Shown here: positions 1 to 64,000 of the stretch, piece after piece
Layout: each line of letters opens with the position of its first letter
Numbering within the stretch: the stretch's first letter is position 1
Assembly: GCF_044704955.1 (NCBI RefSeq)
Contig: NC_091999.1
Location: 50,096,001 to 50,160,000 of the forward strand
DNA from: Pristiophorus japonicus
Lineage: Eukaryota
Direction of reading: 5' to 3'
Length of the DNA stretch: 64,000 nucleotides
Position numbers and translations under genes: made by a program
Notes under the pieces: model-generated
Told to the model about the DNA's origin: nothing
The model's input: the letters and a program-made list of their open reading frames with translations, nothing else
The model's database searches: none

Positions 1-100
1 TGGCACAAAAACATATTTTTTCTCCAAGTGCCCCCTATAAAAATGGAGGGGGACACTAAAAGCACCGGCAATTAAAACAAATTAACTTAAAAACATAAAA

Positions 101-3100
101 TCAAATTAAAATTTGGTTGCCGGGCGTGATAATGCACTCCAGTCCCTCCGGTGCCCACCTCTTGCGGAAAGCCGCGACCGTACCGGTGGACACCGCGTGC
201 TCCATCTCCAAGGATACCCTGGACCGGATGTATACGCGGAAGAGAGGCAGGCAGTCTGGCTGAACGACCCGCTCGACCGCCCGCTGCCTGGACCGGATGA
301 TGGCCCCCTTGGCCGTGCCCAGGAGCAGTCCTTCGAGGAGGCCCTCGGACCTACCCGCTCCCCTCCGCATAGGGTGCCCGAAGATCAGGAGTGTGGGACT
401 GAAGTGCAGCCAGAATTTCAGTAGCAGCCCCATTAAATAACAAAACAGGGGCTGCAACCTCGTGCACTCAATAAAAACATGGAACACGGACTCTTCCAGA
501 CCGCAGAAATTGCAGGCGGCCTGGGAGCCCGTGAACCGGCTTAAAAATTTATTGCACGGCACTGCTCAGTGCACCACCTTCCAGGCCAAGTCCCCGACAA
601 ATAGTGGGAGGACCCCTGCGTAGAGTGCCCTCCATCGAGGACCCCCGCCTCCTCCGGACGGCAAGATGGTATGCCATGGCGTGTCCGGATGGCAGGCGAG
701 GATGGCAAAGTTGAGAGTGTGCAGGAGCAGCCCGTATAGGAAAACCCTCCGCGCAGAACTGAAAGGCACGGAGGGGATTTCTCCGAGTTGGCTCAAGTTG
801 TGAGGCGCCGGCCCCCGAGGGAGGTTCCGTGGTTTGGCGCCGATGAGGAATTCCGTCCGGACGGGATCTCCCCGCGTGCTTGAGCCTCCTCGATGCACCT
901 AATGGAGTCGGGGCCCAGAGCTGTTTTTAGCGACTCGATGGCATCGTCCGCGAGGCGGACGTTGGCGGAAATTAAGCGCCGCGCCAGCGTGTCTGGCGCC
1001 ATCCAGCCCGCTCCTCCGCCATCGAGCAGGTCCCTGGCCCTGGTCACCTCACCAGCCACAGCCTTCTCGTCCGACCGCCACCTAAAACCTCGGTCGTGGA
1101 GGTACGGATTCCCGAGCAGCGGCTCCTGCAGGACAGCCGCCACTCCAGTCGGTTGAGAGCTGCGCTTGGTGGAGACTTTGTTCCAGACCCTGGTGAGTTC
1201 CTTGTAAAAGACAGGCAGCTCCTGAAAGGCGGTCCTGACGCCCCCCAAGCTCACAAACAGGAGCTGAGTGTCGTAGTTGAGGCCGTGCTGCTGGCGGAAG
1301 AAGTACATCGCCAGAGCACGCCACCTAGGAGGGGGCTCGACGTAAAGTTATCTCTGCAGGGTCTGAAGATGGAAAGTCACGAGCTGGGTGCTGACGCACA
1401 CAAACGACTGACCGCCCTCCCCAAGTGGGAGACTCAAGACCGCGGCAGAGATCCAGTGCTTCCTGTTGTTCCAGAAGAAGTCCACCAGCTTCTTCTGTAT
1501 CTTGGTTAAAAACGCAGGGGGAGGGGTCAAAGTGACCAGCCGGTACCACAACATGGCGGCCACCAGCTGGTTTATGACTAGCGCTCGACCCCTGTAGGAC
1601 AGCACTCGGAGCAGTCCTGGCCAGTGCCCAAGGCGAGCGGCGACCTTGGCCTCCAGCTCCTGCCAGTTCGCCGGCCAGGGTTCCTCGTCGGGGCTAAGGT
1701 AGACTCCCAGATAGAGGAGATGGGTCGTGCTACAGGCAAAAGGCCTGAGCTCCTCCGGCAGGGAGTCCACCCGCCACTGACCCACTAGGAGTCCGGAACA
1801 TTTCTCCCAGTTGATTCTGGCGGAGGATGCGGCCGAGTAAATTTCCTGGCACTCACGCATCCTCCGCAGGTCAGCGGGATCCTCTACCGCGAGGAGCACG
1901 TCATCGGCATAAGCCGAGAGGACGACCTCCACGCCCGGCCCTTGCAGACCCAGTCGCATCAACCTCGTCCGCAGGAGGCGCAGGAAGGGCTCCACGCAGC
2001 CAGCATATAACTGGCCGGACATGGGGCATCCCTGGCGCAGCCCTCTCCCAAAGCGAAGGGGCGCTGTCAAGGACCCGTTAACCTTAATCTGACACTCCGC
2101 GGTGGCGTACAAACGTCGGATCCGGGATACGAAATTCGTCCCAAACCCGAAAGCGCGCAGAGTTCCGAACAGATAGTCGTGATCCACACTGTCGAACGCC
2201 TTCTCTTGGTCGAGGGATAGGAAGGCGACCGAAAGACCAGCCTCCTGGGAATAATGGATGAGGTCCCGGACCAGATGGATGTTATCGTGGATTGTCCGGT
2301 CCGGGACCGTGTAGGACTGGTCGGGGTGGATCATGTGGTCCAGCACGGCACCAAGGCGAGCAGACATAGCACTGGCTAAGATTTTGTAGTCCGTGCTGAG
2401 GAGGGAGACCGGGCGCCAGTTCTTAAGGAGGCGGCGATCGCCCTTCTTATGCAGCAGGACAATGACTGCCCTGCGCCAACAGAGCGGCATCTCCCCGGTC
2501 ACCAGACTTTCCCACAGGACCCACGCATAGTCGCCCCCAAGGACTTCCCAGAACGCCCTTTGGAACTCCACGGTCAGCCCGTCCAGCCCTGGGGCTTTTC
2601 CCCTCGAGAGCCGGTCGAGGGCGCCGGTCAGCTCCGCCAGGCTTAGCGGAGCTTCCAGATTTTCGGCGCCCACCGGGCCGACCTTCGGCAGGTCCTCCCA
2701 CAAAACTCTACGCGCTTCCTCGCTGGACGACTCCGGAGAGAACAGGGCCCCGTAATATTCACGGGCCCTGTTGTTGACGCCGTCCGGATCCGAGACTAGA
2801 GAACCGTCGTCGGCCAGCAGCGTCAAGAGCTGCTTATGGACACTCTGTCTTTTTTCCAGCGAGTAGAAGAAGGGGGAGCCGCGGTCCAGATCCCACAGGA
2901 ACCGGATCCGCGACCTCACGAACGCGCCTCGGGACCGGGCGAGCTGCAGGTCCTTCAGCGTGGCCTTATTCGCTTCGTACACCGTCCGCAGGGCCGGGTC
3001 CCCGATGACTTCACCGAGATGGGATTCCAGGTCGAGCACCTCTTTTTCTAGGCGCCCGACCCTTGCCGCCCGCCTCTTGGTCGACCCCCTCGCGTACTAT

Positions 3101-3984
3101 TGACAGAAGATGTGGACGTGAGCCTTGCCAACATCCCACCATAGCCTCAAGGAGGGGAAGCCCCCCTGCTTCCTTCTCCAGTCGGCCCAGAAATGACGGA
3201 ACGAGTCCTGGAACCGTACATCTTCCAGCAGCCGGTTGTTAAAATGCCAGTACGTGGACCCCGTCCTCGCGCGGAGTGAAGCGAGCTCCGCCCACACCAG
3301 ATGGTGGTCCGAACACGGCACCGGTCGCATGGAGGCCGCCGGGACGCAGGAAACGTACGCCCGAGACACGTAAAGGCGGTCGACTCTGGACCATCCTACT
3401 CCAGGCCTCACCCAAGTAAAGTAGCTGGAGTCGGGACGGAGATTTCGCCAGACGTCCACCAAGTCGAAGGACCCGACCAGGTCCCTCAACTTCTCCATCG
3501 CCGTCATGCTCTGCGGGGCACCGGAGCGGTCCCTCGCCTCGAGGGTGCAGTTAAAATTCCCCCCGAGGATAATGCTGTCGCCGACGTCGACGGAGCCAAG
3601 AAGAGCGGACACCTCTTCGAAGAAGCGCGTTTGCTGCGAGCCGGGCTGAGGGGCATACACGTTCACGAGATGGAGCGGCACGTCCCCCAGGCGAACCGTT
3701 ACGTGAAGCAAGCGGCCTGGCACAGGCTCCTCGAACCCCAAGATCTCCGGCTGAAAATGCGGGGCCAGCAAGATGGCCACCCCACTAGAAGTGGCGGTGA
3801 AGTGGCTCATGCGGACCTCTCCTTGCCATTCCAGGTGCCACGTGGCTTCGTCTCCCGGAACGGTGTGGGTTTCTTGCAGGAAGCACACCGCCTATTTCCC
3901 CTCCCGCAGGAGCGAAAAATTGTCAAATCAACGGCGTGCCCCTCTGCCGCCGTTGATGTTGAGGCTGGCTATGGTTATCTTCAT
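101..3984 (-). pseudogene. Tx1 copy 1 ORF2 (APE endonuclease, RT, zinc finger), disrupted
   Basis: Starts MKITIASLNING at 3984. Fragments 3097-3888, 1348-3039, 793-1308, 566-898 and 101-562 are separated by stops and frameshifts. Confidence 0.9.
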
Positions 3985-4010
3985 GGCAAAAGCATAGTGC
4001 AACCTCTACC

Positions 4011-6112
4011 TTAACCTATTGTGGTGGAGGGAGCGGAGTCTTTTGTTGAACTCCGCTCCCTCCGCAGCCCAGCGAGGGGTCCCTCGAGCTCGCGCTGCTC
4101 AAGGTGTTGCGCCTTTGTCAAGGGCCCGCCCGCGGCCAAGGTTTTGACGGTGGCGCGGACGGACCGCTTGATCAGCTCTGGCTCGGACCATTTTTCCAGG
4201 GCCAGTCGGGTTTGGTTGCAGCGACCCCGGCTCTGGGCCAAAAAGTCCCGTAGTTCCTTTGCAGGAATGAGGAGGGTCTCAGCGGCGGTCGCGAGCAGAT
4301 CCACCGCCTCACTGGCGGTGGTCTCCAGATCTTCTCCTGCGTCCCCCACCGAGTCCCCATGCTCCTCCGGGAGGTGGCCGCCAGCAGCCGGCCCATCGAC
4401 CGCACAAAGTACGACAAATGACCCGGCCGCTCCAACCGGCCCTGGCTCTGCCCCGATCGCACCCTCAGGATCGTCGGCAGAGGCGTCCCCACTGGGCTCT
4501 TTTAAAAATGGTGCTGGGTCGGGAAACGACAGCGGAAGGGGATCCCCCTCCGCCCCAGGAACCGGGGAACAAGAAGAGACCCGGCCATAGGAAATCCCCA
4601 GGCCCTCCAAGTGCCCCAGCTCCAAAGTAGGAGGCGAGGGTGGGTGTTCCTCCCCCTCCCCGCTGCCAACCCCGGCCCAGCATTTACAGTTTCATTAAAA
4701 TTATGGGTTTCGGTTTCTGCCGGGTCGAGCAAATCCCGGGGGAAGGTGGTTAATAGCTGGGCGGGCTCAGGTTCGGCCTTTTCGGCCCCGCCCGCCTCAG
4801 TCCCCGGGACGCCCGGCCCGGCGTCAAAGCATTCGTCCGCTGGCCCCACGCTCCCCACGACAGGCAGATCTTCCACGCCATCCCCGGGAGGCAGAGGCTG
4901 GCCAGCCTCGACTGTCTCTCCCTCCCCGGGGCAGACTCCTCCCGCCTACGGCGCAGCTTGGGGGCGCTGGTGGGGGACGCGGGACACGCGGCGGCCACCG
5001 ACTCCTCCACAAAGGGATGTTGTTCCCCCTCCGCCTCATCGGAGCGGCACCTCCTTTTGTTCCTGGTGATGCGCGGAGGCAGGGAGACCTCCATGTCTGC
5101 CGAGGCCTCCCGCTCCACCCCTCCCCCTTTTTCTTCTCTTGCCCGCGCCCGTGCCCCTCTGTGATATTGGTCAAGGGATCGGGCACGGGCTCAGGGCACC
5201 CCGCGCTCGCCGGTGACTGGGTTGGGCCGAGCGCGGTGGTCAAGCTTTCCGGCGCACTGAGGGAACCCGCCTCTGGATGTTTCGCCTTGATCCGCGCCTT
5301 CTTTCCGATCGGACGCTTTCCCACCCCCCCGCCGGAGGCCATGAAAACCACGGCCTCCGACGATGCCCGCGCACCTACGGCTCCCGGCACGCGGACGCAA
5401 CTAGGGGGAGGGGTGGCGGCGGCGCCAGCATTGGCCACCTTCGGTGGTTTGGCGGCCTTGGAGGCGGGGCAGTTCTTACGAACATGCCCCACCTCCCTAC
5501 AGGCATGGCACCGCATGCCGTCCGACGTCCAGAAGACGCGGTAGGCAGTCCCCTCGTGCACCACATTAAAATACCCCTCCGTCGTCTCCTCCCGCGCCAG
5601 CCGGACAAAGAGCTGGCGGCGGAAGGAGAAGACATGGCGCAGGCTGTTCTCCCGGAGGCCGAGCGGTATGGGGTTGATCCCCGACCTTACCTCCCCCAGT
5701 TGGTGCAGGTGAGGGAGGGGGAGCTCTGCGGGAACAAAGGGCGGGACGTTAGATATGATGACCCTCTGCGCGGTGGCCTCGAGAGGGTCCACCGGCAGGA
5801 ACGTCCCGCCCACCTTGAGCCCCTTTTCAAGGGCCAGGGACACCGCCCGCTCCGACCCCAGGATAACACAGCCTTCCCAGACATCTTGGAGGCTGCGACA
5901 ATGGCCGAGGGGCCGACTACCCCAGCCATCGCCCGCACGCACTCCTCGATGCTCATTGTGGGGTGAGTGTAGCTCTTGACCCCGTGTTTCTTTGTAATAA
6001 GTGTGAAAGGTGGCAAGGCAGCGGGTGGCGCAGGAGGTGCCGTGGAAGCGGTTGCCACCTGCGCATATGTCTTCACTGGCCCTGCCACCGGCGTGGATGG
6101 GGTCGCCATCAC
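4011..6112 (-). pseudogene. Tx1 copy 1 ORF1 (gag-like nucleic-acid-binding protein), frameshifted
   Basis: Starts MMATPSTPVAGP; contains VIISNVPPFVP and a CCHC knuckle; fragments 5687-6112, 4824-5942, 4502-4876 and 4011-4625. Confidence 0.88.
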
Positions 6113-7029
6113 GGGGTCCCTTTAAGGGCTACACCCACCCCAAAGTCACAAGCCTCAATGGTTTTAATTGGCCTCGTATGTAAAGACTGAGCAGAGGAGC
6201 TCTTAACGAGGCACACCTCTCCCCTAGTTGGCAATTGGGGAGGGGCCTTGCTCCCTCTGCTCAGTTGTGTTATTTTTTTGGTTTTTTTTTTAATTTGGAG
6301 GAAAGGGCTCTCAGAGAGAGAGGGGAGAGACAGAGAGAGAGCGATAGATAAAGGGGGTGCGGGAAAGAGGGAGGCTGCGAGGGCAGGTCTCCCCTCACAG
6401 CAATGGCTGGGTGCACTCCCCAAATGGCAAAAAAAACAAAAACTCAATCTTTGGGGTAGTCTTCGGGTGGGGGGAGAAGATGTCTTCACCTGGGGCAGCT
6501 AGAGCCAACCAGGCACACACTCCCAACGATGTTTAACGGGTGATTGAAAGAATCTTCAGCCTGGTAGCTCCAGCTATCCCAGGCTAGGCAATGGCGGGGG
6601 GGGGGGGGGTTCAATTGTGTGTGGGGCCTAGTTGTAAGCAAGGCCCCCACACACATTTACACACACACACACACCCCGCGATGTTCCGGCCCTCAGTGGT
6701 CTTCTTTCCTCCCCCCACCGATACAACAAAGTCTTTTAGGGAAATGCACCCACACCCAACTGTAGAATGGTAGAGTCTCACTCCTTCCACACTGGATGTT
6801 GTTGTTGGTCTTTCCCCCTCTCTCCAACACTTTGTAGAAATGGTCAAGTTGTTCAAAGTTTTCTGCTTTCCTCCTCTCCCTCTGGGTGAAAGTTGGTGGT
6901 GAAGCCCCTTCATTCCTTGTCTTCCTGGGCTGATTCACAGGCCCAGCCAGGAGCTGCAACAGCATCTGCTCTCCTCACTGCTCACTCAGCCAACTGAGCA
7001 GGACACGCCTCCACTGCTCCACGATTGGT

Positions 7030-7047
7030 TTATTGTGTATGAAACAC
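7030..7047 (+). repeat. Junction copy of the CR1 target sequence (putative target-site duplication) between Tx1 copies 1 and 2
   Basis: TTATTGTGTATGAAACAC, 15/18 match to CR1 TCCTTGTGCATGAAACAC, directly after the Tx1 5' terminus CTCCACGATTGGT. Confidence 0.75.
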
Positions 7048-7224
7048 TTTTAGCGAGTTAACGGAAAAACATTAAACCGTGCCCCCCGATCTGGGGGAAA
7101 CACCAACATTTACAATGCCTTTTTTTTTTGGCACAGATAGGAATTTTTCTCCAAGTGCCCCCTATAAAAGGGAAGGGGGACACTAAAATCACCGGCAATT
7201 AAAACAAATTAAACTTTAAAACGT

Positions 7225-10200
7225 ACCTACCCGCTCCCCTCCGCACAGGGTGCCCAAAGATCAGGAGAGTGGGAGTGAAGTGCAGCCAGAATTTCAGGAG
7301 CAGCCCCTTCAAATAATGGAACAGGGGCTACAACCTCGTGCACTCAATAAAAACATGGAACACGGACTCCTCCAGACCGCAGAAATTGCAGGCGGCCTGG
7401 GAGTCCGTGAACCGGCTTAAAAATTTGTTGCACGGCACTGCTCCATGCACCACCCTCCAGGACAAGTCCCCGATTAATAGTGGGAGGACCCCTGCGTAGA
7501 GTGCCCTCCTTCGGGGACCCCCGCCTCCTCCGGACGGCAAGATGGTACGCCATGGCATTTCCGGACGGCAGGCGAGGATGGCAAAGTTGAGAGTGTGCAG
7601 GAGCAGCCCGTACAGGAAACCCCTCCGCGTGGAACTGAAAGGCACGGAGGGGATTTCCCCGAGGCGGCTCAAGTTGTGAGGCGCCGGCCCCCGAGGGAGG
7701 TTCCGGGGTTTGGCGCCGATGAGGAAATCCGTCCGGACGGGGTTCAGTTCGGACGGGATCTCCCCACGTGCTTGAGCCTCCCCGATGGACTTAACGGAGT
7801 CAGGGCCCAGAGCTGTTTTTAGCGACTCGATGGCAACGACCGCGTGGCGGACGTTGGCAGAATTTAGGCACCGCGACAGCGTGTCTGGCGCCATCCAGCC
7901 CGCTCCTCCGCCATCGATCAGGTCCCTGACCCTGGTCACCTCACCAGCCACAGCCTTCTCGTCCGACCGCCACAAAAAACCTCGGTCGTGGAGGTACGGA
8001 TTCCCGAGCAGTGGCTCCTGCAGGACGGCCGCCACTCCAGCCGGCGGAGAGCTGCACTTGGTGGAGACTTTGTTCCAGACCCTGATGAGTTCCTTGTAAA
8101 AGACAGCTAGCTCCCGGAGGGCGGTCCTGACGCCCCCCACACTCACAAACAGGAGCTGCGTGTCGTAGTTGAGGCCGTGCTGCTGGCGGAAGAAATACGT
8201 CGCCAGAGCACGCCACCTAGGAGGGGGCTCGACGTAAAGGTATCTCTGCAGGGTCTGAAGACGGAGAGTCGTGAGCTGGGTGCTGACGCACACCAACGAC
8301 TGACCGCCCTCCCCAAGCGGGAGCCTCAGTACCGCGGCAGAGACCCAGTGCTTCCTGTTGTTCGAGAAGAAGTCCACCAGCTTCTTCTGTATCTTGGCGA
8401 CAAACGCAGGGGGAGGGGTCAAAGTGACCAGCCGGTACCACAACATGGCGGCCACCAGCTGCTTTATGACTAGCGCTCGACCCCTGTAGGACAGCACTCG
8501 GAGCAGTCCTGTCCAGCGCCCTAGGCGAGCGGCGAACTTGGCCTCCAGCTCCTGCCAGTTCGTCGGCCAGGCTCGCTCGTCGGGGCTAAGGTAGACTCCC
8601 AGATAGAGGAGATGGGTCGTGCTCCAGGCAAAAGGCCTGAGCTCCTCCGGCAGGGAGTCCAACTGCCACTGACCCACCAGGAGTCCGGAACATATTTCCC
8701 AGTTGATTCTGGCGGAGGACGCGGCCGAGTAAATCTCCTGGCACTCACGCATCCTCCGCAGGTCAGCGGGATACTCTACCGCGAGGAGCACGTCATCGGC
8801 GCAAGCCGAGAGGACGACCTCCACGCCCGGCCCTTGCAGAGCCAGTCCCGTCAACCTCGTCCGCAAGAGGCGCAGGAAAGGTTCCACGCAAACGGCGTAT
8901 AACTGGCCGGACATGGGGCATCCCTGGCGCACCCCTCTCCTAAAGCGAAGGGGCGCCGTCAAGGACCCGATAACCTTAATCAGACACTCCGCGGCGGCGT
9001 ACAAAAGTCAGATCCGGGCGACGAAGTGCGTCCCGAACCCGAAAGCGCGCAGAGTTCCGAGCAGATAGTCGTGATCCACCCTGTCGAACACCTTCTCTTG
9101 GTCGAGGGATAGGAAGGCGACCGACAGACCAGCCTCCTGGGAATAATGGATGAGGTCCCGGACGAGATGGATGTTATCGTGGATTGTCCGGCCCGGGACC
9201 GTGTAGGACTGGTCGGGGTGGATCATGTGGTCCAGCACGGCACCAAGGCGAGCAGACATCGCCCTGGCGAAGATTTTGTAGTCCGTGCTGAGGAGGGAGA
9301 CCGGGCGCCAGTTCTTAAGGAGGCGGAGATCGCCCTTCTTAGGCAGCAGAACGATGACTACCCTGCACCAAGAGAGGGGCATCTCCCCGGTCGCTAGACT
9401 TTCCCACAGGACCCGCGCGTATTCGCGCCCCAGGACGTCCCAGAACGCCCTGTGGAACTCCATGGTCAGCCCGTCCAGCCCCGGGGATTTTCCCCTCGAG
9501 AGCCGGTCGAGGGCACCGGTCAGCTCCGCCAAGCTTAGCGGAGCTTCCAGATTTTCGTCGCGCTCCGGGCTGACCTTCGGCAGGTCCTCCCACAAAACTC
9601 GGCGCGCTTCCTCGCTGGACGGATCCGGAGAGAACAGTCCCCGTAATATTCACGGGCCCTGTTGTTGACGCCCTCCGGATCCGAGGCGAGAGAGCCGTCG
9701 TCGGCCAGCAGCGTCAAGAGCTGCTTACGGACACTCTGCCGTTTTTCCAGCGAGTAGAAGAAGGGGGAGCCACGGTCCAGATCCCGCAGGAACCGGATCC
9801 GCGACCTCACGAACGCGCCTCGGGACCCGACGGGCTGCAGGTCCTTCAGCGCGGCCTTCTTCGCTTCGTACACCGTCCGCAGGGCCGGGTCCCCAACGAC
9901 TTGACCGAGACGGGATTCCAGGTCGAGCACCTCTTTTTCTAGGCGCCCGACCCTGGCCGCCCGCCTCTTGGTCGACCCCCTTGATAGAAGACGCGGTCGT
10001 GAGCCTTGCCCACGTCCCACCATAGCCTCAAGGAGGGGAAGCCCCCCTGCTTCGTTCTCCAGTCGGACCAGAATCGACGGAACGAGTCCTGGAACCGCAC
10101 GTCCTCCAGCAGCCGGTTGTTAAAGTGCTAGTACACGGACCCCGTCCTCGCGCGGAGCGAAGCGAGCTCCGCCCACACCAGGTGGTGGTCCGAACATTGC

Positions 10201-10855
10201 ACCGGCCGCCGTGACGCAGGAAACGTACGCCCGAGACACGTAAAGGCGGTCGACTCTAGACCATCCCACTCCAGGCCAGACCCAAGTAAAGGCGCTGGAG
10301 TCGGGGTGGAGATTTCGCCAGACGTCCACCAAGTCGAAGGACCCGACCAGGTCCCTCAACTTCTCCATCTCCGTCATGCATTGCGGGGCACCGGAGCGGT
10401 CCCTCGCCTCGAGGGTGCAGTTAAAATCCCCCCCGAGGACAATGCAGTCGCCGACGTCGACGGAGCCAAGAAGAGCGGACACCTCTTCAAAGAAGCGCGT
10501 TTGTTGCGGGCCGGGCTGAGGGGCGTACACGTTCAGGAGATGGAGCGGCACGTCCGCCAGGCGAACCGTTACGTGCAGCAAGCGGCCTTAGCATTGGCAC
10601 CTCGACCCCCAAGATCTCCGGCTGAAAATGCGGGCCCAGCAAGATGGCCACCACACTAGAAGTGGCGGTGAGGTGGCTCATGCGGACCTCTACTTGCCAT
10701 TCCAGAGGCCACGTGGCTTCGTCTCCCGGAACGGTGTGGGTTTCTTGCAGGAAGCACACCGCATATTTCCCCTGCCGCAGGAGTGAAAAATTGTTAAATC
10801 TGCGGCGTGCCTCTCTGCTGCCGTTGATGTTGAGGCTGGCTATGGTTATCTTCAT
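7225..10855 (-). pseudogene. Tx1 copy 2 ORF2, disrupted
   Basis: Fragments 10487-10873, 10120-10581, 9535-10023, 9008-9595 and 7328-9004. Confidence 0.9.
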
Positions 10856-10885
10856 GACAAGAGCATAGTGCAACCTCTACCTAAC

Positions 10886-12961
10886 CTATTGTGGGGGAGG
10901 AGTGGAGTCGTTTGTTGACCTCCACTCCTTCAGCAGCCCAGCGAGGAACTTTTTGAGCCGGCGCAGCTCAAGGCCTTGCGCCCTTGATAAGGGCCCGCCC
11001 GCGGCCATGGTTTTAGCGGCGGCGCAGAAGGAAGCGATGAGCAGTCCCGGCTCGGACCATCTTTCCAGGGCCAGACGGGTTTGGTCGCGGCGACCCCGGC
11101 ACTGGACCAAAAAGTCCCGGAATTCCTCTACGGGAATGAGGAAGGTCTCAGCGGCAGCCGCGAGCAGATCCACCGCCTCACTGGCGATGGACTCGAGATC
11201 TTCACCCGCGTCCTCCACCGAGTCTCCGTCCCCCTCCGGGAGGTTGCCGCTAGCAGCCGGCCCATCGACCGCACGAGGTACGGCAAACGGCCCGACCGCT
11301 CCATCTGGCCCTGGCTCTGCCCCGATTCCACCCCCAGGATCGTCGGCAGAGGAGTCCCCACGGAGCTCTTTTAAAATTGGTGCTGGGTCGGGAAGCGACA
11401 GCAGAAGGAGTTCCTCCTCCGCCCCAGGAGCCGGGGAACACGGAGAGACCCGGTTTAGGAAATTCTACAGGTCCACCAAGTCCCTCAGCTCCAAAGTAGG
11501 GGGCGAGGGTTGTTGTTCTTCCCGCTCCCCGGTGCCACCCCCCGGCCCAGCGTGTACAGATTCATTAAAATTGTTTATACTTTGTATTTCTTCCGGGCCG
11601 AGCAAATCCCGGGGGAAGTTGCGTATTGGCTGGGCGGGCTGAGGTTCGGCCTTTTCGGCCCCGCCCGCCTTAGTCCCCGGGACGCTCGACCCGTTGGCTA
11701 CGCATTTTTCCGCTGGCCCCACGCCCCCCACGACAGGCAGATCTTCCACACCATCCCCAGGAGGCAGCGGCTGGGCACCCTCGACTGCCTCACCCTCCCC
11801 GGGGACAGATTCCTTGCGCCTGCAGCGCAATTTGGGGGCGCTGGTGGGGGACGCGGGACACGCGGCAGGCAACGCCTCCTCTGCGGAGGGATGTTGTTCT
11901 CCCTCCGCCTCATTGGGGCGGTGCCTCTTTTTGTTCCTGGGGGTGCGCGAAGGCAGGGAGACCTCCATATGTGCCGAGGCCTCCCGCTCCGCCCCCCTCC
12001 TTTCCTTTTCTTGCCCGTGCCCGGTCCCCTCTGCAGTGTTGTTCAAGGACTCGGGCACGGGCTCAAGGCACCCCGCGCTCGCCGGTGACTGGGTTGGGCC
12101 GAGCGCGGTGGTCAAACTTTCCTTCGCACTGAGGGGACCCGCCTCTAGATGTTTCGCCATGTTCCGCGCCTTCTTTCCGCTCGGACGCTCTCCCTCCCCC
12201 CCGCCGGAGGCCCTGAAAACAAAGGCCTCCGACGATGCCCGCGCACCTACGGCTCCCGGCACGTGGACGCAACTAGGGGGAGGGGTGGCGGCGGCACCAG
12301 GCTTGGCTGCCTTCGGTCGTTTGGCGGCCTTGGAGGCGGGGCAGTTCTTGCGAACGTGCCCCACCTCCCTGCAGGCATGGCAACGCACGCCGTCCGACAT
12401 CCAAAAAACGCGGTAGGCAGTCCCCTCGTGCACCACATTAAAATACCCCACCGTCTTCTCCCGCGCCAGCCGGACAAAGAGCTGGCGGCGGAAGGAGAAC
12501 ACGTGGCGCAGGCTGTTCTCCCTGAGGCCAAGCGGTATGGGGTTGATCCCAGACCTTACCTCCCCCAGTTGGTGTAGGTGAGGGAGGAGGAGCTCAGCGG
12601 GAACAAAGGGCGGGACGTTCGATATGATGACACTCTGCGAGGTGGCCTCGAGAGGGTTCAGCGGCAGGAACGTCCCGCCCCCCGTGAGCCCCTTTTCGAG
12701 GGCCAGGGACACGGCCCGCTCCGACCCCAGGAAGAACACAGCATTCCCAGACATCTTGGAGGCTGCGGCAATGGCCATCGCCCGCACGCACTCCTCGATG
12801 CTCATTGTGGGGTGAGTGTATCTCTTGACCCAGTGTCTCTTTGTAATAAGTGTGAATGGTGGCAGGGCAGCGGGTGGAGCAGGAGGTGCCGTGGAAGCGC
12901 TTGCCACCTGCGCATATGCCCTAGCTGGCCCTGCCACCGGCATGGATGGGGTCGCCATCAC
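10886..12961 (-). pseudogene. Tx1 copy 2 ORF1, disrupted
   Basis: 498 aa open frame 11465-12961 with CCHC knuckle, plus C-terminal fragment 10886-11218. Confidence 0.88.
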
Positions 12962-13883
12962 GGGGTCCCTTTAAGGGCTACACCCACCCCAAAGTCACAG
13001 GCCTCAATGGTCTTAATTGGCCTCGTATAGTAAAGACTGAGCAGAGGAGCTCTCAACGAGGCACACCTCTCCCCTACTTGGCAATTGGGGAGGGGCCTTG
13101 CTCCCTCTGCTCAGTTGTTTTTTTTTTAAATTAGGAGGAAAGGGCTCTCAGAGAGAGAGGGGAGAGACAGAGAGCGAGAGATAGAGTAAGGGGGTGCGAG
13201 AAAGAGGGAGGCTGCGAGGGCAGGTCTCCCCTCACAGCAATGGGTGGCTGCACTCCCCAGATGGAAAAACAAAACAAAGTACAATCTTTGGGGTGGTCTT
13301 CGGGTGGGGGGAGAAGATGTCTTCACCTGGGGCACTTGGAGTCACACAGGCACACACTCCCGACGATGTTTAAAGGGTGATAAATATTCTTCTGCCTGGT
13401 AGCTCCAGCTATCCCAGGCTAGGCATTGGGGGGGGGGGGTCCAATTTTGTGTGGGGTCTAGTTGTAAGCAAGGCCCCCATACACACTTCCACACACACAC
13501 ACCCCCCGCGATGTTCCGGCCCTCAGTGGTCTTCTTTCCTCCCCCCACCGATACAACAAAGTCTATTGGGGAATGCACCAAAACACACCCACCTTTGTTG
13601 TTGAAGTTTCTCCCTCCTTCCACACCTAATGGTGTTCCTCAGGTTGTTATTTCCCCCTCTCTCCAACTCTCTGTAGTTGCAAATAAATGTTAAATTGTTC
13701 AGCTCTCCTCCTCTCCCTACGAATGTTGAATGGGTAGCAAGCTAGCCCTTCCCTCCTTCTCTTCCTGGGCTGGTCTCAGGGCTCACTCCAGGCCTTCCAA
13801 ACAGGAGCAAAGTTGGTAGCTGCTTCTCTAACTGCTCACACAGCCAACTGAGCAGGACACGCCTCCACTGCTCCACGATTGGT

Positions 13884-13899
13884 TCCTTGTGCATGAAAC
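13884..13899 (+). repeat. Junction copy of the CR1 target sequence (putative target-site duplication) between Tx1 copies 2 and 3
   Basis: TCCTTGTGCATGAAAC, 16/16 identical to the reverse complement of unoccupied CR1 sites at 36427-36442 and 39329-39344. Confidence 0.85.
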
Positions 13900-14137
13900 T
13901 CTTTTTGAGTTTACCTGAAAAACATAAACATTAAACCGTGCCCCGCCCTGGATGACACAGCAGACATTTACAAGGTCCTTTTTTTCTTTTTTTGTGTTTT
14001 TTTTTTTGTGTTTTTCTTTTTTTTGGGGGGTTTTATTTGGGCGCAAAAATCAAATGTTTTCCAGTGTCCCCTACAAAATGGGAGGGGGACACTTAAAGCA
14101 CCGGCAATTAAAACAAATTAAACTTTAAAACGTAAAA

Positions 14138-17100
14138 TCAAATTAAAATTTGTTTGCCAGGCGTGATGATGCACTCCAGTCCCTCCAGTCCCCACCTCTC
14201 GTGGAAGGCCGCGAGCGTACCGGTGGACACCGCGTGCTCCATCTCCAAGGACACCCTGGACCGGATGTAAGAGCGGAAGAGAGGCAGGCAGTCAGGTTGA
14301 ACGACCCCCTCGACCGCCCGCTGCCTGGACCGGCTGATGGCACCCTTGGCCGTGCCCAGGAGCAGTCCTACGAGGAGGCCCTCGGACCTACCCGCTCCCC
14401 TCCGCACAGGGTGCCCAAAGATCAGGAGAGTGGGACTGAAGTGCAGCCAGAATTTCAGGAGCAGCCCCTTCAGATAATGAAACAGGGGCTGCAACCTCGT
14501 GCACTCAGTAAAAACATGGAACACGGACTCCTCCAGATCGCAGAATTTGCAGGCGGCCTGGGAGTCCGTGAACCGGCTTAAAAATTTATTGCACGGCACT
14601 GCTCCGTGCAATACCCTCCAGGCCAAGTCCCCGATGAAAAGTAGGAGGCCTCCTGCATAGAGTGCCCTCCATCGGGGACCCCCGCCTCCTCCGGACGGCA
14701 AGATGGTACGCCATGGCGTGTACGGACGGCAGGCGAGGATGGCAAAGTTGAGAGTGTGCAGGAGCAGCCCGGACAGGAAAACCCTCCGCGCGGAACTGAA
14801 AGGCACGGAGGGGATTTCCTCGAGGCGGCTCAAGTTGTGCGGCGCTGGCTCCCCAGAGAGGTTCCGGGGTTTGGCGCCGATGAGGAATTCTGTCCGGACG
14901 GGGGTCAGTTCGGACGTGATCTCCCCACGTGCTTGAGCCTCCTCGATGCACCTAACAGAGTCAGTGCCCAAAGCTGTTTTTAGCGACTCGATGGCATCGG
15001 CCTGCGCGGCAGACGTCGGCTGAATTTAGGCGCCGCGCCAGCGTGCCTGGCGCCATCCAGCCCGCTCCTCCGCCATCGAGCAAGTCCCTGACCCTGGTCA
15101 CCTCACCAGCCACAGCCCTCTCTTCCGACCACCACATAAAACCTCGGTCGTGGAGGTACGGATTCCCGAGCAACGGCTCGTGCAGGACAGCCGCCACTCC
15201 AGCCGGTGGAGAGCTGCGCTTGGTGGAGACTTTATTCCAGACCCTGATGAGTTCCTTGTAAAAGACAGGCAGCTCATGGAGGGCGGTCCTGACACCCCCC
15301 AAGTTCACAAACAGGAGCTGCGTGTCGTAATTGAGGTCGCGCTGCTGGCGGAAAAAATACGTCGCCAGAGCACACCACCTAGGAGGGGGCTCGACGTAAA
15401 GGTATCTCTGCAGGGTCTGAAGACGGAAAGTCGCGAGCTGGGTGCTGACGCACACCAACGACTGACCGCCCTCCTCAAGCGGGAGACTCAAGACCGCGGC
15501 AGAGACCCAGTTCTTCTTGTTGTTCCAGAAGAAGTCCACCAGCTTTTTCTGTATCTTGGCGACAAAGGCAGGGGGAGGGGTCAAAGTGTCCAGCCATTAC
15601 CACAACATTGCGGCCACCAGCTGGTTTATGACTAGCGCTCGACCCCTGTAGGACAGCACTCGGAGCAGTCCTGTCCAGTGAACTGGGCGAGCGGCGACCT
15701 TGGCCTCCAGCTCCTGCCAGTTCGCCGGCCAGGCTCCCTCGTCGGGGCTAAGGTAGACTCCCAGATAGAGGAGATGAGTCGTGCTCCAGACAAAAGGCCT
15801 GAGCTCCTCCGGCAGGGAGTCCACCCGCCACTGACCCACCAGGAGTCCGGAACATTTCTCCCAGTTGATCCTGGCGGAGGACGCGGCCGAGTAAATCTCC
15901 TGGCACTCACGCATCGTCCGCAGGTCAGCGGGATCCTCTACCGCGATGAGCACGTCATCGGCGTAAGCCGAGAGGACGACCTCCACGCCCGGCCCTTGCA
16001 GAGCCAGTCCCGTCAACCTCGTCCGCAAGAGGCGCAGGAAAGGCTCCACGCAAACGGCGTATAACTGGCCGGACATGGGGCATCCCTGGCGCACCCCTCT
16101 CCTAAAGCGAAGGGGTGCCGTCAAGGACCCGTTAACCTTAATCAGACACTCCGCGGCAGCGTACAAAAGTCGGATCCGGGCGACGAAATGCGTCCCGACC
16201 CCGAAAGCGCAGAGTTCCGAGCATATAGTCGTGATCCACCCTGTCGAACGCCTTCTCTTGGTCGAGAGATAAGAAGGCGACTGACAGACCAGCCTCCTGG
16301 GAAAGATGGATGAGGTCCCGGACCAGATGGATGTTGTCGTGGATTGTCCGGCCTGGGACCGTGTAGGACTGGTGGGGGTGGATAATGTGGTCCAGCACGG
16401 CACCAAGGCGAGCAGACATCGCCCTGGCGAAGATTTTGTAGTCCGTGCTGAGGTGGGAGACCGGGCGCCAATTCTTAAGGAGGCAGAGATCGCCCTTCTT
16501 AGGCAGCAGGACGATGATTGCCCTGCGCCAAGAGAGGGGCATCTCCCCGGTCGCCAGACTTTCCCCCAGGACCCGCACGTAGTCGCCCCCCCGGACGTCC
16601 CAGAACGCCCTGTGGAACTCCACGGTCAGCCCGTCCAGCCCCGGGGATTTTCCCCTCGAGAGCCGGGCGAGGGCACCGGTCAGCTCCGCCAGGCTTAGCG
16701 GAGCTTCCAGATTTTCGGCGCCCTCCAGGTTGACCTTCGACAGGTCCTCCCACAAAACTCTACGCGCTTCCTCGCTGGATGGATCCGGAGAGAACAGAGC
16801 CCCATAATATTCACGGGCCCTGTTGTTGACGCCCTCCGGATCCGAGGCGAGAGAGCCGTCGTCGGCCAGCAGCGTCAAGAGCTGCTTACGGACACACTGC
16901 CTTTTTTTCCAGCGAGTAGAAGAAGGGGGAGCCGCGGTCCAGATCCCGCAGGAACCGGATCCGCGACCTCACGAACGCGCCTCAGGACCCGACGAGCTGC
17001 AGGTCATTCAGCGCGGCCTTCTTCGCTTCGTACACCGTCCGCAGGGCCGGGTCCTAGACGACTTCACCGAGACGGGATTCCAGGTCGAGCACCTCTTTTT

Positions 17101-18026
17101 CTAGGCGCCCGACCCTGGCAGCCCGCCTCTTGGTCGACCCCCTCGCATACTCTTGACAGAAGACGTGGACGTGAGCCTTGCCCACGTCCCACCATAGCCT
17201 CAAGGAGGGGAAGCCCCCCTGCTTCCTTCTCCAGTCGGACCAGAATCGACGGAACGTGTCCTGGAACCGCACGTCCTCCAGCAGCCGGTTGTTAAATTGC
17301 CAGTACGCGGACCCCGTCCTCGCGCGGAGCGAAGCGAGCTCCGCCCACACCGGGTGGTGGTCCGAACACGGCACCGGCCGCATGGAGGCCGCCGGGACGC
17401 AAGAAACGTACGCCCGAGACACGTAAAGGAGGTCGACTCTGGACCATCCAACTCCAGGCCTCACCCAAGTAAAGGCGCTGGAGTCGGGGTGGAGATTTCG
17501 CCAGACGTCCACCAAGTCGAAGGTCCCTCAACTTTTCCATCGCCGTCATGCACTGCGGGGCACCGGAGCGGTCCCTCGCCTCGAGGGTGCAGTCAAAATC
17601 CCGCCCGAGGACAATGCAGTCGCCGACGTCGACGGAGCCAAGAAGAGCGGACACCTCTTCGAAGAAGCGCGTCTGCTGCGGGCCGGGCTGAGGGGCGTAC
17701 ACGTTCACGAGATGGAGCGGCACGTCGCCCAGGCGAACCGTTACGTGCAGCAAGCGGCCTGGCACGGGCTCCTCGACCCCCAAGATCTCCGGCTGAAAAT
17801 GCGGGCCCAGCAAGATGGCCACCCCACTAGAAGTGGCGGTGAGGTGGCTCATGTGGATCTCTCCTTGCCATTCCAGGAGCCACGTGGCTTCGTCTCCCTG
17901 AACGGTGTTGGTTTCTTGCACGAAGCACACCACATATTTCCCCTCCCGCAGGAGCGAAAAGTTGTCAAATCTACGGCGTGCCCCTCTGCCGCCGTTGATG
18001 TTGAGGCTGGCTATGGTTATCTTCAT
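14138..18026 (-). pseudogene. Tx1 copy 3 ORF2, disrupted
   Basis: Fragments 17292-18044 (APE), 16138-16878, 15597-16406 (YADD), 14961-15584 and 14138-14971 (CKFC..HVFTEC). Confidence 0.9.
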
Positions 18027-18052
18027 GGCAAAAGCATAGTGCAACCTCTACC

Positions 18053-21000
18053 TTAACCTATTGTGGTGGAGGGAGCGGAGTCTTTTGTTGAACTCCACTC
18101 CCTCCGCAGCCCAGCGAGGAGTCCCTCGAGCTCGCGCTTCTCAAGGTGTTGCATAGAAACATAGAAACATAGAAAATAGGTGCAGGACCAGGCCATTCAG
18201 CCCTTCTAGCCTGCACCGCCATTCAATGAGTTCATGGCTGAACATGAAATTTCAGTACCCCCTTCCTGCTTTCTCGCCATAACCCTTGATCCCCCGAGTA
18301 GTAAGGATTTCATCTAACTCCCTTTTCAATATATTTAGTGAATTGGCCTCAACAACTTTCTGTGGTAGAGAATTCCACAGGTTCACCACTCTCTGGGTGA
18401 AGAAGTTTCTCCTCATCTCGGTCCTAAATGGCTTACCCCTTATCCTCAGACTGTGACCCCTGGTTCTGGACTTCCCCAACTTTGGGTTCATTCTTCCTGC
18501 ATCTAACCAGACTAAACCCGTCAGAATTTTAAACGTTTCTATGAGGTCCCCTCTCATTCTTCTGAACTCCAGTGAATACAAGCCCAGTTGATCCAGTCTT
18601 TCTTGATAGGTCAGTCCCGCCATCCCGGGAATCAGTCTGGTGAATCTTCGCTGCACTCCCTCAATAGCAAGAATGTCCTTCCCCAAGTTAGGAGACCAAA
18701 ACTGTACACAATACTCCAGGTGTGGCCTCACCAAGGCCTGTACAACTGCAGCAACACCTCCCTGCCCCTGTATTCAAATCCCCTCGCTATGAAGGCCAAC
18801 ATGCCATTTGCTTTCTTAACCGCCTGCTGTACCTGCATGCTAACCTTCAATGACTGATGTACCATGACACCCAAGTCTCGTTGCACCTTCCCTTTTCCTA
18901 ATCTGTCACCATTCAGATAATAGTCTGTCTCTTTGTTTTTACCACCAAAGTGGATAACCTCACATTTATCCACATTATACTTCATCTGCCATGCATTTGC
19001 CCACTCACCTAACCTATCCAAGTCACTCTGCAGCCTAATAGCATCCTCCTCGCAGCTCACACTGCCACCCAACTTAGTGTCATCCGCAAATCTGGAGATA
19101 CTGCATTTAATCCCCTCGTCTGAATCATTAATGTACAATGTAAACAGCTGGCGTCCCAGCACAGAACCTTGCGGCACCCCACTAGTCACTGCCTGCCATT
19201 CTGAAAAGTACGCGTTTACTCCTACTCTTTGCTTCCTATCTGACAACCAGTTCTCAATCCACGTCAGCACACTACCCCCAATCCCATGTGCTTTAACTTT
19301 GCACATTAATCTCTTTTGTGGGACCTTGTCGAAAGCCTTCTGAAAGTCCAAATATACCACATCAACTGGTTCTCCTTTGTCCACTTTACTGGAAACATCC
19401 TCAAAAAATTCCAGAAGATTTGTAAGCATGATTTCCCTTTCACAAATCCATGTCACCATTTTCCAGATGCACTGCTATGACATCCTTAATAATTGATTCC
19501 ATCATTTTACCCACTACTGAGGTCAGACTGACCGGTCTATAATTCCCTGTTTTCTCTCTCCTTCCTTTTTTAAAAAGTGGGGTTACATTGGCTACCCTCC
19601 ACTCCATAGGAACTGAACAAGAATCAATGGAATGTTGGAAAATGACTGTCAATGCATCCGCTATTTCCAAGGCCACCTCCTTAAGTACTCTGGGATGCAG
19701 TCCATCAGGCCCTGGGGATTTATCGGCCTTCAATCCCATCAATTTCCCCAACACAATTTCCCGACTAATAAAGATTTCCCTCAGTTCCCCCTCCTTACTA
19801 GACCCTCTGACCCCTTTTATATCCGGAAGGTTTTTTGTATCCTCCTTAGTGAATACCGAACCAAAGTACTTGTTCAATTGGTCTGCCATTTCTTTGTTCC
19901 CCGTTATGATTCCCCTGATTCTGACTGCAGGGGACCTACGTTTGTCTTTACTAACCTTTTTCTCTTTACATACCTATAGAAACTTTTGCAATCCACCTTA
20001 ATGTTCCCTGCAAGCTTCTTCTCGTACTCTATTTTCCCTGCCCTAATCAAACCCTTTGTCCTCCTCTGCTGAGTTCTAAATTTCTCCCAATCCCCAGGTT
20101 CGCTGCTATTTCTGTCCAATTTGTATGCCACTTCCTTGGCTTTAATACTATCCCTGATTTCCCTAGATAGCCACGGTTGAGCCACCTTCCCTTTTTTATA
20201 TTTACGCCAGACAGGAATGTACAATTGTTGTAATTCATCCATGCGGTCTCTAAATGTATGCCATTGCCCATCTACAGCCATCCCCCTAAGTATCATTCGC
20301 CAATCTATCCTAGCCAATTCACGCCTCATACCTTCAAAGTTACCCTTCTTTAAGTTCTGGACCATGGTCTCTGAATTTACTGTTTCATTCTCCATCCTAA
20401 TGCAGAAATCCACCATATTATGATCACTCTTCCCCAAGGGGCCTCGCACAATGAGATTGCTAATTAATCCTCTCTCATTACACAACACCCAGTCTAAGAT
20501 GGCCTACCCCTAGTTGGTTCCTCAACATATTGGTCTAGAAAACCATCCCTTATGCACTCCAGGAAATCCTCCTCCACCGTATTGCTTCCGGTTTGGCTAG
20601 CCCAATCTATGTGCATATTAAAGTCACCCATTATAACTGCTACACCTTGATTGCATGCACCCCTAATTTCCTGTTTGATGCCCTCCCCACCATCCCTATT
20701 ACTGTTTGGAGGTCTGTACACAACTCCTACTAACGTTTTTTGCCCTTTGGTGTTCTGCAGCTCTACCCATATAGATTCCACATCATCCAAGCTAATGTCT
20801 TTCCTAACTATTGCATTAATCTCCTCTTTAACCAACAATGCTACCCCACCTCCTTTTCCTTTTATTCTATCCTTCCTGAATGTTGAATACCCCTGAATGT
20901 TGAGTTCCCAGCCCTGATCATCCTGGAGCCACGTCTCCGTAATCCCAATCACATCATATTTATTAACATCTATTTGCACAATTAATTCATCCACCTTATT

Positions 21001-23363
21001 GCGGATACTCCTTGCATTAAGACACAAAGCCTTCAGGCTTGTTTTTTTAACACCCTTTGTCCTTTTAGAATTTTGCTGTACAGTGGCCCTTTTTGTTCTT
21101 TGCCTTGGGTTTCTCCGCCCTCCACTTTTCCTCATCTCCTTTCTGTCTTTTGCTTTTGCCTCCTTTTTGTTTCCCTCTGTCTCACTGCATTGGTTCCCAT
21201 CCCCCTGCCATATTAGTTTAAATCCTCCCCAACAGCACTAGCAAACACTCCCCCTAGGACATTGGTTCCGGTCCTGCCCAGGTGCAGACCGTCGGGTTTG
21301 TACTGGTCCCACCTCCCCCAGAACCGGTCCCAATGCCCCAGGAATTTGAATCCCTCCCTGCTGCACCACTGCTCAAGCCTTTGTCAAGGGCCCGCCCGCG
21401 GTCACGGTTTTACCCGCGACGCGGACGGACCCCTTGATCGCTCTGGCTCGTACCATTTTTCCAGGGCCAGTCGGGCTTGGTTGCAGCAACCCCGGCTCTG
21501 GACCAAAAAGTCCCGGAGTTCCTTTGCAGGAATGAGGAGGGTCTCAGCGGAGGCCGCGAGCAGATCCACCGCCTCCCTGGCGGTGGTCTCTAAATCTTCT
21601 CTGGTGTCCCCCACCGAGTCCCCGTCCTCCGGGAGGTGGCCGCCAGCAGCCGGCCCATCGACCGCACAAGGTACGGCAAATGACCCGGCCGCTCCAACTG
21701 GCCCTTTCTCTGCCCCGATCCCACCCTCAGGATCGTCGGCAGAGGAGTCCCCACTGGGCTCTTTTAAAAATGGTGCTGGGTCGGGAAACGACAGCGGAAG
21801 GGGTTCCCCCTCCGCCCCAGGAACCGGGGAACAAGGAGGGACCCGGCCATAGGAAATCCCCAGGCCCTCCATGTGCCCCAGCTCCAAAGTAGGGGGCGAG
21901 AGTAGGTGTTCCTCGCCCCCCCCCCCGCAGCCACCCCCCGGCACAGCAAGTACAGTGTTGTTAAATTTTTGGGTTTCGGTTTCTGCCGGGTCGACCGACT
22001 CCCGGGGGAAGTTGGATAATAGCTGGGCGGGCTCAGGTTTGGCCTTTTCGGCTCCTCCCGCCTCAGTCCCCGGGATGCCCGGCCCGGCGGCAAAGCATTC
22101 CTCCGCTGGCCCCACGCCCCCCACGATGGGCAGATCTTCCACGCCATCCCCGGGAGGCAGAGGCTGGGCAGCCTCCCCGGGAACATACTCCTCCCGCCTA
22201 CGGCGCAGTTTGGGGGGGCTGGTGGGGGACGCGGGACACGCGGCGGGCACCGACTCCTCTGCGAAGGGATGTTGTTCCCCCTCCACCTCATCGGAGCGGC
22301 GCCTCCTTTTGTTCCTGGTGGTGCGCGGAGGCAGGAAGACCTCCATGTTTGCCGAGGCCTCCCGCTCCACACCCCCCTTTTTCTTCTCTTGCCCGCGCCC
22401 GTGCCCCTCTGTGATACTGGTCAAGGGCTCGGGCACGGGCTCAGGGCACCCCGCGCTCGCCGGTGACTAGGTTGGGCTGAGCGCGGTGAACAGCTTGTCT
22501 GGCGCGCTAAGGGGACCCACCTCTAGGTGTTTCGCCTTGTTCCGCGCCTTCTTTCCAGCCGGACGCTCTCCCTCCCCCCCGCCGGAGGCCGTGAAAACAA
22601 AGGCCCCCGACGATGCCCGCGCACCTACGGCTCCCGGCACGCGGACGCTACTAGGGGGAGGGGTGGCGGCGGCGCCAGCCTTGGCCGCCCTCGGTGGTTT
22701 GGCAGCTTTAGAGGCGGAGCAATTCTTGCGAACGTGTACCACCTCCCTGCAGGCATGGCACCGCACGCCGTCCGACGTGCAAAAGACGCGGTAGGCAGTC
22801 CCCTCATGCAACACATTAAAATTGCCCACTGTCGTCTCTTCCCACGCTAGCCGGACAAAGAGCTGGTGGCGGAAGGAGAACACATGGCGCAGGCTGTTCT
22901 CCCTGAGGCCAAGCGGTATGGGGTTGATCCCCGACCTTACCTCCCCCAGTTGGTGTAGGTGAGGGAGGAGGAGCTCAGCGGGAACAAAGGGCGGGACATT
23001 AGATATAATGACCCTCTGCGCGGTGGCCTCGAGAGGGTCCACCGGCAGGAACGTCCCGCCCACCGTGAGCCCCTTTTGAATGGCCAGGGACACCGCCAGC
23101 TCCGACCCCAGGAAGAACACGGCCTTCCCAGTCATCTTGGAGGCTGCGACAATGGCCGAGGGTCCGACTATCCCAGCCATCGCCCGCACGCACTCCTCGA
23201 TGCTGATTGTGGGGTGAGTGTAGCTCTTGACCCCGTGTTTCTTCGTAATAAGTGTGAAAGGTGGCAGGGCAGCGGCTGGCGCAGGAGGTGCCGTGGAAGC
23301 GGTTGCCACCTGCGCATATGTCTTCGCTGGCCCTGCCACCGGCGTGGATGGGGTCGCCATCAC
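18053..23363 (-). pseudogene. Tx1 copy 3 ORF1, split by the CR1 insertion
   Basis: Fragments 22467-23363 and 21402-22436; the last ~100 bp lie at 18053-18152. Confidence 0.85.
18153..21376 (-). mobile_element. CR1 LINE, 5'-truncated in ORF1, nested in Tx1 copy 3
   Basis: (TTTCTATG)n tail at 18153, RT (DFQKAFDKVP, GVPQGSVLG, FADD), APE (CLNARSIRNK, GITETW) and ORF1 esterase end (DGLHL). Tx1 sequence resumes at 21377. Confidence 0.93.
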
Positions 23364-24314
23364 GGGGTCCCTTTAAGGGCTACACCCACCCCAAAGTCAC
23401 AGCCCTTAATGGTCTTAATTGGCCTCGTATCTAAAGACTGAGCAGAGGAGCTCTTAACGAGGCACACCTCTCCCCTAGTTGGCAATTGGGGAGGGGCCTT
23501 GCTCCCTCTGCTCAGTTGTTTTATTTTTTGGTTTTTTATATTAAAATTAGGAGGAAAGGGCTCTCAGAGAGAGAGGGGAGAGACAGAGAGAGAGAGATAG
23601 AGTCAGGGGGTGCGGGAAAGAGGGAGGCTGCGAGGACAGGTCTCCCCTCACAGCAATGGGTGGGTGCACTCCCCAGATGGAAAAGAAAGCAAAAACACAG
23701 TCTTTGGGGTGGTCTTCGGGTTGGGAGAGAAGATGTCTTCACCTGGAGCAGCTAGAGCCAACCAGGCACACACTCCCAACGATGTTCAAAGGTGTGTTTA
23801 AACAATCTTCAGCCTGGTAGCTTCAGCTATCCCAGGCTAGGCAATGGCTGGGGGGGGGGGGGTTCAATTGTGTGTGGGGCCTAGTTGTAAGCAAGGCCCC
23901 CACGCACACTTCCACACACTCACCCCCCCCCCGCGATGTTCCGGCCCTCAGTGGTCTTCTTTCCTCCCCCCACCGATACAACAAAGTCTATTGGGGAATG
24001 CACCAAAACACACCCACTTGTCGAAGATGTAGAAATGACTCTCCCTCCTTCCACACTGGATGGGGTTCCTCAGGTTGTTCTTTCCCCCTCTCTCCAACTC
24101 TCTGTAGTTGTAATAAATGGTTAAATTGTTCAACTCTCCTCCTTTCCCTCCGGATGTTGAATGGGTAGCAAGCTAGCCCTTCCCTTCTTCTCTTCCTGGG
24201 CTGGTCTCAGGGCTCACTCCAGGCCTTCCAAACAGGAGCAAAGTTGGTAGCTGCTTCTCTCACTGCTCACACAGCCAACTGTGCAGGACACGCCTCCATT
24301 GCTCCACGATTGGT

Positions 24315-25012
24315 TCCTTGTGCATGAAGCCCAAAAAGTTAGTTTGCAGGTGCAGCAGATAATCAGGAAGGCAAATGGAATGTTGGCCTTCATTGCAAGA
24401 GGGATGGAGTACAAAAGCAGGGAGGTCCTGCTGCAACTGTATCGGGTATTGTTGAGGCCGCACCTGGAGTACTGCGTGCAATTTTGGTCACCTTACTTAA
24501 GGAAGGATATACTAGCTTCGGAGGGAGTGCAGAGACGATTCATTAGGCTGATTCCGGAGATGAGGGGTTTACCTTATGATGATAGATTGAGTAGACTGGG
24601 ACTTTTCTCGTTGGAGTTCAGAAGGATGAGGGGTGATCTTATAGAAATATTTAAAATAATGAAAGGGATAGACAAGATAGAGGCAGAGAGGTTGTTTCCA
24701 CTGGTTGGGAAGATTAGAACTAGGGGGGCACAGCCTCAAAATATGGGGGAGCCAATTTAAAACTGAGTTGAGAAGGAATTTCTTCTCCCAGCGGGTTGTG
24801 AATCTGTGGAATTCTCTGTCCAAGGAAGCAGTTGAGGCTCGCTCATTGAATGTATTCAAACCACAGATAGATAGATCTTTAACCAATAAGGGAATTAAGG
24901 GTTATGGGGAGCGGGCGGGTAAGTGGAGCTGAGTCCACGGCCAGATCAGCCATGATCTTATTGAATGGTGGAGCAGGCTCGAGAGGCCAGATGGTCTACT
25001 CCTGTTCCTAAT
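24315..25012 (+). mobile_element. CR1 LINE 3' part; host of the Tx1 array
   Basis: Begins at TCCTTGTGCATGAA and reads LVHEAQKVSLQVQQIIRKANGMLAFIARG...RPHLEYCVQFWSP through to a CR1 3'UTR. Confidence 0.92.
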
Positions 25013-25409
25013 TATTATATTATTTTGTACCTTCAGCAGGCCAATAATGATGGAGCCCATTCGGCCAGGAATAGGGGCGGCGCGCTTCGGGCCCCTCCCA
25101 CACAGCCTGCAGAGCACACGCAGAGATTCTGGGGCGAGGAGCTACTGCACATGTGCGTACACTCTAGCGCGCATGTGCAGAGGTCCTGGCACTGTTTTCT
25201 GCACTGGTACCTGGCTCCGCCTCCATCGAGGAGAGGCTGGGGAGCGGCCAAACACGGCCTAAAGATGTTTGGTGCCCTAATTGGTGTAGAAAAGCGGCGC
25301 ACTTCTGGTGAGTTCTCCATAAATCTCTATTGGCCAAATTTAGGCCCCAAGAGTGGGACTGTTTTAAATTGACCAATTTAGCACTTTTTTCTCACCAATG
25401 TGCGCGCTC

Positions 25410-25675
25410 CCTTCAAATCTGCTGCACGGTGATTCTTCCAGCGGTGGTAACTGGTGAGCGGTCCCTTTAAATCAGCTGCACGGTGTCTCTTCCAGCGTAG
25501 GGAGCTGGTGACCCTGTCCCTTTAAATCTGCTGCACAGTGTCTCTTCCAGCGGTGGGAGCTGGTGAGCGATCCCTTTAAATCAGATGCACGGTGTCTCTT
25601 CCAGCGGTGTGAGCTGGTGAGCGGTCCCTTTAAATCTGCTGCACAGTGTCTCTTCCAGCGATGGGAGCTGGTGAG
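25410..25675. repeat. 54 bp minisatellite type A, ~5 units
   Basis: Unit CCCTTTAAATCTGCTGCACGGTGTCTCTTCCAGCGGTGGGAGCTGGTGAGCGGT. Confidence 0.9.
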
Positions 25676-26488
25676 CACCCTCCGCGGGACCCCGCAATTG
25701 ATGCGTGACCGTGTGGCCGTCCACTTTAGGGGGAACATTGGTCGGCGGCCCTCAACAGCTCAGCAAAACTTGTTCAGTGGCCCTCCAGCCCAAATAATGG
25801 CCCACCCCTGCACTAAACCATTTTTAACCGTCTTCTGCCAACTGACGTAGCTGGAAAAGCTTTTGCAATGATTGCCATAATTGAGCACTCTCTTCTTTTC
25901 CAAAGATCTCTGAGCTTCTCTAATGGCTGCTTTTGTCTCCGTCAGTTGGGGGTGATATTTCTCTCTATTCTTCTGTAAACTGAATTGATCTGGATCTGAA
26001 CTGGGTTCAATGTGAAACAGTTCAGGGAATCAGACATCATTCACCCCTCGGCCTACGCTGGACGGTTCCTTAGTAGAGAATCAGAGTCGTTACAGCACAG
26101 AAGGAGGTAATTTGGCCTATCAAGTCTGTGCCGATTCTTTGCAAGAGCCCTTCAGCTAGTCCCACTCCCCGCCCTTTCCCCGGAGCCGTGCAAATCTTTT
26201 TCTTTCAGGCACTTATACAATTCCCTTTTGAAAGCTGCGATTGAGTCTGCCTCCACCACCCTCTCAGGCCGTGCATTCCAGATCCCAACCTGTAAGGATT
26301 CCTCTGGTATCGCACCATATATTTGTCAGTATACTGAAACCCAGCTTTCTTACACTCCACTCCTGGAGGTCCCACTCCCTGAGCTAACAACCTTCAGCGG
26401 GGTCAGCGGAGTTCCACAGTGGAATGAACATGGTTCAAACCTGGATGTGATTAACAGCAGCAATAACAGCAGAAACCAAACCCTGCAG

Positions 26489-27465
26489 TCACTTGTGAAC
26501 TCGCTGGTGTCTCAGCAGGCTGAATGATCGAGTGAATCCCTTCCCACACATGGAGCAAGTGATCCCCAGTATGATCTCGCTGGTGTCTCAGAAGGTGGTA
26601 ACTGTTGTGCGTGTATAGAACCTGTACACTCAATATAGAGTTACATAAGACCAATGAATATATCTTTACATTGTATACAATATGCCTGTACCACCAGAGC
26701 GTTCAACAGGTGGAGACCGAGAGGTCACTTGCACACCGCAGGTATAAAAGGGAGCCCACCTTTTGGTAACATTCAGGAGCTGCAATAAAAGGACTAAGGT
26801 CACAACAGTGCAAGTGCAATACCTTACCTCGTGGAGTCATTACTCGAGTGCTTGCAAACACTACAGTAATTACTGGTGAATGTGTTTCCACACACGGAGC
26901 AGGTGAACGGCCACTCCCCAGTGTGAGTGCGCTGGTGTGTCCGCAGTTCCTTTTTGCTTTTAAAGCTCTTCTCACAGGCAGAACATTTAAAAGGTCTCAC
27001 ATTGGTGTGAACAAGTTGGTGTCTCAGTCGGTGGGTTGAGGAAATGAATCCTGACCCACACACGGAGCAGGTGAAGGTCTCTCCCCAGTGTGAACTCGCT
27101 GGTGTGTTAGCAGCTCACATGACCGAGTGAATCTCTTCCCACACACGGAGCAGCTGAACAGCCTCCCCCAGTGTGATTGTGTTGATGAGTTTCCAGCTCA
27201 GTTGGGTAATTGAATCCTTTCCCACAGTCCCCGCATTTTCACGGTTTCTCCCCAGTGTGACTGCGTTTGTGTTTCGCCAGGCCACAGGATAGGCTGAATC
27301 CTCGTCCACACACACAACACGTGTACGGTTTCTCCCCGCTGTCAACTCTGCTTTTTGCTTCCATGTTATGTTTGATGATATTCAGGTCCCGATGAATAGA
27401 CCGGCCGATCTTGATGTGATGTTGGAGTTAAATCTCCCGTGTACAAATCCTCCCCTTCTAATAAC
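26489..27465 (-). pseudogene. C2H2 zinc-finger pseudogene exon interrupted by a solo LTR
   Basis: Acceptor TTTTACAG at 27466; fingers such as [16 protein letters not shown]; stops and frameshifts; one finger split by the LTR. Confidence 0.88.
26603..26865 (+). mobile_element. Solo LTR (~263 bp)
   Basis: TG...CA ends, internal TATAAAA then AATAAA, flanks GTAAC/GTAAT (5 bp TSD with 1 mismatch). Confidence 0.8.
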
Positions 27466-27589
27466 CTGTAAAATGAATATAAAACAGATAAAAGGGAGTG
27501 AGAGAGAACCCAGAAAAACACAAAGGCTTGTTGTAAAATTGAGCTTAATGAACCGGGGAATTTGAGGGGTAGGCTCCAGAAAAACAGTC

Positions 27590-28090
27590 ACAATGAAAGC
27601 TGCCGGATTGTCATTAAAATCCCAATTGGCGCACTAATGTCCTCCAGCGATATGGGGATCGGGCGGGAGAGTCAAGTTGAGGTCGAAGATCAGCCATGGT
27701 CGTATTGACCGGTGGAGAAGGCTCGAAGGACCAAATGGCTGACTCCTGCTCCTAATTCTTATGTTCTGATGGAAGGGAACCTGCCACCCAACCTGTCCCA
27801 CGGCTTTTACCATCCAGAAGGAAAAGGGCAGCAGGTGAATTGGAACACCATCATCTGCAAGTTCCCCTCCAAGTCACACACCATCCGGACTTGGTCATGT
27901 ATCGCCGTTCCTTCATCGTCACTGGGTCAAAATCCTGGAACTGGCTCCCTAACAGCACTGTGGGAGTACCTTCACCACACGGACTGCAGCGGTTCAAGTA
28001 GGTGACTCCCCACCACCTTCTCCAGTGTAATTAGGAATGGCCAATAAATGCCGGCCTTGACAGCGACGGCCACAGCCCGGAACAAATTTA
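27590..28090 (+). mobile_element. Degenerate SINE/LINE 3' fragments
   Basis: A CR1-like 3'UTR piece plus a LINE-type tail ending AATAAATGCCGGCC; duplicated at ~61850-62350. Family assigned from recognition only. Confidence 0.5.
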
Positions 28091-28189
28091 AAAATCTGTA
28101 AATGTTCAATGGATTAAAAGTCTCTGCAGAAATACTTGTTCATCAAACACTTTTCCATTGTGTGGACAAAGTGTGTTTAATAATCTAAT

Positions 28190-28580
28190 CTCCCCCAGAG
28201 CCCACCTCCCCGGGGGCCCCGAGCCCAGAGCCCACCTCCCCGGGGGCCCCGCACGGGCCCAGAGCTCACCTCCCCGGGGGCCCAGAGCCCACCTCCCCGG
28301 GTGCCCCGCACGGGCCCAGAGCCCACCTCCCCGGGGGCCCCGCACGGGCCCAGAGCCCACCTCTCTGGGGGCCCCACACGAGCCCAGTGCCCACCTCCCC
28401 AGGGGCCCCGCACGGGCCCAGAGCCCACCTCCCGGGGGCCCCGAACGCGCCCAGAGCCTACCTCCCCGGGGGCCCCGCACGAGCCCAGAGCCCAGCCCCC
28501 GGGGGCACCGCACGTGCCCAGAGCCCACCTCTCTGGAGGCCCTGCACGGGCCCAGAGCCCACGTCCCCGGGGGCCCCGCT
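28190..28580. repeat. 34 bp GC-rich minisatellite, ~12 units
   Basis: Unit GGGCCCAGAGCCCACCTCCCCGGGGGCCCCGCAC. Confidence 0.92.
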
Positions 28581-29349
28581 TGGGGAAAGGCCGGAGGCCC
28601 ACAGCGGGTGTGTGTGAAGCGGATAATGCGGAGTGTTGTCTCTCCGGTGGGCGGTGCTGAGCCCGCATCTCCCGCACTGAGCATGTTCGGGCGGCGGCGG
28701 CGACAGTTGGTGGAGCCCGGATGATGTCGGTTGTCGGCGCGGGGCAGGAATTGGAGCCGCGCGTGGGGCTGGTGAGCGTCATAAACACCTGGTGTAGGGC
28801 CCAGGACCTATCACAGCCCAGAGGCTGACCCCGGGCTTGACCCGCGGTGACAGGCCCGGGGTCAGCGAGGTCACTGGCCGCCAGCTGGGATTTGGGATGG
28901 AGGAAAAATGGGAGGCATTCTAAAGCAAATGGTGCAATTTGCAGGTGAACACAAAGCTGTGAGGGGCAGGGTCCGCTGATCAATCTGTTCCAGCATTAAT
29001 AGCAGTATAGAGTACAACAAGCAAGTTCTGGTCAACCTTTATCATTCACTAGTTAGACTCAGATATTGAGGGTTTGGCCTCAATTCTGGGACATCAATAA
29101 TAACTTTCAAATCCAGCAATGTTCAAAGGGAACATTTTCTGGTGTTTTGGGGTAGGTGCAGGGAGTGGAACTTTCAGTGAGTCGGACAGGCTCGATGGGC
29201 CGAATGGCCTCATTCTGTGCCGTATGATTCCCTGTAATGGTGAGAGTCAGGGAGTGAGTGGTCAGGGAGAGCCCATCACCAAAACAGCGAGATATTACAG
29301 ATTTATAGGGAGGGTCAGAGTGTATAAAGAGGTGACGGGAGCACAGACA

Positions 29350-29645
29350 CCCAGAGTCGGTACTTTCAGGGGAGGGGAACCAGTGAGTGTAGAACTGAAC
29401 CCAGCCAGAGTCCGTATCTTCAGGGGAGGGGAACCAGTGAGTGTAGAACTGGACCCATCCAAAGTCAGTGCTTTCAGGGGAGGGGAACCAGTGATTGTAG
29501 AACTGAACACAGCCAGAGTCAGCACCTTCAGGGGAGGGGAACCAGTGAGTGTAGAATTGAACCCAGCCAGAGTCCGTACCTTCAGGGGAGGGGAACCAGT
29601 GAGTGTAGAACTGGACCCATCCAAAGTCAGTGCTTTCAGGGAGGA
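29350..29645. repeat. 54 bp minisatellite type B, ~5 units
   Basis: Unit AGAGTCAGTACCTTCAGGGGAGGGGAACCAGTGAGTGTAGAACTGAACCCAGCC. Confidence 0.92.
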
Positions 29646-30100
29646 AGTACAGAGGTTTCGGGAGGATGTTCCAGAGCTTGGGGCCTCGACAACAGAAGAC
29701 AAGGCCACCAATGGTTGAGCAATTATAATCAGGGATGCTCAGGAGGGCAGAATTTGAGGAGCGCAGACATCTCTGGGGGTTGTGGAGCTGGAGGAGATTA
29801 CAGAGATAGGGAGGGGCGAGGCCATGGAGGGGTTTGTAAACCAGGAGGAGAATTTTGAAATCGAAGCGTTGCTTAACCGGGAGCCAATGTAGGTCAGCAA
29901 GCACAGGGGGTGATGGGTGAACGAGACTTGGTGCGAGTTAGTACACGGGCAGCCGAGTTTTGGATGAGGTGAAGATTACGTGGGGTCGAATGTGGGAGGC
30001 CAGCCAGGAGTGTGTTGGAATAGTCAAGTCTAGAGGTAACCGAGGAATGGATGAGGGTTTCAGCAGAGGGTGAGCTGAGGCAGGGATGGAGATGGCCGAT
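29646..30100 (-). mobile_element. L2-clade LINE ORF2 3' fragment
   Basis: SAETLIHSSVTSRLDYSN, IQNSAARVLTRT and LHWLPVKQRFDFKILLLVYK motifs. Smaller related fragments at ~31285-31360 and ~35536-35745 (+). Confidence 0.85.
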
Positions 30101-30505
30101 GTTCCTCAAGCTAGGAGACCAAACCTGTACACAATACTCCAGGTGTGGCCTCACCAAGGCCCTGTACAACTGTTGCAACACCTCACTGCCCCTGTATCAA
30201 ATCCCCTCGCTATGAAGGCCAACATGCTATTTGCTTTCTTAACCGACTGCTGTACCTGCATGCCAACCTTCAATGACTGATGATTTTGAACACTCTATCA
30301 AATCTCGTCTTAACCTTTTCTGCTCCAAGGAGAATTACCGCAGCTTCTCAAGTATCTCCACATAACTGAAGTCCCTACTCCTTCGTAACATTCCAGTAAC
30401 TCTCTTCTGCTCCCTCTCTAAAGTGTAGATACCCTTCTGAAAGTGTGGTGCCCAGAATTGAGCACAATGTGACAGCTGAGGCCTAACCAGTGTTTATAAA
30501 GGTTG
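30101..30505 (-). mobile_element. CR1 ORF2 fragments
   Basis: LYRALVRPHLEYCVQ motif plus a second, more decayed piece. Confidence 0.75.
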
Positions 30506-30849
30506 AGCAGAACTAAACATCAAATGCTGCTATTTGTGTGATGGGGTTTAGATGGCCGAGGTTTATCCAGTCAGTTGGATGTGAGCTGAAACATGTGCAC
30601 TTGGAGCGGGGAGCCAGGAACACGCTGTGTAACTGGGCACAGACACTCTGCACAGCCCACACATCACTTGATTCCCACTTGGCCCAGATGGATGTATTAA
30701 ATGCAACAATTCATTTGATTTTACTTTAAATAGTTTTGTTTATAAATTTAATTATGCTTCTCTAATTTTATTTCTTAACTCAGATTCACGACCCCATTTT
30801 ATTCCTTCCTCCGAGCCTCTCAACTTAATGTGGCAGCGTAATGTTGGCG

Positions 30850-30990
30850 AGTGGTGATTGATTGACCTGGGAACCAACAGGAAGAGAGGTCAGAGGTCAG
30901 AGGCCGGAGGGCCCAGGGAGCAGCGTGTTCTACAACCAATCACGGTGCTTGAGGGGTGGATCTTGAGTCAGCCTATCAGGTGAGTCTGTG
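30850..30990 (+). promoter_or_regulatory. Candidate regulatory module or first exon
   Basis: AGGTCA-G-AGGTCA (DR1) at 30887-30899, CCAAT at 30936, TGAGTCA at 30964, CAG|GTGAGT donor at 30980. Confidence 0.35.
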
Positions 30991-31599
30991 TGAACCTCTG
31001 TTAAACAATTCATTTTTTATAGTTAAATCGAGATTTCTTTTGTCAGCAAAACAGTTTAACACTTGTCAGTATTTTGTTTCCCTGGAGTTCCTATTATGAG
31101 TTTCAGACACTTCAGTGCCAAGTGGACCAGGTGTTTAAAGGTCATTCATTTCCCTCATGTCGCTGTTAGTTAAAGATACAGAGATTGATTTCCCTTCATT
31201 ATGCATCTTTTGTAAGTAAACAAAAATCCTTTCTGTTAGCAGTGAGTCACATTCTGCACTGGGGGAGACGGCTGGTGGCTTCAGGCTTTAAAATTCTCAT
31301 CCTCTTGTTCAAATCCCTCCAAGGCCTCGCCCCTCCCTATCTCTGTAACCTCCTCCAGCCCGCCAATCCTCTTAATAAGGAGAAACAATTTCCAGTGTCA
31401 GAAAGTTCAGTAACCAGAGGCTCAGATTGAATGTGATTGGCAAATGAACCAGATGCTACATGAGGGGACTAATGAAGCAGCGAGATGTTCTGGCCTGGAA
31501 CGCACTGCCTGTTCGGGTGGTGGAAGCAGATTCACTTGTAACTTTCGAAAGAGATAAACATGAGTTGAAAACATTTTCAGCGTTATGGGGCAAGAGTAG

Positions 31600-33300
31600 G
31601 ACAGGAGTCCCCTGAGTGCATCTCGCTCGCTAACCGGTTTTCAGTTCTGGACATTGATGAGGGCGAAGGTTTCTCTGGGGAGTGCAGCCAGAGCCATGTC
31701 CACGACACCGTGGGTGGCTCAGCTGCACAGGGCGGGGAGGAAGAAGAGTGGAAGAGCAATAGTGGTGGTGGATTTGATAGTTAGGGGAACAAACAAGCGC
31801 TTCTGCAGGCACAGACATGATTCCAGGATGGTATGTTGCCTCCCTGGTGCCAGGTTCAACGATGTCACTGAGCGGCTGCAGGACATTGTTGAGGGGGGAG
31901 GATGAACATCCAGAGGTTGTGGTCCATATCGGGACCAATGACATAGGTAGAAAGAGGGATGAGATCCTGCAGGCAGATTTTTGGGAACTCGGAAAGATAT
32001 TAAAAAAACAGGACCTCAAAGGTAGTAATGTCCGGATTACTCCGGTGCCACGTGCTGGTGAGTGCAGAAATAAGAGGATAGAGCAGATGAATGCATGGCT
32101 GGAGTTTGGTGCAGGAGGGAGGGCTTTAGATTCCTGAGGCATTGGGAGCGTTTCTGGGGGAGGTGGGACCAGTACAAGCCGGACAGGTTGCAACTCAACA
32201 GGACCGGTCAATATCCTCACTGGGGGTTTTGCTAGTGTTTGGAAGGCAGAGGAAACAAAGGCTAGAAAATAGACAATAAGGGAGTTTGGCAGCGCTAAAT
32301 GCCAGTACCAGCGTGTTTCAGTGAGATCACCTCTCATTCGTCTCAACTCCAGAGAGTATAGGACCATTCTACACAAACTCTCATCATAAGACAGCCCTCT
32401 CATCACAGGAATCAATCCAGTAATACTTCAATGCCAATGCAAGGAGTCTAGGGATTAAGGCAGATAAGCTGAGGGCACAGACAGACATGTGGGGGTATGA
32501 TATTGTAACTATTAGTGAAACACGGCTAAAAGAACTGCAGGAATGGCAGCTCAACATTTCTGGTTACAGGAGTTTAAGAGGAGATCGAGACGGGGATAAA
32601 AAAAGGAGAGCGCGTCGCAGTGTTGATTAAAGAAACAATTCCAGCTGTGGGGAGGGATGATATGTTCGAAGGATCGTCAAATGAGGCCACATGGGAGAAG
32701 TGAAGAACAAAAAATGGGCAATAACACTGCTGGGGATGTACTATAGACCCCCAAACAGTCAGAGGGAGACAGAAGAGCAAATATGTCTGCACATTTCTGA
32801 TACGTGCAAAAATAATAGGGCAGTAATAGTCGGGGATTTCAACCACCCAAATATTAACTGGGATAGAATTAGTGTGAAAGATATAGAAGGAGCAGAATTC
32901 TTAAAATGCATTCAGGAGAACTTTTTTAGCCATTACGTAGCAAGCCCAACAAGAGAGGGGGTGGTTCTGGACTTAGGCTTAATGAATGAAGCTTAGGCAG
33001 GTGGAAGGGGTATCAGTGGGAGAGTATTTTGGTGCTGGTGATCACAATTCAGTTAGATTCAGGGTAGTTATGGAAAAGGACAAAGATGGACCAAGAATAA
33101 AAGTTCTTAATTGGGGTAAAGCTAATGTTACTAATCTGAGATGTGATTTAATCAAAGTGCACTGGAAACAGCTACTTGAAGGTAAATTAGTGTCAGAGCA
33201 GTTGGAGGCATTCAAGGAGGAGATAGCGAGGGTTCAGAGCAAGTATGTTCCCTTAAGATAAAAGGTGGTACTAATAAATCTAGAGCCCCTTAGATGTCAA
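31600..33300 (+). mobile_element. CR1 fragment: ORF1 esterase and APE region, rearranged
   Basis: VVVHIGTNDIG, YYRPPNS and IVGDFNHPNINW motifs; short inverted RT piece near 32310-32430. Confidence 0.82.
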
Positions 33301-33304
33301 TATT

Positions 33305-34262
33305 AGAATATCCGAGATAGGAGCAGGAGTAGGTCATACGGCCCATCGATCCTGCACCGCCATTCAATAAGATCATCGCCCTCAACTCCACTTTCCCACC
33401 TGATCTCCATATCCCTTTATTCCCCGAGAGTCCAAAAATCTATCTATCTCAGCCTTGAATAGACTGAGCATCCACAGCCCTCTGGGGCAGAGAATTCCAA
33501 AGATTGACAACCCTCTGAGTGAAGAAATTTCTCATCTCTGTCTTAAATGGCCTTCCCCTTTTCTTGAGCCCCCGAGTTCTAGTCACTCCAGCCCGGGGGA
33601 ATCGAGCTCTCAGCATCTACCCTGTCAATACCCTTCAGAATCTTGTATGTTTCAATGAGATCCCCTCTCATTCTTCTAAACTCCAGAGACTATAGGTACA
33701 TTCTACATAATCTCTCAACGTAAGACAGTTCTCTCATCCCAGGAATCAATCTTGTGAACCTCCATTGCACCATCTCCAAAGCAAGTATATTTTTCCTTAG
33801 ATAAGGAGACCGAAACTGCCCAGTATTCCAGGTGTGGTCTCACCAAGGCCCTGTACAATTGTAGCAATAGATCCTTACTATTATACTCCACCCCCTTACT
33901 GCTTGCTGTACCTGCATGCTCGCTTTCTGTGTTTCTTGCACAAGGACACCCAAATCTCTCTCAACACCAACATTTAAAGTTTCTCACCATTTAAAAAATA
34001 TTCTGTTTTTCTATTCTTCCTACGAAAGTGAATAACCTCACATTTCCCGACATTATACTCAATCTGCCACCTTACTGCCCATTCACATCGTCTGTCTATA
34101 TATCTTTGCACTCTTGTGTTCTGCTCACAGCTTACTGTCTCACCGAGCTTTGTATCGTCAGCAAATATTACACTCGGTCCCTTTATCTAGGTCATTAATA
34201 TAGATTGTAAATAACTGAGGCCCCAGCACTGATCCTTGCTGCACCCCACCAGTTACAGCCTG
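33305..34262 (-). mobile_element. CR1 3' fragment
   Basis: CR1 3'UTR and RT C-terminal half; one-mismatch copy of the Tx1 target motif at 33931-33946. Confidence 0.85.
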
Positions 34263-34269
34263 CCGGAAG

Positions 34270-34433
34270 CCCCACCCCTCACACACTCCAATTGTTTGGA
34301 GGACCAACCGCCCATTTGGTCCTCCAGCCCCGCCCTGCTCCTCCTATTGGTGGGGAGCTGCCGTCAATCACCCGGGCAGTGTGAGCTGAGCATGTGCAGG
34401 CGGCGGTGGCAGACGCTGACGCAGGAGGTGAGC
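34270..34433 (+). promoter_or_regulatory. CpG promoter module and putative non-coding exon 1 of the 41 kb ZNF gene
   Basis: ATTGG box, NRF1-like GAGCATGTGC, donor GAG|GTGAGC at 34428. Homologous (inverted) to ~62960-63160. Confidence 0.55.
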
Positions 34434-34497
34434 GAGCTCCAGGGAACGGTTTAAAGAAACGCTGGGGGCAACAACACCGAGTGCAGCCCCGGGCTCG

Positions 34498-34840
34498 GAT
34501 ATAAACCGGGGAACATTCTCCCCACACCGGGGGGGATATAAACAGGGGAACATTCTCCCCACACCGGGGGGATATAAACCGGGGAACATTCTCCCCACAC
34601 CGGGGGGGGGGGGATATAAACCGGGGAACATTCTCCCCACACCGGGGGGGGGGGATATAAACCGGGGAACATTCTCCCCACACCGGGGGGGGGGATTTAA
34701 ACCGGGGAACATTCTCCCCATACCGGGGGGGGGATATAAACCGGGGAACATTCTCCCCACACCGAGGGGTGGGGATATAAACCGGGGAACATTCACCCCA
34801 CACCGGGGGGGGGGATATAAACCGGGAAACATTCTCCCCC
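34498..34840. repeat. ~38-43 bp minisatellite with variable G-tract, ~8-9 units
   Basis: Unit ATATAAACCGGGGAACATTCTCCCCACACC(G)n. Confidence 0.92.
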
Positions 34841-35014
34841 TGCCTGCCGGGTCCTGGGTCCGCTCCACCCCGAAGGAGCGGTCAGTGCATGCGCTGTGTC
34901 TGCGTCAAACTCTCGGAGCGTCTGTAAATCAACGAGAAATAGTAATGGACCAGGGAGCGTCTGTAAATGAAGGAGCAATGGTGACAGAGCAGGGAGCGTC
35001 AATAAAGAATTCTA

Positions 35015-35530
35015 GAATCACAGAATATTACAGCACAGAAGGGGGCCATTCGGCCCATCGAGTCCGCGCCGATACTTTCGAAAAGCAATCCGGTTATCCC
35101 ACTTCCCCCGCTCTTTCCCCAAATCACTGCAATAGCATTCTGCTTCAAGTGTTTGTCCAATTCACTTTTGAAGGCTACTATTGACTCGGTCTCCACCGCT
35201 CTGTCAGGCAGTGTATTCCAAATCCTAACCACTACTGGTGTAAAAATGGTTTTCCTCATGTGACCTCTGTTTTTGCCAATCGCCTCAAATCTGTGCCCTC
35301 TGGTTATCAGCCGTTAGAAACAGCTTCTCGATTTATTCGATATCATCTTCATGATTTTTAACACCTTTATCAAATCTCGTCTTAGCCTTCTCTGCCCCAA
35401 GGAAAACAATCCCAGCTTCTCCAGTCTCCACATAAATGAAGTTCCTCATCCCTGGCACATTTCCAGTCAATCTCTTCTGTCCCCTCTCCAAAGCCTTTGT
35501 GTCCTTCCTGAAGTGTGCCCAGAATTGGAT
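35015..35530 (-). mobile_element. Old CR1-like 3' fragment
   Basis: VVRIWNTLP..FKSELDKHL motif and CR1-like 3'UTR. Confidence 0.7.
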
Positions 35531-35747
35531 CCAATTTTAAAATTCTCATCCTTGTTTTCAAATCCCTCCATAGCCTTGCCCCTCCCTACCTCTGTAACCT
35601 CCTCCAGCCCGACAACCCTCCAGGATCTCTGTACTCCTCCAAATTGCTGGTTTTAATCACACCACCATTGGTTGCCATGCCTTCAGCTGCCTAGGCCCTA
35701 AGCTCCAGAATTCCCTCCCGAAACCTCTCCCTCCTCTTTTAAGACCC

Positions 35748-37552
35748 TAAGAACATAAGAAATAGGAGCAGGAGTAGGCCATTTGGCCCCTCGTGCCTGC
35801 TCCGCCATTCAATAAGATCATGGCTCATCTGGTCATGGACTCAGCTCCACTTCCCTGCCCGCTTCCCATAACCCTTTACTCCTTATCGTTCAAAAATCTG
35901 TCTATCTCCACCTTAAATATATTCAATGACCCAGCCTCTACAGCTCTCTGGGTCAGAGAATTCCACAGATTTACAACCCTCTGAGAAGAAATTTCTCCTC
36001 ATCTCAGTTCTAAATGGGCGGCCTCTTATTCTTAGACTATGTTCTCTAGTTTTAGTTTCCCCTATGAGTGGATGCAAATATCTTCTCTGCATCCACCTTA
36101 TCGAGCCCCCTCATTATCGTATATGTTTCAATAACATCACCTCTCATTCTTCTGAACTCCAACCTATTCAATCTATCTTCATAAGACAACCCCCTCACCT
36201 CTGGAATCATCCTAGTGAACCTTCTCTGACAGCCTCCAATACAAGTATATCCCTCCTTAAATAAGGAGACTAAAACTGTACGCAGTACTCCAGGTGTGGC
36301 CTCACCAATACCCTGTACAGTTGTAGCAGGACTAATCTGCTATTATACTCTATCCCCCTTGCAATAAATGCCAAGATTACATTTGCCTTCCTGATTACTT
36401 GCCGTACCTACATACTAACTTTTTGTGTTTCATGCACAAGGACCCCCAGGTCTCTCTGTACTGCAGCACTTTGCAATTTTTCTCCATTTAAATTATAATT
36501 TGCTTTTCTATTATTTCTGCCAAAGTGGATAATCTCACAGTTTTCCACATTATACTCCATCTGCCAAATTTTTGCCCACTCACTGAGCCTTTGCAGATTT
36601 TTTGTGTTCTCCTCAAAATTTGCTTTCCCACCCATCTTTGTATCATCAGCAATCTTGGCTACATTACACTCTGTCCCTTCATCCAAGTCATTAATATGGA
36701 TTGTAAATAATTGAGGACCCAGCACCGATCCCTGCGGCACCCCACTAGTCACTGTTTGTCAACTGGAAAATGACCCATTTATCCCGACTCTTTGTTTTCT
36801 GTTAGCTCGCCAATCCTCTATCCATGTTAATATATTGCCCCCAACCCAGTGAGCTTTTATCTTGTACAGTAACGCCTTATGTGGCACCTTATCGAATGCC
36901 TTCTGGAAATCCAAATACACCACATCCACTGGTTCCCCCTTATTCACCCTGTTCGTTACATCCTCCAAGAACTCCACCAAATTTGTCAAACCTGATTTCC
37001 CTTTCATAAAACCATGCTGACTCTGCTTGATTGAATCATGCTTTTCCAAATGTCCCATTACTGCTTCTTTAATAATGGACTCCCAACATTTTCCCAACGA
37101 CAGATGTTAGGCTAACTGGTGTGTAGTTTCCTGCTTTTTGTCTGCCTCCTTTTTTAAATAGGGGTGTTACATTTGCGGTTTTCCAATCTGCTGGGACCGC
37201 CCCAGAATCCAGAGAATTTTGGGAAATTACAACCAATGCATCCACTATCTCTGCAGCCATTTCTCTTAAGACCCGAGGATGCAAGCCATCAGGTCCAGGG
37301 GACTTGTCCGCCTTTAGTCCCATTATTTTACCTCGTACCACTTCATTACTGATAGTAATTGTATTAAGTTCCTCCCTACCTATCGCCCCTTGATTATCCA
37401 CTATTGGGATGTTTTTAGTGTTTTCTACCGTGAAGACCGATACAAAACATTTGTTCAACGTCTCTGCCATTTCCCTGTTCTCCATTATTAATTCCCCAGT
37501 CTCATCCTCCAGGGGACCAACATTTACTTGAGCCACTCTTTTCCTTTTTAAC
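35748..37552 (-). mobile_element. CR1 LINE, 5'-truncated, with an unoccupied Tx1 target site
   Basis: KSPGPDGLHP, DFQKAFDKVP, GVPQGSVLGP and DLGVLVHETQKV motifs; target motif at 36427-36442. Confidence 0.9.
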
Positions 37553-38079
37553 ACTCTTTGAAATGTGCCTCTTTGACCATCGGTGTTAAATTCTATCTGA
37601 TAATGCTCCTGTGAACCAGCAGGGGCCATTTTACAGTGTTAATTCAAGGCTGAGATCGATACATTTTTTGCGTTTCGGGGAATCAAGGGATATGGAGATC
37701 GGGCGGGAAAGTGGAGTTGAGGTTGATGTTCAGTCATGATATTGAATGGTGGAGCAGGCTCGAGGGGCCGTATGGCCTATTCCTGCTCATAACTCTTATG
37801 TTCTTAAAGGCGCTATATAAATGAAAGTTGTTGTTGTTGATAAAGGAAGGAGAAATGGTGATGGGTGAGGGAGAGCATTTCATCTGAACTGGCAGATATG
37901 GCAGATGGACAGCTTATAGGGAGCGATAGAGTGAGGGAAAGGAGAGAGAGAGAGAGACCATGTACACAAGAAATGAACTGTAAAGTTGGGTGGGGAAGAG
38001 GAGGTGGGGAAGTGACAGCAGACAAAAGGAGGCACAATGGGAGAAGGGAGAGTAATAAAAGACACATAGAAAATAAAAA

Positions 38080-38508
38080 GACTTGCATTTATTTCGCACC
38101 TTTCACCACCACCAGATGCCCCAAAGCATTTTACAGCCAATTAAGTTATTTTTGAAGTGTAGTCACTATCGTAATGTAGGAAACGCAGCAACCAATTTAC
38201 AATGTGATAATGACCAGATAATCTGCTTTACTGATGTTAAGCGAAAATATTGGCCAGGACATCGGGGGTAACTCCCCTGTTCTGCTTGAAATAGTGCAAT
38301 GGGACCTTTTACGTTCACCTGAGGGAGCAGAGGGTGCCTCGGTTTAACATCTTATCCAAAAGACAGCACCTCCGACAGTACAGCAGTCCCTCAGCACTGC
38401 ACTGGAGCATCAGCCGAGATTTTTGTGTTCATGTCTCTGGAGTGCGACGTGAACCCACAACCTTGTGACCCAGAGGCAAGTGTGTTTCCCACTGAGTCAC
38501 AGCTGACA
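38080..38508 (-). mobile_element. tRNA-derived SINE (resembles SacSINE1/Deu-domain SINEs)
   Basis: Minus-strand head with A-box-like TGACTCAGTGG and B-box-like GGGTTCAC; L2-like tail. Family name from recognition only. Confidence 0.7.
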
Positions 38509-38644
38509 CAAATACTGACATAGTTACAGCAGGTTAGCTCAGTTGGAGATGTTAGATGATGCATTTATCAATGCTTAGATATTTTGTCTATTCCTCAAAA
38601 GCAGTAACATTTTGGAATGTCCAGGTCAAGGTTCACAGATTAAC

Positions 38645-40545
38645 AATAAGAAATAGGAGCAGGAGTAGGCCATTTGATCCCTCGAGCCTGCTCTGACATT
38701 CAATAAAATCATGGCTGATCTGACCTTGACCGCAACTCCACTTTTTGCCTGCTCCCCATAACTCTTGACTCCCTTATCATTCAAAAATCTGTCTATCTCC
38801 GCTTTAAATATATTGACTGACTCAGCCTCTACAGCTCTCTGGGGTAGGGAATTCCAAAGATTGATGACCCTCAGAGAAGAAATTCCTCCGCATCTCCGTT
38901 TTAAATGGGCGACCCCTTATTCTGAAACTATGCACCCGAGTTCTAGATTCTCCCACGAGGGGAAACATCCTCTCTGCATCTACCCTGTCAAGCTCCCTCT
39001 GAATCTTACACGTTTCAATAAGTTCACCTCTCATTCTTCGAAACTGCAATGAGTACAGGCCTTACTTGCTCAAGCTTACTTCATAAGACAACCCCTTCAT
39101 CTCAGGAATCAACCTCGTGAACCTTCTCTGAACTGTCTCCAATGCAAGTATAGCCCTCCTTAAATAAGGAGACCAAAACCGTACACAGTACTCCAGGTGT
39201 GGTCTCACGAACGCCCTGTACAGTTGTAGCAAGACTTCTCTACTTTTATACTCCATTCCCCTTCAATAAAGTCCAACATTGCATTTGCCTTCCTGATTCC
39301 TTGCTGTACCTGCATGCTAACTTTTTGTGTTTCATGCACAAGGACCCCCAGATCCCCTCTGTACCGCAGAATTTTGTAGTCTCCATTTAAATAATAATTT
39401 GCTTTTTTATTCTTCCTAGCAAAGTGCATAACCTCACATTTTTCCTCATTATACTCCATCTGCCAAATTTTTACCCACACACAGAGTCTGTCTATAACTC
39501 TTTGCAGATTCTTTGTGTCCTCCTCACAACTTGCTTTCCCACCTATCTTTGTATCAGCAGCATATTTGGCCGCAGTGCACTCCGTCCCTTCATACAAGTC
39601 ATTAATATAGATTGTAAATAATTGCGGCCCCAGCACTGATCCCTGTAGCACCCCACTAGTTACAGTTTGCCAACCTGAAAATGACCCATTTATCCCTACT
39701 CTCTGTTTTCTGTTAGTTAGCCAATCCTACATCTATGCTAATATATTAACCCCAACCCTGTGAGCTCTTATATTGTGCAGTAACCTTTTATCTGGCACCT
39801 TATCGAATGCCTTCTGGAAATCCAAACACACAACTGCTACTGGTTCCTCTTCTTCCATCCTGCTCGTTACATCCTCAACGAACTCGAGCAAGTTTGTCAA
39901 ATGTGATTTCCCTTTCATAAAACCATGCCGTCTCTGCTTGACTATAACGATTTTCTAAATGTCCTGCAACTATTTCTTTAATAATGGACTCCAGCATTTT
40001 CCCAATGATAGATGTTCGGCTAACTGCTCTATAGTTTCCTGCTTTCTCTCTCCCTCCCTCCCTTGTTGAATAGGGGTGTTGCATTTGAGGTTTTCCAATC
40101 CACTGGGACCTTGCCAGAATCCAGGGAATTTTGGTAGATTACAACCAATCCATCCACTTTCTCTGCAACCACTTCTTTTAAGACCCCAGGATGCAGGCCA
40201 TCAGGTCCAGGGGACGTCCACCTTTAGTCCCAATAGTTTGTCTAGTACTTTTTCTCTCGTGATAGTGATTGTTTTAAGTTCCTCGCTCCCTGTGACCCCT
40301 TGATTATCTATTATTATTGGGATTCTTTTAGTGTCTTCCACCGTGAAGACCATACAAAATATTTGTTTAAAGTCTCTGCCATTTCCCTGTTTCTCATTAT
40401 TAATTCCCCGTCTCATCCTCTAAGGGACCAACGTTTATTTTAGCAATCTCTTCCTTTTTATATATCTGTAGAAGCTCTGACTGCATTTATATTTCTTGCC
40501 AGTTTACTCTCAGTCTACCTTCTCCCTCTTTATTATTTTTATTAA
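38645..40545 (-). mobile_element. CR1 LINE, 5'-truncated, with an unoccupied Tx1 target site
   Basis: RT motifs including DLGVLVHETQKV; target motif at 39329-39344. Confidence 0.9.
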
Positions 40546-41021
40546 GTCAATACTTAAAACCACACAGCAGAAGGAAAGAATGTTCCATAGAAGCTAGAAT
40601 TGTCTCTTCTGAATTTCGAACCTGTACTTACAGTGATGACTTTTGTAAACTCCTTTTGCAGAGTGTTAGAAGGGGAGGATTTGAAGGAGGGAAACTCAAA
40701 CTAAACATCACGTCAAGATCTGATAGAGTCACTCGATTCATCAGGACTTGAATATCATCAGCCTTTGAATGTGGAAGGAGAAATGTTTGTTTATTCTGTC
40801 GAAGGGGAAAGATTACAGACATCAGTGTGACTGAAAAAGCAGAGACACACACACCCGAGTGAGAGTGTTTCAGTGCACTGATTGTGGAAAGAGCTTTAAC
40901 CAGTTACACAGCCTGAAAAACCCTCGAACCATTCACAGCGGGGAGAAACTGTAAACGTGTTGTGTGTGGAGGAGGCTTCAACTGATCATCCAACCTGGAG
41001 AGACGGAAGCACACCCGTACC

Positions 41022-41705
41022 ACGGAGAAACCGTGGAAATGTGGGGACTGTGGGAAGGGATTCAGCTACCTGTCTGAGCTGCAAATTCATCAACACATTC
41101 ACACTGGGGAGAGGCCGTTCACCTGCCCCGTGTGTGCGAAGCGATTCATTCAGTCATCCAGCCTGGTGAAACACCAGCTTGTTCACATTGGGGAGAGCCC
41201 GTTCACCTGCCCCATGTGTGGGAAGCGATTCATTCAGTCATCCTACCTGCTGAAACACCAGCGAGTTCACACCGGGGAGAAGCCATTCACCTGCTCAGAG
41301 TGTGGGAAGCAATTCACTCAGTCATCCAGCCTGGTAAAACACCAGCTTGTTCACACTGGAGAGAGGCCATTCACCTGCTCTGAATGTGGGAAGGGATTCA
41401 CGTGGCCATCCGACCTGCTGGCACACCAGCGAGTTCACACTGGGGAGAGGCTGTACACCTGCTCGGAGTGTGGGAAGGGATTCATTGTGTCATCCCGCCT
41501 GCTAACACACCAGCGAGTTCACATTGGGGAGATGCCGTTCATATGTTCTGACTGTGGGAAGGGATTCACTGTGTCATCCAGCCTGCTGAGGCACAAGCGA
41601 GTTCACACTGGGGAGAGGCCGTTCACCTGCTCTGAGTGTGGTGAGGGATTTACTCGGTCATCCCACCTGCTGAGACACCAGCAAGTTCAGAAGTGCTGCT
41701 GTTAA
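41022..41705 (+). CDS. C2H2 zinc-finger protein, 7 intact fingers and 1 degenerate; start uncertain
   Basis: Open frame 40986-41705 with HTGE(R/K)PF linkers; acceptor TTTTGCAG ends at 40661. The expected start reads ACG at 41022; the first in-frame ATG is at 41214. Confidence 0.7.
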
Positions 41706-42949
41706 TCACATCCCGACTGAAACGTGTCCATTCCGACAGCTGAAGTTTGTTTCTGATGATAATAGCCCCTATAACTGGGCTGGAATATAATATTTTGATG
41801 TTTCAATAACAGAGTGTGTCGACATTTAATGTTCCAAGATAAGGGGAGACTAATTGATGTCCTGTTACTGACTGCACCATTTTGGGGCCTTTTCTCCTTT
41901 CTAACTCTGGATTATTTCAGTTCTCATACCTTTGGTTACTCTCGTGGACGAGTTCAAGTTCCCCATATCTTCCAGAGTGCCTCTCCTAGCCTTGGTATTG
42001 TGGGAAGGTGTCGGTAACATGCACGGGATCACTGAACACAAAACCCAGTCTGTGAATCACTTTCAGATACAGGACTTAGTGTGCCCCACAGCATCTCTCT
42101 CACCTTCGATGTGTGAATGGAGCATCACACCTGCAAATCTGGGTTCAATTTAAATTTGAATCCACTCAGGAAATGTATTTAAGAAAATACAGGTCACATC
42201 AAATAATTGGCAACGGTTTAGAGTCAACAAGATGAACAAGTAAATACATCCCAGCCCAATATTCCAGCTCTACATTCACAGGAGAAAGTCTATTGTCAAA
42301 CTCCTCGAGTAGACAGAATAGAGAACAATGCTAACTCTAAGAATATCTAGCATCTGTTGTAAATATCTTTCAAATCCCGACTGATGCAATCTGGTGTTTT
42401 CCTTTCAATTGAAGTGAATGGAATATGAGAGAGGTGTTGGCACAGGGAACTCGGTTAATTCAGCTTCTGAAAGGTGTTCATGTTTAGTTCATTCCATATC
42501 GGGGAAAATGTGGTTGTTATCATTAGAGAGAGATTTCACTGAGCAACAGTTGGTGTTTGCAACCAACTGGCCATGGATATTTTCATCATAGAATGTTTAG
42601 ATTAGAAATATTATGTTAGAATAAGAAAAGTTCAGAGACTAGTGGTTTGTGCTTGCCACAGGAAGACCAGTGTTTTACGTGCTTCTAACATTGTTGATGT
42701 ATGTTGAAGAAAATGCAGACTTGTGTCTCTGGACTATGCCATCGCCAAAGACTACCATATCAGGCAATGCCAGTTCCAGTTGGATAAGATGTTGATGGCA
42801 TAGCAAAAGATCCAGCAGTTAAAACAAAATTATCTCCAGTTATCTGCAGACATCGAATGTCGCAGCATGCTGACAAAGTTGGACTTAAGAATTTAAAGTA
42901 TTGAGTTAAATTATTGGGATCGATTGTTTTAGAATTGAATTGTTATCGA

Positions 42950-43530
42950 ACGGAAAAGTGGTGAAGTTATGCTAAACTTGTATCGAACCTTGGTTAGACT
43001 TTGTGTGTGCAATTCTGGTCACCATAATATAAAAAGGATATGGAGGCACTGGAGAGGGTGCAGAGAAGGTTTACAAGGATGATACCAGAAAGGCGATCGT
43101 ATACCTATCGGGAAAGGATGGGCAGGCCGGGTCTCTTTTCTCTTGAAAAAAGAAGGCTGAGGGGTGACATAATGTCTCTAAAATGATGAAAGGTTTTGAT
43201 TGAGTAGACACAGTGTTTCCACTTGTGGGGACCAGCATAATTAGAGGCCATCAACATAAAAATCACCAAGAAATCAAATAGGGAATTCAGAAGAAACCTC
43301 TACCCAGAGAGTGGTGAGAATGTGCAACTCGCTGCCACAGGGAGTGGTTGAAGCGAATAGTATCAATGCATTTAAGGGGAGGCTAGACAAGTATATGAGG
43401 GAGAAGGGAATCGAGGGTTATGTGGATATAGTTAGATGAGGCAAGAAGGGAGGAGGCTCGAGTGGAGCATAAACGCTGGCATGGACTGGTTGGGCCGAAT
43501 GGCCTGTTTCTGTGCCATATATCCGATGTA
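42950..43530 (+). mobile_element. CR1 3' fragment inside the LTR element
   Basis: LERVQRRFTRMIP-like coding sequence followed by a CR1 3'UTR. Confidence 0.8.
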
Positions 43531-43660
43531 ATCCTATTGTCCAGGACACCCTGCTCCAAGGGGAAGATAAATGACTTGCATCCAAACGCAATTGTTACTT
43601 TTGTCTTCTTTGTAAAATGACAAAGTCTGGGCATAATTTGTTTGTGAAATTAAAACTGAT

Positions 43661-43685
43661 TATATATATATATATATATATATAT
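43661..43685. repeat. (TA)n microsatellite
   Basis: About 12 TA units. Confidence 0.9.
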
Positions 43686-45319
43686 TGCAAAGCGTCGCTG
43701 GTCAAACACATGGGAAGGAAAATTTAGCTGAAAATTGAGATAATTAAGTTTTATTTTTGAAAAAGTCCCGTCTCTGTGGTTCTGTCCAAACTATGTATTC
43801 AGAAATAAGTTTTGGGGGCGACTGTTATGCTAAAGGTAACTAACATCCTTCCTCTTGGAGACTGAATTGCTCTCTGGCATATTTTGGAGAATAAAAGGTT
43901 CAAGAAGTGGTTCGGTTAAATAAAATTAAACAAAGAAACTGGTTCAAAACTTGGACCAAGTGGGAATGTTTGATCGATGTTTAAAGACAGTATGATAATA
44001 TTGTATCAGACAGTAAAGTTCCTGCAGGCTCAGGAATGAAATGGTGAACACTGTATAAATGTAATGAGAGGAAATGAGTGAGGATATAAGAGGAAAACAG
44101 GAAAGTTACACCTCCAAATAGAAATGTTTCTTAACTCATTGTTTCTGGGTGAATTGTCATAAATCACCTGGGTACAATCGGTGTTAATGTAAATTCTTGT
44201 TAAAGTCAGGGATGTGTAGGAAATTGCTAAGATTTCTCTCTCAGATGTTTGTGTCATTGCCTACACTGAACAATAAGAAAACTGAATTTGATCACCTGGC
44301 CACTACCCGAGACATCGGGACCGTGCAGAGGGAGATGAGCAAAGATCTTCAGACACCCCACGATCTTTTGATAAGATCACCTCAAATGGCTTGGATCAGA
44401 TGTCCCATGTGGCATGATATTGGGATACCGCTGCGTGTGTGTGCGAACGATTCTCAGGCATGCTCAGTTATCGACAACAGCACAACATGAAATGGCTAAT
44501 GTGGCTCAGGAGAGTGAGAGAACTTTTTAAACCATCAAGGCCATGACACATTCTCCATAGAGAAACCGACTTTGAAATAATCCGGATAGAGTTAAACACA
44601 CTGCTACCTGTCAGAGGCATTAGAATTAACAGTGGCGAGAATGCTGACCAAATTAGGATTTCCTTACAGCGAGAATGGTCGTCAGTTTCAAGGCCTCCAC
44701 TAAGTATTGAACAAAGAAAGCTTGTAGAGAGGCTAAAAACAAAACAATCAGCCTGTCTCTGTCTGGACAAGGTGGTCATGGCTGTGTACAGATCAGCTAC
44801 AAGCTGAAGGTGGGAGATAAGGAGGCCAGACCTGATAGGCTCCATAACAAAACATGGATCCAAGTGAGATGCGATCTCCAGGAGGAAGCAGAGGACCTCA
44901 AAAGGGTTTGTTTTGGAGTCCTTGATAAACCGAGAAGAGACCCTCAAAAGCATAATTTTAGTGGTAATAGAGAAAGAACCCTAAAGCCTGCTCCTGGGGA
45001 AGATTGGGAGACCAGGAAGACTCCCCTGAACCAGGTGGGTTGGGACACATCCTGACCCCAATCACTAAATTAATAGTGTTCACTTTAAGAGTTAGTATCA
45101 CACCAGGACAATAATTAATTCAAGACCATTATTAAATACTTCAATACAAACTGAAAATGTAATGACAGCAGGTTATTTTAAAGTAAGACATGTCGTATGT
45201 TGATCAGTAATGTTAACTTTTGGTTTGCCAAGTACAAACGCTGATAGTGATCATATCTGCGACTAAAATAAAATGACATCCCACCGCACAAAAAGAACTC
45301 GACCTGTCCGATCCAGTAA

Positions 45320-46683
45320 AAGAACCCACATTTTAATGGACTAGAAGTAACTGAATCAGGAAATGTATTATATGACAATGTGTGTTTTTAAATTGTTAAT
45401 TGAAATCAAAAGTTTTAAACATGAGCTTGAATCTATCAACTAGATTTTGTGAAGGGAGATATTCACAATTAATAGATAAAATGGGAAGAGAATTAGTAAA
45501 GGACGTGTTGGTAAAGAATAGAAAACAGGAACCAGGGAATGAGGAAGATGGGGAATACAAGGAGCATCAGTTTAAATCGCAAGGAAAGTGAAAGCTGACA
45601 GGATAGCTCAGAATAGGAGCCACAGCAAGGTTAGCAGGAGTAAACAGAACAGATATAGAAAGTGAATGGGAACACGATGTGGCTCTCTGGTGGTATTGTG
45701 TGTAGCCTCTGTGACATTTATGATGAATGTGGTACAGAAGGGACTGGACAAGAGAGAGAGTAATCAAATCTCTTTGTTTATTCATGAAGAACAACTGAGA
45801 AAATGGTTTAGGGGAATCAAGTCATCGGCTTTGATGTGATGCAGCCAATAGGAATGGGGATTTTGACCCCGAGGGAAGGAGGAAGAAGTGAAGATATTAG
45901 ACCAGTGGGATTGATTTTGCCTTTGCTAAGGAAAAATGGAAATGAAACGAAACCTTGGACGGTGTATAGGGTAGAATCGTTTGCAAGGGTGGAAGACTGA
46001 GTTAGGTCCGATGCATAAACAGTATGAGGAATATCCAAGATATCTGATTAAGAAGGGAGGAACTTGAATAGCACCAGATATGCAGTGTTGTACTCTGAAA
46101 GGGACAACATGGGTTTGTAGATGTTCCAGCTTGTGTGTTCACCCTCGACAAAGAATCTCCAGAATGCCAGATTGAAATAAGTAAATGGGGCGAAGGCCAA
46201 ACTAATACCGTGTATAAAGGAAAAGGACAGTATTGTGTGACTACTACTATCACGTATATGACTGTGGGTTCAACCCGATGCCCCATACTAGAACATCACT
46301 TTAGCTCGATTCCACCGATGAACACATGTATCGGTGCTAAACATTGGTTCTGGTACATCACCATAACGCAACTTAACTGCAGATGAGACTGCCTCTGGAG
46401 GATGATTTTGTCGAGTCATTCCACACACAGGACACTATATTCTCCCTGTATCTTACTTTGAAGCTCATAATTCTGCGAATTAGGTCATCCCAGAAACACA
46501 CAGTACAAATCATATAGAGGAAGAGAGAGACAGAACGGGCAATCCCGAGACTTGCGAATCAGGAATGGTGGAAAGTAGTATCGAGTTAGATTGTTCCAGC
46601 TGGGATTGGTGATAGCACGGGTAATAGCTTCAGGGATTCTGGTCATTGCATTATGCTGTAAGGACGTCAATAATGGACATTGA
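45320..46683 (+). pseudogene. Env-like membrane glycoprotein remnant
   Basis: Manual translation across stops and shifts gives GLEVTESGNVLYDN, GK*KLTG*LRIGATARLAGVNRTDIE, GLILPLL..WTVYRVES, a Cys-rich block at 46135-46386, then EWWK and hydrophobic LFQLGLVIARVIASGILVIALCC. Confidence 0.5.
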
Positions 46684-47304
46684 AAATATAAGGAAAGGGA
46701 AGGATGCTGAGAGGAAACCAGGATTAGTAAAGACAAAGAAGGATATAAAACACTTTGACAACAGGTAATGTAAACCATAAAAAAACCTGTTGGACAGGTT
46801 GACATGTGGACCCTGCTTAATTCAGCTTCTGAAAGGGGTTTATGTTTCATTCATTCGATAGAGGGAAAAATGTGGTTCGTATTATTAGGGAGAGAGAGAG
46901 AGACAGATTTCACTTAGCAACAGCTGGTGTTTGCGACCAACCAGGCTTCGATATTCATAATAGAATGTATAGAAATATTGTTAGGATAAGAAAGTTCAGA
47001 GCTCATGGTTTATGATCACCGTAGCCAGGCCGCAATGCTTCTAAATGTGTTGCTGATGTAAACTTGTGTCTCTGGACCATGCAGTAGCCAGAGACTACCA
47101 TATTTGGCAATGCCGGCTCCAGTTTGATAAGAAAACAGTCTATAAATGTAAGCTTATTCCTTTGTTCGTTAGCGTGGAGATACCCGTGCCTGGTTACACG
47201 TGCTCCATCTGTGACTATACTCCACTTGTAAATTGATTATAAACAGAAGACTGAATTCATTACTACTCAAGTGAACAAACAGAAGTTTGTTTTAAATCAA
47301 CACT

Positions 47305-48298
47305 TGGTTCTTTTCTTTTTAACACTTGTTTCCTCTGTTTTACAGATTCGCTTTCTAAATTCATGCTATCCAGTTTCTGCTTCACTTCCTTCCCTATTGA
47401 ATGTGTTCTCAGGTCCCCATCCCCCTGCCAAACTAGTTTAAACTCTCCCCAACAGCACTAGCAAAGCTTCCCGCGAGGATATTGGTCCCGACACTGTTGA
47501 GGTGCAACCCGTCCGGTTTGTACAAGTCCCATCTCCCCCAGAAGTGGTCCCAATCCCTCAAGAATTTAAAGCCCTCCCTCCTACACCAACTCTCCAGCCA
47601 CGCGTTCATTCCCTCTCTCCTATTCTTGTACTCATTAGCACGTGGCACTGGGAGTAATCCGGAGATTACTACCTTTGAGGTCTTACTCTTAATTTTCTTC
47701 CTAGCTCCCTATATTCTGTCTGTAGAACCTCATCCCTGTTTCTACCTATGGTGCTGGTCCTGATGTGGACCATGGCCTCGAGCTGTTTACCCTCTTTCCC
47801 TCCCCCAGAATTCCCTGCGTCTGCTCTGTCACATCCCTGACCCTGGCACCACGGAGACACCAAACCATTCTGGAGTCACGTCTGCGGCCGCAGAAACGCC
47901 TCTCTGCTCCCCTAACTATAGAATCCCCAATCACTACAGCTATTTTATTCTTCATCCTTCTCCCCTGTGCAGCTGAGCCACACGTGGTGCCTTGGAATTG
48001 GCTCTGGCACTCCCCAGAGGCACCATCGCCCTCACTGATGCTCAGATGTGAATATCGGTTAGAAAGTGAGATGGACTCATGGGGAACTCCTGCACGACCT
48101 GCCGAGCGTTCTTACTCTGTCTGGTGGTCACCCACTTCCCCTCTGCCTGCACGCTTTTAAGCTGTGGGGTGACCACCTCCTGAAAGGTGCTATCCACGTC
48201 GCTCTCAGCCTCGCGGATGCACCGTATTGACTCCAGCCGCCGCTCAAGCTCCGAAAAGTGGAGCTCGAGTAGTTGAAGCTGGAGACTCCTCCTGCACA
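47305..48298 (-). mobile_element. CR1 ORF1 fragment (coiled coil and SGNH-type esterase)
   Basis: LERRLESI, VVIGDSIVRG and KPDGLHLN motifs. Confidence 0.85.
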
Positions 48299-49162
48299 GC
48301 CACTGACACCAATCCCCTACTGTCTGATATAAACCCACCCCACAGCCACTGGCACCAATCCCCTCCTGTCTGATATAAACCCACCCCAGAGTCACTGACA
48401 CCAATCCCCTCCTGTCTGATATAAACCCACCCCACAGTCACTGACACCAATCCCCTCCTGTCTGATATAAACCCACCCCAGAGTCACTGACACCAATCCC
48501 CTCCTGTCTGATATAAACCCATCCCACAGTCACTGACACGAATCCCTTCCTGTCTGACATAAACCCACCCGACAGTCACTGACACCAATCTCCTCCTGTC
48601 TGATATAAACCCACCCCACAGTCACTGACACCAATCTCCTCCTGTCTGATATAAACAAACCCCAGTCACTGGCACCAATCCCCCCCTGTATGATATAAAC
48701 CCACCCCACAGTCACTGACACCAATCTCCTTCTGTCTGATATAAACCGACCCCACAATCACTGGCACCAATCTCCTCCTGTCTGATATAAACCCACCCCA
48801 AAGTCACTGATCCCAATCCCCTCCTGTCTAATATAAACCCATCCAACAGTCACTGACACCAATCCCCTCCTGTCTGACATAAACCCACCCCACAGTCACT
48901 GACACCAATCTCCTCCTGTCTGATATAAACCCACCCCACAGTCACTGACACCAATCTCCTCCTGTCTGATATAAACCCACCCCACAGTCACTGACACCAA
49001 TCTCCTCCTGTCTGATATAAAGCCACCCCACAGTCACTGACACCAATCCGCTCCTGTCTGATATAAAGCCACCCCACATTCACTGACACCAATCCCCTAC
49101 TGTCTGATATAAAGCCACCCCACAGTCACTGACACCAATCCTCTCCTGTCTGATATAAACCA
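48296..49162. repeat. 46 bp minisatellite, ~19 units (continues at 50546-50617)
   Basis: Unit CAGTCACTGACACCAATCCCCTCCTGTCTGATATAAACCCACCCCA. Confidence 0.93.
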
Positions 49163-49164
49163 AC

Positions 49165-50545
49165 CATCATCATAGGCAGTCCCTTGAAGTCGAGGATGAC
49201 TTGCTTCCACATTACAAATGAGGTCTCAGATGTCTGTTAAGTCCAATGCGGGAGCTACAGTCTCTGTCGCAGGTTGGACAGACGGTGGTTGAAAGTACGT
49301 TGGTTGAAGTGCCGGTTTGTTGAAGTGCTTGGGTTGTCGTGTGCTCCTCCCACCGTCAGCACTTGGTCTCCCCTTGCTCCAGGTGGAGAGACTAGAAGTG
49401 TTCGACGCCCTCACGGATTATTCTCTTCCACTCTGAGCGATCTTGTGCCAGGGATTCTCAGGTGTCGGTGGGGATGTTGAACTTCAAGGAGGCCTTGAGG
49501 GTGTCCTTGAAGCGTTTCCTCTGCCCCCCGGGGCTCGCTTGCCATGTTGAAGCTCCAATAGAGTGCTTGCTTTGGGAGTCTCCTATCGGGCATGTGGACT
49601 GATCGAGCGAGGTCAATGCTTCAATGCTGAGGATGTTGGTCTGTGAGCGAACAGATGTTGGTGCGTCTATCCTGCCATTGGATTTGTGGGATCTACCGGA
49701 TATTCTGGAGGCAGTGTTGATGGTATTTCTCCAGTGCTTTGATGTGCCTGCTGTACATAGTCCATTTCTGGGAAGCGTGTCTGAGGGCAGGTATCACTAC
49801 TGCTCGGTAGACCATGAGCTTTGTGCCGGTTTTACGGTTCTGGTCTTCAAACACTGTATGCCTTAGGCGACCAAAGGCTGCGCTGGCACACAGAAGGTGG
49901 TGTTGGACCTAGTCATTGAGATGTGCCCTTGTTGACAGTAGGCTCCCGAGGTATGAAAAATGGACGACGTTGTCCAAGGCCTCATCGTGGATTTTGATCA
50001 TCCGGGGTTTGGTGGGAGTGAAGGGCAGTGCTCTGTGGTGGGGATAGGTTGCTAGAGCACTTTTCTTGTAGGAAATGTTTAGTGTAAGGCCTATGCTCTT
50101 GGCCACTACGGTGAATGTGTTGACGATGGTTTAGAGCTCGTCCTCTGAGTGAGCGCAGACACAAGCATCATCTGCATATTGTAATTCGATGACAGAGGAT
50201 GGCATGACCTTGGATCTGGTCTCAAGACGATGGAGGTTGAGCAGTTTCCCATTTATTCTGTAGATTATCTCCACTCAAGCAGGAAGCTTACTGACGGTGA
50301 GATGTAGCAATGCAGCAAGGAAGATGGAGAAGAGCGTGGGTGCAGTGACACAGCCTTGCTTCACCTCGGTCCGTACATGAATTGGGTCTGTGGTGGATCC
50401 ATTGCTCAGGATCACAGCTTGCATGTTATCACCAAGCAAGTGGAGGATGGTGACAAATTTTTGAGGACAGACGAATTTGAAGAGTACACCCCATAATCCC
50501 TCACGGTTGACAGTGTCAAAGGCCTTGGTCAGGTCAAAGAAGGCT
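49165..50545 (-). mobile_element. RTE-clade LINE, 5'-truncated, inserted in the 46 bp minisatellite
   Basis: AFFDLTKAFDTVNREGLW, VKQGCVTAPTLFSIF, LQYADD and RLPKQALY motifs; short (ATG)n tail. Confidence 0.85.
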
Positions 50546-50617
50546 GACCCAACCCCACAGTCACTGACACCAATCTCCTCCCATGTGATATAAACCAACC
50601 CTTGTCACTGACACCAA

Positions 50618-52247
50618 GTGGACTGGGAAAATATGTTCAAGGGTAAGACTGTAGAAATGCAGTGACAAACATTTAAGGTGACATTTCATAATCTCAGCAA
50701 AGATTTATTCAAGTGAGAAATAAAGATGCAAGAGAAGGATGAACCATCCCTGGCTAACCCAGGAAGTAAAGGATGGTATCAAATTGAAAAAAAGGCATAC
50801 AATTTTGTGAAGGACAGTGGAAGGCCAGAGGATTGGGAAATGTTTCGATACCAGCAAAGGACGACTAAAACATGATAAAGTCAGGGAAGATAGCAGATCA
50901 GAGCAAACTGCAAGAAATATAAAAACAGACAGCAAGAGCATCTACAGGTATGTAAATAGGAAACGAGTATCTAAAGTAAATGCTGGTCCCTTAGAGGATG
51001 GGACTGGAGAATTAATAATGGGAAACATGGAACTGGCAGAGATTTTGAACAAATATTTTGTATCGGTCTTCATGGTGGAGGACACGAAAATCATCCCAAC
51101 AGTTGTTATTCAAGGAGCTATTATGGGGGTGGGTGGGAACGTAAAACAGTCACTATCAGTAGAGATAAAGTACTCAGCAAACTAATGGGACTAAAGGTGG
51201 ACAAGTCCCCTGGACCTGATGACATGCATGCCAGGGTCTTCAGAGAAGTGGCTGCAGAGATAGTGAATGCACTGGTTGTAATCTACCAATATTCCCTGAA
51301 CTCTGGAGAGGTCCCAGTGGACTGGAAAACAGCAAATGTAACACCCCTATTTAAGAAAGGAGGGAGACAGAAAACAGGAAACTATAGACCAGTTAGTCTA
51401 ACATCTATCAGTGGGATAATACTGGAGTCCATCATTAAGGAAAAGTAGCAGGACATTTGGAAAATCATATTGCAGTCAAGCAGATTCAACATGGTTTTAT
51501 GAAAGGGAAATCATGTTTGACAACTTTGCTGGAGTTGATTGAGGATGTAACGAGCAGGGTGGATGAAGTAGAACCAGTTGATGTCGTATATGTGGATTTC
51601 CAGAAAGCATTTGATAAGTTGCCACACAAAAGGTTACTGCAGAAGCTAAGAGCTCATGGAGGTGGGGTAATATATTAGCATGGATAGAGGATTGGCTAAC
51701 TAACATAAAACAGAGTGTCAAGATAAATGGGTCATTTTTAGGTTGCCAAACTGTAACTAATGGGGTGACACAGGGATCAGTGCTGGGGCCTCAACTATTT
51801 ACAATTTATATTAATGACTTGGATGAAGGGACCGACAGTAACGCAGCCACATTTGATGCTGATACAAAGATAGGTGGGAAAGCAAGTTGTGAGGAGGAGG
51901 CAACAAATCTACAAAGGGATATAGACAGGCTCAGTGAGTGGGTAAAAATCTGGCAGATGGACTATAATGTGGTAAATGTCAGGTTATCCCCTTTGGTAGG
52001 AAAAATAAAAACGTGAATTATTATTTAAATGGGGTCGATTACAAAATGCTGTAGTACAGAGGGATCTGGGGGTTCTTGTCCAAGAAACTCAATAGGTTAA
52101 CATGCAGGTACAGCAAATAATCAGGAAGGCAAATGGAATGCTGGCCTTTATTGCAAGGGGGGTGGAGTATAAAAGTCGGGAAGTGATGCTACAACTGTAC
52201 AGGCCATTTTTAAGACCACAGCTGGAGTACTGCACACAGTTTTGGTC
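50618..52247 (+). mobile_element. CR1 ORF2 internal fragment
   Basis: KSPGPD, NYRPVSLTS, DFQKAFDK and QGSVLGP motifs; truncated after YCTQFW. Confidence 0.88.
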
Positions 52248-52713
52248 TGGACTTGTCTCCATTCCCGTGCCGAGGGGATTGTTACACCAGACGGGAGGGG
52301 CAACATTTGGGCACACTGATTCCGCACCAATTCCCATTCTCCTCCTTTCTGGTGGATAATGGAGGGGCCACTGTGTGTAATGTGCAAGTCAGTAAGCATT
52401 GTCAGCAAGCTCTTTTTGGAGATTATATTCAGTGGAAAGTTTGACACTATTGTAGATTTTGTACCAAAGATCAATGTAGGATTCAAGTAAAAATGCATAC
52501 CAAATTTCTGTTGAGAGTCGCTGAATTAAGGGGGAAGATAACACACAGCGTTTCTTAAATGGACACTGCAGCCTCGAGAACACAATCAGCAATATATCCA
52601 GAGTATTAAAGTCCAGCCCAGTTATAGGGTTATTATCAGCAGAAACAAACCCCAACTGTCAGAATGAACATGGTTCAGTCGGGATGTGATTAACAGCAGA
52701 TTCCAACCCCTGC

Positions 52714-53323
52714 AGTCACTTGTGAACTGCTGGTGTTTCAGCAGGTGGGATGACGCAGTGAATCCCTTCACACACATGGGGCAGTTGCACGGCCTCTCCC
52801 CAGTGTGAACTCGCTGGTGAGTTACAAGGTCGGATGACACAGTGAATCCCTTCACACACATGGGGCAGGTGAACGGCCTCTCCCCAGTGTGAATGCGTCG
52901 ATGAATTTCCAGCACAGACGGCGATCTAAATACCTTCCCATAATCCCCACAGTTTCTCCATGGTGCTGGTATCCTTGTGACTCTGGATGGTTGGACGATC
53001 AGTTGAAGCCTCGCCCACACTCATAACACGTTTACAGTTTCACCCCGCTGTGAATGGTGCAATGTTTCTTCAGGATGTGTGACTGGTTAAAGCTTTTTCC
53101 ACAGGCAGAGCACTGGATCATTCACTCGGGTGTGTGTGTCTCTGTGCTTTTCCAGTCACACTGATGTTTGAAATCTTTTCCCACAGGCAGGACAGACAAA
53201 CATTTCTCCTTCCACTTTCAAAGGACGATGATATTCGGGTCCTCATGAATCGATTGAGTCCGTCAGATCTTGACATGATGTTTGGTTTGTGTTTCCTGTC
53301 TGAAAATCTCCCCTTCTAATACG
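52714..53323 (-). pseudogene. C2H2 zinc-finger pseudogene
   Basis: Acceptor at 53324; ATG at 52961 followed by an apparent 8 bp deletion relative to the 41 kb paralogue; about 3 fingers. Confidence 0.82.
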
Positions 53324-53535
53324 CTGTAAAAGGAGATAACAAAACTCATCACTGTCAGTACAATACAGAAATTCAGGAAAGACACATCTAGTTTCCATGG
53401 AACATTCTTTCCTCTCTTGTTCTTCCAAAGCTTTAAATCCCTGTCCAACACATTGTCCCTCCTGCTGTGCTGAAATCCAAATCAACACACATTTCTAAAC
53501 TGTTTCACCTCCACTCCCAGTTTTCAACACCAATT

Positions 53536-54830
53536 CTGGTTGGGTTCAGTTCGACACTCACTGGTTCTCCTCCCCTTAAGGTACTGACTCTGGCTGGGTT
53601 CAGTTCTACACTCACTGGTTCTCCTCCCCTTAAGGTACTGACTCTGGCTGGGTTCAGTTCTATACTCACTGGTTCCCCTCCCCTTAAAGTACTGACTCTG
53701 GCTGGGTTCAGTTCTACATTCACTGGTTCCCTTCCCCTGAAGGTACTGACTCTGGCTGGGTTCAGTTCTACACTCAATGGTTCCCCTCCCCTGAAGGTAC
53801 TGACTCTGGCTGGGTTCAGTTCTACACTCACTGGTTCCCCTCCCCTGAAGGTACTGACTCTGGCTGGGTTCAGTTCTACACTCACTAGTTCCCCTCCCCT
53901 GAAGGTACTGACTCTGGCTGGGTTCAGTTCTACACCCACTGGTTCCCCTCCCCTGAAGGTACTGACTCTGGCTGGGTTCAGTTCTACACTCACTGGTTCC
54001 CTTCCCCTGAAGGTACTGACTCTGGCTGGGTTCAGTTCTACACCCACTGGTTCCCCTCCCTTGAAGGTACTGACTCTGGCTGGGTTCAGTTCTACACTCA
54101 CTGGTTCCCCTCCCCTGAAGGTACTGACTCTGGCTGGGTTCAGTTCTACACTCACTGTTTCCCTTCCACTGAAGGTACTGACTCTGGGAGGGTTAAGTTC
54201 TACACTCACTGGTTCCCCTCCCCTGAACGTACTGACTCTGGCTGGGTTCAGTTCTATACTCACTGGTTCCCCTCCCCTTAAGTACTGACTCTGGCTGGAT
54301 TCAGTTCCACACTCACTGGTTCCCTTCCACTGAAGGTACTGACTCTGGCTGGGTTCAGTTCTGCACTCACTGGTTCCCTTCCGCTGAAGGTGCTGACTCT
54401 GGCTGGGTTCAGTTCTACACTCACTGGTTCCCCTCCCCTGAGGTTATGACTCTGGTTGGTTTCAGTTCTACACTCACTGGTTCCCTTCCCCTAAAGGTGC
54501 TGACTCTGGTTGGGTTGTGTTCTACACTCACTGGTTCCCCTCCCCTGAAGGTGCTTACTCTGACTGGGTTCAGTTCTACACTCACTGGTTCCCCTCCCCT
54601 GAAGGTACTGACTCTGGTTGGGTTCAGTTCTGCACTCACTGGTTCCCTTCCCCTGAAGGTGCTGACTCTGGCTGCGTTCAGTTCTACAATCACTGGTTCC
54701 CCTCCCCTGAAGGTGCTGATTCTGGCTGGGTTCAGTTCCACACTCACTGGTTCCCCTCCCCTGAAGGTGCTGATTCTTGTTGCGTTCAGTTCCACACTCA
54801 CTGGTTCCCCTCTCTCTCCTCCCCTGAAGT
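53536..54830. repeat. 54 bp minisatellite type B, ~24 units, inverted relative to 29350 and 63868
   Basis: Unit GTACTGACTCTGGCTGGGTTCAGTTCTACACTCACTGGTTCCCCTCCCCTGAAG. Confidence 0.95.
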
Positions 54831-54839
54831 TTTTTTTTC

Positions 54840-57786
54840 TGTTAAGTTAGTATTTAGTCTTTAAATAAAGGTTAATTAAATCAGCGGATTGCTGAGTCGT
54901 TGCTGGGTATATTTCTCTAAGGTTTAGAGTTTAGTTCTACTTGATAGTTGCGAGTGTAACTAGAGGGATGACACGACAGCTCAGTTCCGTGGATTACACA
55001 TCCTGTGGCATGTGAGAAATCCTGGAAGCTTTGCACAGCCGGGACGACCACATGTGCAGGAGGTGTCTCCAGCTGCACCAACTCCAGCTCCGCGTTTTGG
55101 AGCTTGAGCGGCGGCTGGAGTCACTGCGGTGCATCCATGACACTGAGAGCTCCGGGGATCTCACGTTTCTAGAGGTGGTCACCCCGCAGCTTAAGAATGT
55201 GCAGGCAGAGGGGGATTGGGTGACCCCTGGACAGAAGAGGAGGACCAGACAGGTAGTGCAGGAGTCCCCTGAGTCCATCTCGCTCTCCAACCGGTTCTCT
55301 GTTCTGAGTACTGGTGAGGGCGATGGTGGCTCTGGGAGTGAGCCAGAGCTACATTCACAGCACTTTGGGTGTCTCAGCTGTGCGGGGGGGAGGAAGAAGA
55401 ATGGAAGAGCTCTAGTGATAGGGGATTCAATAGTCAGGGGAGCAGACAGGTGTTTCTGCAGCCGCAGACGTGACTCCAGGATGGTATGTTGCCTCCCTGG
55501 TGCCAGGATGTCACTGAGCGGCTGCAGGGCATTCTGGGGGGAGAGGGTGAACAGCCGGAGGTTGTGGTCCACATCGGGACCAATGACACAGGTAGAAGGA
55601 GGGGTGAGGTCCTGCAGGCAGCATTTAAGGAGCTCGGAGAGAGATTAAAAAGCAGCTCTCAAAGCTAGTAATCTCCGGATGACTCCCGATGCCACGAGCT
55701 CGTGAGTACAGAAATAGAAGGATAGAACAGATGAATACGTGGCTGGAGAGATGGTGCAGGCGGGAGGGCTTTAGTTTACGGAGGCATTGGGACCGTTTCT
55801 GGGGGAGGTTGGGCCGGTACAAGCTGAAAGGTTTGCACCTCAACAGAGCCGGGACCAATATCCTCACGGGGGGGTTGCTAGTGCTGTTGGAGAGAGTTTA
55901 AACTCGCTTGGCAGGGAGACGGGAACCTGAAAATAGATTCAGTAGGGAGGGGATTAAAGCTGGAATTAGAAAGCAAAATTAAAGAAAGTGAGTTTGAAGG
56001 AGAGAGGAAATAAGCAGGAAAAAAGTGTAAAAAAAACAAACTTAAAGCCACTTTGTCTAAATGCACGTATCATTTATAACAAAATAGATGAGTTGACGGC
56101 ACAAATAGATACAAATGGGTGTGATCTGATAGGCATTACAGAGACATGGTTGCAAGGTGACCAGGTCTGGGAATGAAATATTCAGGGGTATTTGACAATC
56201 CAGAAGGACAGACAGAAAGGAAAAGGAGGTGGGGTAGCTCTATTGATAAAGGATGGAATCACTGCAATAAGAAGAAACAATATTGGCTCAAATGATCAGG
56301 ATGTTGAACCAGTTTGGGTGGAGATAAGGAATAATAAAGGGAAAAAGTCACTGGTGGACATAGTCTACAGGCCACCTAACAGTAGCAACTGTGTTGGTCG
56401 GAGCATAAACCAGGAAATAGTGGGGGCTTGTAAAAAGGGAACAGCAATAATCATTAGTGATTTTAACCTCCATATTGATTAGACATATCAAATTGGTCAG
56501 GGTAGCCTTGAGTTGGAGTTCATAGAGTACATAAGGGGCGGGTTCATTCAGCAGTATGTAACGGAACCAACCAGGGGGCAGGCTATCTCAGATCTGGTCC
56601 TGTGTAATGAGATAGGATTAAAAAACAATCTCCAAGTAAAGGATCTCCTTGGAATGAGTGATCATAGCATGGTTGAATTTCAAATTCAGATGGAGGGTGA
56701 GAAAGTTAGCTCTCTAACCAGCGTTGGAGTCCATTATTAAAGAAGCAGTAGCAGGACATTTGGAAAAGCACATTTCAGTCAGGCAGAGTCACCACGGATT
56801 TATGAAGGGGAAGTCATGTTTGACAAATTTGTTGGAATTCTGTGAGGATGCAACAGACAGGGTGGATAAAGGGGAACCATTGGATGTGGTATATTTGGAC
56901 TTCCAGAAGGCATTTGACAAGGTGCCACATAAAAAGTTACTGCACAAGATAAAATATCATGGGGTTGGGGGCAATATATTAGCATGGATAAAGGATTGGT
57001 TAGTAAAAGAAAACAGAGTCAGGATAAATGGTTCATTCTCGGGTTGGCAATCAGTAACTAGTGGGGTGTCGCAGGGATCAGTGCTGGGACCCCGACTATT
57101 TACAATCTATATTAACGATGCGGAAGAAAGGGCCGAGGGTAACGTAGCCACATTTGCTGACGATGCAAAGATAGGAGGAAAATCAATGTGTGAGGAGGAC
57201 ACAAAAAATCTGCAAAAGGACATAGACAGGCTAAATGAGTGTGCAAAAATTTGGTAGATGGAGTATATTGTTGGAAAGTGTGAGGTCATGTGCTTTGGCA
57301 GAAAAATTCAAAGAGCAAGTTATTAATTAAATGGAGAAAAATTGCAGAGGTTAGTATGCAGGTTCTGCAAGTGATCAGGAAGGCCAATGAATTCTTGGCC
57401 TTTATTGCAAAGGGGATGGAGTATAAAAGCAGGGAAGTCTTGCTGCAGTTATACAGGGTATTGGTGAGGGCACTCCTGGAATACTGTGTACAGTTTTAGT
57501 TTCCATATTTACGAAAGGATATACTTGCTTTGGTGGCAGTTTCTTGTCTTGGAGGGTTGTAGTAAATCTGTGGAATTAGCTGCCTCAGAGAGCTGTGGAA
57601 GCTGGGTCATTGAATAAATTTAAGACAGAGATAGGCAGGTTTTTAACCAATAAGGGGTTATGGGGCGAAGACAGGGAAGTGGTCCAGAGTCCATGATCGG
57701 ATCAGCCATGATCGTGTTGCGTTGTGAAGCAGGCTCGAGTATGGCCTGCTCCTGCTCCTATTCCGTATGTCCATTTGTTCTTATGT
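54840..57786 (+). mobile_element. CR1 LINE with ORF1 and internally deleted ORF2
   Basis: ORF1 Cys motif, zipper and esterase (IGDSIVRG, HIGTND); APE; jump into RT near 56722; 3'UTR. Confidence 0.88.
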
Positions 57787-58207
57787 TTACCACTCCCTCA
57801 TCAGACACTTCCAGGGCAAGTACAGCAAGGGTTAGATACAGAGTAAAGCTCCCTCTGCACTGTCCCATCAAATGCTAAACCTTGCCCATAATGAGCAGGG
57901 CTCAGGGAGGTTGGTTGCTGGGCACTGCAGTGATGTCATTAAGCTAGTTTGAATAGCTAATAGTTACTCCAAACTAACTTAGGCCAGCATATCTGGCCAC
58001 ACAGAAAGACAAGAAAGCACCAAGCACTTAACAAAGCACAAAAATAAGCATTCAATAACAAATAAAAAATACAAGGAAGCTGAGAGAACCTGCATCAAGC
58101 ACCAAGATTTACAAAGCACGAAACAAAACACAAAAAGTAACAAGCAATTAATTAACAAATAAAAAATAAAAGGAAACCTGCATCGAAAGCACCAAGACCA
58201 AAGTAAT

Positions 58208-59784
58208 TGATGGGATTGAAGGCCAATAAACCCCCGGGGCCTGATAGTCTGCATCCCAGATTACTTAAGGAAGTGGCCCTAGAAAGAGTGGATGCATTGG
58301 TGATCATTTTCCAACAGTCTATCGACGCTGGATCAGTTCCTATGGCCTGGAGGGTAGCTAATGTAGCACCACTTTTTAAAAAAGGAGAGAGAAAACGGGT
58401 AATTATAGACCAGTTAGCCTGACATCAGTAGTGAGGAAAATGTTGGAATCAATCATTAAGGTTGAGAGAGCAATGGCAGGATCGGACCAAATCAACATGG
58501 ATTTATGAAAGGGAAATCATGCTTGACAAATCTTCTAGAATTTTTTGAGGATGTAACTCGTAGAGTGGACAAGGGAGAACCAGTGGATGTGGTGTATTTG
58601 GACTTTCAAAAGGCTTTTGACAAGGTCCCACACAAGAGATTCGTGTGCAAAATTAAAGCACATGGTACTGGGGCTAATGTACTGACGTGGATAGAGAACT
58701 GGTTGGCAGACAGGAAGCAGTGAGTCGGGATAAACGAGTACATTTCAGAATGGCAAGCAGTGACTAGTGGGGTGCCGAAGAGCTCAGTGCTGGGACCCCA
58801 GCTATTTACATTATACATTAATGATTTAGATGGAGGAATTGTTGTAATATCTCCAAGGCTGCAGATGAAACTAGACTGGGTGGCGGTGTGAGCTGTGTGG
58901 AGGACGCTAAGAGGCTGAAGTGTGACTTAGACAGGTTGGGTGATTGGGCAAACGCATGGCAGATGCAGCATAATGTAGATAACTGTGAGGTTATTCACTT
59001 TAGTGGCAAAAACACAAATGCAGAATATTATCTGAATGGCAGCAGATAAGGAAAAGAGAAAGTGCAACGAGATGGTGTCATGGTACATCAGTCATTGAAA
59101 GATAGCATGCAGGTACAGCAGGCGGTGAAGTTGGCAAATGGTATGTTGGCCTTCACAGCAATGGGATTTGAGTAGAGGGGCAGGGAGGTCTTACTGAAGT
59201 TGTAGAGGTCCTTAGTGACGTCTCAGCTGCAATATTGTGTTCAGTTTTTGTCTCCTAATCTGAGGAAGGACATTCTTGCTATTTAGGGAGTGCAGCGGAG
59301 GTTCACCAGACTGATTCCCAGGATGGCAGGACTGACATATGAGGAGAGACTGGATCGACTGGGCCTGTATTCACTGAAGTTTAGAAGGATGAGAGGGAAT
59401 CTCATCGAAACATATATACAATTCTGACGGGTCTGGACAGGTTTGATGCAGGAAGAATGTTCCCGATGTTGGGGAAGTCCAGAACCAGGGGACATAGTCT
59501 AAGGATAAGGGGTAAGCCAGTTAGGACTGAGATGAGGAGAAACTTCTTCATTCAGAGTTGTTAAGCTGTGGAATTCCCTGCCTCAGAGAGTTGTTGATGC
59601 TAGTTCATTGGATATATTCAAGAGGGAGTTAGATATGGCCCTTACGGCTAAAGGGATCAAAGGTTATGGAGAGAAACGAGGAAAGGGGTACTGAGGTGAA
59701 TGATCAGCCATGATCTTATTGAATGGTGGTGCAGACTCGAAGGGCCGAATGGCCTACTCCTGCATCTATTTTCTATGTTTCTGT
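58208..59784 (+). mobile_element. CR1 LINE, 5'-truncated (same subfamily as 18153-21376)
   Basis: RT motifs, GVMVHQSLK variant, TTTCTATG tail; possible GTAAT TSD at 58203 and 59785. Confidence 0.9.
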
Positions 59785-60429
59785 GTAATAATCAATCAAT
59801 AACAAATAAAAAGATCGGCGAATCGGTTCTTTCTCACTGTGCAGATCTGCTCCTGGTGATATACCCTCAACCTCCGACTGACTGCAACTCAACTTGCATG
59901 TATGTGCAGTAAAAACTCAGAGAAAGCTCAGAATCTCTTTAGTGAACTTAAACTGGGGTCTCGAGATCTCTTGCAACCGAAAAAGCAAAATGAAAAATGG
60001 ACCACAATCAATTAATAAATAAATAATCACACAAAAAGTAGAAGTCCTACCTTCAGCGGGCCGCCGATGAGGGAGCCCATTGGGCCAGGGACAGGGGCGG
60101 CACGCTTCGGGCCCCTCCCACACAGCCTGCAGAACACACGCAGAGATTCTGGGGGCGAGGAGCTGCTGCACATGCGTGCACACTCTAGCGTGCATGTGCA
60201 GAGGTCCTGGCACTGTTTTCAGCTCCGGGACCTGGCTGCGCTTCCATCGAGGCGAGGCTGGGGAGCGGCCAAACTCGGCCTGAAGACTTTTGGTGCCCGA
60301 ATCGGTATAGAAAAGCGTCGCACCTCTGGTGAGTTCGTCAGAAAACTCTACTGGTCAAATTTGGGCCCCAAGGGTGGGACTGTTTCAAATTTACCAATTT
60401 AGCACTTTGTTCTCACCAATGTGCGTGCT

Positions 60430-60685
60430 CCCTTCAAATCTGCTGCACTGTGTCTCTTCCAGCGGTGGGTGCTGGTGAGTGGTCCCTTTAAATCTGCTGC
60501 ATGGTGTCTCTTCCTGCGGTGAGAGCTGGTGAGCGGTCCCTTTAAATCTGCTGCACGGTGTCTCTTCCAGCGGTGGGAGCTGGTGAGCGGTCCCTTTAAA
60601 TCTGCTGCACGGTGTCTCTTCCAGCGGTGGGAGCTGGTGAGTCTGTCCCTTTAAATCTGCTGCACGGTGTCTCTTCCAGCGGTGG
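60430..60685. repeat. 54 bp minisatellite type A, ~5 units
   Basis: Same unit as 25410-25675. Confidence 0.9.
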
Positions 60686-60739
60686 AATGAAGATGGTTCG
60701 GTTCTGGATGTAACTAACAGCAGAATCCAAACCCTGCAG

Positions 60740-61720
<981 letters not shown>

Positions 61721-62446
61721 AAATAAAATGAATATAAAACAGATAAAAGGGAGTGAGAGAGAACCCAGAAAAACACACAGGCTTGTTGTAAAATTGAGCT
61801 TAATAAATCGGGGAATGTTTGGGGCGGGCTCTAGAAAAACAGTCACCATGAAAGCTGCCGGATTGTCACTAAAATCCCAACTGGCGCACTAATGTCCTCC
61901 AGCGATATGGGGATCGGGCGGGAGAGTCAAGTTCAGGTCGAAGATCAGCCATGGTCATATTGACCGATGGAGAAGGCTCGAAGGACCATATGGCTGACTC
62001 CTGCTCCTAATCCTTATGTTCTGATGGAAGGGAACCTGCCACCCAACCTGTCCCACGGCTTTTACCACCCAGAAGGAAAAGGGCAGCAGGTGAATGGGAA
62101 CACCATCATCTGCAAGTTCCCCTCCAAGTCACACACCATCCGGATTTGGTCATATATCGCCGTTCCTTCATCGTAACTGGGTCAAAATCCTGGAACTGGC
62201 TCCCTAACAGCACTGTGGGAGCACCTTCACCACACGGACTGCAGCGGTTCAAGTAGGTGACTCCCCACCAACTTCTCCAGTGTAATTAGGAATGGCCAAT
62301 AAATGCCGGCCTTGGCAGCGACGGCCACAGCCCGGAACAAATTAAAAAATCTGTAAATGTTCAATGGATTAAAAGTCTCTCCAGAAATACTTGTTCCTCA
62401 AACACTTTTCCATTGTGTGGACAGGGGGTGCTTAACAATCTAATCT

Positions 62447-62775
62447 CCCCCAGAGCCCACCTCCCCGGGGGCCCCGCACGGGCCCAGAGTCCACCTCCCC
62501 GGGAAACCCGCACGGGCCCAGAGCCCACCTCCCTGCACGGGCCCAGAGCCCACCTCCCCGGAGGACCCGCACGGGCCCAGTGCCTACCTCCCCGGGGGCC
62601 CCGCACGGGCCCAGAGCCAACCTCGCCGGGGGCCCCGCACGGGCCCAGAGCCCACCTCCCCGGGGGCCCGCACGGGCCCAGAGCCCACCTTCCCGGGGGC
62701 CCCGCACGGGCCGAGAGCCCACCTCCCCGGGGGCCCCGCACGGGCCCAGAGCCCACCTCCACGGGGGCCCCGCTC
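62447..62775. repeat. 34 bp GC-rich minisatellite, ~10 units
   Basis: Same unit as 28190-28580. Confidence 0.92.
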
Positions 62776-62939
62776 GGGGAAAGGCCGGAGCCGCAGGTTG
62801 TTGTTCGGGGCCTGAGGCCCACAGTGGGTGTGTGTGAAGCGGATAATGCGGAGTGTTGTCTCTCGGGCAGGCGGGGCCTGGGCCCGCACTCGGTGTGTGT
62901 GAAGCCCGCGCCGCCTGGGGTTTATTAACCCGCTCCCTC

Positions 62940-63295
62940 CCTGGGCCCATCTCTCAGCCGCTGCGTCAGACACAGCCGCCCTAGCGCGCATGCTCAGCTC
63001 ACACTGCCCGGGTGATTGACGGCAGCTCCGGGCCAATAGGAAGAGCGGGGGCGGCGCCGGAGGACCGAGTTGGCAATGGGTCCTCCAACGAATCAGACTG
63101 TGCTCGGGGCGGGGCTGGAGGACCGAGCGGGCGGAGGGTCCTCCAACCAATCGGAGTGTGCGAGAGGCAGGGCTGAGCCCGGATCTCCCGCACTGAGCAT
63201 GTGCGGGCGGCGGCGGCGACAGTTGGTGGAGCCCGGATCATTTCTGTTGTCGGCGCGGGGCTGGAAGTGGAGCCGTGTGTGGAGCTGGTGAGCGT
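62940..63295. promoter_or_regulatory. Candidate bidirectional CpG-island promoter
   Basis: Two CCAAT boxes (~63033, ~63147), GC boxes, divergent NRF1-like GCGCATGCTCAG and CTGAGCATGTGC, donor-like CTG|GTGAGC near 63288. Confidence 0.55.
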
Positions 63296-63867
63296 CATAA
63301 ACACCTGGTGTAGGGCCCAGGGCCAATCACAGCCCAGAGGCTGACCCCGGGCTTGATCTGCGGTGACAGGCCCGGGGTCAGCGGGGTCACCGGCCGCCAG
63401 CTGGGATTTGGGAAAGAGGAAAAATGGGAGACATTCTAAAGCAAATGGTGCAATTTGCAGGTGAACACAAAGCTGTGAGGGGCAGGGTCCGCTGATCAAT
63501 CTGTTCCAGCATTAATAGCAGTATAGAGTACAACAAGCAAGTTCTGGTCAACCTTTATCACTCACTATTTAGACTCAGATATTGAGGGTTGGCCTCAATT
63601 CTGGGACATCAATAATAACTTTCAAAACCAGCAATGTTCAAAGGGAACATTTTCTGGTGTTTTGGGGCAGGTGCAGGGAGTGGGTCTTTCAGTGAGTTGG
63701 ACAGGCTCGATGGGCCGAATGGCCTCTTTCTGTGCTGTGTGATTCCCTGAAATGGTGAGAGTCCGGGAGCGAGTGGTCAGGGAGAGCCCATCACCAAAAC
63801 AGGGAGATATTACAGATATATAGGGAGGGTCAGAGTGTATAAAGAGGTGACGAGAGCACAGACACCC

Positions 63868-64000
63868 AGAGTCAGTACCTTCAGGGGAGGGGAACCAGTG
63901 AGTGTAGAACTGAACCCAGCCAGAGTCAGTGCTTTCAGGGGAGGGGAACCAGTGAGGGTCGAACTGAACAAAGCCAGAGTCAGTACTTTCAGGGAGGAGG
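63868..64000. repeat. 54 bp minisatellite type B (runs off the window)
   Basis: Same unit and orientation as 29350-29645. Confidence 0.88.

What the first reader, a model, noticed from the sequence alone, without database searches (positions are those of the whole stretch)
1..25012. Tx1-like retrotransposon that appears to target a fixed site inside CR1 LINE ORF2 and builds head-to-tail arrays there
Seen: three copies in tandem, each 5' end (CTCCACGATTGGT on +) followed by the same motif: TTATTGTGTATGAAACAC (7030), TCCTTGTGCATGAAAC (13884) and TCCTTGTGCATGAA (24315). At 24315 the motif continues as CR1 RT-coding sequence (LVHEAQKVSLQVQQ). The 13884 16-mer is also present, unoccupied, in CR1 copies at 36427 and 39329, so it is CR1 sequence. 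Established: the Tx1 clade includes APE-type sequence-specific families (targets include U2 snRNA, microsatellites and the Tx1D transposon) that make target-site duplications. Inference: this family inserts antisense into a high-copy LINE, disables its ORF2, and re-uses the duplicated site. I do not know of a described CR1-targeting Tx1 family but cannot check databases.
Basis: partly seen in the sequence, partly recalled or inferred. Interest (0 to 1): 0.92.

Follow-up and report, generated by a model that had tools for sequence, protein, structure and literature searches.

The report
LINE that homes into CR1 LINEs
Three decayed copies of an L1/Tx1-type jumping gene sit head-to-tail at one exact 16-18-letter site inside the reverse-transcriptase gene of another jumping gene (CR1), and read data show many other copies in this genome joined to the same letters, so this is a site-specific retrotransposon with a new kind of target, an extension of a habit already known for Tx1 elements.

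Summary
Window 1-24314 carries three minus-strand, head-to-tail copies (unit about 6.87 kb) of an APE+RT LINE. Each 5' end (...CTCCACGATTGGT on +) is followed by the same CR1-derived 14-18 letters. At 24315 these run on for about 700 nt as the 3' part of a CR1 ORF2. Two CR1 copies in the window carry the site unoccupied.

The three copies are not local duplicates. They are a mosaic of subfamilies, and 32 of 40 letters that differ from the family majority are private to one copy. Contigs of public runs of the same organism show a very high-copy family. 5'-truncated copies, cut at eight or more different points, all join at 13884-13887, the start of the same 16-mer.

Sequential target-primed insertion into a site that each insertion duplicates is the best reading (0.8).

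Tx1 elements are already known to target other transposons with 16-nt duplications and tandem stacking (crocodilian Tx1-Mar/SINEU-3, PMC4494074). A LINE as target was not found in the searchable literature.

This scan has noted the same thing in at least ten other windows of this genome. Two follow-ups agreed.

Verdict: a real new member of a known kind, of moderate interest.

The parts
1..7029 (-). Copy A of the Tx1-like LINE. The 5' end is at 7029; the 3' UTR is cut by the window start, so the T-run and 3' tail lie to the left. ORF1 remnants lie at about 6112-4824 and ORF2 at about 4002-98.
   Evidence: ORF2 carries in-frame stops and one frameshift (tblastn HSPs in frames -2 and -1).
3097..3888 (-). 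Apurinic/apyrimidinic-type endonuclease domain of copy A ORF2
   Evidence: PF03372, E 4e-9. Motifs QETH, NVYAP, SDHH are seen in the translation.
1348..3039 (-). Reverse-transcriptase part of copy A ORF2
   Evidence: PF00078, E 3e-37; 54-61% identity to sea-turtle proteins and 43% to fish 'Transposon TX1'; human L1 ORF2p, E 3e-51.
101..562 (-). C-terminal piece of copy A ORF2 with a CCHC-type motif (CNFCG...H....C)
   Evidence: translation; aligns to the C-termini of Tx1-like proteins. There was no Pfam hit at E<=0.01.
4824..5942 (-). ORF1 remnant of copy A with a zinc knuckle (CHACREVGHVRKNC)
   Evidence: zf-CCHC E 0.003, 17.9 bits, below the Pfam cut-off of 20.8.
7030..7047 (+). CR1-derived 18-mer between copies A and B (TTATTGTGTATGAAACAC; 15 of 18 letters match the CR1 site), read as a target-site duplication
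7048..13883 (-). Copy B: 3' tail 7048-7132, 3' UTR, ORF2 about 10852-7253 with several frameshifts, ORF1 region, 5' end at 13883. It has a 252-nt deletion relative to A 98-348.
13884..13899 (+). CR1-derived 16-mer between copies B and C (TCCTTGTGCATGAAAC), read as a target-site duplication
   Evidence: Joints of truncated copies land here.
13900..18152 (-). Copy C, 3' part: 3' tail 13900-13990, A-rich stretch (T-run on +) about 13975-14030, 3' UTR, and ORF2 with frameshifts
18153..21376 (-). A later insertion into copy C. It is a 3.2-kb CR1 of another subfamily with an octamer-repeat 3' end at 18153-18180. Its homologous site (18854-18877) matches the target 16-mer at 10 of 16 letters.
21377..24314 (-). 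Copy C, 5' part (ORF1 region and 5' UTR); the 5' end is at 24314
24315..25018 (+). 3' part of the targeted CR1 element. It starts with TCCTTGTGCATGAA. The ORF2 C-terminus runs 24317-24757, then the 3' UTR.
   Evidence: 62-82% identity to proteins of Callorhinchus, Chiloscyllium and unnamed contigs, and 45% to a bird protein.
36417..36446 (-). Unoccupied, perfect target site in a CR1 copy
39319..39348 (-). Unoccupied, perfect target site in a CR1 copy

Best explanation
A high-copy L1/Tx1-type LINE family (ORF1 with a CCHC knuckle; ORF2 with APE endonuclease, RT and a C-terminal zinc motif; a specific 3' tail of about 85 nt behind an A-rich stretch) integrates by target-primed reverse transcription. 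Its target is one asymmetric site in the thumb-coding part of CR1 ORF2, and it inserts antisense to CR1.

Inferred cut geometry, on the CR1 sense strand: ...GACCTGGGGG^TCCTTGTGCATGAAAC(AC)|AAAAAGTTAG. The first nick (|) gives the primer ...GAAAC(AC)-3'OH, from which the cDNA of the element's 3' tail is made. The second nick lies on the other strand 16-18 nt upstream (^). The result is a 16-18-nt target-site duplication.

Because each insertion leaves a copy of the site at both ends, later insertions land in it again and stack head-to-tail with exactly one 16-18-mer between neighbours. Here three full-length copies from different subfamilies stacked in one CR1. They then decayed to about 8-9% pairwise divergence with stops and frameshifts. 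One was later hit by a CR1 of a subfamily that lacks the site.

Shown: the anatomy, the shared junction, the unoccupied sites, the many other copies joined to the same letters, and the copies' independent histories.

Inferred: the nick positions, that the endonuclease (rather than RNA pairing) reads the site, and the order of insertion.
For: Junction letters and their continuation into CR1.

Unoccupied homologous sites.

Domains and relatives.

Other loci. Run X1 of the same organism lays 63,150 contigs on 2 kb at >=85% likeness, with more than 100 distinct contigs at single positions. 'Goes back' joints run from body positions 14162, 14263, 14335, 14413, 14785, 14843 and 14849 to 13884-13887 with 0-7 filler letters; 12 rows were shown and 27 were not. 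These are 5'-truncated copies with different truncation points, all abutting the same 16-mer. A 1-nt deletion at 13883 is seen in 38 contigs that span the 5' end/16-mer joint. A second study of the same organism (X10) shows the same features.

Independent histories. The site patterns are star-like (private changes A 274, B 319, C 224). B has a private 10.3% block in the ORF1 region, and A has a private 19.6% block in the 5' UTR. At 40 positions where the laid copy differs from the family majority, 32 changes are private to that copy.

Precedent: Tx1-Mar and SINEU-3 insert at a fixed site of Mariner-N4_AMi with a 16-nt duplication and 'tandem insertions sandwiching a TSD'. Other Tx1 families target piggyBac, Harbinger and LTR elements (PMC4494074).
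Against: All in-window evidence comes from one locus. The far end of the array, where the CR1 5' half should lie, is outside the window.

Logan contigs are short and collapse repeats, so the share of genomic copies that sit in CR1 as opposed to elsewhere was not measured. One shown joint (14890 to 13903) has 19 other letters in place of most of the 16-mer. No loose-end row at 13883 or 13900 was among those printed, and 1128 rows were not shown.

The letters just after the 14-mer differ between the flank (GAAGCCC at 24326) and the internal junctions (GAAAC, GAAACAC). This needs either later mutation or a 16-mer brought in with the RNA.

Endonuclease specificity is untested. Clade placement rests on best hits, not on a tree.
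Confidence: 0.8

Rival explanations
1. One chance insertion of the LINE into a CR1, followed by local tandem duplication. Unequal exchange or replication slippage between the two flanking target-site duplications would start it, and exchange between copies would continue it. This gives the same picture of units separated by one 16-18-mer without any site preference.
For: Unequal exchange between direct repeats yields exactly this architecture. All three copies are full-length with the same 5' end. The junction-plus-tail segments at 7030-7132 and 13884-13990 are homologous.
Against: The copies are mosaics of different subfamilies: A's 5' UTR block has 19.6% private changes and B's ORF1 block 10.3%. 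Of 40 departures from the family majority, 32 are private to one copy and only 2 are shared by all three. Elsewhere in the genome, copies truncated at many different points abut the same 16-mer, which duplication of whole units cannot produce. Duplication immediately after insertion cannot be excluded for this one array.
Confidence: 0.08
2. The element does home to the CR1 site, but the specificity lies in its RNA and not in the endonuclease. Read-through transcripts end in the 16-18 nt of target sequence downstream of the source copy. These letters pair with the nicked CR1 sense strand (...CCTTGTGCATGAAAC-3') and so select or fix insertions at that site. The endonuclease itself is only loosely specific, for example for N|AAAA as in L1.
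For: The inferred nick precedes an A-run (CAC|AAAAAG), like the L1-type preference (own knowledge). The internal 16-18-mers (GAAAC, GAAACAC) match the CR1 majority better than the local flank does (GAAGCCC), as expected if they were copied from RNA. Co-transcribed target sequence sharpens integration in R1 and R2 (cited in PMC4494074).
Against: This rests on only 2-4 letters. Target choice of APE-type LINEs is mainly set by the endonuclease in the tested cases (Takahashi and Fujiwara 2002, cited in PMC4494074).
Confidence: 0.15
3. The 16-mer is part of the element (a terminal sequence it carries everywhere), and its resemblance to CR1 and the adjacency to a CR1 fragment are coincidental. No target specificity is involved.
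For: The motif is seen after every 5' end and before every 3' tail in the window, as would hold for a terminal sequence.
Against: At 24315 the same letters continue in register into 700 nt of CR1, at exactly the homologous position of unoccupied CR1 copies. A chance match of 14-16 letters in register is about 1e-8 or less (own arithmetic).
Confidence: 0.02

Closest known systems
Tx1-Mar LINEs and SINEU-3 of crocodilians, which target the DNA transposon Mariner-N4_AMi (Kojima 2015, PMC4494074)
   Same: Tx1-type machinery inserting at a fixed position and orientation inside another abundant transposon. Both give a 16-nt target-site duplication (AGGTTCCCATCAGCAT there) and tandem insertions that sandwich one duplication, interpreted there as sequential insertion.
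   Different: There the target is a non-autonomous DNA transposon; here it is the RT-coding region of an autonomous LINE (CR1). The target sequences are unrelated. No snRNA-derived head was found at the 5' end here. The host here is probably a cartilaginous fish, inferred from the named CR1 hits.
Tx1L in Tx1D (Xenopus laevis)
   Same: The founding case of the clade: a LINE found almost only inside one site of another mobile element (cited in PMC4494074).
   Different: There the target is a piggyBac-type DNA transposon. A small duplication is reported there (own knowledge), against 16-18 nt here.
Tx1-8_Crp and Tx1-4_AMi (into LTR retrotransposons); Tx1-9_AMi (into Harbinger)
   Same: Tx1 families whose preferred targets are other transposons, retrotransposons included.
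   Different: Their targets are LTR elements or DNA transposons. No LINE target is named in that paper.
Keno, Kibi, Koshi, Mutsu and Dewa (Tx1 clade; targets are U2 snRNA, (TC)n, (TTC)n, 5S rRNA and tRNA repeats)
   Same: Sequence-specific APE-type LINEs of the same clade that use multicopy targets as a safe haven (own knowledge).
   Different: Their targets are host multicopy genes or microsatellites, not a coding region of a rival retrotransposon.
R1 and R2 of arthropod rDNA
   Same: Strict site specificity; co-transcription with the target can supply target letters at the RNA ends.
   Different: Different clades; R2 uses a restriction-like endonuclease. Their target is a host gene.

Membership tests
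Tx1 clade of the L1 group (non-LTR retrotransposons) | ORF2 with an N-terminal APE-type endonuclease followed by RT | tested here: met
   PF03372 at 3097-3888(-) and PF00078 at 1348-3039(-), in that order on the minus strand; collinear with 950-985-aa Tx1-like proteins.
Tx1 clade of the L1 group (non-LTR retrotransposons) | RT groups with Tx1 references rather than with L1 proper in a phylogeny | tested here: inconclusive
   No reference Tx1, Keno or L1 set was available for a tree. Indirect evidence: 467 bits and 43% identity to a protein named 'Transposon TX1', against 178 bits to human L1 ORF2p. The Atlas look-up gave only generic RT clusters.
Tx1 clade of the L1 group (non-LTR retrotransposons) | C-terminal cysteine-histidine motif in ORF2 | tested here: inconclusive
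   CNFCGLEESVFHVFIEC is seen directly in the 101-562(-) translation. There was no Pfam match at E<=0.01. Relatives carry PF13966.
Tx1 clade of the L1 group (non-LTR retrotransposons) | ORF1 with CCHC zinc knuckle(s) | tested here: inconclusive
   zf-CCHC scores 17.9 bits, below the cut-off of 20.8. The motif CHACREVGHVRKNC is visible.
Sequence-specific (target-specific) LINE | Independent copies share the same flanking target sequence, position and orientation | tested here: met
   copies with different 5' truncation points join at 13884-13887, and 38 or more contigs span the 5' end/16-mer joint. In the window the right flank is CR1 in register. The share of all copies at the site was not measured.
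Sequence-specific (target-specific) LINE | Empty target sites exist with the duplicated letters present once | tested here: met
   36417-36446 and 39319-39348 carry the site once, uninterrupted. These are paralogous CR1 copies, not an orthologous empty locus.
Sequence-specific (target-specific) LINE | The element's endonuclease cleaves the target sequence specifically | not testable with these tools
   This needs a biochemical nicking assay.
CR1 LINE (identity of the target) | ORF2 C-terminal region homologous to CR1 (…LYxxLVRPHLEYCVQFWSP…GLFSLExRRxRGDLI…) | tested here: met
   translation; 469 homologues, the named ones from Callorhinchus, Chiloscyllium and a bird. The match of this motif to chicken CR1 rests on my own knowledge.
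CR1 LINE (identity of the target) | 3' end with short octamer-type repeats | tested here: inconclusive
   Seen for the CR1 nested in copy C (18153-18180). The 3' end of the targeted copy near 25012-25018 was not analysed for it.

The most novel reading that the evidence does not exclude
The family is a dedicated parasite of a LINE. Its APE-type endonuclease would read 16 or more base pairs of CR1 RT-coding sequence, making it the first LINE known to home into another LINE's gene. It has tracked the CR1 subfamilies that keep the site, while CR1 subfamilies with a changed site (such as the one nested at 18153-21376) escape it. That would be an arms race between two retrotransposons inside one genome, and a natural long-site APE nuclease of interest for targeted integration.
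Probability: 0.35. Interest if true: 0.7.

Novelty: new member of a known kind. Interest (0 to 1): 0.55.

Why it matters
Site-specific LINEs show how a small APE-type nuclease can be turned into a long-site homing enzyme, and how mobile elements limit the harm they do by landing in expendable repeats.

A family that aims at the coding sequence of another, far more abundant LINE adds a new target class to the Tx1 repertoire, which so far covers DNA transposons, LTR elements, small-RNA genes and microsatellites.

It also gives a system with thousands of natural insertion events and thousands of empty sites in one genome. That allows target rules, array growth and possible escape by CR1 subfamilies to be read directly from sequence.

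For annotation, it explains recurrent arrays of about 6.9 kb units and split CR1 copies in this genome.

Tried and rejected
(1) Independent loci through public collections. A scan of metagenome contigs with the conserved 19-mer of the 3' tail gave 6 loci, all unrelated chance matches with no similarity to the window.

So whether turtle relatives also sit in CR1 was not tested.

(3) The ESM Atlas look-up of the RT gave only generic RT clusters and was of no use for clade placement.

(4) RNA-gene-derived heads, as in some Tx1-Mar families, were not found. Rfam gave none at gathering score over the whole window and only noise at E<=1 over 13000-14150. No tRNA was found.

(5) Folding the 85-91-nt 3' tails gave no better than shuffles (z -0.66 and -0.60), so no stem-loop is claimed.

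(6) The sigma-70 promoter and terminator scan does not apply to a vertebrate element and is ignored.

(7) A similarity between this target and the Tx1-Mar duplication AGGTTCCCATCAGCAT was checked by eye. It gave about 8 of 16 matches and was rejected as chance.

(8) An assembly artefact was rejected, because the copies differ by 8-9% and by indels.

The copies were only compared.

Full report
**What is there**

CTCCACGATTGGT occurs at 7017, 13871 and 24302 on the + strand only. It is followed by TTATTGTGTATGAAACAC, TCCTTGTGCATGAAAC and TCCTTGTGCATGAA respectively. The 16-mer recurs only on the minus strand, at 36427 and 39329.

Self-comparison resolves three head-to-tail units of about 6.87 kb:
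- A is 1-7029.
- B is 7048-13883.
- C is 13900-24314, interrupted at 18153-21376.

Pairwise identity is 90.7-92.0%.

On the minus strand each unit reads as follows:
- a 5' UTR;
- an ORF1 remnant with a CCHC knuckle;
- ORF2 with an Exo_endo_phos domain, an RVT_1 domain and a C-terminal C-x2-C-x7-H-x4-C motif;
- a 3' UTR, then an A-rich stretch, then a conserved tail of about 85 nt.

All three copies carry stops and frameshifts. B also lacks 252 nt of the ORF2 end. These are relics, not active copies.

**The flank**

From 24315 the + strand is the 3' part of a CR1-type LINE. There are 147 codons without a stop (LVHEAQKV...LEYCVQFWSP...GLFSLEFRRMRGDLI). They have 469 homologues, the named ones from Callorhinchus, Chiloscyllium and a bird. 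The host is therefore probably a cartilaginous fish; this is an inference.

The window holds four other CR1 copies that cover this position. Two carry GGGGTCCTTGTGCATGAAACACAAAAAGTT perfectly and uninterrupted, and two carry degenerate versions. The site encodes ...DLGVLVHE..., about 55 codons after the RT's ADDT motif and about 700 nt from the CR1 3' end. Even strongly 5'-truncated CR1 copies would therefore carry it.

**Junction anatomy**

On the + strand each internal junction reads: [5' end of one copy ...GATTGGT] [TCCTTGTGCATGAAAC(AC)] [reverse complement of the next copy's 3' tail, TCTTTTTGAG... or TTTTAGCGAG...]. Exactly one CR1-derived 16-18-mer separates neighbours. This is what a target-site duplication shared by stacked insertions looks like.

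The + strand order, 16-mer then tail complement, fits target-primed reverse transcription from a nick in the CR1 sense strand after GAAAC(AC) and before the A-run. A second nick would lie 16-18 nt upstream on the other strand. These nick positions are inferred.

**Is it more than one event?**

The window alone offers one locus. A single insertion followed by unequal exchange between its two duplications would give the same picture. Three results argue against that.

First, the copies are mosaics. In the ORF2 region, private change is 2.7-4.0% per copy. B has 10.3% private change across the ORF1 and inter-ORF block. A has 19.6% in the 5' UTR just inside the shared terminal 60 nt or so. That means different source subfamilies.

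Second, I took the 40 best-supported positions where the laid copy differs from nearly all other genomic copies (table 3). At 32 of them the other two window copies carry the family-majority letter, and only 2 are shared by all three. The copies therefore have no long common history after leaving the family pool.

Third, and most telling, are the contigs of public runs of the same organism laid on 12900-14900 at >=85% likeness.
- They show a very abundant family: 63,150 contigs in run X1, with more than 100 distinct contigs at single positions.
- They show 'goes back' joints in which element body positions 14162, 14263, 14335, 14413, 14785, 14843 and 14849 are followed, after 0-7 extra letters, by 13884-13887. 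Those are 5'-truncated copies, each cut at a different point, all abutting the same 16-mer next to another copy's tail.
- Variable 5' truncation with short filler is the signature of separate retrotransposition events and cannot come from duplicating whole units.
- Thirty-eight contigs also span the full-length 5' end/16-mer joint with a 1-nt deletion at 13883.
- A second study of the same organism (X10) shows the same features.

Limits of this evidence:
- Contigs are short.
- Only 12 of 39 such rows were printed.
- One printed joint (14890 to 13903) has other letters in place of most of the 16-mer.
- The share of copies lying in CR1 as opposed to elsewhere could not be measured.

**Other attempts at independent loci**

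A pattern scan of metagenome contigs returned only chance hits.

The scan's own notes list at least ten other windows of this genome with the same Tx1-in-CR1 picture. Two follow-ups reached the same reading. I treat these as leads that agree with mine, not as evidence.

**What it is**

It is an APE-type, L1-group LINE whose nearest named relatives are 'Transposon TX1' proteins (467 bits, against 178 bits to human L1 ORF2p). Its ORF1 and ORF2 zinc motifs are of the kind expected for Tx1.

A proper RT tree with reference families was not possible, so clade membership is likely rather than proven. No snRNA- or tRNA-derived head is present. The 3' tail has no fold better than shuffles.

**Comparison with what is known**

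The Tx1 clade is the classic home of sequence-specific APE-type LINEs:
- Tx1L goes into the piggyBac-type Tx1D.
- Keno goes into U2.
- Kibi and Koshi go into microsatellites.

In crocodilians:
- Tx1-Mar goes into Mariner-N4_AMi.
- Tx1-9_AMi goes into Harbinger.
- Tx1-8_Crp and Tx1-4_AMi go into LTR retrotransposons.

For the Tx1-Mar-mobilised SINEU-3, a 16-nt duplication and 'tandem insertions sandwiching a TSD' are described and read as sequential insertion (PMC4494074).

The present case has the same behaviour and even the same duplication length. The new element is the target, the RT-coding region of a CR1 LINE. Six literature searches found no Tx1 family described with a LINE target. Repbase Reports and Dfam are not in the searchable library, so prior deposition cannot be excluded.

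**Mechanistic alternative**

The letters after the 14-mer differ between the local flank (GAAGCCC) and the internal junctions (GAAAC, GAAACAC, which match the CR1 majority). This hints that the junction letters may have been copied from read-through RNA of source copies sitting in other CR1s. Pairing of those letters with the nicked strand could then contribute to, or even set, the specificity. This rests on very few letters and needs transcript data and a nicking assay.

**Verdict**

- Observation: confirmed.
- Interpretation: supported.
- Novelty: a new member (a new target class) of a known kind of site-specific LINE.
- Interest: moderate, higher if the endonuclease proves to read the long site, or if CR1 subfamilies can be shown to escape by changing it. 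The CR1 nested at 18153-21376 matches the site at only 10 of 16 letters.

Noticed in passing
window 18153-21376 (-): Reciprocal nesting. A 3.2-kb CR1 of another subfamily (APE and RT readable, octamer-repeat 3' end at 18153-18180) has inserted into copy C of the Tx1-like element. Its homologous site (DLGVMVHQ, 18854-18877) matches the Tx1 target 16-mer at only 10 of 16 letters.
   Followed up: partly
window 6810-7029 versus 13649-13883 and 24080-24314; 11209-12700: The three copies are mosaics. A has a different 5' UTR block (19.6% private change), yet all three share the terminal 60 nt or so. B has a divergent ORF1 and inter-ORF block (10.3% private change). The conserved 5' terminus across subfamilies, and its higher contig depth, suggest a functional 5' end.
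   Followed up: partly
window 7222-7235 (copy B) versus 98-348 (A) and 14134-14385 (C): Copy B has a clean 252-nt deletion that removes the ORF2 C-terminus and part of the 3' UTR.
   Followed up: no
Read-laying runs X5 (organism B) and X9 (organism C) on window 14085-14752 and 14147-14423: Two other organisms hold contigs 96.7% (668 nt) and about 98% (277 nt) identical to copy C's ORF2 3' end. This is closer than the window's copies are to each other. Only about 10 contigs per run were laid. They may be close relatives with few copies or low coverage, or there may be carry-over between samples; this was not resolved.
   Followed up: no
window 25028-29483 and 60048-63997: Direct segmental duplicate of about 4.4 kb at 89-94% identity, starting right after the targeted CR1. 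It contains 54-mer, 34-mer and 162-mer tandem repeats.
   Followed up: no
window 53535-54812; 48295-49165; 34497-34839: Three satellites. A 54-nt unit occurs in 23.7 copies; the same unit appears inverted at 29351-29641 and 63866-63994. A 46-nt unit occurs in 19 copies and a 41-nt unit in 8.7 copies.
   Followed up: no
window 41098-41705 (+): C2H2 zinc-finger array (84-nt period, 191-aa ORF at 41130-41705). Related fragments lie inverted at 52721-52937 and 61149-61502.
   Followed up: no
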